Shown in pieces: positions 1 to 64,000 of a DNA stretch of 64,000 nucleotides. Origin of the DNA: Rebecca billardiae RCC1528. Lineage: Eukaryota; Protista; Haptophyta. Location of the stretch: positions 4,898,001 through 4,962,000 of the forward strand of contig OZ251222.1 in NCBI GenBank assembly GCA_965240325.2, written 5' to 3'. The position numbers and the translations under genes were made by a program. Positions within the stretch are counted from its first letter, which is position 1. Every line of letters starts with the position of its first letter. The notes beneath the pieces were generated by a model that saw only the letters and a program-made list of their open reading frames with translations, was not told the origin of the DNA and did not search any database.

Positions 1-725
1 CAGGCGGCGGCGCGGTGCCCCTCGATCATCGCGTTGTACTTGGGCAGCGCGGCCTGGTCGATGACGCAGATGTGGTCCATGTCTCGGAAGAACTCCTCGT
101 AGTCGAGGCAGTACCCCACGACGAAGTGGTTGGGGATCGAGAAGCCGAGGTAGTCGACGACAAAGTGCGACGGGTGGGGCACGCGCTTCTGCAGCAGCGA
201 GCACACGCGGATGGAGGCGGGGGCGTACTGCCGGAGGTGCGGGATGGTGGCGGCCATCGTCTTGCCCGTGTCCACGATGTCCTCGACGAGCAGCACGTGC
301 CGCCCCTTGATCACGTCGAAGTCCATCCCGGTCGCATGCACGCGCACCTCGCCGGTCGACTCTGTGCCCTTGTACGAGGAGACGCGGATGAAGTCGAAGG
401 TGAAGGGGACGGTGGGCGTGCGCCGCGAGTAGCAGCGCTTGAGGTAGGTGAGCAGGTCCGAGAAGAACTGCGCGCCGCCCTTCAGGCAGCACAGCATGTG
501 TATCATGCAGCCGCCGTAGTCGTTGAAGATGTCCTCGGCGAGCTTCTCCGCGCGCGACTGGATGAGGCCCGAGGGGATGAGCACGTTCTGGAGGTCGGAT
601 GCGTAGTGCATCGGGATCGAGAACATCTCGAGCCCGTATGCCGGCACCTCCTCCACGTCGGCGATCCGGATGCACGGCCGAGGGCCGCTCGCCGGGAACT
701 GCGGCTCGCTGCGTTCGAGCTCCAT
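1..725 (-). CDS. HPRT: Hypoxanthine-guanine phosphoribosyltransferase, single exon, ~241 aa; the stop codon probably straddles the window edge
   Basis: Not in the ORF track; translated by hand from the minus strand. ATG at 725 gives MELERSEPQF...IHMLCCLKGGAQFFSDL...FDFIRVSSYKGTESTG...HVLLVEDIVDTGKTM (PRPP-binding motif)...GFSIPNHFVVGYCLDYEEFFRDMDHICVI. The frame ends in TG at positions 2-1. Confidence 0.95.
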   Translation of the reverse strand, partial: MELERSEPQFPASGPRPCIRIADVEEVPAYGLEMFSIPMHYASDLQNVLIPSGLIQSRAEKLAEDIFNDYGGCMIHMLCCLKGGAQFFSDLLTYLKRCYSRRTPTVPFTFDFIRVSSYKGTESTGEVRVHATGMDFDVIKGRHVLLVEDIVDTGKTMAATIPHLRQYAPASIRVCSLLQKRVPHPSHFVVDYLGFSIPNHFVVGYCLDYEEFFRDMDHICVIDQAALPKYNAMIEGHRAAA

Positions 726-959
726 GCCGATCAACGATGACAGGCTCGCCTTGCCGGGCACGGGACCGCTTCTTGCCTTCTTCCTGCTTCCCGCTTCATT
801 TTTGCGGCCGGCCGTGAGAAGGTCCGGCCCGGGCGGCATCGTGCGCTGAACTGTCGGGCTCGCTTGGCCTGCCGCACTCAAGGGTGAGCTCGGTGGAAAA
901 AGAGTCCGGGCCAGACGGCTGCGTGCCGCGTGCCAAGCCGGCTCATTACGAGCGCAGCA
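726..959. promoter_or_regulatory. Short divergent (bidirectional) promoter region between HPRT and the RHD3-like gene
   Basis: 234 bp between two head-to-head ATGs (725- and 960+); no specific motif identified. Confidence 0.45.
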
Positions 960-3001
960 ATGGCCGATCGACGCAGCCGCGTGGCGATGGCCACGGCGGT
1001 GGCGGTCGCCGCGGCGGCGCTCGTGCCGTGCGCGCTGGCGAAGCGCGAGCCGTTCCAGATGATCGACGCGAAGGCGTCCGTCGTGGGCGGCACCGCCGAC
1101 TACGTCGCCGACGCCATGTCCAAGCTGAGCGACGGGCGGCAGGTGGCGGTGGTCGCGGCGCTCGGCCCGCGGCGCGTGGGCAAGGCGGCGCTGCTCAGCC
1201 AGCTGTTCGGCACAAAGTTCGACGACGCGTCGACGGAGGGCGTGTGGATCGCGCCCGCCTCGACCAACAAGGACGTCCTCGTCCTCAACCCCGTCCCCGC
1301 CGACGCGCCCGACTCGGAGCTGACGCCGAAGCGGCTCGCGACGCTGTGCGCGTCGCTCGCGGACGTGCTGATCGTGAACGCGTGGCACACGAGCAGCAGG
1401 CGGCCGACGAGCGCGACAGTGGACACGCTGGCGGGCCTCTTCACAGAGGCGCTCCGCCAGGCCGCCGACGGCGGCGGCGCGCAGCGCACGCGCGTGCTGA
1501 TCGCGCTGCACGGCGGGCCCGCGGACGCGGACAGCGGCGCCGCCGAGGGTGCGCTGCAGCGGCAGGTCGGCGCGATCTGGGCGAGCGTGCCCAAGCCGCC
1601 CGCGCTCGAGGGCGCGCAGCTCTCGTCGCTCTTCGACGTCGAGTACGCCTACCTCCCGCACTACCGCGCGGCCTCGGCGCAGTTCAAGGAGGCGGTGCGC
1701 GCGCCGCGCGCGCCGCGCGCGCCGCGCGCGCGCCGTCGCGCGCGCTGAGCGCCGCGCGCCGCGCGCCGCCACTCGCAGGCGTCCAAGCTGAAGGCGCGCT
1801 TCGCCCCCGACGCGGCCGAGACGGACGGCGCGCTGCTCCGCGCCGAGTACTCCAAGGCGATCGACGCGGACAACCTGTGCGTGCTCGCCGAGCAGCTGTG
1901 GGCGGACGCGTGCGCGGACGCGGACGACGACGGCGTGGGCGTCACGCGCGAGCAGCTGGGCGCGTGCTACGCGGCGAGCGCCGCGCTGTTCGAGGGGACG
2001 CGCGCGGCGGAGCGGCAGCTCGCCAAGTGGCGCGCCACGGTCGGGCGCAAGCAGCTCGTCCCCGCCTTCGGCCAGGCGGGCAAGGCGCTGCTCGGCGCGA
2101 CGCTCGCGCAGTACGACGCCGCGACCGCGGGCGCGCACCCGGCCTCGCGCGCGGTCGGCGCGGCGCGGCGCAAGCTGGGCGGCCACATGCGCGCCGAGCT
2201 CGAGGCGCTGTTCGGCGACCAGGTGCGCATCGTGCAGGCGGAGGCGGTGTCCAAGCTGCGCGAGCTGCTCCTCCTCACCGTCGCGCGGCAGGGCTCGATC
2301 CAGGAGTGGCAGGTGGCGAACACGCAGACGTCGATCGAGCGCTGGTTCACCGCCAAGCTTGCAGAGCTGGCCGTGCCCGAGCTGGCGCTCAACATGGCGA
2401 GTGCGGCCGCGCACCGCGCGCGCGCGCAGGGCGCGTGCTGCGCGCAGGGCGGGGCGCGGGGCGCGGGCGGTGGCGCGCGCTCACGCGCCCCGCGCCTTCC
2501 CCCCGCTGCCCTCCCCCTCCGCGCCTGTGCAGGTGCCGCTCAAGGCCGAGCTCTCGCAGCGGCTGTCCTCCTACGGCGCGCGCTTTGCCTCGTCCGCGAC
2601 CGTGCAGGTGCAGGCGCTGCAGCACCTCGCCGAGAAGGCCAAGGAGGGCAAGGCGCCCAAGGGGCAGAAGGGGATGCAGCTGAGCTACCAGCTCACGGGC
2701 GCGGTGCGCACCGCGGGCACGGGCAACCTGCAGTCCTTCGCCTCGTACGCCACCGGTACGCGCGCGCGCGCCCGCGCGCCACCGCGCGCGCATGCCGCCT
2801 GCGCGCGCGTGCTCACACCGCGCCCTGTGCGTGTGCGCGTGCGCGCTCGCTCGCTCGGCTCCTCGGTGGCGCGCAGGGCCCTACTCGGTCAACATGATGC
2901 TGGCGAACGACCGCGACCTGCCCGAGTCGGCCGCGGCGTCGGGCGTCGCGCCGCCCACGCTGCGGCTGCAGCCCAAGATCAACGTCGACGTCGACTTGTG
3001 A
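960..3001 (+). CDS. RHD3/Sey1 (atlastin-like) family-related protein, ~566 aa, with an N-terminal signal-like segment and degenerate GTPase motifs. Exons 960-1694, 1779-2396, 2533-2755, 2877-3001
   Basis: VAVVAALGPRRVGKAALLSQLFGTKF...STEGVW...LADVLIVNAW...LSSLFDVEYAYLPH resembles the Sey1/RHD3 N-domain (GxQSxGKSTLLNxLFGT.F, TTxGIW, LxDxFD....LPH). GT-AG, GC-AG and GT-AG introns join to 1701 nt, in frame to the TGA at 3001. Confidence 0.72.
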
Positions 3002-3673
3002 GCGCCGACCGCGGCGGCGGCGGCGGTGCCGCGGTGCCGCGCCGAGGGCGGCGCTGCCGCGGGCGGCGCTGCCGCCTGAGCGCGCGCCACGGAGGCGCGC
3101 GTCGGCAGGGCCCGGGTGCGGGCGCCGAGTGGCTCGCTCAGTGAGCGGCGTTCACTGCGGCGGGGCGCAGGGCGGCGGCACCTGTGCTGCGCTGCCGTGG
3201 CTGACGGACGGAGCGGGCCCACGCTCAGCCTTCCCGCCAGGCCGAGTGCCACCTGCCTCCGACGAGCGACGAGTCACGGACACGGGGGCCTCACGGGTCC
3301 GGACGCGGACTGTCTGTAGTGATGAGTGACGACCCGCCGACGCTGCTGTGCAGCCTGCGCTGCAGGCGCACAGCCTGCGTGACGCCATGATACACTGTAC
3401 GCGACGCCTATTCTGACATAGTCAGCCGCCTGACCGATTCAGATAGATTTCCGTGCAGGACAACTCATGAACACGCAGGATCGGGTGCGCAGTCGTGGTC
3501 TCGTCAATCCTTCAGCCGCAGCTCTCGAGCGAGGTCCGGCGCCGGTGCCGCGCGCCCCGGACCACGCCAAAAAGGCCGCGCCCAAGTGAGCCGCCCCGCT
3601 CGCTCGGAGGAGTGGCAGCTCGCATTTCATCGGCCTCCCCGCGCCGCGGAGCAGCGCCCTCGGGCCCGGCGAG

Positions 3674-6600
3674 ATGGATGCCTTCTTCGACGCGATCGGG
3701 GCGAACTTCGGGCACGGCGTGAGCGTGTGGCTCGTCCTCCTCGCGGGCGCCGCCCTCGCGTGCGGCACCGCGTGCTGCTGCTGCGGCGCGCTCGTGTACG
3801 CGCGCGAGAACTGGCACTCGTACAGCGCCATGTCCGAGGACGTGACCGAGCTGACCAAGTCGAAGGGGTGGTGGGGGTACAACTTCGCGTACGTGGCCGT
3901 GACGTTCGGCCTCTTCGTGATGGGCCTGGCCATGCACCAGCTCTCCCTCGCCGCGCGCCACTACGAGTCGGCCGGGCGCGCGCTGTCGCTGCTGTTCCTG
4001 AGCCTCGCGCTGCTCGCCTTCATGCTCAAGTGGGGGATCGAGATGGTGCTCGACGCGGTCGACGCGGTGGCGGAGTGCTTCCGGGGGGAGACGTACGAGG
4101 TCGACATCGTGTACGAGTGGACGTGCTCCACCAGCCCCGCCTCGCTCCTCAAGACGCTCTGCGGCCCCGCGCTGTGCGCGTGCGCCGCGCCCACCATCCA
4201 GCTCTTTGGGGAGCGGAGTGCGCGCACGCGCGGCGCGCGGGGGCTGCGCGGGGGCTGCGCGGGGTGTGCCGTGCGCCATGCCGCGCGGGGTGCGAGCCCC
4301 CTCTCGCCGCGGCCCACGCCCTCCTCGCTCCGCCCTTCCGCGCCGCGCGCCGCGTGGTGCGTGCGTGCGTGCGCGTGCGCGTGCGCGTGCGCGTGCGCGT
4401 GCGCGTGCGCGTGCGCGTGCGCGCGGCAGACAAGATGCAGAAGCCGAAGCGCATCTGGCGCATGGGCAAGTGGTGGGGCGGCGTGGCGACGGACGTGGGG
4501 ATGCACCCGTTCCGCGGCCGGCGCACGGGCGTGACGGCGCACCAGGAGCTCGACGCCGCGCACCCCGAGCTGCGCGTCTCCGACCAGATCACGCGCCTCA
4601 AGATTCATATCTCCAAGTGGGCGATGCCGGGGGCGCGCAAGCTCGAGTTCCTCGAGCTGAGCCTGCCGCCGTCTGCGCTGCTGCTGTACGTGCACACGAT
4701 CACCGTGCGGCTGCGCAAGCCGGGCAAGACGCTGCAGGTGCGCGCGCGCGGGCCCGCCCCGCCCCGCCGCTGCTCGGCGCGCGCCCGCCTCCGCCTCCGC
4801 CTCCGCCTCCGCCTCCGCCTCCGCCTCCGCCTCCGCCCCCGCCCCCGCCCCCGCCCCCGCCTCCGCCTCCGCCTCCGCCTCTGCCACGCGCGCTCAGCCC
4901 TCAGCGCGCTGCTCCGCCCCGCCCCGCCTTCCCGCGCGTGCACACGGCTCGGCGCAGGAGTGGGAGTTCCCCGCGTACACCAAGCTGGGAGGCAACACGC
5001 TCTTCGCGCGCGTCTTCGAGGCGGAGGCCAGCATCCCGTGGTACGACGCGCCCGAGGTGAAGGCCGCGCGCAAGGAGCAGCTGGCGCGCAACAAGGAGCT
5101 GTGGCGCTGGCAGCCGTACACGGGCGCGGCGGGGCTGAAGAACGGCGCGTGGAAGGCGGGCGCCGACGTGGCGCTGCCGAGCGCGCTCGACGCGGGGCAG
5201 GCGGGGCAGCTGCTCGGCATGCCTGTCTCCAAGCAGGCCCAGCTGCCGATCAACTCCCTCTTTGGCGTCTCGCCGGCGGCCGACTTTGTGCGGCCGGCGC
5301 TGCAGGGCGCGCTCGCCTCCTTCGGCGCCAAGTTCGGCGGCAGCCGCGCGGGCGGGCCGCTCGCGCCGTGGGCGTCGGCGCGCGAGGTGCTCGAGACGTA
5401 CGGCGCCACAACGCTCGGCGCGCCGCAGCTCTGGTCCTCCGCCGACGTGAGCAAGGCGTGGCAGACCGACACGGAGTTTTGCGCGCAGCTGCTGCAGGGC
5501 GTGTGGCCGGACGCGATGGCCGTGCCGACCAAGCTGCCGCCGCGCCTCTCCGCCGCGCTCAAGGGCAAGCGGCAGCCCGAGTCGAACCGCCCGTACGACG
5601 AGTTGTGCCGCGCGCGCCAGCTGCTGCTCGTCGACCTGAGCCAGCTGGGCGAGTACGCGCAGTACTGCCAGGAGGGCGGCGCGCTCACCTCGTGCTGTGC
5701 GCGCACCGCGCGCCGCGCGCCGCGCGAGCGCACCGCGCGCCGCGCCGCCGCGCCGCTGCGCTCGCCGCGCGCGGATGTCGCGCCGCTGACGCGTGCGGCG
5801 CACCGTGGCCGCCGTCCCCTTCGCGGTGCGTGCGGTGTGCGCGTGCGTGCGGTGTGCGCGTGCGTGTGTGTGCGTGTGCGTGTGCGTGCGGTGTGCGTGT
5901 GCGCGTGCGTGTGCAGACATTCTGCTCTCGCGCGCGCCCTCGTCCAAGCCGGCCATCAAGCTCGAGGCGATCCTGCTGTGGTGGAAGGTGCAGGGGGCGG
6001 GCGCGGAGCAGCAGGCGCTGTACAGCCCCGCGGACGAGGAGAGCGACTGGCTGCTCGGCAAGAGCTACGCGCGCAGCGCGATGGCGACGCAGCACTTCGT
6101 GACCGTGCGGCTGCTGCACACGCACCTCTGCGTCGAGCCGTACGTGCTCGCCGCGCGCCGCTGCCTGAGCACCAAGCACCCGCTCTTCAAGATGCTCTGG
6201 CCGCACATCCGCTACACGCTGATGACCAACTACCTCACGCGCGCGGCGCTCGTCGGGCCGGGCGGCGCGCTCGACAAGATGTGCGCGCTCGCCGGCCCGA
6301 AGCAGGGCCACATCCTGCTCGCCTGTGACGAGTACGCCAAGTGGGATCCGCTGGGCGAGGCGCTGCCGGCCAAGCTGGGGGCGGCGGGGCTGATGCCCAC
6401 GCAGGGCGTGCTGCCCGAGGGGGCGTACCCGTACCGCGACGCCGCGCTGCCCGTGTGGGCCTTGCTCCGAGAGTACGTGGCGCGCACGCTCAAGACGGTC
6501 TACAAGGCCGAGGCCGACCTCAAGCGCGACTCGGAGCTGCAGGCGCGCGCGCGCGCGCGCGCGCGCGCGCGCAGCGAGTCTCGTGCGCGTCCGACCCTCG

Positions 6601-7190
6601 GCTCAGCGCAGCCCCGCGCGCGCCCCTCGCCCCCCCCCGCCCCCCTTGGCTTGGTGCCGCAGGAGTTCCTGTCCGAGCTCGAGGCGCACGGCTTCCCCAA
6701 GGGGCGCTTCAGCGCCGCGCGCTTCTCCTCCTCGCTGGGCGCGCTCACCGAGCTGCTCAGCACGGTGCTGTGGACCATGTCGGGGCGGCACGCGGCCACC
6801 AACTTCCTGCAGTACGACCAGGGCGCGTACGGCCCCAACTGGCCGCTGTGGATGCGGCAGTACCCGCCGCCCAAGGGGCAGGTGCGCTCGACGGACGAGG
6901 CGCTCGCGTACATGTGCCCGCGCACCGCCTCGGTCGCGCAGGCGGCGGTCGGCTGGGCCCTCTCCGAGTACGGCTCGCCCTGGCTGATGCTCAACCAGCC
7001 CGGCTCGGGCGACCGCTACCAGGAGCTGTTCGCCACCGGGCCGCAGCTCGACGCCGTGCACTGGCTCGCGCGCGAGATGGACGTGCTCGAGGTGGAGGCC
7101 AAGAAGCGCGCGCGCACCACCGCGATCAGCTCGCGGCTGCAGTACGTCGTGCTCGTGCCGTCCAACGTGCCCACCTCCGTCGCGATCTGA
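3674..7190 (+). CDS. Lipoxygenase-like protein, ~914 aa, with ~3 N-terminal TM helices and a PLAT-like region. Exons 3674-4217, 4430-4737, 4958-5696, 5917-6542, 6663-7190
   Basis: LOX motifs: DWLLGKSY, HFVTVRLLHTHLCVEP, HPLFKMLWPHIRYT, YPYRDAALPVW, DSELQEF, SGRHAATNFLQYD..YGPNWP, C-terminal PTSVAI. EWEFPAY and RKEQLARNKELWRW resemble the PLAT/LOX junction. Spliced length is 2745 nt (915 codons). Confidence 0.85.
4356..4423 (+). repeat. Intronic (GTGC)/(GCGTGC)n microsatellite
   Basis: Tandem GCGTGC units just upstream of the 4429 acceptor. Confidence 0.9.
4785..4881 (+). repeat. Intronic (CTCCGC/CCCCGC)n hexamer microsatellite
   Basis: Directly visible tandem hexamers in LOX intron 2. Confidence 0.9.
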
Positions 7191-8059
7191 GCGCGCGGCA
7201 CAGCGCGCGCGCGCGGCCGGGGCCCGGCGGAGGCCGCCCGCCCCGTGTGGCTGCAGCGCCCACGCGCACCGTCCCCGACGCCTGCTGGCGGCCGCGGCCG
7301 CGGCGCCGCGAGGACGGGGGCGTCGCGGCCCGCACGCGGCACGGGCGGCGCGCGCGGCCGACTCAGCGCCATCATGAGCTCGCAGCAGCAGCTCGGCAGC
7401 AGCAGAAGTACTGGCGCGTGTGCCTCTGGACCCTCTTGTCACCGCGCGGCGCGTCGACGCGGTCACATCCATGGTCACATCGTGATCGGCACAGGCGCGG
7501 CCACGGAGCACGCTCCCGGCACCGGGGCCGGCAGGTGACCGCAGTCCGCACCGCGCGGGGCGCCCGTGGAGGCTGCGCACTCAAGTGCAGGCCGGTGAGT
7601 GTGAGACCACGGCCGAACGGCGGCAGCACGCGCCGCAGGCGCCCGCACGGCGCGGCCCGGCGGGACCCACGCTGCGCGCACGCGCGCAGGCAGCAGTCGT
7701 GAGTCGTCGTCGGCGCATCATCAGCGCTCAGCAGCTGCGCTTATGCAGCAGTCTCCGACTACTGCTCAGTCATATCGTCGATCGAATGTATATGTGGCGT
7801 TATAACGGAGTTATAACCGAGTGTGTCGGGAGGCTGGAAAGGCAACGCGCAGCTGGTGGACAAGGGCCGCCATCGTCTTCTAGGTCCTGCAGGTAGTATA
7901 GTTCATAGCAGTTGCAGTCGATTTCCGGAGCTCATCGGCCACGGAGCTATCGTCCTTTATCATCATCATGGCGGGCGCTGGTCCTTTCATATCGGCCAAC
8001 CACACTGGCTCCTCTGTAAGTACCCGCTCCTCTCCACTATCCGGCGCTCGAGATCATAT

Positions 8060-10692
8060 CACAGTGCCGGAAAACTGCTCAGGGTGACGTTTTAAGTTGT
8101 CCGCACCACTAGTCGAATCATCGGACAATTCTGAAGCGGTGCGCCTAAATTCGGCGCACCATAGGCGCGTCGAATCGTGGCACAGACCTTGGTAGCAGGC
8201 CACACCTGAGCGCGCTGCGCGCGCCGACGCGCGCTCGGCGCGGGCAAAAAATCATGCGCCGTTGGCATTACGCAGCCCCGCGCAGCGCTGTGCTCGAGCT
8301 CGGCGGCGGCGAAAGCGGGCGGGCGCACACGGCGGTGCCCGTGCGCGCTGCTCCGAGCGCAGCTGCGGCCACCCCGGCGGCATACCGCCGGTCGAGGGCA
8401 CGAAAACCGATTTTTCGGGAAAATGCAGAGCAGCGGCGCCCGAGCGCGCCCGAGCTCGTCGCAGCACAGTCTCCTGGTGGCTGCGCCCCGTGAAGCCACG
8501 CCACGCGGGGCGCTGGCGTGCGCGTGGCCTGCGCCCACCGCGCGCTGCCCGATCATGGCCGTCGACCGCTCCGAGCGCCTCACCACGCGTGCTCGAGCCC
8601 ACCGATACTGACGCCCGAGCACGGTGCCGGCAGCGCTCGCAGGTGGGCGTCGGAGAAAACACGCCGGCCGAACGAGCTTGAAGCGTCCGCCGCGATGCCA
8701 ACGGCAGCGGACGACGTGCGCGCCACCTCGGCGCCAGTCGCCCAGCCCTTGCGCGGCGGTGCGGGCTCGCTCGTTCGCCGCCATCAGCTGCGCGCGCGCA
8801 GCCCGATCACTGCCCGCTGGTTCTGTTGTCGAGCAGCTGCGGCCTGCCACGCGCACTGCCGGACATTGAGCCACAGCGCGAGCACGCGCCTCGTCTGGCA
8901 CGCGCGAGCACTCAGCATCGTGCGTGGCCACCATGACGCGCCCATCTGCGCCAGCAGCGATGAGCACGCCGCCGTTCAGCTCGCATCGGGCTCGCTCGCG
9001 ACGCAGCAACGCGCGGCCGTAGCGGCAGCAGCGGCGCCGTCGAGCACGCGCAGCAAACAAATATGCAGCGCGGGCGAGTCGACGGTCTGGAAAATGCGCG
9101 ATCACGCCACAGCAGGCTGGCAGAGCCCGCCCGAGCTGCAGCATGCCGTAGGTGCTGCCCCAAGCTCTCGACTGCCCGTAAGCGGCGGCATGTGCGGCGG
9201 CGCCGGCGGCGGCCATGCTGCCACGCCGTTGCGCGCCGCGGGGCGCCGTCGGCACCTCTGTGGTGAAGCGCACAGAGCTCGAGCCCACGGGGGCTGGCGA
9301 CCGTCAAACCGACACCCCATGACGCGGGGCTGCGTGCGCCAGCTGCGCGCACTCCGTGGGCCCACCTAGCCCGCTCGAGCAGCTCGCCTTGGGTGCGCGC
9401 AGCGGCTCGAGCACACTGGTATGGGACGCCTGCCTGCGGTGCCGCCGAGCACATGCGGCCGACGGTCACTCAGCACGGGCGACTCGACGGCGGCGAGCAG
9501 GCGCGACGGCCTCGCCGCGCCGCGGAAAAGCCTGCCCGGGCTGCAGCACGCCGTAGGAGCAGCCCAGCGCCCTCCTCCGCCCTCCAGCTTCGGCGCGCGC
9601 AGCAGGCCCGGCGGCGGCCATGCTGGCGTGCCCAAGCATGAAGATGGGCGCGGCCGGCCGCGCCGTCGCAAAGCGCGCAGAACTCGAGCTCGGGGGGGCG
9701 GACGGCCGCCAAACTGGCGCGGCAGGACGTGGCACTGCGTGCGCCAGCTACGCGCACCCGCTGCGCCCGCGTGGCCCGTGCGAGCGCCGCGCCTCGAGCA
9801 CACGCAGCTGCTCGACACAGCCACGGCAGTGTGGCTTGTGCGCGTGCACGTGATCAGTCTCAGCTCTGAGGCGCGCGCTCAGGAGGGCTGCGGCCGGGCC
9901 GAGCGCGATCTGCGCGGACGGTACAGCCTGGCGGCTCATGCCAGCCAGCCCAAAGCCCGCTCCGCCATCCGCGTCATGGCGCTCCAGCCTCTCGCGTGCT
10001 GCGCTGCAGCCGCGCTCGGCAAAGACGTCGCCCAGCCCGCCTTGCACGCGGCTGAGCAGTGGCAGCCAGGCGAAGCGTCGTCGCGGGCGAGGCTGCGCTG
10101 GGTGATGCGGCTCGGGTCGGTGGGCAAGTCGCACCCCGCCGTCGGTCGCCTCCACGCCTCAGGCTCGCTCGAGGTCAAAGACAACTGCGCGGCGCGGCGT
10201 TTGCGCGGGCGGGCCGCGGGCGTGGCGGGGTGTACGCGTGCAATGTCACAGCCTCCCACACAATTTCAGGAGGGTGAGACGCACCGCCAGCGGCACCCGC
10301 ACACAATCCCACCCTGCGCGAGCCACCTGCCGTGTCGACTGAAGCATCAGGCTCGGGCGCAACCGCGGGCGGTGCATGCAAGAAGCTCGCGAAACGCACC
10401 GCGCGCGCCGTGAGGGCGAAAGGAGAGCACCCGTCAGGGCGGCGAGGAACTTGCCCAGCGCCACGCGGAAGACGACCCCAGCCCGCGTCGACGCATAGTC
10501 GGGCCCGCGAGCAGCCTCGTCGGTCTTCGCCGAGTAGATCGCGCCGCGAGCCGAGGCACCGCTCGTTTGAGGCTCCGTCCGCCGCGAAGTCGCGGCTTCC
10601 ACCCGAGTTCCACTGTCCGGCCGAGACCGGATTCGCTGACTCGAGCTGCGGACCGTCCGAAGCGTCACGGAAAATTCCAATCCTGCACTGTG
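8060..10692. mobile_element. Non-autonomous DNA transposon (2633 bp) with CACAGTG...CACTGTG termini, ~55-bp block-conserved imperfect TIRs and an apparent 4-bp ATAT TSD
   Basis: Left end and reverse-complemented right end both read CACAGTGC(C/A)GGA-N12-GTGACG-N9-GTCCGCA-N5-AGTC. ATAT is present at 8056-8059 and 10693-10696. A second copy starts at exactly the same heptamer (62044). No transposase was recognised. Confidence 0.88.
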
Positions 10693-11925
10693 ATATATCT
10701 GACAATAAGGTCATCTTAAGTCGGCGTGGCAACTTACCAAAGTTCATATCAAGCAGCCCACCTAGCAGAGCTCGCTCGATCATCGGTTACACGATGACCT
10801 TTCGGGCCGAGCTGCTCATCTCTCTGCAGCCCCTGCTTCGGCCTGCGCATCTGCAAAGCCCGAGGTCCCGCCATCTCCTCTGCTGCGTTCTTTGCTTGTG
10901 CTCGTACCTACTACCTTGCTGCCACACGCTGGCGCAGTCTGCGCGCAGCTTTGGCACCGTCGGCTCAGTCGCTCTTCCCGTTCAGCCAGGGACAAATCCC
11001 CACCACGCGCAAGTATATATTTATACATCACCATTTCGGCATGGTGTGTATCGGCATTTGCTGCATGCTCGCATATATGCTGCAATACCTGCCCTCGCAT
11101 GCACATCACGCAGACTGTGGGTGATGTTCGTCCATACTCAATGGCGTTGCGTCGCTCTTCATGCAGGAGGACACATATATATACATCGTCGCGGCGGCCC
11201 GTCCGCTGTCCCGGTGACACACTGCAATAATAATAAGTATAATTATTACTAGTGATGATCCGAGAACGAACCGGGCGGCGCCAGCTTAGTCGTACGACTC
11301 AGCACATCAAGTTCGGACACGTATACATGCGCGCGCGCATGCTTGATGCTACTGCTTGCTACCAGCCTGGGAGTACCGGGATAGCGTAGGGCTGCTTAGG
11401 CTTGGCGCCGGCGCAGGCCGGTCTGTCCGATTAGCCGGTGACTCACTCTCAGGGTGAGCCGCGCGCCTATGTAACTTGATAATGAATAATAATCACTGAG
11501 TCTTGTCCGATATATGCCATCATATATATAATAATCAGTGATGCGACGACACAGGCCGGGCGTATGTAGTATATACTGCTGCTGCTGACGACGAGGGCGC
11601 ATGCAGCACCGCTGCTGCCAGCAGTACTCGCGCGGCACAACTGCTACGACGACTGTTCGCGCGGTGTTCCGCGTGTTCCGGATGGCCCTGCGCACGCCCC
11701 AGCCCCTGCCGGCTTATGCGCGCTGGCCATGCAGCATGTCCGCGGGCGTCATCACGACCCGCGCGCGGCCTCCTGTCCCATCGATGAGCACGGCATCGCG
11801 CGGCGTGTGGAGCACAGCCCGAGATGCCGGGTCTGTGGCACGGCCCCGTCCCCGCACCAGCCAGTCGGCAGCGCGCCGCGCATCCATGGCTGCCACGGCG
11901 CCGTTGGCCGCCCGGCCGTGCGCGC

Positions 11926-12598
11926 TCAGAACGCGAGGCCAGCCTCGCGCGCGCCATCAGCGAGCGCGGCGATGCGGCCGTGGTACTTGAAGCCGTTGCG
12001 GTCAAAGTACACCTCCTCCACGCCCTTCGCCTTCGCGCGCTCGCCGGCGAGCACGCCGACCTGCGCGCGCGCACGCGCGGCGCACGCGTCCGTAATTAGC
12101 AGGGCCGAGTGGCGCGGCCGCGGCTCCGAGCGGCGGCGCTTCGCACGCGCCGGGCGCGCACCTGCTTCGCCGTCTCGACGTTGAGGCCCTTGTCCTTCAG
12201 GTCCTTCTCCACGCTAGCCGCGGTGGCGATGATGTGGTGCTTCGTGTCGTCGATCACCTGCGCGTAGATGTGCTTGTTCGACCTGCGTGTGGCGCGCCGG
12301 TCGGAGGCGCGAGCGCACGGCGCGCGGCGTGCGCGTGAGCGGCCGGCTCGTGCGCGGCGCGGGCCCGCGCGGGGCGCGCGCGGCGAGGCACGCACTTGAA
12401 CACGCACAGGCGGTGCCGCCCCTTCGCCGCCATCTTCGCCCGCACCACCTGCGTCTTCAGGTTGAGGCTGCCCTTGGCGACGATGGTCGATACCGGTGTG
12501 CGGGAGGCGGACAGCGAGCGGGGCGCGGTGCCGACGGAGTAGGCCGAGCACGCGAGCGGCGCGAGGAGCAGCAGCGTCGAGAGCACCCTGAGCATCAT
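11926..12598 (-). CDS. rpl18: Nuclear-encoded plastid 50S ribosomal protein L18, ~152 aa, with bipartite leader. Exons 12598-12396, 12282-12162, 12060-11926
   Basis: Spliced product: [23 protein letters not shown]...[20 protein letters not shown]...[47 protein letters not shown]. This is a typical bacterial/plastid uL18; it has two GT-AG introns and totals 459 nt. Confidence 0.93.
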
Positions 12599-12754
12599 CG
12601 CGCCCACGCACCCACCACCCAGCTGCGCAGGCTTCGCGAGCGCGGTGTCGTCCACACCTAGCGGGCGAGGGAATTGATGGCTGCGTGCCACGGCCGGCAG
12701 CCCTTTGAGCCTCGCCGAGGCGACCGGACTTTCGCGATCAGTGGCCGGACCGGG

Positions 12755-13866
12755 CAAGGGTGTCCAGGGTCCGCAACAGCCAGTGCGCAGCGCGGCAGAG
12801 GCTGTGACATCGCGAGGTCGCCGCTCGCCAGTGGGACTCGCCCGCCCGCCGCCGTGCACGGCGGCGGAGCCGCTCGCGCCGTGCGCTCCTGCGGCCGTTG
12901 GATCGGGCTGCGTAGGCGGCGCGCGGCTTGGGCCGTCGCTGAGCCACCCAGCGCCCCTCGCTGCGCCGCGCGCCTTCCTCGTCCTCGCCTCCTCCGCGCC
13001 TTGAAGCAGCACGCACACGCGCGGCGCCGCCACAAAAGCAGCGCAGGCGCTCGCGTGCAAGCGCGCGCGCGCAGCGCGCGACGGACTCGACTCGGTGTTC
13101 GAGCCTCTGCGGGGGCATGCAGCACCATCACATGCGCGCGCGACGCCACCTCGAACTTGCGCATCGCTGTGACCGTCACGCGCCAAATGCTCACACGTCC
13201 TCGTGTTGAAGTAGGCCCAATCTGACCAGAACCTGCCATGCGTCAGGACGACTTCTTAGGCAAGACACGATGACAGCTACGTACGCGGCGCTTCTCAGCA
13301 AGCGTGGAGACCACAAGAGAAGCGCACGCAAGCATGACCGTCCCCGCATCGATCGCGTCGACGTACTCAAGGCCCGTTGTGGAAGCTTCCGTCGCACGTG
13401 TGATGATGCCAAGTCAGACCATTTTGTAACGTGCATCAGCGTGCACTGACGGTCAAACGCGCAGGCTCGAGGTGGCGTCGCGCGCGCATGTGATAGCACT
13501 GCATGTCCCCGCAGAGGCTCGAACACCGAGTCGAGTCCGTCGCGCGCTGCGCGCGCGCGCTTGCACGCGAGCGCCTGCGCTGCTTTTGTGGCGGCGCCGC
13601 GCGTGTGCGTGCTGCTTCAAGGCGCGGAGGAGGCGAGGACGAGGAAGGCGCGCGGCGCAGCGAGGGGCGCTGGGTGGCTCAGCGACGGCCCACGCCGCGC
13701 GCCGCCTACGCAGCCCGATCCAACGGCCGCAGGAGCGCACGGCGCGAGCGGCTCCGCCGCCGTGCACGGCGGCGGGCGGGCGAGTCCCACTGGCGAGCGG
13801 CGACCTCGCGATGTCACAGCCTCTGCCGCGCTGCGCACTGGCTGTTGCGGACCCTGGACACCCTTG
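12755..13866. mobile_element. Foldback-type non-autonomous element (1112 bp): ~408-bp TIRs (12755-13162 and 13459-13866), CAAGGG...CCCTTG ends, 7-bp TSD GACCGGG
   Basis: The arms are near-perfect reverse complements. GACCGGG lies at 12748-12754 and at 13867-13873. CA...TG ends with a 7-bp TSD and long TIRs fit the P/Galileo superfamily (established knowledge); the assignment here is inference. Confidence 0.85.
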
Positions 13867-13934
13867 GACCGGGACGGCGCTGCTTTGGAGGCCATGGCGG
13901 CCGCGTGGCCACACTGCCAGTAGGGACCCCCAAG

Positions 13935-14477
13935 ATGTCGCAGGATTACTTTGGCCCGGGCGCGCGCGTGCGGGTGGACGGGCTGTCGCAGCGGGCGGAC
14001 CTGAATGGCCAGGAGGCGGAGGTCGTCCACTGGGTGCGCTCCGCCGGGCGCTGGGCCATCGAGCTCGGCACGGGCGAGGGCGTGCGCGTGCGCCCGATCA
14101 ACCTCACGCTCACCAAGCCCGCGCCCGGCGCGCCCGAGCCGATCGAGGACGAGGACGAGCCCGTGGTACTGAAGAAGGAGGACGGTAGCGCGATGATGGT
14201 CTTCCCTGAGCGCTCCAAGCGCCGCTTCGAGGAGACCATCCAGAAGTACCAGTTCCAGCAGGGAAACGCGTCGGAGCGCATCAACGACTTCCTCTTCAAG
14301 GGCGGGGCCGTCACGGCGGAGGGCTTCGCGCAGGAGTTCGGCACGTCGAATGACGACGCCGAGGCCGTCCTGTCGTGGATCAACGTCTCGATCGCCATCC
14401 GCGAGCAGGTCATGCAGCCCGCAGGTGACCTCCTGGGCGCCGCGTCGAACAGCAGCGCAGGCACGAGTCAGACGTGA
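13935..14477 (+). CDS. Hypothetical protein, 180 aa, with an N-terminal SH3/KOW-like beta module
   Basis: ATG at 13935 gives GARVRVDGLSQRADLNGQEAEVVHW...GRWAIEL...VRPINL, matching a recurrent eukaryotic GxxVxIxGLxxxxxLNG...GRxxV...NL pattern. GC3-rich codon usage; AT-rich sequence follows the stop. Confidence 0.75.
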   Translation: MSQDYFGPGARVRVDGLSQRADLNGQEAEVVHWVRSAGRWAIELGTGEGVRVRPINLTLTKPAPGAPEPIEDEDEPVVLKKEDGSAMMVFPERSKRRFEETIQKYQFQQGNASERINDFLFKGGAVTAEGFAQEFGTSNDDAEAVLSWINVSIAIREQVMQPAGDLLGAASNSSAGTSQT

Positions 14478-16062
14478 GACGACATGATCCGATGACAATA
14501 ATAATAATATAATTTAGTGTGACACAGTGACGCAAGGCTGCAGCTCGGATTGTTAGAGCAGGACAGATACGATTGCACTCGTCGATACAGCACGTGTGCA
14601 TGGGCTGCAGTCCGCCTGGATCGACCCCGCTGCCAGTCGCGGACGACATGTGACGGCTCGGGCTCGGCCCGGGGCCGGGCACTCCGCCCGTGGCCGTGTA
14701 CGGAGTACTGGTACTGTGGTAGTGCAAGGCGCGGCCACCCAGAATCCAGATCCGACGACTCGATCATGTCAATGCGTCGCAACCAACCGGGCGCGCGCTG
14801 AAACAGATCATCATCACTCTGGGGCCATCAACGGCCGAGACTCCACTGGGCTTCGGATCCTCTGGTTCGGTCCGGACCGTTCATGCTGCATTGCGTCGCT
14901 GTGACCAATCAGTACGCGTAGTTATTCCGCGTAGCTCATGCGGGCGGGCTTGCAGGCGAACTAGCTGATGAGACTCGGAGGCCATTAACGTACAGCCGTT
15001 TGCCCCGACCGTAGTGCGGACAGCGGTCACATATCATTATTTCAGTGGCAGCCCACGCCGCGCTTTTCACATCCGCTTTACTGAGGACCCGGACTCACCG
15101 CTCGCTAGTCCGCATCACGGACGACGCTGCTTATAATCACTACAATATTAGACGACGTCCGCAGGGCCCGGACACTGTGCTGGTATCAGTGAGCGCTGGC
15201 GGACACAACTCGGTGGCACTGGCTGGCTGACTGCCACCGTGGAAGACATGCGCGGCAGATGATATGTATAGAGTCATCTGCCGCGCATGTTCAGACGGGT
15301 AGTGCATCCATGCGCGGCGTCCAAGTCCGCCTGATGAGTGACTTGGGGGATAGGGCATATCGGCGATCCGTGTGAGCTCCGAGCCGAGCGGTGCCACACG
15401 GTGGAGTACAGGCCGCCAACGACGCTACATGGCAGCGTTGCCAGCGCGACCAAATGCCATCATGATGGCGGGCCGCCCATACTACCCACCTGGCCACACC
15501 TATCTCAGATGCCACCATGAACTCACGCGCCCGGTCATGATTAATATCCTGTCCGCTCGATGGCTGCTGAGCAATATGTCTACGGCCGTCCGGTGGCTGA
15601 GTCAACTCACGGGCCTACGAGTTCGGCCCGCGACGGCGCGGCTCGTAAGCATCTGCAGCGGCGGTGGCTGACCATGAAGCCAAGCGGGTGACTTCACTGG
15701 CGCGCGACTACGCAAAGGCGCTGACAATGATGAACTCATCGAAACGCGCTGACGCCATGCAAACATGCACGGTGAACACTACTCTCTTATTAGCTTGTCG
15801 GCGGCCGCCGGCTGGACGCCATGCATCCTGCAGCGGCTAGATCGGGAATTCGTCAGTGATATGTCCGCCGTCCGGTGGAGGTCGGAGTGCTTGCCGTTAC
15901 TCGGTCGCCGACCGTCCCGACCAAAAAAAGCCTCGAGCCGCAACCGCCGCACCCGCATAGTCCTGCGGGCGCCTCGGTCGGTGGGTGACGGGTGCGCCGA
16001 GCCACATCAACTACTTATTACGAGCCAGTGGCGCAGCGGGGCGCTTGCCAAACCGCGGCATC

Positions 16063-19000
16063 ATGGAGTACATGAGCTGGCTCCCAGGCGCAGCCGCAGC
16101 CGGGCCGCTCGCTCCCTTGGCGATGGATCGAGCTACTGCGCGATCTGCCAGCTGCAAGAGGCGAGCCACGAGCAGCCCTGACGACCGTGGTGCTCATCGC
16201 TCCCCCCACCCTGACGATACTCGTCGCGCTCCGCGCACAGGTAGGACGCCAGGCACGCGCCGACCGTGGTTGGCTCTGATGCTCGGGGCGCTCGCGCTCG
16301 CCGTCCGTCGCACCGAGGCGATTTCGACGGCCACGTGCACGGATCTGCGCACGCTCTACGGCCTGGGTGACTCATGGCAGCTCTCTTCCGCTGCAGGCTA
16401 CGAGCGTGTCTGCGGGGAAAGCCGCCACCCCTGGGGCACGGGCTTCAGCTCGTACGAGGCCATCACCAACTGGGACATCTGCCCCGCCTCCGTGTGGTTT
16501 GTGTGGCAGGACGCCAACACCGCGTGCACGGACATCGGCGCGCGGCTGTGCACGCAGGCTGAGATCGAGGCGGACGTCGCGGCAAACGGCGACGCGCAGT
16601 GCGGCTCGTACGACGGCACGCCGTGGGACCAGCACCGCTTCTGGACGAGCACGCAGTGCGGCAAGAACGCGGACAACCGGCGGCGCGTGCCGGGCGCATC
16701 CGCGTACGCCGCGGAGGGTGCGCAGTGCAAGAACGGCGCAAGCGGCGTCAACAACGCAGGCGTCAAGTGCTGCGCCGACGAGCCTGCGCCGCCACCCTCG
16801 CCACCAGCGCCCCCGCCAAGCCCGCCGAGCCCGCCGCCGAGCCCGCCGCCCTCGCCCGCGCCACCACCGAGCCCGCCTCCCTCGCCGGGGCCACCGCCGA
16901 GCCCTCCACCCTCGCCACCGCCGAGCCCACCTCCGTCACCGCCTCCATCGCCACCGCCAAGCCCGCCACCGCAGCCGCCGCTGTCGCCGCCGCCAGCCCC
17001 ACAGCCCTCGCCGCCACCAAGCCCGCCACCGTCACCGCCGCCTAGCCCGCCGCCCAGCCCGCCGCCCAGCCCGCCGCCTGCGCCGCCGCCCTCGCCGCCG
17101 CCGCCTGGCTCGCCGCCGAAGCCGCCGCCTTCGCCACCACCGTCGCCCCCCCCGAGCTCGCCGAGCCCCCCGCCGTCACCGCCGCAGGCGACGACGTCGT
17201 GCGCGACGTTGCAGGCGCTGTACGGCGGCTGGCCGCTCGCCTCCGACCCCGGCTTCGCGCTGGTGTGCGGCGAGAGTAACAACGGGCTCGACGGGTCGGG
17301 CGGCAGCCAGTGCTCGGGGCTGCGCGACCACAACTCTGCCATCCAGTTCTGCCAGCGCGTGAACTCCCGGTTGTGCACGTACCAGGAGCTGCTGGCCGAC
17401 GTGGCGGCGAACACGGGCTGCGACCTCGAGAACTCGCGCGTGTGGACCAACCAAGCATGCTCCAACGAGGCGGCGCCCGACGTGGACAACTTCTGGAGCG
17501 TGGGCGGCTCCAACTCGTCCACGCTGCCGCTGCGCTGCCGCACGTGGGACAAGACGTACAGCGTGCGTTGCTGCGCGGACGTGCTCGAGTCACCACCCCC
17601 ACCTCTGCCGCCGCCAAGTCCGCCACCGAGTCCACCACCAAGCCCTCCGCCACCGCGCCCGCCTCCGAGCCCGCCGCCGAGCCCGCCACCATCGCCGCCG
17701 CCGAGCCCGCCGCCGAGCCCTCCGCCGAGCCCGCCTCCCAGCCCGGCACCGCCGCCGAGCCCGCCGCCGAGCCCACCGCCCAGCCCGCCACCCAGCCCGC
17801 CGCCAAGCCCTCCGCCACCGCGCCCACCCCCGAGCCCGCCGCCGAGCCCGCCGCCATCGCCGCCGCCGCTCCCGCCGCCGTCACCACCCCCGCTGCCCCC
17901 GCCAAGCCCCCCGCCCGGCCCACCGCCCAGCCCGCCGCCCAGCCCGCCGCCTAGCCCGTCTCCTCCACGGCCGCCGCCGAGTCCGCCGCCCACACTGCCG
18001 CCGAGTCCACCACCAGCCCCCCCACCCAGGCCGCCCCCAAGCCCACCGCCGAGCCCGCCGCCAAGCCCACCGCCGCCATCTCCTCCGCCGTCGCCGCCCC
18101 CCTCCTCGCCACCGCTGCCACCGCCTTCGCCGCCACCATCATCGCCACCCTCGCCGCCGCCATCACCCCCACCGTCGCCGCCACCTTCACCACCCCCGTC
18201 GCCGCCACCTTCGCCGCCACCTGTCGCCTCGCCACTCCCACCGCCTGCCCTGCCACCTCAGCCGCCGCCACGCCCGCCACCGAGTCCCCCGCCGAGCCCA
18301 CCGCCAAAGCCGCCTCCAAGCCCGCCCCCGAGCCCACCGCCGAGCCCTCCCCCGCCGTTTCCGCCGCCGTCGCCCCCGCCGTCGCCCCCACCGTCGCCGC
18401 CACCATCACCACCACCATCGCCACCACCGTCGCCACCGCCATCGCCGCCGCCGGCAGAGAGCCCAGCCCCACCACCGTCGACGCCGCCGCTCCCACCACC
18501 AAGGCCACCGCCAAGTCCGCCTCCAAGCCCACCTCCAAGACCCCCACCAAGCCCACCGCCGAGCCCTCCTCCGCCAGCGCCGCCACCGTCACCGCCGCCG
18601 TCACAGCCGCCGTCACCACCGCCATCGCCACCACCGAGCCCGCCACCGTCGTCACCTCCCTCTCCGCCGCCATCGCCGCCGCCTGCACTGAGCCCTCGCC
18701 CACCGCCATCACCACCGCCTAGCGCGCCGCCAAGGCCTCCACCCAGCCCACCGCCGAGCCCGCCGCCAAGCCCGCCGCTGTCACCACCACCAAGCCCGCC
18801 GCCGAGCCCACCACCGCCCAGACCACCGCCGTCACCGCCACCGTCACCGCCGCCTTCGCCACCGCCATCGCCGCCGCCTGCCTTGGCCCCACGCCCGCCG
18901 CCTTCGCCGCCCCCGAGTCTTCCGCCACAGCCACCGCCGAGCCCACCGCCGAGCCCACCGCCACAGCCACCGCCGATCCCGCCGCCACACCCACCGCCGA

Positions 19001-22000
19001 GCCCACCACCGAGCCCTCCGCCCCCGTCACCTCCGCCTTCGCCGCCGCCGTCGCCACCGCCGTCACCTCCACCCTCGCCGCCTCCGACGGGCGAGCCCCT
19101 CCCGCCGCCGTCACCACCACCGAGCCCACCGCCGAGCCCACCTCCGAGTCCTCCGCCCAGCCCGCCCCCGAGCCCGCCACCCCCAGCGCCCCCGCCATCA
19201 CCCCCGCCATCGCCACCTCCATCACCGCCACCGTCGCCGCCGCCAGCACCACCACCACCGCCGCGTGCCGCGCCGTTCCCACCGCCCTCGCCACCGAGCC
19301 CGCCCCCCGCTCCACCGCCAAGCCCCCCGCCTAGATCGCCGCCGGCCCCTCCGCCTTCGCCTCCACCGCAGCCGCCGCCGGTTCCACCGCCCAGCCCGCC
19401 TCCTCCGGTGCCGCCACCGTCACCCCCACCGACGCCACCGCCGTCACTGCCACCATCCACGCCACCGCTGCCACCGCCAAGCCCGCCGCCATTACCACCG
19501 CCCTCGCCGCCACCGTCGCCGCCGCCTTCGCCGCCACCATCGCCGCCGCCGAGCCCACCACCGTCGCCACCGCCGTCGCCACCACCGGTGGCCTCGCCAC
19601 TGCCGCCGCCCTCTCCGCCGCCTTTGCCGCCGCCGAGCCCGCCGCCCTCCCCACCGCCCTTGCCACCGCCCTCGCCGCCACCCTCACCGCCGCCATTGCC
19701 ACCGCCCTCGCCGCCACCAACGCCACCACCATCGCCACCACCTTCGGCATCGCCACTGCCCCCGCCGTCGCCGCCTCCGCAGCCAGCGCCGAGCCCGCCA
19801 CCGTCACCGCCGCCCTCGCCTCCACCGAGCCCACCGCCGCCAGTCCCACCGCCCTCGCCGCCGCCCTCGCCGCCTCCCAGCCCACCGCCGTCGCCACCGC
19901 CCGCACCCCCGCCGCCACCGAGGGCGCAGCCCTTCCCTCCGCCGAGTCCACCTGCGCCGCCGCCCAGCCCTCCGCCGAGCCAGCCGCCTCAGCCGCCGCC
20001 GAGCCCGCCACCGGCGTCACCGCCATCACCACCGCCCTCGCCACCGCCGAGTCCACCGCCGCCGGCGCCGCCGCCATCACCTCCGCCGTCACCTCCGCCG
20101 AGCCCGCCGCCGTCTCCACCGCTCTCCCCACCGCCGTCGCCGCTGCCTTCACCGCCGCCGAGCCCGCCTCCATCGCCACCACCTTCGCCACCGCCGTCGC
20201 CACCACCGGTGGCCTCGCCGCTGCCGCCACCGTCCCCGCCTCCGCAGCCACCGCCGAGCCCGCCACCGTCACCGCCGCCCTCGCCTCCACCGAGCCCACC
20301 GCCGCCAGTCCCACCGCCATCGCCGCCGCCCTTGCCACCTCCCAGCCCACCGCCTTCGCCACCGCCCGCACCCCCGCCACCACCGAGGGCGCAGCCCTTC
20401 CCGCCGCCGAGCCCACCTGCGCCGCCGCCAAGCCCTCCTCCGAGCCAGCCGCCTCTGCCGCCACCGAGCCCGCCACCGGCGTCACCTCCGCGCCCACCGC
20501 CCTCGCCACCACCGAGTCCACCGCCACCGGCGCCGCCGCCATCACCTCCGCCGCAGCCGCCGCCGAGCCCGCCACCGACGCAGCCGCCGTCTCCACCGCC
20601 CTCGCCGCCGCCTTCACCGCCGCCGAGCCCGCCTCCATCGCCACCGCCGTCGCCACCACCGTCGCCACCGCCGGCGGCCTCGCCGCTGCCGCCACCATCA
20701 CCGCCGCCTTCGCCGCCGCCGACCCCGCCGCCATCACCACCGCCCTCGCCGCCGCCCTCGCCGCCGCCATCGCTACCGCCCAGCCCCCCGCCGAGCCCGC
20801 CTCCATCGCCACCGCCGTCTCCACCACCGTCGCCACCGCCGGCGGCCTCGCCGCTGCCGCCACCATCACCGCCGCCTTCGCCGCCGCCGACCCCGCCGCC
20901 ATCACCACCGCCCTCGCCGCCGCCCTCGCCGCCGCCATCGCTACCGCCCAGCCCCCCGCCGAGCCCGCCTCCATCGCCACCGCCGTCTCCACCACCGTCG
21001 CCACCGCCGGCGGCCTCGCCGCTGCCTCCGCCATCCCCGCCGCCGTTGCCTCCGCCGAGCCCACCGCCATCGCTGCCACCCTTGCCGCCGCCTTCGCCGC
21101 CCCCGTCGCCACCGCCCAGCCCCCCGCCGAGCCCGCCTCCATCGCCACCGCCGTCTCCACCACCAGCGGCCTCGCCGTTGCCACCACCATCACCGCCTCC
21201 GCAGCCGCCGCCGGGCCCGCCGCCGTCACCGCCGCCCTCGCCTCCACCGAGCCCACCGCCGCCTGTCCCACCGCCCTCGCCGCCGCCCTCGCCGCCTCCC
21301 AGCCCACCGCCTTCGCCACCGCCCGCACCCCCGCCGCCGCCGAGGGCGCAGCCCTTCCCGCCGCCGAGCCCACCTGCGCCGCCGCCAAGCCCTCCGCCGA
21401 GCCAGCCACCTCTGCCGCCACCGAGCCCGCCACCGGCGTCACCTCCGCGTCCACCGCCCTCGCCACCACCGAGTCCACCGCCACCGGCGCCGCCGCCATC
21501 ACCTCCGCCGCAGCCGCCGCCGAGCCAGCCACCGACGCAGCCGCCGTCTCCACCGCCCTCGCCGCCGCCTTCACCGCCGCCGAGCCCGCCTCCATCGCCA
21601 CCGCCGTCGCCACCACCGTCGCCACCGCCGGCGGCCTCGCCGCTGCCGCCACCATCACCGCCGCCATGGCCGCCGCCGACCCCGCCGCCATCACCACCGC
21701 CCTCGCCGCCGCCCTCGCCGCCGCCATCGCTACCGCCCAGCCCCCCGCCGAGCCCGCCTCCATCGCCACCGCCGTCTCCACCACCGTCGCCACCGCCGGC
21801 GGCCTCGCCGCTGCCTCCGCCATCCCCGCCGCCGTTGCCTCCGCCGAGCCCACCGCCATCTCTGCCACCCTTGCCGCCGCCTTCGCCGCCCCCGTCGCCA
21901 CCGCCCAGCCCCCCGCCGAGCCCGCCTCCATCGCCACCGCCGTCTCCACCACCAGCGGCCTCGCCGTTGCCACCACCATCACCGCCTCCGCAGCCGCCGC

Positions 22001-25000
22001 CGGGCCCGCCGCCGTCACCGCCGCCCTCGCCTCCACCGAGCCCACCGCCGCCTGTCCCACCGCCCTCGCCGCCGCCCTCGCCGCCTCCCAGCCCACCGCC
22101 TTCGCCACCGCCCGCACCCCCGCCGCCGCCGAGGGCGCAGCCCTTCCCGCCGCCGAGCCCACCTGCGCCGCCGCCCAGCCCTCCGCCGAGCCAGCCACCT
22201 CTGCCGCCACCGAGCCCGCCACCGGCGTCACCTCCGCGTCCACCGCCCTCGCCACCACCGAGTCCACCGCCGCCAGCGCCGCCGCCATCACCTCCGCCGC
22301 AGCCGCCGCCGAGCCCGCCACCGACACAGCCGCCGTCTCCACCGCCCTCGCCGCCGCCTTCACCACCGCCGAGCCCGCCTCCTTCGCCACCGCCGTCTCC
22401 ACCACCATCGCCACCGCCGGCGGCCTCGCCGCTGCCGCCTCCATCACCGCCGCCAAGGCCGCCGCCGAGCCCACCGCCAGCACTGCCGCCCTCGCCGCCG
22501 CCATCGCCGCCGCCCAGCCCACCGCCGAGCCCGCCTCCGTCGCCACCGCCGTCGCCGCCACCGGCAGCCTCGCCGCTGCCACCGCCATCCCCGCCGCCGT
22601 CGCCTCCGCCGAGCCCACCGCCATCTCTGCCACCCTTGCCGCAGCCTTCGCCGCCCCCGTCGCCACCGCCCAGCCCGCCGCCGAGCCCGCCTCCTTCGCC
22701 ACCGCCGTCGCCACCACCGGCCTCGCCGCTGCCGCCGCCCTCTCCGCCGCCTTTGCCGCCGCCGAGCCCGCCGCCCTCACCACCGCCCTCGCAGCCGCCC
22801 TCGCCGCCGCCCTCACCACCACCCTCGCTGCCACCTCACCCGCCGCCCAGCCCACCACCCAGCCCGCCACCGTCGCCACCGCCATGGCCACCACCGGCGG
22901 CCTCGCCACTACCGCCGCCCTCTCCGCCGCCTGTGCCGCCGCCGAGCCCGCCGCCCTCGCCGCCGCCCTCGCCGCCGCCCTCGCCACCGCCCTTGTCGCC
23001 GCCTTTCCCGCCGCCGAGCCCGCCCCCGTCGCCACCGCCCTCGCCACCGCCGAGTCCACCGCCGCCGGTGCCGCCGCCGTCACCACCGCCCGTGCCGCCG
23101 CCCTCACCACCACCCTCGCCGCCACCCAGCCCACCGCCCAGCCCACCACCCAGCCCGCCACCGTCGCCACCACCATCGCCACCACCGGCGGCCTCGCCGC
23201 TGCCGCCGCCCTCTCCGCCGCCTGTGCCGCCGCCGAGCCCGCCGCCCTCGCCGCCGCCCTTGCCGCCGCCCTCGCCACCGCCCTTGTCGCCGCCTTTCCC
23301 GCCGCCGAGCCCGCCCCCGTCGCCACCGCCCTCGCCACCGCCGAGTCCACCGCCGCCGGTGCCGCCGCCGTCACCTCCGCCGCAGCCGCCGCCAAGCCCG
23401 CCACCAACTCAGCCGCCGTCCCCACCGCCGTCGCCGCCGCCTTCACCGCCCCCGAGCACGCCACCGTCGCCGCCGCCGTCACCGCCTCCGTCGCCACCAC
23501 CAGCTGCCTCGCCCCTGCCGCCACCGTCCCCGCCGCCGTTGCCACCACCTAGCCCGCCACCATCACCACCGCCCCTGCCGCCGCCCTCACCACCGCCCTC
23601 GCCGCCGCCCTCGCCGCCGCCCAGTCCACCGCCGAGCCCGCCTCCGTCGCCACCGCCGTCGCCACCACCGGCGGCCTCGCCACTGCCGCCGCCCTCTCCA
23701 CCGCCTTTGCCGCCGCCGAGCCCGCCGCCCTCTCCGCCGCCCTTGCCGCCGCCCTCGTCGCCACCCTCGCCGCCGCCCTTGCCACCGCCCTCGCCACCGC
23801 CCTTGTCGCCGCCTATCCCACCGCCGAGCCCGCCCCCGTCGCCACCGCCCTCGCCACCGCCGAGTCGACCGCCCCCGGTGCCGCCGCCGTCACCACCGCC
23901 CGTGCCGCCGCCCTCACCACCACCCTCGCCGCCACCTAGCCCGCCGCCCAGCCCACCACCCAGCCCGCCACCGTCGCCACCGCCATCGCCACCACCGGCG
24001 GCCTCGCCGCTGCCGCCGCCCTCTCCGCCGCCTTTGCCGCCGCCGAGCCCGCCGCCCTCTCCGCCGCCCTTGCCGCCGCCCTCGTCGCCACCCTCGCCGC
24101 CGCCCTTGCCACCGCCCTCGCCACCGCCCTTGTCGCCGCCTATCCCACCGCCGAGCCCGCCCCCGTCGCCACCGCCCTCGCCACCGCCGAGTCGACCGCC
24201 CCCGGTGCCGCCGCCGTCACCACCGCCCGTGCCGCCGCCCTCACCACCACCCTCGCCGCCACCTAGCCCGCCGCCCAGCCCACCACCCAGCCCGCCACCG
24301 TCGCCACCGCCATCGCCACCACCGGCGGCCTCGCCGCTGCCGCCGCCCTCTCCGCCGCCTTTGCCGCCGCCGAGCCCGCCGCCCTCTCCGCCGCCCTTGC
24401 CGCCGCCCTCGTCGCCACCCTCGCCGCCGCCCTTGCCACCGCCCTCGCCACCGCCCTTGTCGCCGCCTATCCCACCGCCGAGCCCGCCCCCGTCGCCACC
24501 GCCCTCGCCACCGCCGAGTCGACCGCCCCCGGTGCCGCCGCCGTCACCACCGCCCGTGCCGCCGCCCTCACCACCACCCTCGCCGCCACCTAGCCCGCCG
24601 CCCAGCCCACCACCCAGCCCGCCACCGTCGCCACTGCCATCGCCACCACCGGCGGCCTCGCCGCTGCCGCCGCCCTCTCCGCCGCCCTCGTCTCCGCCGA
24701 GCCCGCCGCCCTCTCCACCGCCCTCGCCGCCGCCCTCGCCGCCGCCCTCGCCGCCGCCCTCGCCGCCGCCCTCGCCGCCGCCCAGCCCAGTGCCTTGGCC
24801 ACCGCCCTCGCCGCCGCCCTCGCCACCACCCTCGCCGCCGCCCTCGCCGCCGCCCTCGCCGCCGCCCAGCCCCCTGCCCTCGCCACCACCATCGCCACCA
24901 CCTTCGCTGCCGCCCTCGCCGCCGCCCTTGCCACCGCCCTCGCCGCCACCCAGCCCACCGCCGAGCCCGCCGCCGTCGCCACCGCCCTCGCCACCGCCGG

Positions 25001-28000
25001 CCTCGCCGCTGCCGCCGCCATCACCGCAGCCTTCGTCTCCGCCGAGCCCGCCGCCCTCTCCACCGCCCTCGCCGCCGCCCTCGCCGCCGCCCTCGCCGCC
25101 GCCCTCGCTGCCACCTCACCCGCCGCCCAGCCCACCGCCGAGCCCGCCTCCCTCGCCGCCACCGTCGCCACCCCCCGCACCACTGCCGCTGCCACCGCCG
25201 TCCCCGCCGCCCTTGCGGCCGCCGAGCCCGCCGCCGTCACCGCCACCCTCGCCTCCACCGTCGCCTCTTCCCAGCCCGCCACCGAGCCCTCCCCCAACAC
25301 CGCCGCCGTCCCCTCCGCCCTCGCCACCGCCGTCTCCTCCGCCGAGCCCTCCGCCTTTGCCGCCGCCGCCCCTGCCACCGCCCTCCCCTCCTCCCAGCCC
25401 CCCGCCAAGCACGCCACCGTCGCCCCCTCCATCGCCGCCGCCGCAGCCACCGCCATCTCCACCGCCCTCCCCACCGCCATCCTTGCCTCCTGCACCGCCG
25501 CCGCCACGCCCGCCGCCGTCGCCTCCTCCGTCCTTGCCACCATCCCCACCGCCGTCCCCACCACCTTCAGCACCACCCGCGCCACCGCCAAGCCCACCGC
25601 CCTCACCGCCACCTGCTCCACAGCCGCCGTCTCCGCCCCCGTCGCCGCCGCCGAGCCCACCACCTTCGCCGCCACCCAGCCCGCCGCCACCGCTCCCGCC
25701 GCCGTCGCCGCCGAGCCCGCCGCCGCCGCGCACGCTGCCCTTCCCGCCGCCGTCGCCGCCGTCGCCGCCGCTTCCGCCGTTCGTGTTCGGCGCGGACGCG
25801 CTGGTCTCGGACGCTCAGATCACGCTGTACACGACGAGCAGCAGCCCGGGCGCGGCTGTGCACGGCACGGTGAGCAGCGCCGGCAACCGGCACAACTTGA
25901 CGGTGGGCTTCTTGGCGGGCGCGTCTGTGGGCGCGTCCGGCACGGTGCGCGCCGCGTCGCACGGCATCGATCTCGGCCTGGCGAGCAGCTACAGCGTGAC
26001 AGCCGAGCAGGCGGCGAGCGTGGACTGCGCTACACGCACGCCCATCGCGTACGCGGACCGCACGGGCGTGCGCGTCACGTACCAGCTGCGCGATGCGACG
26101 CACCGCTCATCCGTGCTCACCACGGGCCTGAGCGTGAGCCTGACTCTGTCGCTCGTCGGCGGCTCCGACCAGAGCTTCTCGTGCGGCTCGCCGAGCGCGA
26201 CGACGGGCGTGGGCGAGTGCTCGGCCACAGTGAGCTCGGGCTGGTTCAGCACGGGCGCAGCGGGCAGCGTCGACGTGCTCGTCGACTTCAACTACGGCGG
26301 CGGCACCGTCGACTCGTGCTCTCGCGCGGGCGCGATCACGCTCGCCGAGAGCCCGACCACGTACACACTCCCATCGGTCGGCCTGCTGGGCCAGATGGCG
26401 CAGTCGCCCGTGTTCGCGGGCGACAGCTTTGAGCTGGTGATGTACGCGCACACGGGCGGCGTCGCGCTCATCACCTGGCAGATCAACATTGCGTACGACT
26501 CGAGCGTGCTCAGCGTTGCCAGCACGTCGGTCGCGAGCACGTACAACTCGCCGGAGGTGAGCGACAACGCGGCCGGCCTCGTGTCGATCATCGCGACGGG
26601 GCTCACCGGTGGCACGACGAACGCGCAGGTGACCGGCACGGCCGTGGAGCTGATCACGCTGACCATGAGCGTGGCCGGAGGTGCCTCCGCGGGCAGCTAC
26701 GCCGGCGCCATCTCGGTCGAGGTCGAGCAGTATGTGAACGACGCGACGCAGGTGTACGTGAGCGAGCAGGCGGGCGTGGTCGCCGACACGGACGACGGCG
26801 CGTCAGCAAGTGGCACGCTTGTGGTGGAGACGGTGGCGGTGCAGGGCTGGTTCGCATTCGTCGCTTCGGGCGAGCTGGTCAACACAGCGCCGCTCTCCGG
26901 CACCGACGTGACCACCGCGCTCAGCGTGCTCGAGCTGTACAGCCGCGCCGCCACTGCGTCTGCCACTCAGTCGAGCGGCTACTCGTGCCTCGCGCTCGAC
27001 TCGAGCGTGCTCGGCATCAGCTCAGGGTCGCCGTGCACGGTGGTGGCGAGCAGCTCGAGCACGTCGGGCGCCGCGACTGCCCTCGTGAACGTGACGCGCG
27101 TCTCGAGCGGCGCGGTGGTCGCGAGCGTGCCGCTGCGCGTGTGGCACCCGCTGTCTGCAGAGATCCGCTTTGGGCATGGCACGCTCTTCGCCATCAAGGG
27201 CGCGTCGCAGCCAGGCCAGTGCGGCACGCAGGCGTTCCAGTCGACGACGGCCAGCCTCGTCGCCTCGTTTGGCGGCACGGATCTGAGCACCGTGAGCGAC
27301 GTGGACGTGACGCGCGAGGCAACGCTCGCCTCGGGCGACGCCGGCGTCGCGAGCATCTCCACGTCCGGCACGACCGGCGTGGTGACGGTGGCGGGCGTGG
27401 GCGTCGGCTCGGCTGCGATCAGCGCATCCGGCTCGAGCCCGTCCATCTCGTCGACGATTGTGGTGTCGACGGCCGTGGAGCGCCTCATCGCATCGCTCCG
27501 GCCAGTGGCATTCAACTCGATTGCGTTCGTCGACTCGCCGCCGTCGGCGCTGAGTGTGGGCGCGACGAGCGGCTTCGACGCGTCGGCTGCTCTCGGGCAG
27601 ACGCTCACGGCAGAAGGGCAGACGGTGAGCGTGTACACGTACGCGCACCTCGGCGACGGCTCGTACGAGCTCGTGCCGTCGGCTGAGGTCACGCTGACGA
27701 GCCGCACGTCGAGTCTCACCGTCGCTGCGCCCGGCGACGCATCGTCGCCGTGGACGGCGACAGTGGCTACGTTTGCCACGTCGCAGGAGGGCCTGCTCCT
27801 CGACGCGAGCTGGATCGATTCGTGCAGCGCCGTGCTCGCGACGGGCCGCGCGCGCGTGGGTCTGGAGTTGCCCAACGCGGTGAGCGTGGCCGTCAGCACA
27901 TCGGCCGCCAAGGTGACGTTGCCGGGCGACCCTGCCGCCGAGCCGCCGACGTCGCTGCCCACGTCGCTCACCGTCACGATCACGGTCACGTTTGAAGACG

Positions 28001-31000
28001 AGTCGCAGGTGGACTTCACCACAGACCCGCGCACGAACATCACGCTCTCGGTGCCGTCGTCGTGCGCCACGTTCAACGGCGTGAACCAGGTGACGATGGC
28101 GAGCGGCGCAACGTGCACTGCGCTCAATGTGACCGTCTTTGTCGACTCGTACCTCCTGAGCGGCTTCGTCGAGGTGCCTGTCGTGACGGCTGCGGGCGCG
28201 TCATTCGAGATCACGCTCGAGGACGACACGCTCGGGCTGATCGGCGCGTCCACCACGTTCCAGCGCACGGCCACGACGCCCTCGGCCACGCTGAGCGACG
28301 GCACGGCTGTCTCGCCCGCGCTGCTGGCTGCAGAGATGGTGCTGGCTTCGAACGACACGCTCGTCGCAACCACGTCCGGCAGCACTGTCATCGGCGTGGG
28401 CGCGGGCGTTGCGCTCATCAACGCGACGTGGGGCACGCTCACAGCGTCAGCCACCGTCTACGTCGACGCGACCGCGGTGAAGGTGACGGCGCTGACGCTG
28501 GGCCTGGGCGGCTTGACGGCAGGCGCGTCGCTGCTGGCCATCAACGGCACGTCGAGCACGCTGAGCGCGCTCGTCACGCTCGAGGACGGCGTGCAGTACA
28601 CCAACCTGATGTCGCTGGGGTACGTGAGCGTGTCAGAGGTGCTCAGCTTTGAGAGCGACGACGCGGCCGTGCTCGGCGTCGACCCGAACGGCGTGGTGAC
28701 GATCGGTGGCAACAGCCGCGACGCGTCGAACACGATCACAGCTACGTCGCGCGACGCCGGTTCGGTGGCTGACGCCCTTGAAGTGGTGGCGAACCTGCAG
28801 CCTGGCACGCACGACGTGGACCTCGGCTCAGCGAGCGGACTGCAGCTCCAGCAGTCGGGCAACTCGCTGACGGTGCCCGTGCGCGTAAACACGGGTGGCG
28901 GCTCGGAGTACCTGGTCAACTTCCAGATCGAGCTGGCCATCGACAGCGCTGTCCTGGTCGCGACGTCGTGCAGCACGCTCTCGTGGGCCGAGTGCACGAT
29001 CAACGATCCGCTGAACGAGGTCAGGTTTGTGGGCAACACGGCATCGCAGATCACCAGCGGCACTGCCGCCTCGATCGGCTCCGTCACGTTCGACGTGCTG
29101 TCCTCGGCGAGCACGTCGCTGACGGGAAGCATCGTGGAGCTCGTGACCGTGCAGGGCGCGACAGAGACTCGCGTGCAGAACGCCGACATCTTTGCGGGCG
29201 CCGGCGGCCTCACGACGACCGTCAGCCGCCGGCGCGCGCTCGCGCTGGCCGCTGAGTACGTGCCGCCCCTGTTTGTGCCGACCGAGTCGAGCCAGGCGGC
29301 GCGCGCGCGGCGGCTGGCGGAGTGCTCGGGATGCTCCGCTGCCATCGTCGGCGACGTGAATGGCGACTGTGCCCTGACCTCATTCGACGTGCGCGTGCTA
29401 TCGCAGTTCGTCATCGGCGTGTCCGGGCTGACGACGTGCGTGTCCGCGCTCGACCCGACGCTGGACAACAGCACGGGTGCGCAGGACGTGCAGTACCTGC
29501 TGCGCGCGGTCGCGGGCAAGTACCGCTTCCTGACGAGCTACAGCATCACGTCGGGCGCCATCGGCGTCGGCACGAGTGACCCGCTCGTGGTGTCCGTCGT
29601 CGTGACGAAGGACGACAACACAGTCGCCGACGACAGCCAGACGAGCGTCTTCTTCGAGATCGGCGCGGCCGCTGCGTCGTACACGCCAGTGTACGTGAAC
29701 GGCACCGACAACGGCACGTCGGCCGAGGGCTACTGGGTGGGGCGTGGCGAGTATGCCAACGGCGTGTTCACACTGGGCGTGTACCCGAGCGGCGGGTGGC
29801 CACAGGCGCTCAGCGGGTCGTTGGGCGTTGCTGTGATGATCGAGACGACGGACGCGCTGGGCAACGGCGCGGATGACCGCAAGTTCCCGTTCCTCGGCTC
29901 GTCCGCGCAGTTCTACGCCGACTTCTTGTACCTGTTCGATCCGCTGCTCTCGACGGCGGTGATCGGGCCGCCACTGCCACCGCCACCGCTGCCGCCGCCG
30001 TCACCGCCGCCTCCGGCGCCACCGCCGAGCCCGCCGCCTCCGGCGCCACCGCCCATCCCGCCACCTCAGCCACCACCGTCGCCGCCGCCTTCACCGCCGC
30101 CATCACCGCCGCCATCACCGCCGCCGCTGCCTCCGGTGCCGCCCCCTTCCCCGCCGCCACTGCCCCCGCCATCTCCTCCGCCATCCCCGCCGCCGTCGCC
30201 TCCCCCTGCCCCAGCTCCTCCGCCCAGCCCACCGCCCACACCGCCACCGTCCCCGCCGCCGCAGCCGACGCCACCTCCGTCCCCGCCGCCTGCCCCGCCG
30301 CCCAGCCCGCCGCCGTCGCATCCGCCATCGCCGCCGCCGTCGTCGCCGCCGTCTCCACCACCATCGCCGCCGCCGCGCCAGCCGCCCAGCCCACCGCCGA
30401 GCCCACCGCCGTCGCCACCACCGGCGCCCTCGCCGCTGCCACCACCATCTCCACCGCCCTCTCCACCGCCGAGTCCGCCGCCATCCCCACCGCCCTCACC
30501 GCCCCCCTTGCAGCCGCCCTCACCACCGCCTTCGCCGCCGCCGAGCCCCCCTCCGTCGCCACCGCCGTCGCCCCCACCGGTGCCGCGGCCGCCACCAAGC
30601 CCGCCGCCATCACCACCGCCCTCAAAGCCACCCTCGCCGCCGCCATCGCCGCCGCCAAGCCCTTCTCCGTCGCCGCCGCCATCCCCACCACCACGGCCGC
30701 CGCCGAGTCCGCCGCCAGCACCACCGCCCTCGCCTCCGCCCTCGCTGCCGCCCTTGCCACCGCCCTCGCCGCCGCCAAGCCCACCTCCGTCACCGCCGCC
30801 ATCGCCACCACCTGCGGCATCGCCGCTGCCTCCGCCTTCCCCACCGCCGCGGCCGCCGCCGAGTCCGCCGCCATCACCACCGCCCTCGCCGCCGCCATCG
30901 CCGCCGCCCTCGCCGCCACCCTCGCCATCGCCCAGCCCGCCCCCGAGCCCGCCTCCGACGCCACCGCCATCGCCGCCACCGGCGGCCTCGCCGCAGCCAC

Positions 31001-34000
31001 CACCATCCCCGCCTCCGCGGCCGCCGCCGAGCCCACCGCCATCACTGCCGCCCTCGCCGCCACCCGCGCCGCCGCCCGCGCCGCCGCCCAGACCACCGCC
31101 GAGCCCGCCCCCGTCGCCTTCGCCGTCGCCGCCACCGGCTGCCTCGCCGCTGCCACCGCCGTCCCCGCCACCGTCGCCGCCGCCAAGCCCGCCGCCATCA
31201 CCGCCGCCCTCGCCACCGCCATCACCGCCGCCTTCGCCACCGCCCAGCCCGCCTCCATCGCCACCGCCGTCGCCACCGCCGTCGCCGCCACCGGCGGCCT
31301 CGCCGCTGCCACCGCCGTCCCCGCCGCCGTCGCCTCCACCCAGCGCACCGCCATCACCGCCTCCCTTGCCGCCGCCCTCGCCGCCACCGTCGCCACCGCC
31401 GAGCCCGCCTCCTTCGCCACCGCCGTCGCCACCACCATCGCCGCCGCCGGCGGCATCGCCCCTGCCGCCGCCATCACCGCCTCCGCGGCCACCGCCGAGC
31501 CCACCGCCATCACTGCCGCCCTCGCCGCCACCCTCGCCGCCGCCTTCACCGCCGCCGAGCCCGCCTCCTTCACCACCGCCGTCGCCACCACCATCGCCAC
31601 CGCCGGCGGCATCGCCACTGCCGCCACCATCACCGCCCCCGCGGCCACCGCCAAGCCCACCGCCATCACTGCCGCCCTCGCCGCCACCCTCGCCGCCGCC
31701 CGTGCCGCCGCGCAGCCCACCGCCGAGCCCGCCTCCATCGCCACCGCCGTCGCCGCCACCGGCGGCCTCGCCGCAGCCACCGCCGTCCCCGCCGCCGTCG
31801 CCTCCGCCCAGCCCACCGCCATCACCACCGCCCTTGCCGCCGCCTTCGCCGCCACCGTCGCCACCGCCCAGCCAACCCCCAAGCCCGCCACCGTCGCCAC
31901 CGCCGTCGCCGCCACCGGCGGCCTCGCCGCTGCCACCGCCGTCCCCGCCGCCGTCGCCTCCACCCAGCGCACCGCCATCACCGCCTCCCTTGCCGCCGCC
32001 CTCGCCGCCACCGTCGCCACCGCCGAGCCCGCCTCCTTCGCCACCGCCGTCGCCACCACCATCGCCGCCGCCGGCGGCATCGCCCCTGCCGCCGCCATCA
32101 CCGCCTCCGCGGCCACCGCCGAGCCCACCGCCATCACTGCCGCCCTCGCCGCCACCCTCGCCGCCGCCTTCACCGCCGCCGAGCCCGCCTCCTTCACCAC
32201 CGCCGTCGCCACCACCATCGCCACCGCCGGCGGCATCGCCACTGCCGCCACCATCACCGCCCCCGCGGCCACCGCCAAGCCCACCGCCATCACTGCCGCC
32301 CTCGCCGCCACCCTCGCCGCCGCCCGTGCCGCCGCGCAGCCCACCGCCGAGCCCGCCTCCATCGCCACCGCCGTCGCCGCCACCGGCGGCCTCGCCGCAG
32401 CCACCGCCGTCCCCGCCGCCGTCGCCTCCGCCCAGCCCACCGCCATCACCACCGCCCTTGCCGCCGCCTTCGCCGCCACCGTCGCCACCGCCCAGCCAAC
32501 CCCCAAGCCCGCCACCGTCGCCACCGCCGTCGCCGCCACCGGCGGCCTCGCCGCTGCCACCGCCGTCACCGCCGCCGTCGCCGCCGCCGAGCCCACCGCC
32601 ATCACCACCGCCCTTGTCGCCGCCTTCGCCGCCACCGTCGCCACCGCCCAGCCAACCCCCAAGCCCGCCTCCGTTGCCACCGCCGTCGCCGCCACCGGCG
32701 GCCTCGCCGCTGCCACCGCCGTCACCGCCGCCGTCGTCGCCGCCGAGCCCACCACCGTCTCCGCCGCCCTCGCCTCCACCGAGCCCACCGCCGCCAGTCC
32801 CACCACCCTCGCCGCCCCCCCGCCCTCCGCCCAGCCCGCCGCCGTCGCCACCGCCGGCACCGCCACCGCCACCGAGGGCGCAGCCCTTCCCACCGCCGAG
32901 CCCACCTGCGCCGCCGCCCAGCCCTCCGCCGATCCAGCCGCCTCTGCCGCCGCCAAGCCCGCCACCGGCGTCACCGCCATCACCACCGCCCTCGCCACCG
33001 CCGAGTCCACCACGGCCAGCGCAACCGCCGTCACCTCCGCCGCAGCCGCCGCCAAGCCCGCCACCGACGCAGCCGCCGTCCCCACCGCCGTCGCCGCCGC
33101 CTTCACCGCCGCCGAGCCCGCCTCCTTCGCCACCGCCGTCACCACCACCATCGCCGCCGCCGGCGGCATCGCCACTGCCGCCGCCATCACCGCCTCCGCG
33201 GCCACCGCCAAGCCCACCGCCATCACTGCCGCCCTCGCCGCCACCCTCGCCGCCGCCTTCACCGCCGCCGAGCCCGCCTCCTTCGCCACCGCCGTCGCCA
33301 CCGCCATCGCCACCGCCGGCGGCATCGCCACTGCCGCCACCATCACCGCCCCCGCGGCCGCCGCCAAGCCCACCGCCATCACTGCCGCCCTCGCCGCCAC
33401 CCTCGCCGCCGCCCGTGCCGCCGCCCAGCCCACCGCCGAGCCCGCCTCCGTCGCCACCGCCGTCGCCGCCACCGGCTGCCTCGCCGCTGCCACCGCCGTC
33501 CCCGCCAGCCTCGCCGCCACCAAGCCCGCCGCCATCACCGCCGCCCTCGCCACCGCCATCACCGCCGCCTTCGCCACCGCCCAGCCCACCTCCATCGCCA
33601 CCGCCGTCGCCACCGCCGTCGCCGCCACCGGCGGCCTCGCCGCTGCCACCGCCGTCCCCGCCGCCGTCGCCTCCGCCCAGCCCACCGCCATCACCACCGC
33701 CCTTGCCGCCGCCTTCGCCGCCACCGTCGCCACCGCCCAGCCAACCCCCGAGCCCGCCACCGTCGCCACCGCCGTCGCCGCCACCGGCGGCCTCGCCGCA
33801 GCCACCGCCGTCACCGCCGCCGTCGCCGCCGCCGAGCCCACCGCCGTCTCCGCCGCCCTCGCCTCCACCGAGCCCACCGCCGCCAGTCCCACCACCCTCG
33901 CCGCCCCCCCGCCCTCCGCCCAGCCCGCCGCCGTCGCCACCGCCGGCACCGCCACCGCCACCGAGGGCGCAGCCCTTCCCACCACCGAGCCCACCTGCGC

Positions 34001-37000
34001 CGCCGCCCAGCCCTCCGCCGATCCAGCCGCCTCTGCCGCCGCCAAGCCCGCCACCGGCGTCACCACCATCACCACCGCCCTCGCCACCGCCGAGTCCACC
34101 GCCGCCAGCGCCACCGCCGTCACCTCCGCCGCAGCCGCCGCCAAGCCCGCCACCGACGCAGCCGCCGTCCCCACCGCCGTCGCCGCCGCCTTCACCGCCG
34201 CCGAGCCCGCCTCCTTCGCCACCGCCGTCACCACCACCATCGCCGCCGCCGGCGGCATCACCCCTGCCACCGCCATCACCGCCTCCGCGGCCACCGCCGA
34301 GCCCACCGCCATCACTGCCGCCCTCGCCGCCACCCTCGCCGCCGCCTTCACCGCCGCCGAGCCCGCCTCCTTCGCCACCGCCGTCGCCACCACCATCGCC
34401 ACCGCCGGCGGCATCGCCACTGCCGCCACCATCACCGCCCCCGCGGCCGCCGCCAAGCCCACCGCCATCACTGCCGCCCTCGCCGCCACCCTCGCCGCCG
34501 CCCGTGCCGCCGCCCAGCCCACCGCCGAGCCCGCCTCCGTCGCCACCGCCGTCGCCGCCACCGGCGGCCTCGCCGCTGCCACCGCCGTCCCCGCCACCCT
34601 CGCCGCCACCAAGCCCGCCGCCATCACCGCCGCCCTCGCCACCGCCTTCGCCGCCACCGTCGCCACCGCCCAGCCCACCGCCATCACCACCGCCCTTGTC
34701 GCCGCCTTCGCCGCCACCGTCGCCACCGCCCAGCCAACCCCCAAGCCCGCCACCGTCGCCACCGCCGTCGCCGCCACCGGCGGCCTCGCCGCAGCCACCG
34801 CCGTCACCGCCGCCGTCGCCGCCGCCGAGCCCACCGCCGTCTCCGCCGCCCTCGCCTCCACCGAGCCCACCGCCGCCAGTCCCACCACCCTCGCCGCCCC
34901 CCCGCCCTCCGCCCAGCCCGCCGCCGTCGCCACCGCCGGCACCGCCACCGCCACCGAGGGCGCAGCCCTTCCCACCGCCGAGCCCACCTGCGCCGCCGCC
35001 CAGCCCTCCGCCGATCCAGCCGCCTCTGCCGCCGCCAAGCCCGCCACCGGCGTCACCGCCATCACCACCGCCCTCGCCACCGCCGAGTCCACCGCCGCCA
35101 GCGCCACCGCCGTCACCTCCGCCGCAGCCGCCGCCAAGCCCGCCACCGACGCAGCCGCCGTCCCCACCGCCGTCGCCGCCGCCTTCACCGCCGCCGAGCC
35201 CGCCCCCTTTGCCACCGCCGTCACCACCACCATCGCCGCCGCCGGCGGCATCACCCCTGCCGCCGCCATCACCGCCTCCGCGGCCACCGCCGAGCCCACC
35301 GCCATCACTGCCGCCCTCGCCGCCAACCTCGCCGCCGCCTTCACCGCCGCCGAGCCCGCCTCCTTCGCCACCGCCGTCGCCACCACCATCGCCACCGCCG
35401 GCGGCATCGCCACTGCCGCCACCATCACCGCCCCCGCGGCCGCCGCCAAGCCCACCGCCATCACTGCCGCCCTCGCCGCCACCCTCGCCGCCGCCCGTGC
35501 CGCCGCCCAGCCCACCGCCGAGCCCGCCTCCGTCGCCACCGCCGTCGCCGCCACCGGCTGCCTCGCCGCTGCCACCGCCGTCCCCGCCACCCTCGCCGCC
35601 ACCAAGCCCGCCGCCATCACCGCCGCCCTCGCCACCGCCTTCGCCGCCACCGTCGCCACCGCCCAGCCCACCGCCATCACCACCGCCCTTGTCGCCGCCT
35701 TCGCCGCCACCGTCGCCACCGCCCAGCCAACCCCCAAGCCCGCCACCGTCGCCACCGCCGTCGCCGCCACCGGCGGCCTCGCCGCAGCCACCGCCGTCAC
35801 CGCCGCCGTCGCCGCCGCCGAGCCCACCGCCGTCTCCGCCGCCCTCGCCTCCACCGAGCCCACCGCCGCCAGTCCCACCACCCTCGCCGCCCCCCCGCCC
35901 TCCGCCCAGCCCGCCGCCGTCGCCACCGCCGGCACCGCCACCGCCACCGAGGGCGCAGCCCTTCCCACCGCCGAGCCCACCTGCGCCGCCGCCCAGCCCT
36001 CCGCCGATCCAGCCGCCTCTGCCGCCGCCAAGCCCGCCACCGGCGTCACCGCCATCACCACCGCCCTCGCCACCGCCGAGTCCACCGCCGCCGGCGCCAC
36101 CGCAGTCACCTCCGCCGCAGCCGCCGCCAAGCCCGCCACCAACGCAGCCGCCGTCCCCACCGCCGTCGCCGCCGCCTTCACCGCCGCCGAGCCCGCCTCC
36201 TTCGCCACCGCCGTCGCCACCACCATCGCCGCCGCCGGCGGCATCGCCACTGCCGCCGCCATCACCGCCTCCGCGGCCACCGCCGAGCCCACCGCCATCA
36301 CTGCCGCCCTCGCCGCCACCCTCGCCGCCGCCTTCACCGCCGCCGAGCCCGCCTCCTTCGCCACCGCCGTCGCCACCACCATCGCCACCGCCGGCGGCAT
36401 CGCCACTGCCGCCACCATCACCGCCCCCGCGGCCGCCGCCAAGCCCACCGCCATCACTGCCGCCCTCGCCGCCACCCTCGCCGCCGCCCGTGCCGCCGCC
36501 CAGCCCACCGCCGAGCCCGCCACCGTCGCCACCGCCGTCGCCGCCACCGGCGGCCTCGCAGCAGCCACCGCCGTCACCGCCGCCGTCGCCGCCGCCGAGC
36601 CCACCGCCGTCTTCGCCGCCCTCGCCACCACCGAGCCCACCGCCGCCAGTCCCACCACCCTCGCCGCCCCCCCGCCCTCCGCCCAGCCCGCCGCCGTCGC
36701 CACCGCCGGCACCGCCACCGCCACCGAGGGCGCAGCCCTTCCCACCGCCGAGCCCACCTGCGCCGCCGCCCAGCCCTCCGCCGATCCAGCCGCCTCTGCC
36801 GCCGCCAAGCCCGCCACCGGCGTCACCTCCACGCCCACCGCCCTCGCCACCGCCGAGTCCACCGCCGCCAGCGCCACCGCCGTCACCTCCGCCGCAGCCG
36901 CCGCCACGCCCGCCACCGACGCAGCCGCCGTCCCCACCGCCGTCGCCGCCGCCTTCACCGCCGCCGAGCCCGCCTCCTTCGCCACCGCCGTCGCCACCAC

Positions 37001-40000
37001 CATCGCCGCCGCCGGCGGCATCGCCACTGCCGCCGCCATCACCGCCTCCGCGGCCACCGCCGAGCCCACCGCCATCATTGCCGCCCTCGCCGCCACCCTC
37101 GCCGCCGCCTTCACCGCCGCCGAGCCCGCCTCCTTCGCCACCGCCGTCGCCACCACCATCGCCACCGCCGGCGGCATCGCCACTGCCGCCACCATCACCG
37201 CCCCCGCGGCTGCCGCCAAGCCCACCGCCATCACTGCCGCCCTCGCCGCCACCCTCGCCGCCGCCCGTGCCGCCGCCCAGCCCACCGCCGAGCCCGCCAC
37301 CGTCGCCACCGCCGTCGCCGCCACCGGCGGCCTCGCCGCTGCCACCGCCGTCCCCGCCGCCGTCGCCTCCGCCCAGCCCACCGCCATCACCACCGCCCTT
37401 GCCGCCGCCTTCGCCGCCACCGTCGCCACCGCCCAGCCAACCCCCGAGCCCGCCACCGTCGCCACCGCCGTCGCCGCCACCGGCGGCCTCGCCGCTGCCA
37501 CCGCCATCACCGCCCCCGCGGCCGCCGCCAAGCCCACCGCCATCACTGCCGCCCTCGCCGCCACCCTCGCCGCCGCCCGTGCCGCCGCCCAGCCCACCGC
37601 CGAGCCCGCCTCCGTCGCCACCGCCGTCGCCGCCACCAGCTGCCTCGCCGCTGCCACCACCGTCCCCGCCGCCGTCGTCGCCGCCCAGCCCACCGCCATC
37701 ACCACCGCCCTTGCCGCCGCCTTCGCCGCCACCGTCGCCACCGCCCAGCCAACCCCCGAGCCCGCCACCGTCGCCACCGCCGTCGCCGCCACCGGGGGCC
37801 AAGCCGCAGCCACCGCCGTCACCGCCGCCGTCGCCGCCGCCGAGCCCACCGCCGTCTCCGCCGCCCTCGCCTCCACCGAGCCCACCGCCGCCAGTCCCAC
37901 CACCCTCGCCGCCCCCCCGCCCTCCGCCCAGCCCGCCGCCGTCGCCACCGCCGGCACCGCCACCGCCACCGAGGGCGCAGCCCTTCCCACCGCCGAGCCC
38001 ACCTGCGCCGCCGCCCAGCCCTCCGCCGATCCAGCCGCCTCTGCCGCCGCCAAGCCCGCCACCGGCGTCACCGCCATCACCACCACCCTCGCCACCGCCG
38101 AGTCCACCGCCGCCAGCGCCACCGCCGTCACCTCCACCGCAGCCGCCGCCAAGCCCGCCACCAACGCAGCCGCCGTCCCCACCGCCGTCGCCGCCGCCTT
38201 CACCGCCGCCGAGCCCGCCTACTTCGCCACCGCCGTCACCACCACCATCGCCGCCGCCGGCGGCATCACCCCTGCCGCCGCCATCACCGCCCCCGCGGCC
38301 GCCGCCAAGCCCACCGCCATCACTGCCGCCCTCGCCGCCACCCTCGCCGCCGCCCGTGCCGCCGCCCAGCCCACCGCCGAGCCCGCCTCCGTCGCCACCG
38401 CCGTCGCCGCCACCAGCTGCCTCGCCGCTGCCACCGCCGTCCCCGCCGCCGTCGCCTCCGCCCAGCCCACCGCCATCACCACCGCCCTTGCCGCCGCCTT
38501 CGCCACCACCGTCGCCACCGCCCAGCCAACCCCCAAGCCCGCCACCGTCGCCACCGCCGTCGCCGCCACCGGCGGCCTCGCCGCAGCCACCGCCGTCACC
38601 GCCGCCGTCGCCGCCGCCGAGCCCACCGCCGTCTCCACCACCCTCGCCTCCACCGAGCCCACCGCCGCCAGTCCCACCACCCTCGCCGCCCCCCCGCCCT
38701 CCGCCCAGCCCGCCGCCGTCGCCACCGCCGGCACCGCCACCGCCACCGAGGGCGCAGCCCTTCCCACCGCCGAGCCCACCTGCGCCGCCGCCCAGCCCTC
38801 CGCCGATCCAGCCGCCTCTGCCGCCGCCAAGCCCGCCACCGGCGTCACCACCATCACCACCGCCCTCGCCACCGCCGAGTCCACCGCCACCAGCGCCACC
38901 GCCGTCACCTCCGCCGCGGCCGCCGCCAAGCCCGCCACCGACGCAGCCGCCGTCCCCACCGCCGTCGCCGCCGCCTTCACCGCCGCCGAGCCCGCCTCCT
39001 TCGCCACCGCCGTCGCCACCACCATCGCCGCCGCCGGCGGCATCGCCACTGCCGCCGCCATCACCGCCTCCGCGGCCACCGCCGAGCCCACCGCCATCAC
39101 TGCCGCCCTCGCCGCCACCCTCGCCGCCGCCTTCACCGCCGCCGAGCCCGCCTCCTTCGCCACCGCCGTCGCCACCACCATCGCCACCGCCGGCAGCATC
39201 GCCACTGCCGCCACCATCACCGCCCCCGCCGCCGCCGCCAAGCCCACCGCCATCACTGCCGCCCTCGCCGCCACCCTCGCCGCCGCCCGTGCCGCCGCCC
39301 AGCCCACCGCCGAGCCCGCCTCCGTCGCCACCGCCGTCGCCGCCACCGGCGGCCTCGCCGCTGCCACCGCCGTCACCGCCGCCGTCGTCGCCGCCGAGCC
39401 CACCACCGTCTCCGCCGCCCTCGCCTCCACCGAGTCCACCGCCGCCAGTCCCACCACCCTCGCCGCCCCCCCGCCCTCCGCCCAGCCCGCCGCCGTCGCC
39501 ACCGCCGGCACCGCCACCGCCACCGAGGGCGCAGCCCTTCCCACCGCCGAGCCCACCTGCGCCGCCGCCCAGCCCTCCGCCGATCCAGCCGCCTCTGCCG
39601 CCGCCAAGCCCGCCACCGGCGTCACCTCCGCTGCCACCGCCCTCGCCACCGCCGAGTCCACCGCCGCCAGCGCCACCGCCGTCACCTCCGCCGCAGCCGC
39701 CGCCAAGCCCGCCACCAACGCAGCCGCCGTCCCCACCGCCATCGCCGCCGCCTTCACCGCCGCCGAGCCCGCCTCCTTCGCCACCGCCGTCGCCACCACC
39801 ATCGCCGCCGCCGGCGGCATCGCCACTGCCGCCGCCATCACCGCCTCCGCGGCCACCGCCGAGCCCACCGCCATCACTGCCGCCCTCGCCGCCACCCTCG
39901 CCGCCGCCTTCACCGCCGCCGAACCTGCCTCCTTCGCCACCGCCGTCGCCACCACCATCGCCACCGCCGGCGGCATCGCCACTGCCGCCACCATCACCGC

Positions 40001-43000
40001 CCCCGCGGCCGCCGCCAAGCCCACCGCCATCACTGCCGCCCTCGCCGCCACCCTCGCCGCCGCCCGTGCCGCCGCCCAGCCCACCGCCGAGCCCGCCTCC
40101 GTCGCCACCGCCGTCGCCGCCACCGGCGGCCTCGCCGCTGCCACCGCCGTCACCGCCGCCGTCGCCTCCGCCGAGCCCACCGCCTTCACCACCGCCCTCG
40201 CCGCCGCCTTCGCCGCCACCGTCGCCACCGCCCAGCCAACCCCCAAGCCCGCCACCGTCGCCACCGCCGTCGCCGCCACCGGCGGCCTCGCCGCAGCCAC
40301 CGCCGTCACCGCCGCCGTCGCCTCCGCCCAGCGCACCGCCATCACCACCGCCCTTGTCGCCGCCTTCGCCGCCACCGTCGCCACCGCCCAGCCAACCCCC
40401 AAGCCCGCCTCCGTCGCCACCGCCGTCGCCGCCACCGGCGGCCTCGCCGCTGCCACCGCCGTCACCGCCGCCGTCGTCGCCGCCGAGCCCACCACCGTCT
40501 CCGCCGCCCTCGCCTCCACCGAGTCCACCGCCGCCAGTCCCACCACCCTCGCCGCCCCCCCGCCCTCCGCCCAGCCCGCCGCCGTCGCCACCGCCGGCAC
40601 CGCCACCGCCACCGAGGGCGCAGCCCTTCCCACCGCCGAGCCCACCTGCGCCGCCGCCCAGCCCTCCGCCGATCCAGCCGCCTCTGCCGCCGCCAAGCCC
40701 GCCACCGGCGTCACCGCCATCACCACCACCCTCGCCACCGCCGAGTCCACCGCCGCCAGCGCCACCGCCGTCACCTCCGCCGCAGCCGCCGCCAAGCCCG
40801 CCACCAACGCAGCCGCCGTCCCCACCGCCATCGCCGCCGCCTTCACCGCCGCCGAGCCCGCCTCCTTCGCCACCGCCGTCGCCACCACCATCGCCGCCGC
40901 CGGCGGCATCGCCACTGCCCCCGCCATCACCGCCTCCGCGGCCACCGCCGAGCCCACCGCCATCACTGCCGCCCTCGCCGCCACCCTCGCCGCCGCCTTC
41001 ACCGCCGCCGAGCCCGCCTCCTTCGCCACCGCCGTCGCCACCACCATCGCCGCCGCCGGCGGCATTGCCACTGCCGCCGCCATCACCGCCTCCGCGGCCA
41101 CCGCCGAGCCCACCGCCATCACTGCCGCCCTCGCCGCCACCCTCCCCGCCGCCTTCACCGCCGCCGAGCCCGCCTCCTTCGCCACCGCCGTCGCCACCAC
41201 CATCGCCACCGCCGGCGGCATCGCCACTGCCGCCACCATCACCGCCCCCGCGGCCGCCGCCAAGCCCACCGCCATCACTGCCGCCCTCGCCGCCACCCTC
41301 GCCGCCGCCCGTGCCGCCGCCCAGCCCACCGCCGAGCCCGCCTCCGTCGCCACCGCCGTCGCCGCCACCGGCGGCCTCGCCGCTGCCACCGCCGTCACCG
41401 CCGCCGTCGCCTCCGCCGAGCCCACCGCCTTCACCACCGCCCTCGCCGCCGCCTTCGCCGCCACCGTCGCCACCGCCCAGCCAACCCCCAAGCCCGCCAC
41501 CGTCGCCACCGCCGTCGCCGCCACCGGCGGCCTCGCCGCAGCCACCGCCGTCACCGCCGCCGTCGCCTCCGCCCAGCGCACCGCCATCACCACCGCCCTT
41601 GTCGCCGCCTTTGCCGCCACCGTCGCCACCGCCCAGCCAACCCCCAAGCCCGCCTCCGTCGCCACCGCCGTCGCCGCCACCGGCGGCCTCGCCGCTGCCA
41701 CCGCCGTCACCGCCGCCGTCGTCGCCGCCGAGCCCACCACCGTCTCCGCCGCCCTCGCCTCCACCGAGTCCACCGCCGCCAGTCCCACCACCCTCGCCGC
41801 CCCCCCGCCCTCCGCCCAGCCCGCCGCCGTCGCCACCGCCGGCACCGCCACCGCCACCGAGGGCGCAGCCCTTCCCACCGCCGAGCCCACCTGCGCCGCC
41901 GCCCAGCCCTCCGCCGATCCAGCCGCCTCTGCCGCCGCCAAGCCCGCCACCGGCGTCACCGCCATCACCACCGCCCTCGCCACCGCCGAGTCCACCGCCG
42001 CCAGCGCCACCGCCGTCACCTCCGCCGCAGCCGCCGCCAAGCCCGCCACCAACGCAGCCGCCGTCCCCACCGCCATCGCCGCCGCCTTCACCGCCGCCGA
42101 GCCCACCTCCTTCGCCACCGCCGTCGCCACCACCATCGCCGCCGCCGGCGGCATCGCCACTGCCGCCGCCATCACCGCCTCCGCGGCCACCGCCGAGCCC
42201 ACCGCCATCACTGCCGCCCTCGCCGCCACCCTCGCCGCCGCCTTCACCGCCGCCGAGCCCGCCTCCTTCGCCACCGCCGTCGCCACCACCATCGCCACCG
42301 CCGGCGGCATCGCCACTGCCGCCACCATCACCGCCCCCGCGGCCGTCGCCAAGCCCACCGCCATCACTGCCGCCCTCGCCGCCACCCTCGCCGCCGCCCG
42401 TGCCGCCGCCCAGCCCACCGCCGAGCCCGCCTCCGTCGCCACCGCCGTCGCCGCCACCGGCGGCCTTGCCGCAGCCACCGCCGTCACCGCCGCCGTCGCC
42501 GCCGCCGAGCCCACCGCCGTCTCCGCCGCCCTCGCCTCCACAGAGTCCACCGCCGCCAGTCCCACCACCCTCGCCGCCCCCCCGCCCTCCGCCCAGCCCG
42601 CCGCCGTCGCCACCGCCGGCACCGCCACCGCCACCGAGGGCGCAGCCCTTCCCACCGCCGAGCCCACCTGCGCCGCCGCCCAGCCCTCCGCCGATCCAGC
42701 CGCCTCTGCCGCCGCCAAGCCCGCCACCGGCGTCACCGCCATCACCACCACCCTCGCCACCGCCGAGTCCACCGCCGCCAGCGCCACCGCCGTCACCTCC
42801 GCCGCAGCTGCCGCCAAGCCCGCCACCAACGCAGCCGCCGTCCCCACCGCCATCGCCGCCGCCTTCACCGCCGCCGAGCCCGCCTCCTTCGCCACCGCCG
42901 TCGCCACCACCATCGCCGCCGCCGGCGGCATCGCCACTGCCGCCGCCATCACCGCCTCCGCGGCCACCGCCGAGCCCACCGCCATCACTGCCGCCCTCGC

Positions 43001-46000
43001 CGCCACCCTCGCCGCCGCCTTCACCGCCGCCGAGCCCGCCTCCTTCGCCACCGCCGTCGCCACCACCATCGCCACCGCCGGCGGCATCGCCACTGCCGCC
43101 ACCATCACCGCCCCCGCGGCCGTCGCCAAGCCCACCGCCATCACTGCCGCCCTCGCCGCCACCCTCGCCGCCGCCCGTGCCGCCGCCCAGCCCACCGCCG
43201 AGCCCGCCTCCGTCGCCACCGCCGTCGCCGCCACCGGCGGCCTTGCCGCAGCCACCGCCGTCACCGCTGCCGTCGCCGCCGCCGAGCCCACCGCCGTCTC
43301 CGCCGCCCTCGCCTCCACAGAGTCCACCGCCGCCAGTCCCACCACCCTCGCCGCCCCCCCGCCCCCCGCCCAGCCCGCCGCCGTCGCCACCGCCGGCACC
43401 GCCACCGCCACCGAGGGCGCAGCCCTTCCCACCGCCGAGCCCACCTGCGCCGCCGCCCAGCCCTCCGCCGATCCAGCCGCCTCTGCCGCCGCCAAGCCCG
43501 CCACCGGCGTCACCGCCATCACCACCACCCTCGCCACCGCCGAGTCCACCGCCGCCAGCGCCACCGCCGTCACCTCCGCCGCAGCCGCCGCCAAGCCCGC
43601 CACCAACGCAGCCGCCGTCCCCACCGCCGTCGCCGCCGCCTTCACCGCCGCCGAGCCCGCCTCCTTCGCCACCGCCGTCGCCACCACCATCGCCGCCGCC
43701 GGCGGCATCGCCACTGCCGCCGCCATCACCGCCTCCGCGGCCACCGCCGAGCCCACCGCCATCACTGCCGCCCTCGCCGCCACCCTCGCCGCCGCCTTCA
43801 CCGCCGCCGAGCCCGCCTCCTTCGCCACCGCCGTCGCCGCCACCATCGCCACCGCCGGCGGCATCGCCACTGCCGCCACCATCACCGCCCCCGCGGCCGC
43901 CGCCCAGCCCACCGCCATCACTGCCGCCCTCGCCGCCACCCACGCCGCCGCCCGTGCCGCCGCCCAGCCCACCGCCGAGCCCGCCTCCGTCGCCACCGCC
44001 GTCGCCGCCACCAGCGGCCTCGCCGCTGCCACCGCCGTCACCGCCGCCGTCGCCTCCGCCCAGCCCACCGCCATCACCACCGCCCTTGCCGCCGCCATCG
44101 CCGCCACCGTCGCCACCGCCCAGCCAACCCCCAAGCCCGCCACCGTCGCCACCGCCGTCGCCGCCACCGGCGGCCTCGCCGCAGCCACCGCCGTCACCGC
44201 CGCCGTCGCCTCCGCCCAGCGCACCGCCATCACCGCCTCCCTTGCCGCCGCCTTTGCCGCCACCGTCGCCACCGCCCAGTCCGCCCCCGAGCCCGCCACC
44301 GTCGCCACCGCCGTCGCCGCCACCGGCGGCCTCGCCGCTGCCACCGCCGTCCCCGCCGCCGTCGCCTCCGCCCAGCGCACCGCCGTCTCCGCCGCCCTCG
44401 CCTCCACCGAGCCCACCGCCGCCAGTCCCACCACCCTCGCCGCCCCCCCGCCCTCCGCCCAGCCCGCCGCCGTCGCCACCGCCGGCACCGCCACCGCCAC
44501 CGAGGGCGCAGCCCTTCCCACCGCCGAGCCCACCTGCGCCGCCGCCCAGCCCTCCGCCGATCCAGCCGCCTCTGCCGCCGCCAAGCCCGCCACCGGCGTC
44601 ACCGCCATCACCACCACCCTCGCCACCGCCGAGTCCACCGCCGCCAGCGCCGCCGCCGTCACCTCCGCCGCAGCCGCCGCCAAGCCCGCCACCGACGCAG
44701 CCGCCGTCCCCACCGCCGTCGCCGCCGCCTTCACCGCCGCCGAGCCCGCCTCCTTCGCCACCGCCGTCGCCACCACCATCGCCGCCGCCGGCGGCATCGC
44801 CACTGCCGCCGCCATCACCGCCTCCGCGGCCACCGCCGAGCCCACCGCCATCACTGCCGCCCTCGCCGCCACCCTCGCCGCCGCCTTCACCGCCGCCGAG
44901 CCCGCCTCCTTCGCCACCGCCGTCGCCGCCACCATCGCCACCGCCGGCGGCATCGCCACTGCCGCCACCATCACCGCCCCCGCGGCCGCCGCCCAGCCCA
45001 CCGCCATCACTGCCGCCCTCGCCGCCACCCTCGCCGCCGCCCGTGCCGCCGCCCAGCCCACCGCCGAGCCCGCCTCCGTCGCCACCGCCGTCGCCGCCAC
45101 CAGCGGCCTCGCCGCTGCCACCGCCGTCACCGCCGCCGTCGCCTCCGCCCAGCCCACCGCCATCACCACCGCCCTTGCCGCCGCCATCGCCGCCACCGTC
45201 GCCACCGCCCAGCCAACCCCCAAGCCCGCCACCGTCGCCACCGCCGTCGCCGCCACCGGCGGCCTCGCCGCAGCCACCGCCGTCACCGCCGCCGTCGTCT
45301 TCGCCCAGCGCACCGCCATCACCGCCTCCCTTGCCGCCGCCTTTGCCGCCACCGTCGCCACCGCCCAGTCCGCCCCCGAGCCCGCCACCGTCGCCACCGC
45401 CGTCGCCGCCACCGGCGGCCTCGCCGCTGGCACCGCCGTCCCCGCCGCCGTCGCCTCCGCCCAGCGCACCGCCATCACCGCCTCCCTTGCCGCCGCCTTT
45501 GCCGCCACCGTCTTCACCGCCCAGCCAACCCCCGAGCCCGCCACCGTCGCCACCGCCGTCGCCGCCACCGGCGGCCTCGCCGCAGCCACCGCCGTCACCG
45601 CCGCCGTCGCCGCCGCCGAGCCCACCGCCGTCTCCGCCGCCCTCGCCTCCACCGAGCCCACCGCCGCCAGTCCCACCACCCTCGCCGCCCCCCCGCCCTC
45701 CGCCCAGCCCGCCGCCGTCGCCACCGCCGGCACCGCCACCGCCACCGAGGGCGCAGCCCTTCCCACCGCCGAGCCCACCTGCGCCGCCGCCCAGCCCTCC
45801 GCCGATCCAGCCGCCTCTGCCGCCGCCAAGCCCGCCACCGGCGTCACCGCCATCACCACCACCCTCGCCACCGCCGAGTCCACCGCCGCCAGCGCCACCG
45901 CCGTCACCTCCGCCGCAGCCGCCGCCAAGCCCGCCACCGACGCAGCCGCCGTCCCCACCGCCGTCGCCGCCGCCTTCACCGCCGCCGAGCCCGCCCCCTT

Positions 46001-49000
46001 CGCCACCGCTGTCACCACCACCATCGCCGCCGCCGGCGGCATCGCCACTGCCGCCACCATCACCGCCTCCGCGGCCACCGCCGAGCCCACCGCCATCACT
46101 GCCGCCCTCGCCGCCACCCTCGCCGCCTCCGTCACCGCCGCCGAGCCCGCCTCCTTCGCCACCACCGTCGCCACCATCATCGCCACCGCCGGCGGCATCG
46201 CCACTGCCGCCACCATCACCGCCCCCGCGGCCTCCGCCAAGCCCACCGCCATCACTGCCGCCCTCGCCGCCACCCTCGCCGCCGCCCGTGCCGCCGCCCA
46301 GCCCACCGCCGAGCCCGCCTCCGTCGCCACCGCCGTCGCCGCCACCAGCGGCCTCGCCACTGCCACCGCCGTCCCCGCCGCCGTCGCCTCCGCCCAGCCC
46401 ACCGCCGTCACCACCGCCCTTGCCGCCGCCTTCGCAGCCACCGTCGCCACCGCCCAGCCAACCCCCAAGCCCGCCACCGTCGCCACCGCCGTCGCCGCCA
46501 CCGGCGGCCTCGCCGCAGCCACCGCCGTCACCGCCGCCGTCGCCGCCGCCGAGCCCACCGCCGCCAGTCCCACCACCCTCGCCGCCTCCCCGCCCTCCGC
46601 CCAGCCCGCCGCCGTCGCCACCGCCGGCACCACCACCGCCACCGAGGGCGCAGCCCTTCCCACCGCCGAGCCCACCTGCGCCGCCGCCCAGTCCTCCGCC
46701 GATCCAGCCGCCTCTGCCGCCGCCAAGCCCGCCACCGGCGTCACCTCCACGCCCACCACCCTCGCCACCGCCGAGTCCACCGCCGCCAGCGCCACCGCCG
46801 TCACCTCCGCCGCAGCCGCCGCCAAGCCCGCCACCGACGCAGCCGCCGTCCCCACCGCCGTCGCCGCCGCCTTCACCGCCGCCGAGCCCGCCCCCTTTGC
46901 CACCGCCGTCACCACCACCATCGCCGCCGCCGGCGGCATCGCCACTGCCGCCGCCATCACCGCCTCCGCGGCCGCCGCCAAGCCCACCGCCATCACTGCC
47001 GCCCTCGCCGCCACCCTCGCCACCGCCCGTGCCGCCGCCCAGCCCACCGCCGAGCCCGCCTCCGTCGCCACCGCCGTCGCCGCCACCAGCGGCCTCGCCG
47101 CTGCCACCGCCGTCACCGCCGCCGTCGCCTCCGCCCAGCCCACCGCCATCACCACCGCCCTTGCCGCCGCCATCGCCGCCACCGTCGCCACCGCCCAGCC
47201 AACCCCCAAGCCCGCCACCGTCGCCACCGCCGTCGCCGCCACCGGCGGCCTCGCCGCAGCCACCGCCGTCACCGCCGCCGTCGCCTTCGCCCAGCGCACC
47301 GCCATCACCGCCTCCCTTGCCGCCGCCTTTGCCGCCACCGTCGCCACCGCCCAGTCCGCCCCCGAGCCCGCCACCGTCGCCACCGCCGTCGCCGCCACCG
47401 GCGGCCTCGCCGCTGGCACCGCCGTCCCCGCCGCCGTCGCCTCCGCCCAGCGCACCGCCATCACCGCCTCCCTTGCCGCCGCCTTTGCCGCCACCGTCTT
47501 CACCGCCCAGCCAACCCCCGAGCCCGCCACCGTCGCCACCGCCGTCGCCGCCACCGGCGGCCTCGCCGCAGCCACCGCCGTCACCGCCGCCGTCGCCGCC
47601 GCCGAGCCCACCGCCGTCTCCGCCGCCCTCGCCTCCACCGAGCCCACCGCCGCCAGTCCCACCACCCTCGCCGCCCCCCCGCCCTCCGCCCAGCCCGCCG
47701 CCGTCGCCACCGCCGGCACCGCCACCGCCACCGAGGGCGCAGCCCTTCCCACCGCCGAGCCCACCTGCGCCGCCGCCCAGCCCTCCGCCGATCCAGCCGC
47801 CTCTGCCGCCGCCAAGCCCGCCACCGGCGTCACCGCCATCACCACCACCCTCGCCACCGCCGAGTCCACCGCCGCCAGCGCCACCGCCGTCACCTCCGCC
47901 GCAGCCGCCGCCAAGCCCGCCACCGACGCAGCCGCCGTCCCCACCGCCGTCGCCGCCGCCTTCACCGCCGCCGAGCCCGCCCCCTTCGCCACCGCCGTCA
48001 CCACCACCATCGCCGCCGCCGGCGGCATCGCCACTGCCGCCACCATCACCGCCTCCGCGGCCACCGCCGAGCCCACCGCCATCACTGCCGCCCTCGCCGC
48101 CACCCTCGCCGCCTCCGTCACCGCCGCCGAGCCCGCCTCCTTCGCCACCACCGTCGCCACCATCATCGCCACCGCCGGCGGCATCGCCACTGCCGCCACC
48201 ATCACCGCCCCCGCGGCCGCCGCCAAGCCCACCGCCATCACTGCCGCCCTCGCCGCCACCCTCGCCGCCGCCCGTGCCGCCGCCCAGCCCACCGCCGAGC
48301 CCGCCTCCGTCGCCACCGCCGTCGCCGCCACCAGCGGCCTCGCCACTGCCACCGCCGTCCCCGCCGCCGTCGCCTCCGCCCAGCCCACCGCCGTCACCAC
48401 CGCCCTTGCCGCCGCCTTCGCAGCCACCGTCGCCACCGCCCAGCCAACCCCCAAGCCCGCCACCGTCGCCACCGCCGTCGCCGCCACCGGCGGCCTCGCC
48501 GCAGCCACCGCCGTCACCGCCGCCGTCGCCGCCGCCGAGCCCACCGCCGCCAGTCCCACCACCCTCGCCGCCTCCCCGCCCTCCGCCCAGCCCACCGCCG
48601 TCGCCACCGCCGGCACCACCACCGCCACCGAGGGCGCAGCCCTTCCCACCGCCGAGCCCACCTGCGCCGCCGCCCAGTCCTCCGCCGATCCAGCCGCCTC
48701 TGCCGCCGCCAAGCCCGCCACCGGCGTCACCTCCACGCCCACCACCCTCGCCACCGCCGAGTCCACCGCCGCCAGCGCCACCGCCGTCACCTCCGCCGCA
48801 GCCGCCGCCAAGCCCGCCACCGACGCAGCCGCCGTCCCCACCGCCGTCGCCGCCGCCTTCACCGCCGCCGAGCCCGCCCCCTTTGCCACCGCCGTCACCA
48901 CCACCATCGCCGCCGCCGGCGGCATCGCCACTGCCGCCGCCATCACCGCCTCCGCGGCCGCCGCCAAGCCCACCGCCATCACTGCCGCCCTCGCCGCCAC

Positions 49001-52000
49001 CCTCGCCACCGCCCGTGCCGCCGCCCAGCCCACCGCCGAGCCCGCCTCCGTCGCCACCGCCGTCGCCACCACCGGCGGCCTCGCCGCTGCCACCGCCGTC
49101 CCCGCCGCCGTCGCCTCCGCCCAGCCCACCGCCATCACCGCCGCCCTTGCCGCCGCCTTCGCCGCCACCGTCGCCACCGCCCAGCCCGCACCCGAGCCCG
49201 CCCCCGTCGCCACCGCCGTCGCCGCCACCGGCGGCCTCGCCGCAGCCACCGCCGTCACCGCCGCCGTCGCCGCCGCCCAGCCCACCGCCGTCACCGCCGC
49301 CATCGACGCCACCCTCGCCACCGCCCGTGCCCCCGCCCAGCCCACCGCCCAGCCCGCCTCCGTCACCACCGCCGTCGCCACCACCGGCGGCCTCGCCGCT
49401 GCCACCGCCGTCCCCGCCGCCGTCGCCTCCGCCCAGCCCACCGCCATCACCGCCGCCCTTGCCGCCGCCTTCGCCGCCACCCTCGCCACCGCCCAGCCCG
49501 CCTCCATCGCCACCGCCGTCGCCACCGCCGTCGCCGCCACCGGCGGCCTCGCCGCTGCCACCGCCGTCCCCGCCGCCGTCGCCTCCGCCCAGCCCACCGC
49601 CACCACCACCACCGCCCTTGTCACCGCCTTCGCCGCCACCGTCGCCACCGCCCAGCCCGCCCCCGAGCCCGCCACCGTCACCACCGCCGTCGCCGCCACC
49701 GGCGGCCTCGCCGCAGCCACCGCCGTCACCTCCGCCTTCTCCGCCACCGAGCCCGTTTCCGTCACCGCCGCCCTCGCCTCCACCGAGCCCACCGCCGCCA
49801 GTCCCACCACCCTCGCCGCCCCCGAGCCCTCCGCCCAGCCCGCCGCCGTCGCCACCGCCGGCACCGCCACCGCCACCGAGGGCGCAGCCCTTCCCACCGC
49901 CGAGCCCACCTGCGCCGCCGCACAGCCCTCCGCCGAGCCAGCCGCCTCTGCCGCCGCCAAGCCCGCCACCGGTATCACCTCCGCTGCCACCGCCCTCACC
50001 ACCGCCCAGTCCACCGCCGCCAGCGCCGCCGCCGTCACCTCCGCCGCAGCCGCCGCCAAGCCCGCCACCGACGCAACCGCCGTCCCCACCGCCGTCGCCG
50101 CCGCCTTCACCGCCGCCGAGCCCGCCTCCTTCGCCACCGCCGTCGCCACCACCGTCGCCACCACCGGCAGAATCGCCACTGCCGCCACCATCACCGCCTC
50201 CGCGGCCGCCGCCAAGCCCACCGCCATCACTGCCGCCCTCGCCGCCACCCTCGCCGCCGCCTTCACCGCCGCCGAGCCCGCCTCCTTCGCCACCGCCGTC
50301 GCCACCGCCGGCGGCATCGCCGCTGCCGCCACCGTCCCCGCCACCAAGGCCGCCGCCGAGTCCACCGCCGGCGCCGCCTCCTTCGCCACCCCCAGCGCAC
50401 CCACCGTGGCCACCACCGTCGCCGCCACCGAGCCCGCCGCCGAGCCCGCCGCCCTCGCCGCCACCGGCAACCCCGTCGCCACCGCCGTCGCCACCACCTG
50501 CACCGCCGCCGTCGCCACCGCCCGGCCCACCGCCATCGCCGCCTCCGAGCCCACCGCTGCCCCCACCGTCGCCGCCGCCGAGCCCGCCGCCAACACCACC
50601 GCGCTCTCCGCCGCCGTACCCACCGCCGAGTCCACAGCCGCCAGCGCCACCGCCCTCGCCGCCCCCAACGCTGCCGCCCTCGCCGCCGCCGGCTCCGCCG
50701 CCGAGCCCACCGCCGTCGCCGCCCCCGGCGACGCCGTCGCCACCGCCGTCGCCGCCACCTGCGCCGCCGCCGTGGCCTCCGCCCAGCCCACGACCCTCGC
50801 CGCCGCCCAGCCCACCTCTGCCTCCGCCATCGCCACCGCCCAGCCCGCCGCCACCGCTGCCGCCACCCACGCCGCCGCCCTCGCCGCCGCCAAGCCCGCC
50901 ACCGAGCCCGCCGCCCGCGCCACCACCGCCACCGCGCGGCCTGCCGTTCCCGCCGCCCAGCCCGCCCGCGCCGCCGCCCAGCCCGCCTCCTGGCACGCCG
51001 CCCAGCCCGCCGCCACTGCCACCGCCGTCGCCACCACCTGCGCCGCCGCCGTCGCCCCCGCCGAGCCCGCCGCCGCCCGTGCCGCCACCGTCGCCGCCAC
51101 CCTCTCCGCCGCCCTCACCACCGCCCTCTCCGCCGCCGAGCCCACCACCGCCGCTACCCGCGCCGCCCCCGTCGCCGCCGCCCTCACCACCGCCCTCGCC
51201 GCCGCCAGTGCCACCACCCTCGCCGCCACCCACTCCGCCGCCATCTCCGCCGCCGAGCCCGCCGCCGAGCCCACCGCCCTCACCGCCACCGGCAACGCCG
51301 TCGCCACCGCCGTCGCCACCACCTGCACCGCCGCCGTCGCCACCGCCCGGCCCACCGCCCTCGCCGCCTCCGAGCCCACCGCTGCCCCCGCCGTCGCCGC
51401 CACCGAGCCCACCGCCAACACCGCCGCCCTCTCCGCCGCCGTACCCACCGCCGAGTCCACCGCCGCCGGCGCCACCACCCTCGCCGCCCCCAACGCTGCC
51501 GCCCTCGCCGCCGCCGGCTCCGCCGCCGAGCCCGCCGCCGTCGCCGCCCCCGGCGACGCCGTCGCCACCGCCGTCGCCGCCACCTGCACCGCCGCCGACA
51601 CCACCGCCCAGCCCACCACCGTCGCCGCCGCCCAGCCCTCCTCTGCCACCGCCATCGCCACCGCCCAGCCCGCCGCCACCGCTGCCGCCACCCACGCCGC
51701 CGCCCTCGCCGCCGCCAAGCCCGCCACCGAGCCCGCCGCCCGCGCCACCACCGCCACCGCGCGGCCTGCCGTTCCCGCCGCCCAGCCCGCCCGCGCCGCC
51801 GCCCAGCCCGCCTCCTGGAGCGCCGCCCAGCCCGCCGCCACTGCCACCGCCGTCGCCACCACCTGCGCCGCCGCCGTCGCCCCCGCCGAGCCCGCCGCCG
51901 CCCGTGCCGCCACCGTCGCCGCCACCCTCTCCGCCGCCCTCACCACCGCCCTCTCCGCCGCCGAGCCCACCACCGCCGCTACCCGCGCCGCCCCCGTCGC

Positions 52001-55000
52001 CGCCGCCCTCACCACCGCCCTCGCCGCCGCCAGTGCCACCACCCTCGCCGCCACCCACTCCGCCGCCATCTCCGCCGCCGAGCCCGCCGCCGAGCCCACC
52101 GCCCTCACCGCCACCGGCAACGCCGTCGCCACCGCCGTCGCCACCACCTGCACCGCCGCCGTCGCCACCGCCCGGCCCACCGCCCTCGCCGCCTCCGAGC
52201 CCACCGCTGCCCCCGCCGTCGCCGCCGCCGAGCCCACCGCCAACACCGCCGCCCTCTCCGCCGCCGTACCCACCGCCGAGTCCACCGCCGCCGGCGCCAC
52301 CACCCTCGCCGCCCCCAACGCTGCCGCCCTCGCCGCCGCCGGCTCCGCCGCCGAGCCCACCGCCGTCGCCGCCCCCGGCGACGCCGTCGCCACCGCCGTC
52401 GCCGCCACCTGCACCGCCGCCGACACCACCGCCCAGCCCACCACCGTCGCCGCCGCCCAGCCCTCCTCTGCCACCGCCATCGCCACCGCCCAGCCCGCCG
52501 CCACCGCTGCCGCCGCCCACGCCGCCGCCCTCGCCGCCGCCAAGCCCGCCACCGAGCCCGCCGCCCGCGCCACCACCGCCACCGCGCGGCCTGCCGTTCC
52601 CGCCGCCCAGCCCGCCCGCGCCGCCGCCCAGCCCGCCTCCTGGCGCGCCGCCCAGCCCGCCGCCACTGCCACCGCCGTCGCCACCACCTGCGCCGCCGCC
52701 GTCGCCCCCGCCGAGCCCGCCGCCGCCCGTGCCGCCACCGTCGCCGCCACCCTCTCCGCCGCCCTCACCACCGCCCTCTCCGCCGCCGAGCCCACCACCG
52801 CCGCTACCCGCGCCGCCCCCGTCGCCGCCGCCCTCACCACCACCCTCGCCGCCGCCAGTGCCACCACCCTCGCCGCCACCCACTCCGCCGCCATCTCCGC
52901 CGCCGAGCCCGCCGCCGAGCCCACCGCCCTCACCGCCACCGGCAACGCCGTCGCCACCGCCGTCGCCACCACCTGCACCGCCGCCGTCGCCACCGCCGAG
53001 CCCGCCGCCGCCCGTGCCGCCACCGTCGCCGCCACCCTCTCCGCCGCCCTCACCACCGCCCTCTCCGCCGCCGAGCCCACCACCGCCGCTACCCGCGCCG
53101 CCCCCGTCGCCGCCGCCCTCACCACCACCCTCGCCGCCGCCAGTGCCACCACCCTCGCCGCCACCCACTCCGCCGCCATCTCCGCCGCCGAGCCCGCCGC
53201 CGAGCCCACCGCCCTCACCGCCACCGGCAACGCCGTCGCCACCGCCGTCGCCACCACCTGCACCGCCGCCGTCGCCACCGCCCGGCCCACCGCCCTCGCC
53301 GCCTCCGAGCCCACCGCTGCCCCCGCCGTTGCCGCCGCCGAGCCCACCGCCAACACCGCCGCCCTCTCCGCCGCCGTACCCACCGCCGAGTCCACCGCCG
53401 CCGGCGCCACCACCCTCGCCGCCCCCAACGCTGCCGCCCTCGCCGCCGCCGGCTCCGCCGCCGAGCCCGCCGCCGTCGCCGCCCCCGGCGACGCCGTCGC
53501 CACCGCCGTCGCCGCCACCTGCACCGCCGCCGACACCACCGCCCAGCCCACCACCGTCGCCGCCGCCCAGCCCTCCTCTGCCACCGCCATCGCCACCGCC
53601 CAGCCCGCCGCCACCGCTGCCGCCACCCACGCCGCCGCCCTCGCCGCCGCCAAGCCCGCCACCGAGCCCGCCGCCCGCGCCACCACCGCCACCGCGCGGC
53701 CTGCCGTTCCCGCCGCCCAGCCCGCCCGCGCCGCCGCCCAGCCCGCCTCCTGGCGCGCCGCCCAGCCCGCCGCCACTGCCACCGCCGTCGCCACCACCTG
53801 CGCCGCCGCCGTCGCCCCCGCCGAGCCCGCCGCCGCCCGTGCCGCCACCGTCGCCGCCACCCTCTCCGCCGCCCTCACCACCGCCCTCTCCGCCGCCGAG
53901 CCCACCACCGCCGCTACCCGCGCCGCCCCCGTCGCCGCCGCCCTCACCACCACCCTCGCCGCCGCCAGTGCCACCACCCTCGCCGCCACCCACTCCGCCG
54001 CCATCTCCGCCGCCGAGCCCGCCGCCGAGCCCACCGCCCTCACCGCCACCGGCAACGCCGTCGCCACCGCCGTCGCCACCACCTGCACCGCCGCCGTCGC
54101 CACCGCCCGGCCCACCGCCCTCGCCGCCTCCGAGCCCACCGCTGCCCCCGCCGTCGCCGCCGCCGAGCCCACCGCCAACACCGCCGCCCTCTCCGCCGCC
54201 GTACCCACCGCCGAGTCCACCGCCGCCAGCGCCACCACCCTCGCCGCCCCCAACGTTGCCGCCCTCGCCGCCGCCGGCTCCGCCGCCGAGCCCGCCGCCG
54301 TCGCCGCCCCCGGCGACGCCGTCGCCGCCGCCGTCGCCGCCACCTGCACCGCCGCCGACACCACCGCCCAGCCCACCACCGTCGCCGCCGCCCAGCCCTC
54401 CTCTGCCACCGCCATCGCCACCGCCCAGCCCGCCGCCACCGCTGCCGCCACCCACGCCGCCGCCCTCGCCGCCGCCAAGCCCGCCACCGAGCCCGCCGCC
54501 CGCGCCACCACCGCCACCGCGCGGCCTGCCGTTCCCGCCGCCCAGCCCGCCCGCGCCTCCGCCCAGCCCGCCTCCTGGCGCGCCGCCCAGCCCGCCGCCA
54601 CTGCCACCGCCGTCGCCACCACCTGCGCCGCCGCCGTCGCCCCCGCCGAGCCCGCCGCCGCCCGTGCCGCCACCGTCGCCGCCACCCTCTCCGCCGCCCT
54701 CACCACCGCCCTCTCCGCCGCCGAGCCCACCACCGCCGCTACCCGCGCCGCCCCCGTCGCCGCCGCCCTCACCACCACCCTCGCCGCCGCCAGTGCCACC
54801 ACCCTCGCCGCCACCCACTCCGCCGCCATCTCCGCCGCCGAGCCCGCCGCCGAGCCCACCGCCCTCACCGCCACCGGCAACGCCGTCGCCACCGCCGTCG
54901 CCACCACCTGCACCGCCGCCGTCGCCACCGCCCGGCCCACCGCCCTCGCCGCCTCCGAGCCCACCGCTGCCCCCGCCGTCGCCGCCGCCGAGCCCACCGC

Positions 55001-58000
55001 CAACACCGCCGCCCTCTCCGCCGCCGTACCCACCGCCGAGTCCACCGCCGCCAGCGCCACCACCCTCGCCGCCCCCAACGCTGCCGCCCTCGCCGCCGCC
55101 GGCTCCGCCGCCGAGCCCACCGCCGTCGCCGCCCCCGGCGACGCCGTCGCCGCCGCCGTCGCCGCCACCTGCACCGCCGCCGACACCACCGCCCAGCCCA
55201 CCACCGTCGCCGCCGCCCAGCCCTCCTCTGCCACCGCCATCGCCACCGCCCAGCCCGCCACCACCGCTGCCGCCACCCACGCCGCCGCCCTCGCCGCCGC
55301 CAAGCCCGCCACCGAGCCCGCCGCCCGCGCCACCACCGCCACCGCGCGGCCTGCCGTTCCCGCCGCCCAGCCCGCCCGCGCCGCCGCCCAGCCCGCCTCC
55401 TGGCGCGCCGCCCAGCCCGCCGCCACTGCCACCGCCGTCGCCACCACCTGCGCCGCCACCGTCGCCTCCGCCGGGCCCACCCCCGCCAGGGCCGCCTCCA
55501 TCGCCACCGCCGGCACTGCCGCCCTCCGCCGCCCCTGCCACCCCCTTCGCCGCCCCCATCGCCGCCGCCCTCATCGCCACCGTCCCCGCCACCCTCGCCT
55601 CCGCCGAGGCCGCCACCGCCGCTGCCCTTGCCGCCCCCGTCACCACCGCCCGCATTGCCACCAGCGCTTCCGCTGTCGCCGCCGCCGACTCAGCCCCCAT
55701 CTCCGCCGCCGGCTCCACCGCCGAGCCCGCCGCCCTCGCCACCCCCGGCGACGCCGTCGCCACCGCCCTCGCCGCCACCTGCACCGCCGCCGACACCACC
55801 GCCCGGCCCACCGCCCTCGCCGCCTCCGAGCCCACCGCTGCCCCGCCGTCGCTGCCGCCGAGCCCGCCGCCAAGTCTGCCGCCCTCGCCACCGCCTTCAC
55901 CACCACCGCACGCGTCGCCACCGGCGCCACCGCCATCGCCACCGCCGACTGTCCCACCGTCGCCACCGCCATCACCGCCACCATCCCCGCCGCCGCCTCC
56001 GCGCGCCGAGCCACTCCCGCCGCCTAGCCCGCCGGCGCCGCCGCCGAGCCCGCTGCCATCCTCGCCTCCAAGTCCGCCGCCACGCCCGCCCCCTGCGCCT
56101 CCGCCCTCGCCTCCGCCGTCGCCACCGCCGTCGCCGCCTCCGCCGATTCCGCTGCTGCCACCGTCTCCACCGCCGGCGCCTCCCCCGACGCCCCCGCCGC
56201 TCCAGCCGCCCGCCCCGCCACCGTCGCCCCCACCAGAGGCGCCGTCACCGCCACCGTCGCCGCCACCGACTCCGCCACCGAGCCCGCCACCATCGCCACC
56301 GCCATCGCCACCGCCGGCCCCGCCCGCGCCTCCGCCGTCACCACCACCGAGCCCGCCCCCGCCGGGGGTGCCGCCCGCGCTGCCACCGTCGCCGCCGCCG
56401 AGCCCGCCGCCGTCGCCACCACCAGCTCCGCCGCCTCCGCCACGGGCGCAGCCGTTCCCACCGCCCAGCCCACCTGAGCCGCCGCCGAGCCCGCCACCGG
56501 CGCCCCCGCCATCGCCCCCGCCGTCGCCCACGCCTGCGCCGCCACCGAGCCCACTGCCACCTCCCAGCCCGCCACCGAGCCCGCCGCCGAGCCCACCGTT
56601 CCCACCGCCGTCGCCCCCGCCCAGCCCGCCGCCACGTCTGCAGCCGTCGCCTCCGCCGGCCCCGCCGCCGTCGCCTCCACCCGCGCCCCCGCCGAGCCCT
56701 CCGCCTCCGAGGCCGCCACCTGTGCCGCCGCCGAGCCCGCCGCCGTTGCACCCGCCGCCCTCGTCTCCACCGGCCGAGCCTCCCGCCCTGCCGCCGTCGC
56801 CTCCGCCGAGCCCGCCACCGCTCCCGCCACCCGCGCCGCCGCCGGCCCCGCCACCGCTTTCCCCGCCAGCGCCCCCGCCCAGCCCTCCGCCATCGCCCCC
56901 ATCCGGGGTGCCTCTGCCGCCGCCGTCGCCCCCGCCGACACAGCCGCCCCAACCGCCGCCCAGCCCGCCGCCCAGCCCGCCGCCGCCGGGGCCGACTCCG
57001 CCCCCGTCGCCGCCGCCGAGCGCGCCGCCCCAGCAGCCCCCGGCCCCGCCGCCGGCCCTGCCGCCGAGTGTGCCGCCGACAGCGCCGCCGCCAGCGCCAC
57101 CGCCGTCGCCGCCGCCGCGTCCGCCACCATCTTCGCCACCCACGCCGCCGCCGCCGCCGCGAGCGCAGCCGTTCCCGCCGCCGAGCCCGCCGAGCCAGCC
57201 GCCATCGCCGCCGCCAAGCCTGCCTCCGACGCCACCGCCGTCGCCACCGCCCAGCCCTCCACCGGCGCCGCCGCCGAGCCCGCCGCCGCATGCGCCGCCG
57301 CCGGCGCCGCCGCCAGCGTCACCGCCATCGCCGCCGCCCGCGCCACCACCGGCCCCGCCGCCCTCACCGCCACCTGAGTCGCCGCTGCCTCCGCCGTCAC
57401 CCCCGCCGAGCCTGCCTCCACGCCCGCCGCCGAGCCCGCCGCCGCGCGAGCCGCCCCGTCCACCACCGTCGCCGCCGCCCGGAGCGTCTCTGCAGCCCTC
57501 GCCACCGCCGAGCCCGCCGCCCTCGCCGCCGCCGAGCCCGCCGCCCTCGCCGCCGCCGCGCGGACCGAGCCCGCCGCCCTCGCCGCCGCCGAGCCCGCCG
57601 CCAGCGCAGCTGTCGCCGCCCCCGCCCTTGCCGCCCAGCCCGGCTGCGCCGAGCCTGCCGCCCTCGCCGCCGCCCTCGCCGCCGCCCCTGGCCCCGCCCT
57701 CGTCGCCGCCCTCGCCTCCACCGCCTCCGCGTGCGCTGCCCTTCCCGCCGCCCAGCCCGCCCGCGCCGCCGCCCAGCCCGCCCCCGACGCCGCCGCCGAG
57801 CCCCACGCCGCGCTCGCCGCCGCCGTCCAGGCCGCCGAGCGCCCCGCCCGGGCTGCCGCCTTCGCCGCCGCCCTCGCCGCCGCCGGCTCGGCCACCACCG
57901 CGCCCGCCGAGCCCGCCGCCGCCGCCGCCGCCGCTGCCGCCGCCGCCGCCTCGCGCAGAGCCGTTCCCGCCGCCCAGCCCGCCGTCGCCACCGCCGAGCC

Positions 58001-59744
58001 CGCCGCCTTCGCAGCCGCCTTCGCCGCCGCCCAGCCCGCCGCCCAGCCCGCCCAGCCCGCCGCCCTCGCCGCCCCCCTCGCCGCCGCCCAGCCCGCCGCC
58101 GCCCTCGCCGCCGCCCCCTCCGCCCAAGCGCTGCGCCTCGCGCGTGTGCATGTACGTGTTTGACGGCTACCTGAGCGGCTGCACCGTCTTCCTCGACGTC
58201 GACGGGGACGGGGCGGCCGGGCCGGGGGAGCCGAGCGCCGTGACGGGCGCGGACGGCTTCTTCGCCTTCGACGACGCGTCGCTGCCGCCCAACGCGCCGT
58301 TCAGCGCGCTCGACGTCGTGCTCATCCCCGGGCCGGGCTGCGTGGACGTGGACACGGGCTCGGAGCAGGTCGTGCCGCTGCGCGCCGCCGCGTCGCAGGC
58401 CGTGCTCTCGCCGCTGAGCACGCTCTCGCGCGCGCTCGCCGCCGCGTCGGGCCAGCCCAACGCGACGTTCGAGTCGGAGCTGCTCGCCGCGCTCGACCTG
58501 CCCGACCTCAGCGGCCGCCTGTCCGACTTCGACCCCTACTTTGCGCTGCAGGTGCGGGGGGCACGGGCGCGCGGCCGCGCGCGCGGCCGCGCGCGCCGCT
58601 GGGCTGCGCGCATCGGGCCTCGCGCGCGCGCTGGCTGAGCCGCCTGCCCGCCCCGCCGCCGGCCCCGATGGCCGCCCCCGGCTGCGCCCCGCCTCTCTCG
58701 CCCCGCAGACGGGCGTGAGCTCGCAGGTGAGCCGCTCCTCGCGGATGGTGGCGCGCGTGCTGCAGGTCAACTCGCTCGTCTCGCAGCTGGCCACGTTTGT
58801 GGCGGCCGCGTACGCGAGCGGAGGCACGGGCGCGGCCGAGGGCGTGGAGAGCGTGGGGCGGCGCGCGTTCAACCGGCTGGCCCTCGAGCTCGTGCCGCTG
58901 GGCGCGCCCGCCGACGGCAGCAGCCCGAACGCGAGCAGCACCGCGCCCACGCCCACGCCCGGCGCCCTGAGCGCGCGCACCACGCACCAGTCGCTCGTGG
59001 ACTACCTGTTGCCAGAGGCGGCCGCGGGCGGGCAGCTGGGCGAGCGCTCGGCCTCGCTGCTGAGCGTGCTCAACCTCACGATCGACGCGCTCGAGCGCGT
59101 GGGCAGCGCGGTGCGCGCAAGCCCACGCGGCGTGCCGCCCGCCGCGCCGCGCGTCGCCCCGTGCGCGCCCTCGGCACCGCGTGCTGAGCGCTGCTGCCGC
59201 GCGCGCGCCCCGACCGCCGCGCCGCCCGCGCGCGCCCACGCGCGAGCAGGGCCGCGTCACGCAGCGCACGCCGTCGCAAGTGTCCGCCTCGCTGCGCGCC
59301 GCGTCGCAGCTCGTGCGCAACGCGATCACGCCGGCCGCGCGCGAGCTCGGCAACCTGAGCACCTCCGCGCTGCCCAGCGCCACCCTCGCCGCCGTCGCAT
59401 CCCGCGCGGCCGAGATCGACGGCATCGCCGCGACGCTGGCCACGCCAAACTCGCCGCCGCCGAGCCCGCCGTCGCCGCCGCCGAGCCCGCCGCCCGCGCA
59501 GCCGCCGCCCCCGCCCGCGCCGCCCGCCGAGGTGGTCGACGCGGGCGGGCTCACCAGCGCCGTCAGCGTCGCGCCCCCGTCCTTCTTCTCCGACCGCCCG
59601 CTGCTGGGCGTGCTCGCGGTGAGCGCGGCCGTGCTGCTGTGCGCGTGCCTCGGCCTCGGCTGCCTGGCCGCGCTCGGCGCGCGGCGGAAGCGGCGCACTG
59701 AGCGGAGCAAGGTGGGCGCGGAGGTGGGCGCAGCCAGGCCGACG

Positions 59745-59775
<31 letters not shown>

Positions 59776-61646
59776 GCGAGGCCGCGCGCGACGTGAGCGC
59801 GCTCCCCGCCCTGGAGCCGGCCGAGCGCGCCTCGTACGGCGCAAGCCTCGGGCCCGCACCCGCACCGGCTGCGGGCGCGGGCGCGGGCGCGGGCGTGGAC
59901 GTGCTCGTGGTGCGGGATGGGCCGCCCGCCGCGCAGGACGACGACGCGCTGGCGGATGCGGCGGTGCAGACGTCTCCCGACCAGCGCGCGAGGTCGGGCC
60001 CCACGCCCTCCGCCGCGGCGCGCGTGCCGAGCACAGCCGACGGCGCGACGTCGCCGCGCGCGCCCGGCGGCGCGCCGCGCGCCCTGTCGCGCGCGAGCAG
60101 CCTGGCCTCGTCGCTGCTCAGCCCGCGCGCGCGCCCGCCCAGGATCGAGCCGGAGGGGTCGGAGGAGGCGGAGGGCGAGACGGCCGCCGACGCGTCCGCG
60201 CTTGGCGCGCCCGCGCCGGCCGACGAAGAGCGCGGCGCGGGCGGCGCGCCGAGCGCGGCCGCGGCCGGCGGCGCCGCGCCTTCGCGCGCGCGCTCAAAGG
60301 GCGCCGCTCTGCGTGCCGTGATGGCGGCGCTCTACCCGTCCAGCGACGAGAGCGAGGAGGAGGGGGAGGGCGAGGAGGAGGGCGCGGCGCCCGCGCGCGC
60401 GTCCGCCGGGAGCGCCGGCGCGCGGACCGACGAGAGGCCCGAGGACGGCAGCGGCGCGCAGCCAGCGCGCGCGCCGCCCGGCGCGCAGAGCCCGCCGCCT
60501 GCGGCCGACTCTCTGCGCGCGTCGGAGTGGGGCCAGTGGCGGCGGCACCGCACCAGCCCGGGCGCGATCGCGCGGCGCGCGCCGCACGCGACGACGGTGC
60601 GCGTGCCCATGCGCCCGCCCGTGCCGCGCGCCTCCGCCGTGCCGATCGAGCCCGAGGGCGAGAGCTGGGCCGACGCGGCGGCGGGGTGCGGCGCGCTGCC
60701 CTCGCCCTCAGCGCACGTCGCCGCCGCGATGCGCGCCGCGGCGCGCGCGCCGCGGCCGCCGAGCGCGCCGGCCATGCCCGGCGTGCGCGCAGCGTCGAGC
60801 GCGCCGCGGCTCGGCGCGGGGCTCGGCTCCGGCGCCATGTCCGCGCGGCCGAGCCGCGCCGCGCGCCCCGGGCAGGTGGTGCCTCTCTCGACGCAGCCGC
60901 TGATCCGGCCGAGCGCGCGCGCCTCGCGCGTGGCGAGCGCGCTGCAGCTCGCGGCCGAGGAGACGCGCGGGCTGCCCGGCGCGTGGGCGGGCACGCCGCC
61001 GCCGATGTCCGCCGCGGCGGGCGCGGCGCCGATCACGCTCAGCCCACCGCAGCAGCTGCCGCGCGTGATCAGCCGCGCCGGCCCGCGCGTCGAGCTCGGC
61101 AGCGGCGGCGGCGTCGCCATCGGCGTGGACGGCAGCCCGGCCGCGACGCTGCCCGCCGCCGTGCGCGTGCGCGTGCCGATGCGCCACGTGCCGATGCGCC
61201 CGCCCAGCTCGGGCCCGCGCCGGGCGGCGGTGCCCATCACGCCCACCTCGCCACACGACGAGGCGCGCGCGGCCGGCGGCTCGCTGCCGCCCGCGCACGC
61301 AGGCGCCGCCGGCGCGTCCGTGCCTCGGCTGGACCTGCGGCCCTCGCAGCGCGCCGTGCTCGCGCAGGGCGCCGTGCAGCGCATCGCCGTGTACGGCGCG
61401 CGGCAGTACGACTCGCTGCCCTCGCTCTCGAGCGGCGGGGCCGTGCGTCCGATGGCGGGGCCGCCCGCGCTCGCGAGCGCCGGGCGCGCGCCGCTGCCGC
61501 GCGCGACCTCTGGCCTCGGCGCCGGCGCTGGCGGCAGCAGCCTGCCCCCGGCGCACGACGCGCGCACGGCCCGGAGCGACCCGCAGTCGGGCGGCACGCG
61601 CACCGTCGCCTCGCCGCCCCCAGCCGACGGCGGAAGCGAGCAGTAG
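16063..61646 (+). CDS. Giant (~15,100 aa) predicted type-I membrane, extensin-like (Ser-Pro) protein with TMEM132-like cohesin/Ig region and dockerin. Exons ~16063-58551, 58709-59110, 59250-61646
   Basis: Uninterrupted ORF 15985-58638; the first ATG is at 16063, with alternatives at 16072, 16123 and 16279. Signal-like segment WLALMLGALALAVRRTEA. Phase-0 GT-AG introns 58552-58708 and 59111-59249 join the downstream ORFs. TM helix LLGVLAVSAAVLLCACLGLGCLAAL is followed by ARRKRR. Confidence 0.85.
16327..17589 (+). other. Two homologous Cys-rich extracellular modules (~16327-16782 and ~17191-17589) separated by a Ser-Pro linker
   Basis: Both share TCxxLxxLYG..W.L.S..G...VCGES, A...C....RLCT..E..ADVAAN, C, WT...C and CCAD; loosely C-type-lectin-like. 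Confidence 0.75.
17590..25780 (+). repeat. Coding Ser-Pro repeat block 1 (~2,730 aa), including 327-bp tandem units near 23.6-24.7 kb
   Basis: (SPPP)n translation. The 327-bp period is visible in the repeated shadow ORFs at 23936, 24263 and 24590. Confidence 0.95.
25781..29965 (+). other. Globular core (~1,400 aa): cohesin-like 1 (~26400-26830), TMEM132-like Ig/BIG repeats, cohesin-like 2 (~28845-29200), basic cleavage-like sites, dockerin (~29350-29520), further beta domain
   Basis: Cohesin-like: AGDSFELVMYA...WQINIAYDSSVLSV and GNSLTVPVRVN...NFQIELAIDSAVL. TMEM132-like: PLRVWHP...IRFGHGTLFAIKG...C...FQ...DVT. BIG2-like: SNDTLVAT...GVGAGVALINAT. Dockerin: GDVNGDCALTSFD...LDPTLDNSTGAQDVQYLL. 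Confidence 0.75.
29966..58125 (+). repeat. Coding Ser-Pro repeat block 2 (~9,390 aa) with higher-order units (156-bp submodule; 777/897/993/1089/1245-bp and 825-bp units)
   Basis: Periods measured from the spacing of the RAQPF and RGLPF landmark codons. Confidence 0.95.
58126..58551 (+). other. Membrane-proximal module resembling bacterial surface-protein (SdrD-B/Cna-like) repeats with a DxDxDG loop
   Basis: VFDGYLSGCTVFLDVDGDGAAGPGEPSAVTGADGFFAF...GCVDVDTG...VLSPLSTL. Confidence 0.6.
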
Positions 61647-61840
61647 CAGGCGAGGAGCAGTCGTCGGCTGCCGCTGCCCCCGGGCTCGGTCACGGACGCA
61701 CTGGCTGCTGATGATGATGTCAGCAAGCTGCCGTGCGCTGCTGATGATGATGATCAGTCGACCGCGATGACTGACTGCTATATATACATATATGGGTAGA
61801 TCGACCAAACCGAGCTCAGAACCGGAGTGTACCGAGCTAA

Positions 61841-62007
61841 GCGGATGTACCATGGTACACTTTGCTGGTCGTACATAATTGGTACACTATTGGTACACTA
61901 TTGGTACATGTAAAGATGTACCAAGTGTACCAATACTGTACCAATAGTGTACCAATAGTGTACCAATAGTGTACCAATAGTGTACCAAAGTGTACCAACG
62001 CATCCGC
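61841..62007. repeat. AT-rich palindromic minisatellite built from 11-bp TAGTGTACCAA units in both orientations
   Basis: TTGGTACACTA units on the left and TAGTGTACCAA units on the right, bounded by GCGGATG (61841) and CATCCGC (62001-62007). Confidence 0.85.
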
Positions 62008-62043
62008 CTGACAATGTACCAAATGTCATTGGGTGTACCGCCA

Positions 62044-64000
62044 CACAGTGCCGGAAAACTGCTCAGGGTGACGTTTTAAGTTGTCCGCACCACTAGTCGA
62101 ATCATCGGACAATTCTGAAGCGGTGCGCCTAAATTCGGCGCACCATAGGCGCGTCGAATCGTGGCACAGACCTTGGTAGCAGGCCACACCTGAGCGCGCT
62201 GCGCGCGCCGACGCGCGCTCGGCGCGGGCAAAAAATCATGCGCCGTTGGCATTACGCAGCCCCGCGCAGCGCTGTGCTCGAGCTCGGCGGCGGCGAAAGC
62301 GGGCGGGCGCACACGGCGGTGCCCGTGCGCGCTGCTCCGAGCGCAGCTGCGGCCACCCCGGCGGCATAACGCCGGTCGAGGGCACGAAAACCGATTTTTC
62401 GGGAAAATGCAGAGCAGCGGCGCCCGAGCGCGCCCGAGCTCGTCGCAGCACAGTCTCCTGGTGGCTGCGCCCCGTGAAGCCACGCCACGCGGGGCGCTGG
62501 CGTGCGCGTGGCCTGCGCCCACCGTGCGCTGCCCGATCATGGCCGTCGACCGCTCCGAGCGCCTCACCACGCGTGCTCGAGCCCACCGATACTGACGCCC
62601 GAGCACGGTGCCGGCAGCGCTCGCAGGTGGGCGTCGGAGAAAACACGCCGGCCGAACGAGCTTGAAGCGTCCGCCGCGATGCCAACGGCAGCGGACGACG
62701 TGCGCGCCACCTCGGCGCCAGTCGCCCAGCCCTTGCGCGGCGGTGCGGGCTCGCTCGTTCGCCGCCATCAGCTGCGCGCGCGCAGCCCGATCACTGCCCG
62801 CTGGTTCTGTTGTCGAGCAGCTGCGGCCTGCCACGCGCACTGCCGGACATTGAGCCACAGCGCGAGCACGCGCCTCGTCTGGCACGCGCGAGCACTCAGC
62901 ATCGTGCGTGGCCACCATGACGCGCCCATCTGCGCCAGCAGCGATGAGCACGCCGCCGTTCAGCTCGCATCGGGCTCGCTCGCGACGCAGCAACGCGCGG
63001 CCGTAGCGGCAGCAGCGGCGCCGTCGAGCACGCGCAGCAAACAAATATGCAGCGCGGGCGAGTCGACGGTCTGGAAAATGCGCGATCACGCCACAGCAGG
63101 CTGGCAGAGCCCGCCCGAGCTGCAGCATGCCGTAGGTGCTGCCCCAAGCTCTCGACTGCCCGTAAGCGGCGGCATGTGCGGCGGCGCCGGCGGCGGCCAT
63201 GCTGCCACGCCGTTGCGCGCCGCGGGGCGCCGTCGGCACCTCTGTGGTGAAGCGCACAGAGCTCGAGCCCACGGGGGCTGGCGACCGTCAAACCGACACC
63301 CCATGACGCGGGGCTGCGTGCGCCAGCTGCGCGCACTCCGTGGGCCCACCTAGCCCGCTCGAGCAGCTCGCCTTGGGTGCGCGCAGCGGCTCGAGCACAC
63401 TGGTATGGGACGCCTGCCTGCGGTGCCGCCGAGCACATGCGGCCGACGGTCACTCAGCACGGGCGACTCGACGGCGGCGAGCAGGCGCGACGGCCTCGCC
63501 GCGCCGCGGAAAAGCCTGCCCGGGCTGCAGCACGCCGTAGGAGCAGCCCAGCGCCCTCCTCCGCCCTCCAGCTTCGGCGCGCGCAGCAGGCCCGGCGGCG
63601 GCCATGCTGGCGTGCCCAAGCATGAAGATGGGCGCGGCCGGCCGCGCCGTCGCAAAGCGCGCAGAACTCGAGCTCGGGGGGGCGGACGGCCGCCAAACTG
63701 GCGCGGCAGGACGTGGCACTGCGTGCGCCAGCTACGCGCACCCGCTGCGCCCGCGTGGCCCGTGCGAGCGCCGCGCCTCGAGCACACGCAGCTGCTCGAC
63801 ACAGCCACGGCAGTGTGGCTTGTGCGCGTGCACGTGATCAGTCTCAGCTCTGAGGCGCGCGCTCAGGAGGGCTGCGGCCGGGCCGAGCGCGATCTGCGCG
63901 GACGGTACAGCCTGGCGGCTCATGCCAGCCAGCCCAAAGCCCGCTCCGCCATCCGCGTCATGGCGCTCCAGCCTCTCGCGTGCTGCGCTGCAGCCGCGCT
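62044..64000. mobile_element. Second copy of the CACAGTG element, same orientation, cut off by the window end
   Basis: Constant offset of 53,984 bp from the 8060 copy. Identity begins exactly at CACAGTG, and I saw only two substitutions by eye. Confidence 0.93.

What the first reader, a model, noticed from the sequence alone, without database searches (positions are those of the whole stretch)
16063..61646. A ~15,100-aa membrane-anchored polyproline filament encoded almost entirely by one 42.5-kb exon
Seen: about 12,000 residues of Ser-Pro repeat in two blocks, globular modules at the tip, middle and base, and a single TM helix with a basic stop-transfer. Known: polyproline II rises ~0.31 nm per residue, SPn motifs are hydroxylated and glycosylated in extensins/pherophorins, and polyproline translation depends on eIF5A. 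Inference: if extended, the rods would be ~0.85 and ~2.9 micrometres long, giving a single-molecule tether on the scale of a microalgal cell. Possible roles include scale or hair anchoring, adhesion, and predator or virus defence.
Basis: partly seen in the sequence, partly recalled or inferred. Interest (0 to 1): 0.88.

Follow-up and report, generated by a model that had tools for sequence, protein, structure and literature searches.

The report
Giant membrane-anchored Ser-Pro rod protein gene
This very GC-rich alga carries an intact gene, kept by selection, for a surface protein of about 15,000 residues, four fifths of it Ser-Pro-Pro-Pro repeat, which could stretch about 3.7 micrometres from the cell; whether it is made and how long the repeat really is remain untested.

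Summary
One frame is open from 15985 to 58638 (14,217 codons) and holds 12,095 repeat residues (70% Pro, 18% Ser; 1,780 SPPP units).

An open frame alone proves nothing here, because all three forward frames of the main rod lack stops. Four other results show it codes for protein:
- SPPP is written by 143 different 12-mers, using both serine codon families.
- Diverged repeat copies give dN/dS of 0.12-0.32.
- Hundreds of codon-sized length changes never shift the frame.
- Every non-repeat island has coding-type codon usage in the same frame.

Two short GT-AG introns, predicted but not shown by RNA, join a juxtamembrane segment, one membrane helix followed by RRKRR, and a 654-residue tail.

- Coding signal starts near 16279, not 16063, giving about 15,023 aa.
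- The Ala-rich patch at 55,522-55,854 is repeat read out of frame.

The tip holds two C-type-lectin-fold modules. The middle is a TMEM132/coherin-type Ig-cohesin-dockerin-like module, and a 2,442-aa metagenomic relative has it on short Pro-rich linkers. The closest known systems are Chlamydomonas MST3 and TLP-4 glycofibrils.

No sequencing runs were listed, so expression, array length, hydroxylation and function are untested. Earlier notes of this scan report at least eight other SPPP-rod giants elsewhere in this genome.

The parts
16279..16332 (+). Probable translation start (ATG 16279) and short hydrophobic signal-like segment.
   Evidence: Codon log-likelihood is +0.82 per codon from 16279, against -0.26 for 16063-16278. 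GC3 rises at about 16255. No signal-peptide predictor was available.
16333..16812 (+). Tip module 1: Cys-rich domain with a C-type-lectin-like fold (10 Cys).
   Evidence: AlphaFold2 on alignment A2 gave pLDDT 82.5 and pTM 0.80. 77 PDB chains scored Z>=5, and nearly all rows listed are CTLD folds. The top matches are the Bd2740 C-terminal domain (Z 9.4) and mannose receptor CRD-4 (Z 8.9). 44 sequence relatives were found.
16855..17184 (+). 110-residue SPPP linker between the two tip modules.
   Evidence: Translation; segment table.
17185..17604 (+). Tip module 2: paralogue of module 1 (10 Cys, 35% identity).
   Evidence: Alignment A2.
17605..25794 (+). Rod 1: 2,730 residues of degenerate SPPP repeat, about 0.85 micrometre as a PPII helix. 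It has no long higher-order repeat.
   Evidence: 70.3% Pro. 177 of 632 units depart from the 4-residue spacing, yet the frame is kept. Autocorrelation shows only the 12-nt period.
25795..30024 (+). Middle module of 1,410 aa, of TMEM132/coherin type. Sub-parts: Ig_TMEM132_4th at 26857-27150; cohesin fold at about 28807-29193; conserved RRR/RxRR basic sites at about 29227-29313; dockerin-like GDVNGDC segment at 29332-29514; C-terminal beta-sandwich.
   Evidence: Pfam PF16070 scored 38.9 bits against a cut-off of 27. The module is collinear with P0002 at 29% identity over 1,363 aa, E 4e-61. It matches tandem copies in Salpingoeca rosetta 'FAT3'. Cohesins fill the top structural matches at Z 9-10.7, but on a low-confidence model with pLDDT 49.8. 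Dockerin matches in the PDB are weak, E 0.65-0.7. The basic site and GDxNGDC are shared in alignment A3.
30025..55521 (+). Rod 2: about 8,500 residues of SPPP repeat (about 2.6 micrometres) built of higher-order repeats. Units of 259-415 aa run to about 49,880, with a 3,888-nt super-repeat. Six 275-370-aa units follow to 55,345.
   Evidence: Landmark motif spacing. Unit copies are 92-99.7% identical in DNA, with differences concentrated at third codon positions. dN/dS is 0.12-0.32. Autocorrelation.
55522..55854 (+). Ala-rich patch of about 110 aa. It is SPPP repeat read out of frame, between a 46-nt insertion (+1) and a 1-nt deletion in a C run.
   Evidence: The +1 frame of this stretch reads SPPP repeat. 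Alignment with the two preceding repeat units shows both indels.
55855..58119 (+). Rod 3: 755 residues of more degenerate Ser/Ala-Pro repeat, about 0.23 micrometre.
58120..58551 (+). Base module: 144 aa, 4 Cys, with a DVDGDG loop. Its family is unknown. It ends exon 1 at the donor CAG|GTGCGG.
   Evidence: GC3 is 0.979 in frame. No Pfam, PDB or informative Atlas match. Donor site.
58552..58708 (+). Predicted intron 1 (157 nt, GT..AG).
   Evidence: No codon periodicity. The reading frame changes across it. Read-through would stop at 58638.
58709..59110 (+). Predicted exon 2 (134 aa, juxtamembrane stalk).
   Evidence: GC3 is 0.978 and codon log-likelihood is +1.15 in this frame only.
59111..59249 (+). 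Predicted intron 2 (139 nt, GT..AG). An alternative in-frame acceptor lies at 59264/59265.
59250..59600 (+). Exon 3, extracellular part, with a short SPPP spacer just outside the membrane.
   Evidence: Codon log-likelihood is +0.89 in this frame and about -1.0 in the other two.
59601..59681 (+). Single transmembrane helix, followed by RRKRR.
   Evidence: Hydropathy of 2.62 over 19 residues is the only strong peak in the protein. Translation.
59682..61646 (+). Predicted cytoplasmic tail of 654 aa, rich in Ala/Pro/Gly/Arg/Ser and low in complexity, plus the stop codon at 61644-61646.
   Evidence: Codon log-likelihood is +0.54 to +0.69 in the model frame and -0.8 to -1.0 in the other frames. No homologues and no Pfam match. 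It has 0 N-glycosylation sequons.

Best explanation
This is a real gene, maintained by selection, for a type I membrane protein of about 15,000 residues. It belongs to the hydroxyproline-rich-glycoprotein kind: a stalked surface adhesin or tether.

From the far end to the membrane the predicted parts are:
1. a short signal-like segment;
2. two C-type-lectin-fold heads;
3. an SPPP rod of about 0.85 micrometre;
4. a 1,410-residue TMEM132/coherin-type Ig-cohesin-dockerin-like module;
5. about 2.9 micrometres of further SPPP rod, punctuated every 74-415 residues by a conserved P5-R-x-x-P-F-P3-S-P2 motif;
6. a small base domain and stalk;
7. one membrane helix;
8. a low-complexity cytoplasmic tail.

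Shown here: the coding status, the domain folds and families, the predicted topology, and a short-stalked relative with the same layout.

Inferred from what is established for green-algal and plant HRGPs, for MST3 and for TLP-4: the rods form polyproline II helices, are hydroxylated and O-glycosylated, and hold the lectin-like heads up to micrometres from the membrane as a thin single-chain fibril. Such a fibril could serve as a fine surface or flagellar hair, or as an adhesion or capture tether. The punctuation motif may be a kink or a docking site. The conserved basic site between the cohesin and the dockerin-like segment may be a processing site.
For: Coding status:
- 1,780 SPPP units are written by 143 distinct 12-mers, using both TCN and AGY serine codons.
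- Differences between repeat copies fall mainly at third codon positions, for example 6, 9 and 45 at positions 1, 2 and 3. dN/dS is 0.12-0.32.
- Rod 1 has 177 off-period units with no frame loss.
- The one frameshift is compensated 315 nt later.
- All islands score as coding in the one frame.

Anchor: the frames switch across two GT-AG spacers that lack periodicity, and a strong membrane helix with RRKRR follows.

Ectodomain signs: Cys counts of 10, 10, 16 and 4, and 15 sequons outside against 0 in the tail.

Domains: CTLD fold; TMEM132 Ig; cohesin fold.

Relative: P0002 carries the same module between Pro-rich linkers of about 130 and 170 aa, then a membrane helix and a tail.

Punctuation motif: 35 copies in 15 DNA versions, with Arg written by five different codons.

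Precedents:
- MST3 (8,572 aa) spans the mastigoneme as a single copy, and its 429-residue N-terminus forms a filament of about 140 nm (PMC11015965).
- TLP-4 is a single chain of tetrapeptide repeats rising 12.4 A per repeat and is more than 600 nm long (PMC11725842).
- A protein with Ser-Pro3-4 repeats was detected by proteomics in Emiliania huxleyi (PMC10290126).
- Haptophytes have ExAD-like GT47 sequences (PMC5371791).
Against: - No RNA or DNA run could be listed, so transcription, splicing and array length are untested.
- Repeat units of 0.8-1.2 kb are up to 99.7% identical, so copy number could be misassembled. Every 1,001-mer is unique, however, and the longest exact repeat is 711 bp.
- The N-terminal signal segment is short and was not tested with a predictor, and the start codon is uncertain.
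- The tail has no homologues and is low in complexity.
- The rods lack extensin Tyr cross-link motifs (6 Tyr).
- No hydroxylase or glycosyltransferase could be examined from this window.
- The cohesin-dockerin model is of low confidence.
- The roughly 700 irregular units and 35 punctuations may bend the rod, so its reach could be far below its contour length.
Confidence: 0.6

Rival explanations
1. The gene is real but its length is an assembly artefact. The higher-order repeat array in rod 2 may have been expanded or collapsed during assembly, and the frame-shifted patch may reflect consensus errors. The true protein could then be substantially shorter or longer.
For: Repeat units of 0.8-1.2 kb are 92-99.7% identical. 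Only 42% of 31-mers and 61% of 101-mers are unique. One of the two compensating indels is a 1-nt change in a C homopolymer, a typical long-read error site. No reads could be obtained to check.
Against: All 1,001-mers are unique and the longest exact repeat is 711 bp. Super-repeat copies differ by 2-8%. Units of different length follow an irregular order. Reads of 10 kb or more could therefore place everything. Rod 1 (2,730 aa) has no higher-order repeat at all. The 46-nt insertion is not an error type.
Confidence: 0.15
2. The product is released rather than tethered. Either it is not spliced to the membrane exons and ends at 58638, or it is cut at the conserved basic site or near the membrane. 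It would then act as a secreted matrix, mucilage or scale-associated fibril rather than as a cell-bound tether.
For: Without intron 1 the frame stops at 58638, before the membrane helix. An RRR/RxRR site is conserved between the cohesin and the dockerin-like segment in haptophyte and choanoflagellate relatives. TLP-4 fibrils are found free in water.
Against: Exons 2 and 3 have a strong coding signal in the frames that the GT-AG sites predict. The relative P0002 has its membrane helix in the same open frame as the module. Cleavage is not shown.
Confidence: 0.15
3. The locus yields several products. Internal promoters, or large introns hidden within the rods, would give smaller proteins, such as a tip protein and a separate membrane-anchored middle-module protein.
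For: Introns inside low-complexity rods cannot be recognised from sequence. The related P0002 is only 2,442 aa. No RNA data are available.
Against: The same frame is kept across 42.6 kb and across every rod-island boundary. A frameshift in rod 2 was compensated, which implies selection for reading through to the 3' end. Purifying selection acts on the repeat units themselves.
Confidence: 0.08
4. The rods are a non-coding C-rich satellite that happens to lack stop codons, lying between unrelated small genes.
For: All three + frames of rod 2 and two of its - frames are almost free of stops.
Against: Both serine codon families are used and 143 different 12-mers write SPPP. dN/dS is 0.12-0.32. All length changes are multiples of three except one compensated pair. 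The punctuation motif is conserved at the amino-acid level with five Arg codons.
Confidence: 0.02

Closest known systems
Chlamydomonas reinhardtii MST3 (Mstax), the axial protein of the flagellar mastigoneme (PMC11015965)
   Same: Both are single giant polypeptides dominated by proline repeats. In MST3 these form glycosylated PPII helices spanning hundreds of nanometres. Both have the N-terminus at the far end, a membrane anchor at the C-terminal end, and a long intracellular tail. In MST3 the repeat number sets the filament length.
   Different: MST3 has 8,572 aa, with 42 repeats of P13...P11(XXP)3 and a PKD2-like multi-pass domain, and it is sheathed by MST1. This protein has about 15,000 aa, uses P3 runs (SPPP), has one membrane helix, and carries lectin-fold heads and a mid-shaft Ig-cohesin module. 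No sheath partner is known, and there is no sequence homology outside the low-complexity parts.
TLP-4 glycofibril from pond water (PMC11725842)
   Same: TLP-4 is a fibril whose only protein is one linear chain of tetrapeptide repeats with Ser/Thr next to Pro. It rises 12.4 A per repeat and is longer than 600 nm. The SPPP unit fits the SPxx pattern.
   Different: The sequence and source organism of TLP-4 are unknown. It carries 3,4-dihydroxyproline with very large glycans. Its paper searched for repeats of PTAA/PSAA/TPAA/SPAA type. Nothing links TLP-4 to this gene beyond the repeat pattern.
Plant extensins and green-algal HRGPs (GP1, sexual agglutinins, pherophorins)
   Same: They share Ser-Pro3-5 repeats predicted to form rods. 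In the algal cases the rods bear globular heads used for adhesion or wall assembly.
   Different: This protein has no Tyr cross-link motifs, no pherophorin domain and no detectable homology in its globular parts. It is 10-50 times longer than extensins, membrane-anchored, and found in a haptophyte-type alga. That agglutinins have a head-and-shaft form is partly from my own recall and partly from PMC2113723 (listed, title and abstract only).
TMEM132 proteins and choanoflagellate/sponge coherins (PMC6030884)
   Same: The middle module has a TMEM132 Ig domain above the Pfam cut-off, a cohesin-fold domain and Big_2-like features. It sits in a single-pass membrane protein and aligns over about 1,350 aa with tandem modules of Salpingoeca rosetta 'FAT3'.
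   Different: Animal TMEM132 proteins have no detectable dockerin and no proline rods. The TMEM132 N- and C-terminal families were not detected here. The architecture was described as holozoan in origin, whereas this copy is in an alga.

Membership tests
Extensin-type HRGP | Dominant Ser-Pro3-5 repeats | tested here: met
   1,780 SPPP units; 2,334 P3 runs; 70% Pro and 18% Ser over 12,095 residues.
Extensin-type HRGP | Tyr-based cross-linking motifs (YXY, VYK) | tested here: not met
   Only 6 Tyr and 4 Lys in 12,095 rod residues.
Extensin-type HRGP | Proline hydroxylation and Hyp-arabinosylation / Ser-galactosylation | not testable with these tools
   This needs chemistry. The only leads are ExAD-like GT47 sequences in haptophytes (PMC5371791) and an unchecked first-reader note of a P4H + GT77 + SPPP gene cluster elsewhere in this genome.
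Extensin-type HRGP | N-terminal secretory signal | tested here: inconclusive
   A hydrophobic segment at 16279-16332 directly precedes CTLD1. It is short, and no predictor was available.
MST3/Mstax-type mastigoneme axis | Repeated P13...P11(XXP)3 units | tested here: not met
   Proline runs are mostly 3 long, and the longest is 8.
MST3/Mstax-type mastigoneme axis | PKD2-like multi-pass membrane domain | tested here: not met
   One hydrophobic helix only. No Pfam match in the C-terminal parts.
MST3/Mstax-type mastigoneme axis | Single polypeptide with a very long proline-repeat region, N-terminus distal, C-terminal membrane anchor and intracellular tail | tested here: met
   Met by prediction only.
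TMEM132 / coherin module | TMEM132 Ig domain | tested here: met
   PF16070 scored 38.9 bits against a curated cut-off of 27, E 8.3e-10.
TMEM132 / coherin module | Cohesin-fold domain | tested here: met
   Fifteen of the 16 best structural matches are cohesins, at Z 8.8-10.7 with 111-121 residues aligned. The model has pLDDT of only 49.8, so support is moderate. Relatives carry PF00963 in precomputed Pfam.
TMEM132 / coherin module | TMEM132 N-terminal and C-terminal conserved regions | tested here: not met
   No such Pfam families at E<=1.
Dockerin | Duplicated Ca-binding F-hand segment recognised by a dockerin profile | tested here: inconclusive
   A GDVNGDC motif is present, with weak PDB dockerin matches at E 0.65-0.7. 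There is no Pfam hit. Atlas feature leads were to Dockerin_1 clusters at 0.87. The region was modelled with low confidence.
C-type lectin-like domain superfamily | CTLD fold | tested here: met
   The model has pLDDT 82.5. 77 chains scored Z>=5, and nearly all rows listed are CTLD folds. Foldseek hits were to FGE, Lcl-C and the mannose receptor.
C-type lectin-like domain superfamily | Canonical Ca/carbohydrate motifs (EPN/QPD and WND) and a Lectin_C profile match | tested here: not met
   No Pfam match. No such motifs appear among the conserved columns of A2. Ligand unknown.
TLP-4-type glycofibril | Linear chain of tetrapeptide repeats with Ser/Thr adjacent to Pro | tested here: met
   SPPP is the modal unit, and 4-residue spacing holds in 1,946 of 2,761 units.
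TLP-4-type glycofibril | 3,4-dihydroxyproline bearing two glycans and an 8-nm glycan shell | not testable with these tools
   Needs cryo-EM and chemistry.

The most novel reading that the evidence does not exclude
One polypeptide may itself be a micrometre-scale cell-surface or flagellar hair. It would be a single-chain glycofibril about 3.7 micrometres long with lectin-fold tips. It would have periodic docking or kink motifs. Mid-shaft, it would carry a furin-type cut bridged by a cohesin-dockerin clasp that works as a calcium-dependent breakaway joint. That would name the gene class behind the fine non-tubular hairs of pavlovophytes and behind orphan environmental glycofibrils of the TLP-4 kind.
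Probability: 0.2. Interest if true: 0.85.

Novelty: new variant of a known kind. Interest (0 to 1): 0.62.

Why it matters
If the protein is made as predicted, it would be among the largest proteins known. Its proline-repeat region (12,095 residues) is longer than the whole of MST3 (8,572 aa). It would also show that extensin-like rod chemistry is used outside green plants to build membrane-anchored, micrometre-long single-molecule tethers with exchangeable heads.

It offers a concrete gene for testing three things:
- how cells translate thousands of PPP runs;
- how rod length is set and evolves through gain and loss of higher-order repeats;
- what the fine surface hairs of haptophytes and the free glycofibrils in natural waters are made of.

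It also places a TMEM132/coherin-type module, described as holozoan in origin, in an alga.

Tried and rejected
Searches that gave nothing:
- A homologue search with exon 3 and the tail found nothing.
- An exact look-up of a neighbouring ORF found no record, and Pfam found nothing on seven flanking ORFs. I could not see how any public annotation treats the locus.
- The metagenome scan with the middle module found no relative. Alignments A3 and A2 were unsuitable as scan queries.
- The Atlas search on the base module was uninformative.
- Pfam and the PDB gave nothing for the base module, exon 2 or the tail.
- Rfam found nothing in the window.

Weak result: AlphaFold2 on the cohesin-dockerin part gave a low-confidence model. 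I used only its first beta-sandwich.

Ideas rejected:
- Openness of the frame as evidence. All three + frames of rod 2 are open.
- The Ala-rich patch as a globular module. It is repeat read out of frame.
- The suspicion that the tail is non-coding because GC2 exceeds GC3. The codon-usage likelihood test favours the model frame.
- Selective avoidance of G4/i-motif patterns. They are not avoided: 129 observed against 76 expected.
- The identity of the organism. Earlier notes call it a Diacronema-like pavlovophyte. I could not verify this from the window. Its GC content fits the 73% reported for D. lutheri (PMC8379373).

Full report
**Observation**

The window is very GC-rich: 62-75% outside the repeats and 80-85% with a GC skew of about -0.45 inside them. 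One + strand frame is open from 15985 to 58638, or 14,217 codons. Its translation has about 70% Pro and 18-19% Ser over two long blocks, interrupted by ordinary protein sequence at the start, the middle and the end.

The repeat parts add up to 12,095 residues:
- a 110-aa linker;
- rod 1, 2,730 aa;
- rod 2, 8,500 aa;
- rod 3, 755 aa.

They hold 8,455 Pro, 2,191 Ser, 1,780 exact SPPP units and 2,334 runs of exactly three prolines.

**Is it coding or just an open, stop-poor satellite?**

Openness is not evidence here. In rod 2 all three + frames have no stops, against about 39 expected from base composition, and two - frames have one each. Five other results are decisive.

1. SPPP is written by 143 different 12-mers. 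Serine uses both the TCN and AGY families, which cannot interconvert by one substitution without leaving serine.
2. Same-length higher-order repeat units differ mainly at third codon positions, for example 6, 9 and 45 differences at positions 1, 2 and 3. Nei-Gojobori dN/dS between diverged units is 0.12-0.32, with dS up to 0.23.
3. Rod 1 has no long higher-order repeat. In it, 177 of 632 units depart from the 4-residue spacing, yet the frame is never lost.
4. The single frame shift in the rods is compensated. A 46-nt insertion (+1) is followed about 315 nt later by a 1-nt deletion in a C run. The stretch between them reads as an Ala-rich patch in the gene's frame and as SPPP repeat in the +1 frame. 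So this patch is not a globular island. The compensation argues that reading through to the 3' end matters, unless the 1-nt change is a consensus error.
5. The CTLD modules, the middle module, the base, exon 2 and exon 3 all have GC3 of 0.88-0.98 and positive codon-usage log-likelihood in the assigned frames only.

**Gene model**

- Start: upstream of 16,250 there is about 1.8 kb without any coding periodicity, and an unrelated coding segment ends at 14,477. From ATG 16279 the score is +0.82 per codon. I therefore favour a start at 16279. It gives a short hydrophobic signal-like segment directly before the first module. This is not settled.
- Intron 1: the long frame would stop at 58638. At 58551/58552 there is a donor, CAG|GTGCGG, and at 58708/58709 an acceptor preceded by a pyrimidine-rich tract.
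- Exon 2: the next 402 nt code strongly in another frame.
- Intron 2: a second donor, GCG|GTGCGC, lies at 59110/59111 and an acceptor at 59249/59250, with an in-frame alternative at 59264/59265. These lead into the third frame. The two spacers (157 and 139 nt) show no periodicity.
- Exon 3 encodes a short SPPP spacer and the only strong hydrophobic helix of the protein (59601-59681, hydropathy 2.62). RRKRR follows, and then a 654-residue low-complexity tail runs to the stop at 61644-61646.
- Tail: it has GC2 above GC3, which made me doubt it. The codon-usage test clearly favours the model frame, at +0.54 to +0.69 against -0.8 to -1.0.
- Length: the model gives 15,095 aa from 16063, or about 15,023 aa from 16279.
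- Topology: even Cys counts in the outer modules (10, 10, 16, 4), and 15 N-glycosylation sequons outside against none in the tail, fit a type I topology.
- None of this is supported by RNA. Two searches for sequencing runs listed none, so read laying could not be used.

**Repeat anatomy and assembly risk**

- Rod 1 shows only the 12-nt period.
- Rod 2 is built of higher-order units marked by a landmark motif, P5-R-x-x-P-F-P3-S-P2. The motif occurs 35 times in the protein, at spacings of 74-415 residues.
- Up to about 49,880 the units are 259-415 aa long, with a 3,888-nt super-repeat. Six units of 275-370 aa follow.
- Copies are 92-99.7% identical in DNA.
- The landmark motif exists in 15 DNA versions, with Arg written by AGG, CGC, CGT, CGG and CGA. 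It is therefore conserved at the protein level.
- The longest exact repeat is 711 bp, 97% of 501-mers are unique and all 1,001-mers are unique. Accurate long reads could resolve the array, but I could not check that they did.
- The rods are basic: 139 Arg against 10 Glu and no Asp. They have no Cys, Met or Asp and only 6 Tyr, so extensin-type Tyr cross-linking is not expected.

**The modules: tip**

The two Cys-rich tip modules have no Pfam match. They have 44 relatives in an exhaustive profile-free search. The named relatives come from Salpingoeca urceolata and a picozoan, and the rest are metagenomic. In those relatives the domain gives sub-threshold matches to the Link, FGE and intimin lectin families.

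AlphaFold2 on a 26-sequence alignment gave pLDDT 82.5. 77 PDB chains score Z>=5, and nearly all rows listed are C-type-lectin-like folds. They are led by the tip domain of a Bdellovibrio fibre (Z 9.4) and mannose receptor CRD-4 (Z 8.9). The canonical calcium and sugar-binding motifs are absent, so the ligand is open.

**The modules: middle**

The middle module (1,410 aa) has a TMEM132 Ig domain above the Pfam cut-off. It is collinear over 1,363 residues with P0002 (29% identity, E 4e-61). P0002 is a 2,442-aa protein on a 72% GC algal-type metagenome contig.

P0002 places the module between Pro-rich linkers of only about 130 and 170 residues, followed by a membrane helix and a tail. That short-stalked relative supports the reading that module, rod and anchor belong to one protein here. 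It also suggests that the rods are expanded linkers.

The same module occurs two to three times in tandem in a 7,553-aa Salpingoeca rosetta protein with cadherin domains. This is the coherin/TMEM132 architecture of PMC6030884.

The C-terminal part of the module, in order:
- a cohesin-fold sandwich (Z 9-10.7 to many cohesins, on a low-confidence model);
- a basic RRR/RxRR site conserved in the haptophyte-type and choanoflagellate relatives;
- a GDVNGDC dockerin-like segment (weak PDB matches; Atlas leads);
- a further beta-sandwich.

The 144-aa base module and the stalk have no recognisable family.

**How it most likely works**

Shown: a selected coding sequence, the domain folds, a predicted type I topology, and a family relative with the same layout.

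Inferred from established HRGP biology and two recent structures:
- SPPP rods adopt polyproline II helices that are hydroxylated and O-glycosylated.
- Such single chains are stiff enough to form filaments. The 429-residue N-terminus of MST3 forms a filament of about 140 nm, and the whole 8,572-aa protein spans the mastigoneme of about 0.8 micrometre as a single copy that sets its length (PMC11015965).
- TLP-4 is an 8-nm glycofibril whose only protein is one chain of tetrapeptide repeats, rising 12.4 A per repeat (PMC11725842).

By analogy, this protein would present two lectin-fold heads on a thin fibril with a contour length of about 3.7 micrometres, anchored by one helix. Its reach is probably reduced by about 700 irregular units and 35 punctuation motifs. 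The punctuation motif may be a kink or a periodic docking site, as the MST3 repeats are for MST1. The conserved basic site between cohesin and dockerin-like segment could be a processing site that leaves the two halves joined by a clasp. Both ideas are untested.

Two papers show that haptophytes may have the chemistry. ExAD-like GT47 sequences are reported in them (PMC5371791). An expressed Ser-Pro3-4 protein was found in Emiliania huxleyi (PMC10290126).

**Comparison and novelty**

This works like MST3 and like algal HRGP adhesins, but it fails their membership tests. It has no P13/P11 repeats, no PKD2-like domain, no Tyr cross-link motifs and no pherophorin domain.

It is best called a new variant of a known kind: an HRGP-type rod protein with a new set of modules (CTLD heads, a TMEM132/coherin module, a single-pass anchor), a repeat region longer than the whole of MST3, and a haptophyte-type host. 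It is not the largest haptophyte protein. The PKZILLA polyketide synthases are described as massive, and from my own recall they are larger than this protein.

Earlier notes of this scan report at least eight other SPPP-rod giants with other heads and bases in the same genome, one of them with the same punctuation motif. The kind has therefore been found before in this scan on other DNA. I did not see those sequences.

**Limits**

- No expression data.
- No check of the assembly.
- No signal-peptide predictor.
- The organism name rests on earlier notes, not on my own tests.
- The searches for relatives of the middle module covered protein lengths of 776-2,469 and 5,500-17,500 aa only.

Noticed in passing
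window 30028-55500 (rod 2): Long C homopolymers are strongly avoided. There are 106 runs of five or more C, against 380 +/- 11 when synonymous codons are shuffled. CCC makes up only 11% of Pro codons, and CCA is enriched relative to the non-repeat module (26% against 15%). This may limit slippage frameshifts. The excess is inflated by copying of repeat units.
   Followed up: partly
window 61878-61998: Just past the stop codon the GC content drops to about 50%. A short 11-nt tandem array (AGTGTACCAAT, 6.9 copies) is preceded by 2.8 copies of its reverse complement. Other notes of the scan describe a TGTACCA array with insertions starting near here.
   Followed up: no
window 13900-14477 (+): A strongly coding-like segment (GC3 0.9-0.98) ends at the stop of the ORF 13503-14477. 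It has no Pfam match and no exact record in the protein collection. It is probably the last exon of an upstream gene, separated from the giant gene by about 1.8 kb without coding signal.
   Followed up: partly
window 29227-29313; P0047 and P0002 in alignment A3: An RRR/RxRR basic site between the cohesin fold and the dockerin-like segment is conserved between this alga, a metagenomic algal relative and both module copies of a Salpingoeca rosetta cadherin-type giant. This suggests an old proteolytic processing site in this module.
   Followed up: partly
P0003 (Salpingoeca urceolata), P0014 (Picozoa) and 42 other proteins: The Cys-rich tip domain defines an uncatalogued CTLD-fold family (conserved C..VCGES..GARLCT..VWTST.C..VRCCAD). 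In protists it is found in multi-domain proteins alongside HYR, EGF, TNFR, trypsin and M43 peptidase domains.
   Followed up: partly
window 8092-9288 (-) and 62076-63272 (-): Two ORFs of identical length (398 aa, GTG start, no Pfam match) flank the giant gene. Other notes place transposon-like elements at both spots. I did not compare them.
   Followed up: no

Follow-up and report, generated by a model that had tools for sequence, protein, structure and literature searches.

A putative cohesin-dockerin joint beside conserved convertase-type motifs in a giant surface protein of a haptophyte alga

RESULTS

A giant, rod-like protein encoded in the window

The window, that is, the whole 64,000-nucleotide stretch of DNA analyzed here, contains an open reading frame (ORF) of 14,217 codons on the forward strand (15985 to 58638), within which the cohesin, basic-site and dockerin motifs described below are all in frame. 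The length of this 42-kb ORF was rejected as evidence of a gene because, at ∼81% GC, the antisense strand also carries an ORF of 9,361 codons. Instead, the evidence for a gene consisted of a conserved cassette that is in frame with polyproline rods and of homologues that share this layout. Judged by its translation, the product is a giant, rod-like and membrane-anchored surface protein (type I) from a haptophyte-type alga, with the following features on either side of the cassette.

16264 to 16305, forward strand: N-terminal hydrophobic segment PWLALMLGALALAV, candidate signal peptide or signal anchor (ORF translation, read by eye)
16336 to 17583, forward strand: distal tip, two copies of a Cys-rich module of ∼125 to 145 amino acids (aa) each (ORF translation)
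17584 to 25785, forward strand: distal polyproline (SPPP) rod, ∼2,737 aa, 70% Pro (ORF translation)
29947 to 58146, forward strand: proximal polyproline rod, with SPPP over 8,536 aa as far as 55554 and further Pro-rich sequence beyond it
58147 to 58550, forward strand: near-membrane globular segment containing DVDGDG and ending at an intron donor (ORF translation)
59601 to 59675, forward strand: transmembrane helix LLGVLAVSAAVLLCACLGLGCLAAL, followed by the basic stop-transfer sequence RRKRR and a cytosolic tail

The copies of the Cys-rich tip module (16336 to 16785 and 17200 to 17583) are separated by a short SPPP spacer and have no match in Pfam or NCBIfam; a language-model search pointed only weakly to clusters of the Lcl_C-like (C-type-lectin-like) kind. 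The proximal rod includes an out-of-frame island at 55555 to 55830. The near-membrane globular segment, which has no Pfam match, is followed by the donor CAG/GTGCGG and an acceptor near 58709, both splice sites being read by eye, and the transmembrane helix belongs to the gene of the giant protein provided that the exons join as proposed. This helix, with the RRKRR after it, agrees with the membrane anchoring that had been proposed for the C-terminal part.

Read from tip to membrane, the protein would present the two Cys-rich modules, a distal rod of about 0.8 µm and a TMEM132-like ectodomain ending in a second cohesin (cohesin-2); below this would come a ∼40-residue spacer with SRRR and RARR-L, then the dockerin and a beta-sandwich, and finally a proximal rod, a transmembrane helix and a cytosolic tail. 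The proximal rod would be about 2.6 µm long and would hold the cassette joint at about that height above the membrane. As the original prediction had it, both cohesins are distal to the basic sites, and the transmembrane-anchored stalk lies on the dockerin side.

A cassette with a TMEM132-like half, a second cohesin, and a dockerin

The cassette between the two rods is composed of the following parts.

25786 to 28803, forward strand: TMEM132-like half, with Ig-like domains, cohesin-1, Ig_TMEM132_4th and further beta domains
28804 to 29226, forward strand: cohesin-2, residues 20 to 160 of the model (A1 numbering), supported by Foldseek, VIA-align and the Pfam matches of homologues
29224 to 29235, forward strand: basic site 1, SRRR, where the cohesin ends and a short helix begins
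29236 to 29301, forward strand: connecting peptide, a helix (A1 161 to 170) and then a disordered stretch
29302 to 29313, forward strand: basic site 2, RARR followed by Leu (RARR-L to 29316), an R-x-R-R convertase-type motif
29338 to 29514, forward strand: dockerin, consisting of Ca loop 1, a helix, Ca loop 2 and a helix
29518 to 29946, forward strand: C-terminal beta-sandwich starting at KYRFL, conserved in homologues, all-beta, pLDDT ∼87 to 97

Members of the family were found in haptophytes, in green algae and in one cadherin-bearing protist protein. The homologues align across its whole length, and their cassettes also precede a Pro-rich stalk, some with a transmembrane segment; the homologue with cadherin repeats carries the unit of cohesin-2, RxRR and dockerin. 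Our literature search on dockerins in algae, haptophytes included, and on furin cleavage of TMEM132 found nothing relevant.

In the distal half, cohesin-1 (26383 to 26832) is directly followed by Ig_TMEM132_4th (26857 to 27150; Pfam score of 39 bits, above the cut-off of 27, with an E value of 7.9e-10), whereas the remaining TMEM132 Pfam models (N, 2nd, 5th, 6th and C) do not match the window copy. With a cohesin-like domain followed by a TMEM132 Ig domain in a putative single-pass membrane protein, the cassette has the composition of a TMEM132-like ectodomain. The window copy of cohesin-1 itself falls below the Pfam Cohesin threshold (E value of 3.8e-4, 21.1 bits against 24.1); 23 of 43 homologues match this model (best E value of 6e-8), and hhalign aligns cohesin-1 with cohesin-2 at a probability of 97.4% (E value of 1.2e-11). 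The second, upstream cohesin-like domain that had been proposed is thereby borne out.

Cohesins are jelly-roll beta-sandwiches of nine strands. For cohesin-2, the best Foldseek match is a type I cohesin (4ums, E value of 1.4e-6), and VIA-align superposes the domain on more than 25 cohesin entries over 125 to 131 residues (Z of 11 to 13, rmsd of 2.5 to 3.1 Å). The model is confident in this region (AlphaFold2 [AF2] pLDDT of ∼90 to 96), and the cysteine pair C75-C83 within the domain is the top covarying pair by mutual information (MI-APC, z of 10.3). The window copy alone has no Pfam match; 19 of 36 homologues match Pfam Cohesin (PF00963; best E value of 1.6e-9). The modeled fold indicates that cohesin-2 is a true homologue of cohesins. 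The domain that had been noticed ahead of the basic sites is therefore a cohesin by fold, although it starts ∼14 codons before the originally placed boundary of 28845.

The dockerin consists of two tandem segments, each a 12-residue Ca loop followed by a helix, as in type I dockerins. Positions 1, 5 and 12 are Asp in both loop 1 (DVNGDCALTSFD, 29353 to 29388) and loop 2 (DPTLDNSTGAQD, 29452 to 29487), and the helices after the loops span model residues 212 to 222 and 245 to 255 (AF2); pLDDT is 91 to 97 in both AF2 runs. Searches with the single window sequence were marginal: Pfam E values were 0.052 and 0.0053, the latter for the dockerin alone against Dockerin_1 (17.4 bits against a cut-off of 22.9), phmmer against the PDB gave E values of 0.17 to 0.6, and NCBIfam had no match. 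Family profiles were then built. The top 33 PDB chains retrieved by a profile of 35 homologues are all dockerins (type I), matched over both repeats with a best E value of 2.6e-8, and Pfam Dockerin_1 (PF00404) matches 22 of the 35 family members (best E value of 5.6e-7). The reading of the duplicated loops and helices as a dockerin signature held up; in the suggested check, the Cohesin and Dockerin models matched part of the homologues of each of the three domains, and the window copies stay below the cut-offs.

Across 122 modules, D1 of loop 1 is present in 121, D12 of loop 1 and D12 of loop 2 are each present in all, ligand positions 3 and 5 are nearly always D, N, S or T, and the length of loop 1 is canonical in 121; G202, D203, D214 and D247 are invariant in these modules, which come from distant lineages. 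Loop 2 is less regular. Insertions occur in it in 43% of family members, and the window copy deviates from the family consensus in having Gly at position 9 and, at position 6, an Asn in place of Gly that gives rise to an NST sequon. The two repeats differ in consensus (GDxNGDCxF..D and DPxLDG.....D) and the spacer between them varies in length; the near-symmetrical duplication that permits dual binding is absent from the algal dockerin. Four cysteines surround the domain (A1 193, 196, 208 and 231), all C-terminal to basic site 2. On the strength of these profiles and conserved positions, the domain is probably a true homologue of type I calcium-loop dockerins.

Predicted docking in cis

The three-domain AF2 model (cohesin-2, dockerin and sandwich) has a pLDDT of 87.7 and a pTM of 0.87, and a construct of cohesin, linker and dockerin without the sandwich has a pLDDT of 89.1 and a pTM of 0.86; the five models in each of the two runs have mean pLDDT values of 85.4 to 89.1. 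Domain placement was gauged with the pTM of the truncated construct as a proxy. Because the cohesin makes up ∼59% of the two-domain chain, a pTM of 0.86 requires a rigid placement of the dockerin on it. The models thus predict a fixed cis arrangement of the dockerin on its own cohesin-2, with the C-terminal sandwich packed with the pair. The contact may use the canonical 8-3-6-5 face of the cohesin or run in part through the sandwich or the helix that follows the cohesin.

Classical dockerins recognize their partners through positions 10 and 11 of loop 1. In the algal family, the covarying dockerin columns fall at loop 1 positions 9 to 14, and cohesin-dockerin pairs are 3.1-fold overrepresented relative to cohesin-sandwich pairs among the top 100 MI-APC pairs (Fisher P = 0.0027), a simple measure that ignores phylogeny and in which pairs share hub columns, so that it is suggestive only. 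As such, this covariation fits a dedicated cohesin-2/dockerin pair. The number of cysteines is even on both sides of the putative cut in 102 of 122 modules (2 and 4 in the window copy), and this parity in the sequences argues against a disulfide across the cut. No model in the AFDB clusters or the ESM Atlas shares the two-domain arrangement; only the cohesin part superposes, and these libraries are therefore neutral on the cis arrangement.

Basic motifs at both ends of a variable linker

Both basic motifs are in frame at the positions originally reported for them; of the two, RARR is an R-x-R-R sequence as proposed, and SRRR is not, being tribasic. Site 1 is the ordered start of a helix (pLDDT of ∼82 to 89) and is less exposed than site 2. 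The latter lies in a low-confidence loop bordering on the ordered dockerin, with its last Arg in a beta-bridge (DSSP), and pLDDT values below 50 are confined to the loop between the basic sites (A1 175 to 185 and 187 to 189). Family members share the consensus RRxL at site 2, where one Arg (R188) is nearly invariant; given this consensus, an S1P-type subtilase is as good a candidate for the protease as kexin or furin.

In 81% of 135 modules, the 30 aa preceding the dockerin contain [RK]R, compared to 3.1% of control windows from the same cassettes, and R-x-[RK]-R occurs there in 38%, compared to 0.2% of controls; a second dibasic motif lies at −100 to −31 from the dockerin in 76%. The spacer from the AGxG of the cohesin to the GD of the dockerin ranges from 25 to 96 aa (median, 50) and is unconserved in sequence across the family. 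As in convertase and S1P substrates, an exposed loop of a secretory-type protein retains its motif while the surroundings vary. Given that dibasic motifs are enriched at both ends of a disordered, unconserved and length-variable linker, the basic motifs most plausibly represent the signature of processing sites rather than a structural contact. One subfamily (P0090, P0124 and P0136) has a short linker without a basic site.

DISCUSSION

A proposed precut joint and its alternatives

From these features we infer the cleavage, its protease, the Ca2+ dependence, the interface geometry and the release that make up the following scheme. During folding, the dockerin, here two-looped, of the calcium type and presumably braced by disulfides, would dock in cis on its own cohesin-2. 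A subtilase of the secretory pathway would then cut the exposed loop, either at RR (kexin/furin type) or at RRxL (S1P type), and cutting at both sites might excise the connecting peptide, in the manner of proinsulin. The distal and proximal halves would from then on be joined solely by the noncovalent, Ca2+-stabilized contact between cohesin, dockerin and sandwich. Such a precut joint could let go under force or upon Ca2+ loss, so that the head would be shed or exchanged without tearing of the membrane. That a convertase-type cut leaves two chains held in this way, by a Ca2+-dependent and releasable contact, is a reading that we adopt tentatively, at slightly less than an even chance.

The working principle is familiar from Notch, mucin SEA modules and adhesion-GPCR GAIN domains, the precursors of which are cut within a folded ectodomain in the secretory pathway; the halves stay noncovalently associated, and force or, in the case of Notch, chelation of Ca2+ can part them. 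The likeness ends there: the folds are unrelated, and SEA and GAIN cleave themselves, whereas the algal protein, known here from its sequence and models, has a convertase-type motif. The Notch surface-receptor precursor is cleaved by furin at S1 (PMC2770060).

An alternative that we hold to be rather unlikely is that the chain stays uncut and the joint is permanent, cis docking producing a rigid, Ca2+-stiffened block of three domains at the base of the head. The basic residues would then be structural, for example, by forming salt bridges with the acidic dockerin, or would serve as a binding site for anionic glycans. The single rigid body predicted by AF2 is compatible with this, as are the ordered helix at site 1, the abutment of site 2 on the ordered dockerin and the bacterial cohesin-then-dockerin proteins without a processing site, and the short-linker subfamily suggests that the unit can exist uncut; the 26-fold enrichment of dibasic motifs and the ∼190-fold enrichment of R-x-[RK]-R, at both ends of a variable, disordered linker, argue against it.

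Assembly in trans seems improbable. Here, the dockerin, freed by cleavage or by breathing of the cis contact, would plug into cohesin-1 or cohesin-2 of neighbors or paralogues and so link the rods to one another in a mesh or fiber at the surface. AF2, however, confidently places it on its own cohesin-2, the covariation fits a dedicated pair, and free dockerin-tagged proteins were found neither in the 64-kb window nor, as small dockerin-bearing relatives, in a single-sequence word search of 220- to 700-aa proteins, both of which are weak negatives. These points outweigh, in our estimate, the lack of a cis partner for cohesin-1, the two or three cassettes per chain of homologues, and the homologues that stop at cohesin-2 and lack a dockerin (P0006, P0016, P0128 and P0131), some of which may be truncated gene models. 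The cellulosome-like system recruiting dockerin-tagged proteins that was originally envisaged is not supported at this locus: the one dockerin and two cohesins in the window all belong to one chain, and neither Pfam nor NCBIfam identified enzyme domains in the window.

Least probable is that the cohesin and dockerin folds are relics that serve as plain structural spacers without mutual binding, their AF2 packing being an artifact of a shallow 36-sequence alignment, a view consistent with the subthreshold Pfam scores of the window copies, with a loop 2 that is off consensus in the window copy and degenerate in 43% of the family, and with the absence of the same arrangement from the AFDB clusters and ESM Atlas, but at odds with the four invariant residues and near-invariant ligand positions in 122 modules from distant lineages, with an order of cohesin-2, dockerin and sandwich kept in haptophytes, green algae and the cadherin-bearing protist protein, and with the high mean pLDDT of all five models in both AF2 runs.

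Relation to known cohesin-dockerin systems

The proposed precut joint is best viewed against three groups of proteins with related domains. Prokaryotic proteins in which a cohesin shares its chain with a type I dockerin (clusters of ∼200 to 280 aa; Archaeoglobus fulgidus 2xdh) are noncellulosomal and lack cellulases, as does the algal family. Clusters annotated as "Cohesin/Dockerin type I domain-containing protein" likewise have the cohesin directly before the Ca-loop dockerin, metagenomic cohesin/dockerin clusters are the nearest by language-model features (0.94, 192 of 256 features), and AFDB clusters can be aligned over the two modules together (query residues ∼22 to 255); 2xdh matches cohesin-2 with a Z of 11.0. 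In contrast to the algal protein, however, these proteins are small and without dibasic sites, polyproline rods or TMEM132-like domains, and the placement of the modules in their models differs from that in the algal model (rmsd of ∼20 Å, TM by query of ∼0.25). The algal dockerin also differs from these relatives in its diverged repeats and extra cysteines; Cys replaces Gly at loop 1 position 6 in 75% of the algal-family modules.

Cellulosomal type I pairs (Clostridium thermocellum 1ohz/2ccl and 4fl4; C. cellulolyticum 2vn5) have the same two folds: their dockerins are matched by the family profile over both repeats (E values of 2.6e-8 to 1e-6) and their cohesins superpose with a Z of 11 to 12. 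In cellulosomes, the partners are on separate proteins, scaffoldin and enzymes, and bind in trans, whereas the algal pair is in one chain with predicted docking in cis, has a putative cut site between the modules, is accompanied by no enzymes and occurs in a eukaryotic host. Cohesin-dockerin pairs are among the strongest known noncovalent protein links and, to our knowledge, have been studied almost exclusively in bacterial cellulosomes. A matched pair in a single eukaryotic surface protein, beside a conserved protease-type site, would suggest a new use for it, namely, as a precut joint that stays closed until it is released by force or by loss of Ca2+.

The third group comprises the animal TMEM132 proteins and the cohesin-bearing cadherins of choanoflagellates and sponges (coherins), which have in common with the algal protein the core of cohesin-1 followed by Ig_TMEM132_4th. 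The single-pass membrane layout is common to TMEM132 proteins and the algal protein as well. To this core the algal family adds the second cohesin, the dockerin, the sandwich and the micrometer-long Pro-rich rods. The human TMEM132 adhesion proteins have been associated with panic disorder and hearing loss. No dockerin partner is known for the TMEM132 cohesin domain (Sanchez-Pulido and Ponting 2017, PMC6030884), and relatives of the TMEM132 ectodomain that carry a dockerin in the same chain bear on the search for such a partner in humans.

A broader extension of the precut joint, which we put forward as doubtful though worth stating, is that the ancestral TMEM132/coherin-type ectodomain came with a cis dockerin and that, in algae and protists, the pair became a convertase-primed "mechanical fuse," a cut, Ca2+-dependent and force-releasable coupling of tether to cell. 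If so, the fuse would couple a sticky, micrometer-long tether to the cell, and the dockerin would provide a testable ancestral ligand for the orphan cohesin of animal TMEM132 proteins. The cohesin-like domains of human TMEM132D and TMEM132B are among the structural matches of cohesin-2.

A single open frame of polyproline rods and a globular insert

The window has a GC content of 70-85% and holds one open frame of 14,217 codons (15985..58638, + strand). Most of this frame encodes polyproline of the SPPP type, interrupted by five stretches of other composition.

Stretches of the open frame that are not Pro-rich
16336-16785, + strand: Cys-rich module near the N-terminus
17200-17583, + strand: second Cys-rich module near the N-terminus
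25786-29946, + strand: globular insert (cassette) of 1,387 residues between two rods
55555-55830, + strand: Ala-rich island of 92 residues inside the proximal (membrane-side) rod
58147-58550, + strand: C-terminal globular segment near the membrane, with a DVDGDG motif; no match in Pfam

At such GC content, the length of the frame is not in itself evidence of a gene, because the opposite strand also contains a 9,361-codon frame (30066-58151, - strand). Its Gly-rich repeats mirror the polyproline rods, and it was rejected as a gene because it follows from composition, CCN codons giving GGN when the opposite strand is read. The gene is supported, rather, by homologs that align across the entire insert and share its layout. 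When the final 1,200 residues of the insert were searched exhaustively with HMMER, 685 proteins matched at E<=1e-3, 160 of them at E<=1e-30, and many of the alignments ran end to end. The named relatives are hypothetical proteins of haptophytes, namely, Diacronema lutheri (42% identity over the 1,200-residue query and 50% over the 400-residue unit of cohesin-2, linker, dockerin, and beta-sandwich), Prymnesium parvum (three cassettes in a single chain), and Pavlovales sp. CCMP2436, and of the green algae Cymbomonas tetramitiformis and Mesostigma viride. The Ala/Thr-rich island is the SPPP repeat out of frame, with the +1 frame reading continuous PPPSPPPS; the open frame therefore crosses two compensating frameshifts, either real indels or errors in repeat assembly, and stays open there only because GC is so high.

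The frame stops at an intron donor near 58551, and the acceptor lies near 58709; across ~43 kb of coding sequence, this GT..AG intron is the sole break seen. Plausible further exons follow and, in frame with them, ~1 kb past the acceptor, a candidate transmembrane helix (25 hydrophobic residues and then RRKRR, 59601-59675) and a cytosolic tail in which Arg, Ala, and runs of acidic residues abound. The N-terminal side has a hydrophobic segment at 16264-16305, and in homologs a Pro-rich stalk likewise follows the cassette, in some of them with a transmembrane helix. Given these two hydrophobic segments and the similar layout of the homologs, the topology originally proposed, in which cleavage would give a distal fragment with two cohesins and a membrane-anchored stalk tipped by a dockerin, is right in outline. 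The Cys-rich tip modules, which may form a ligand-binding head, had no match in Pfam or NCBIfam; their language-model neighbors, a lead only, are bacterial and phage clusters with Lcl_C (C-type-lectin-like) domains (0.90-0.92, ~120 shared features).

Cohesin and dockerin modules

The C-terminal end of the insert comprises cohesin-2, two basic sites, and the dockerin. An AF2 model of the 400-residue unit, built from a 36-sequence alignment, has a mean pLDDT of 87.7 and a pTM of 0.87. In this model, cohesin-2 (alignment residues 20-160) superposes on >25 solved cohesins (Z 11-13, rmsd 2.5-3.1 A), in agreement with Foldseek; among Swiss-Prot models, the best matches are CbpA, OlpB, CipA, and an Archaeoglobus protein, with human TMEM132D and TMEM132B ranked lower. 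The window copy does not match Pfam Cohesin on its own sequence; 19 of the 36 homologous segments do (best, 1.6e-9). Cohesin-1 (26383-26832) scores 21.1 bits, slightly under the cut-off, and 23 of its 43 homologs match; its profile retrieves cohesins first from the PDB, and it aligns with cohesin-2 at a probability of 97.4% (hhalign, E 1.2e-11). Both cohesin-like domains of the original prediction, the one before the basic sites and the one upstream, are thus borne out. N16, D23, D25, and P88 of the alignment (window about 28792-29010) are invariant in the 36 homologs (motif ANLxPxxxDVDLG, immediately ahead of the first cohesin strand); they could be another metal site or a contact with the preceding domain.

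The four motifs on which the prediction was built are all present, in frame: SRRR (site 1, 29224-29235), RARR (site 2, 29302-29313), and the duplicated loops DVNGDCALTSFD (29353-29388) and DPTLDNSTGAQD (29452-29487). Alone, the window dockerin scores 14-17 bits against a Pfam cut-off of 22.9, and in a phmmer search of the PDB every match is a dockerin, at E 0.17-0.6. Decisive for reading the loops as a dockerin is a 35-sequence profile, whose top 33 PDB matches are all dockerins, with both repeats aligned (best E, 2.6e-8); 22 of the 35 members match Dockerin_1. The ligand columns hardly vary across 122 modules: in loop 1, D1 is present in 121 and D12 in all, and in loop 2, D12 is again present in all, with D, N, S, or T at positions 3 and 5. 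The two repeats lack symmetry. The canonical length is kept by loop 1 in 121 modules and by loop 2 in only 69, and Cys occupies loop 1 position 6 in 75%. In the window, both loops are canonical in length; in loop 2, position 6 is Asn (Gly in the family), which gives an NST sequon, and position 9 is Gly.

Basic sites in the linker

The linker is unalignable except at its ends, a basic cluster directly after the cohesin and an RRxL consensus, in which one Arg is nearly invariant, shortly ahead of CxxC and the first Ca loop. The spacer from the cohesin AGxG motif to the dockerin GD motif is 25-96 residues. Basic motifs were counted in 135 dockerin modules of 107 homologs against 6,750 windows taken as controls from the same cassettes.

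Basic motifs upstream of the dockerin (modules; controls)
[RK]R, <=30 residues upstream: 81%; 3.1%
R-x-[RK]-R, <=30 residues upstream: 38%; 0.2%
RRxL, <=30 residues upstream: 30%; 0.4%
Second dibasic motif, 31-100 residues upstream: 76% of modules

A cadherin-type clade has the motif in textbook form, R-x-R-R or K-R, with Q/N as the next residue. In the AF2 model, pLDDT falls below 50 only at residues 175-189, between the two sites and including RARR, whereas SRRR begins a short helix with pLDDT >80; on this model, site 2 is therefore the better candidate cut site. Cuts at both sites would release the connecting peptide (29236-29301).

Predicted contact and the candidate joint

A second AF2 model, of cohesin-2, linker, and dockerin only (256 residues), has a pLDDT of 89.1 and a pTM of 0.86; the cohesin is only ~59% of this chain, so the dockerin must be placed rigidly relative to it. 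Direct docking in cis on cohesin-2, independent of the sandwich, is thus predicted. No model with this two-domain arrangement was found in AFDB clusters or the ESM Atlas. In covariation analysis of the 122 modules (MI-APC), the top signal is the cohesin Cys pair (z 10.3), which acts as a positive control. The top 100 pairs include 18 between cohesin and dockerin, a rate 3.1 times that for cohesin-sandwich (Fisher p 0.0027) and 3.5 times that for dockerin-sandwich pairs (p 0.017); because phylogeny was uncontrolled, this signal is supportive only. The covarying cohesin columns fall in three strands, and those of the dockerin cluster at the end of the last helix and at positions 9-14 of loop 1, a range that takes in positions 10 and 11, known classically for recognition.

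In 102 of the 122 modules, each side of site 2 carries an even number of Cys. In the window, two Cys belong to cohesin-2, another four surround the dockerin, and the sandwich lacks them. Pairing inside each domain would be simplest, so that, judging from sequence, the cut halves would be held noncovalently.

The observation is thus confirmed, and its interpretation is partly supported. Our preferred, still tentative reading is a putative pre-cut joint held by a noncovalent, Ca2+-dependent cohesin-dockerin link. The distal fragment would comprise the tip modules, a 2,737-residue rod, and both cohesins; the proximal one would begin with the dockerin and sandwich and continue as an 8,536-residue rod to the membrane. 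With a polyproline II rise of ~0.31 nm per residue, the joint would lie ~2.6 µm from the membrane.

A rigid joint that stays uncut is rather unlikely, given the frequency of basic motifs before the dockerin, but the unit can exist in that state, since in a small subfamily (P0090, P0124, P0136) cohesin-2 and dockerin are only ~15 residues apart, with no basic site and a CxxG..C pattern. This natural "uncleavable" form could serve as a control. Cross-linking in trans after cleavage is improbable; the modeled contact is in cis. Relic folds without specific binding, for which the subthreshold Pfam scores of the window copies might speak, are the least probable, the loop ligands being almost invariant. 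Cellulosome-like recruitment, also suggested originally, found no support: the window contains no enzymes and one dockerin, and no small dockerin-tagged relatives appeared in a search that was itself weak.

Relation to known systems

Non-cellulosomal bacterial and archaeal proteins likewise combine cohesin and dockerin in a single polypeptide; language-model features place their clusters nearest, and their AFDB models extend over the two modules. In function, the putative pre-cut joint comes closest to receptors that are cleaved yet stay associated, such as Notch once cut at S1 (PMC2770060); the folds are unrelated. The literature searched yielded no description of dockerins in haptophytes or green algae, nor of a processing site between cohesin and dockerin.

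Cohesin domains have been described in animal TMEM132 proteins and in choanoflagellate and sponge cadherins, with dockerin homologs not detectable in vertebrates (PMC6030884). Directly after cohesin-1, the window matches Pfam Ig_TMEM132_4th (39 bits; cut-off, 27), and some relatives are automatically named "TMEM132 fourth domain-containing." In four homologs (P0006, P0016, P0128, P0131), the cassettes appear to stop after cohesin-2, with no dockerin; these are either open cohesins for binding in trans or truncated gene models. P0083, an intronless protein of 4,762 residues from a marine metagenome (L001:501-14789), is flanked on either side by similar giant proteins; in it, many cadherin repeats occur together with Ig_TMEM132_4th/5th and two units of cohesin-2, RxRR, and dockerin. 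By joining cassette and cadherin repeats, it resembles the cohesin-bearing cadherins of choanoflagellates ("coherin" type); if it is one of these, such cadherins would carry dockerins.
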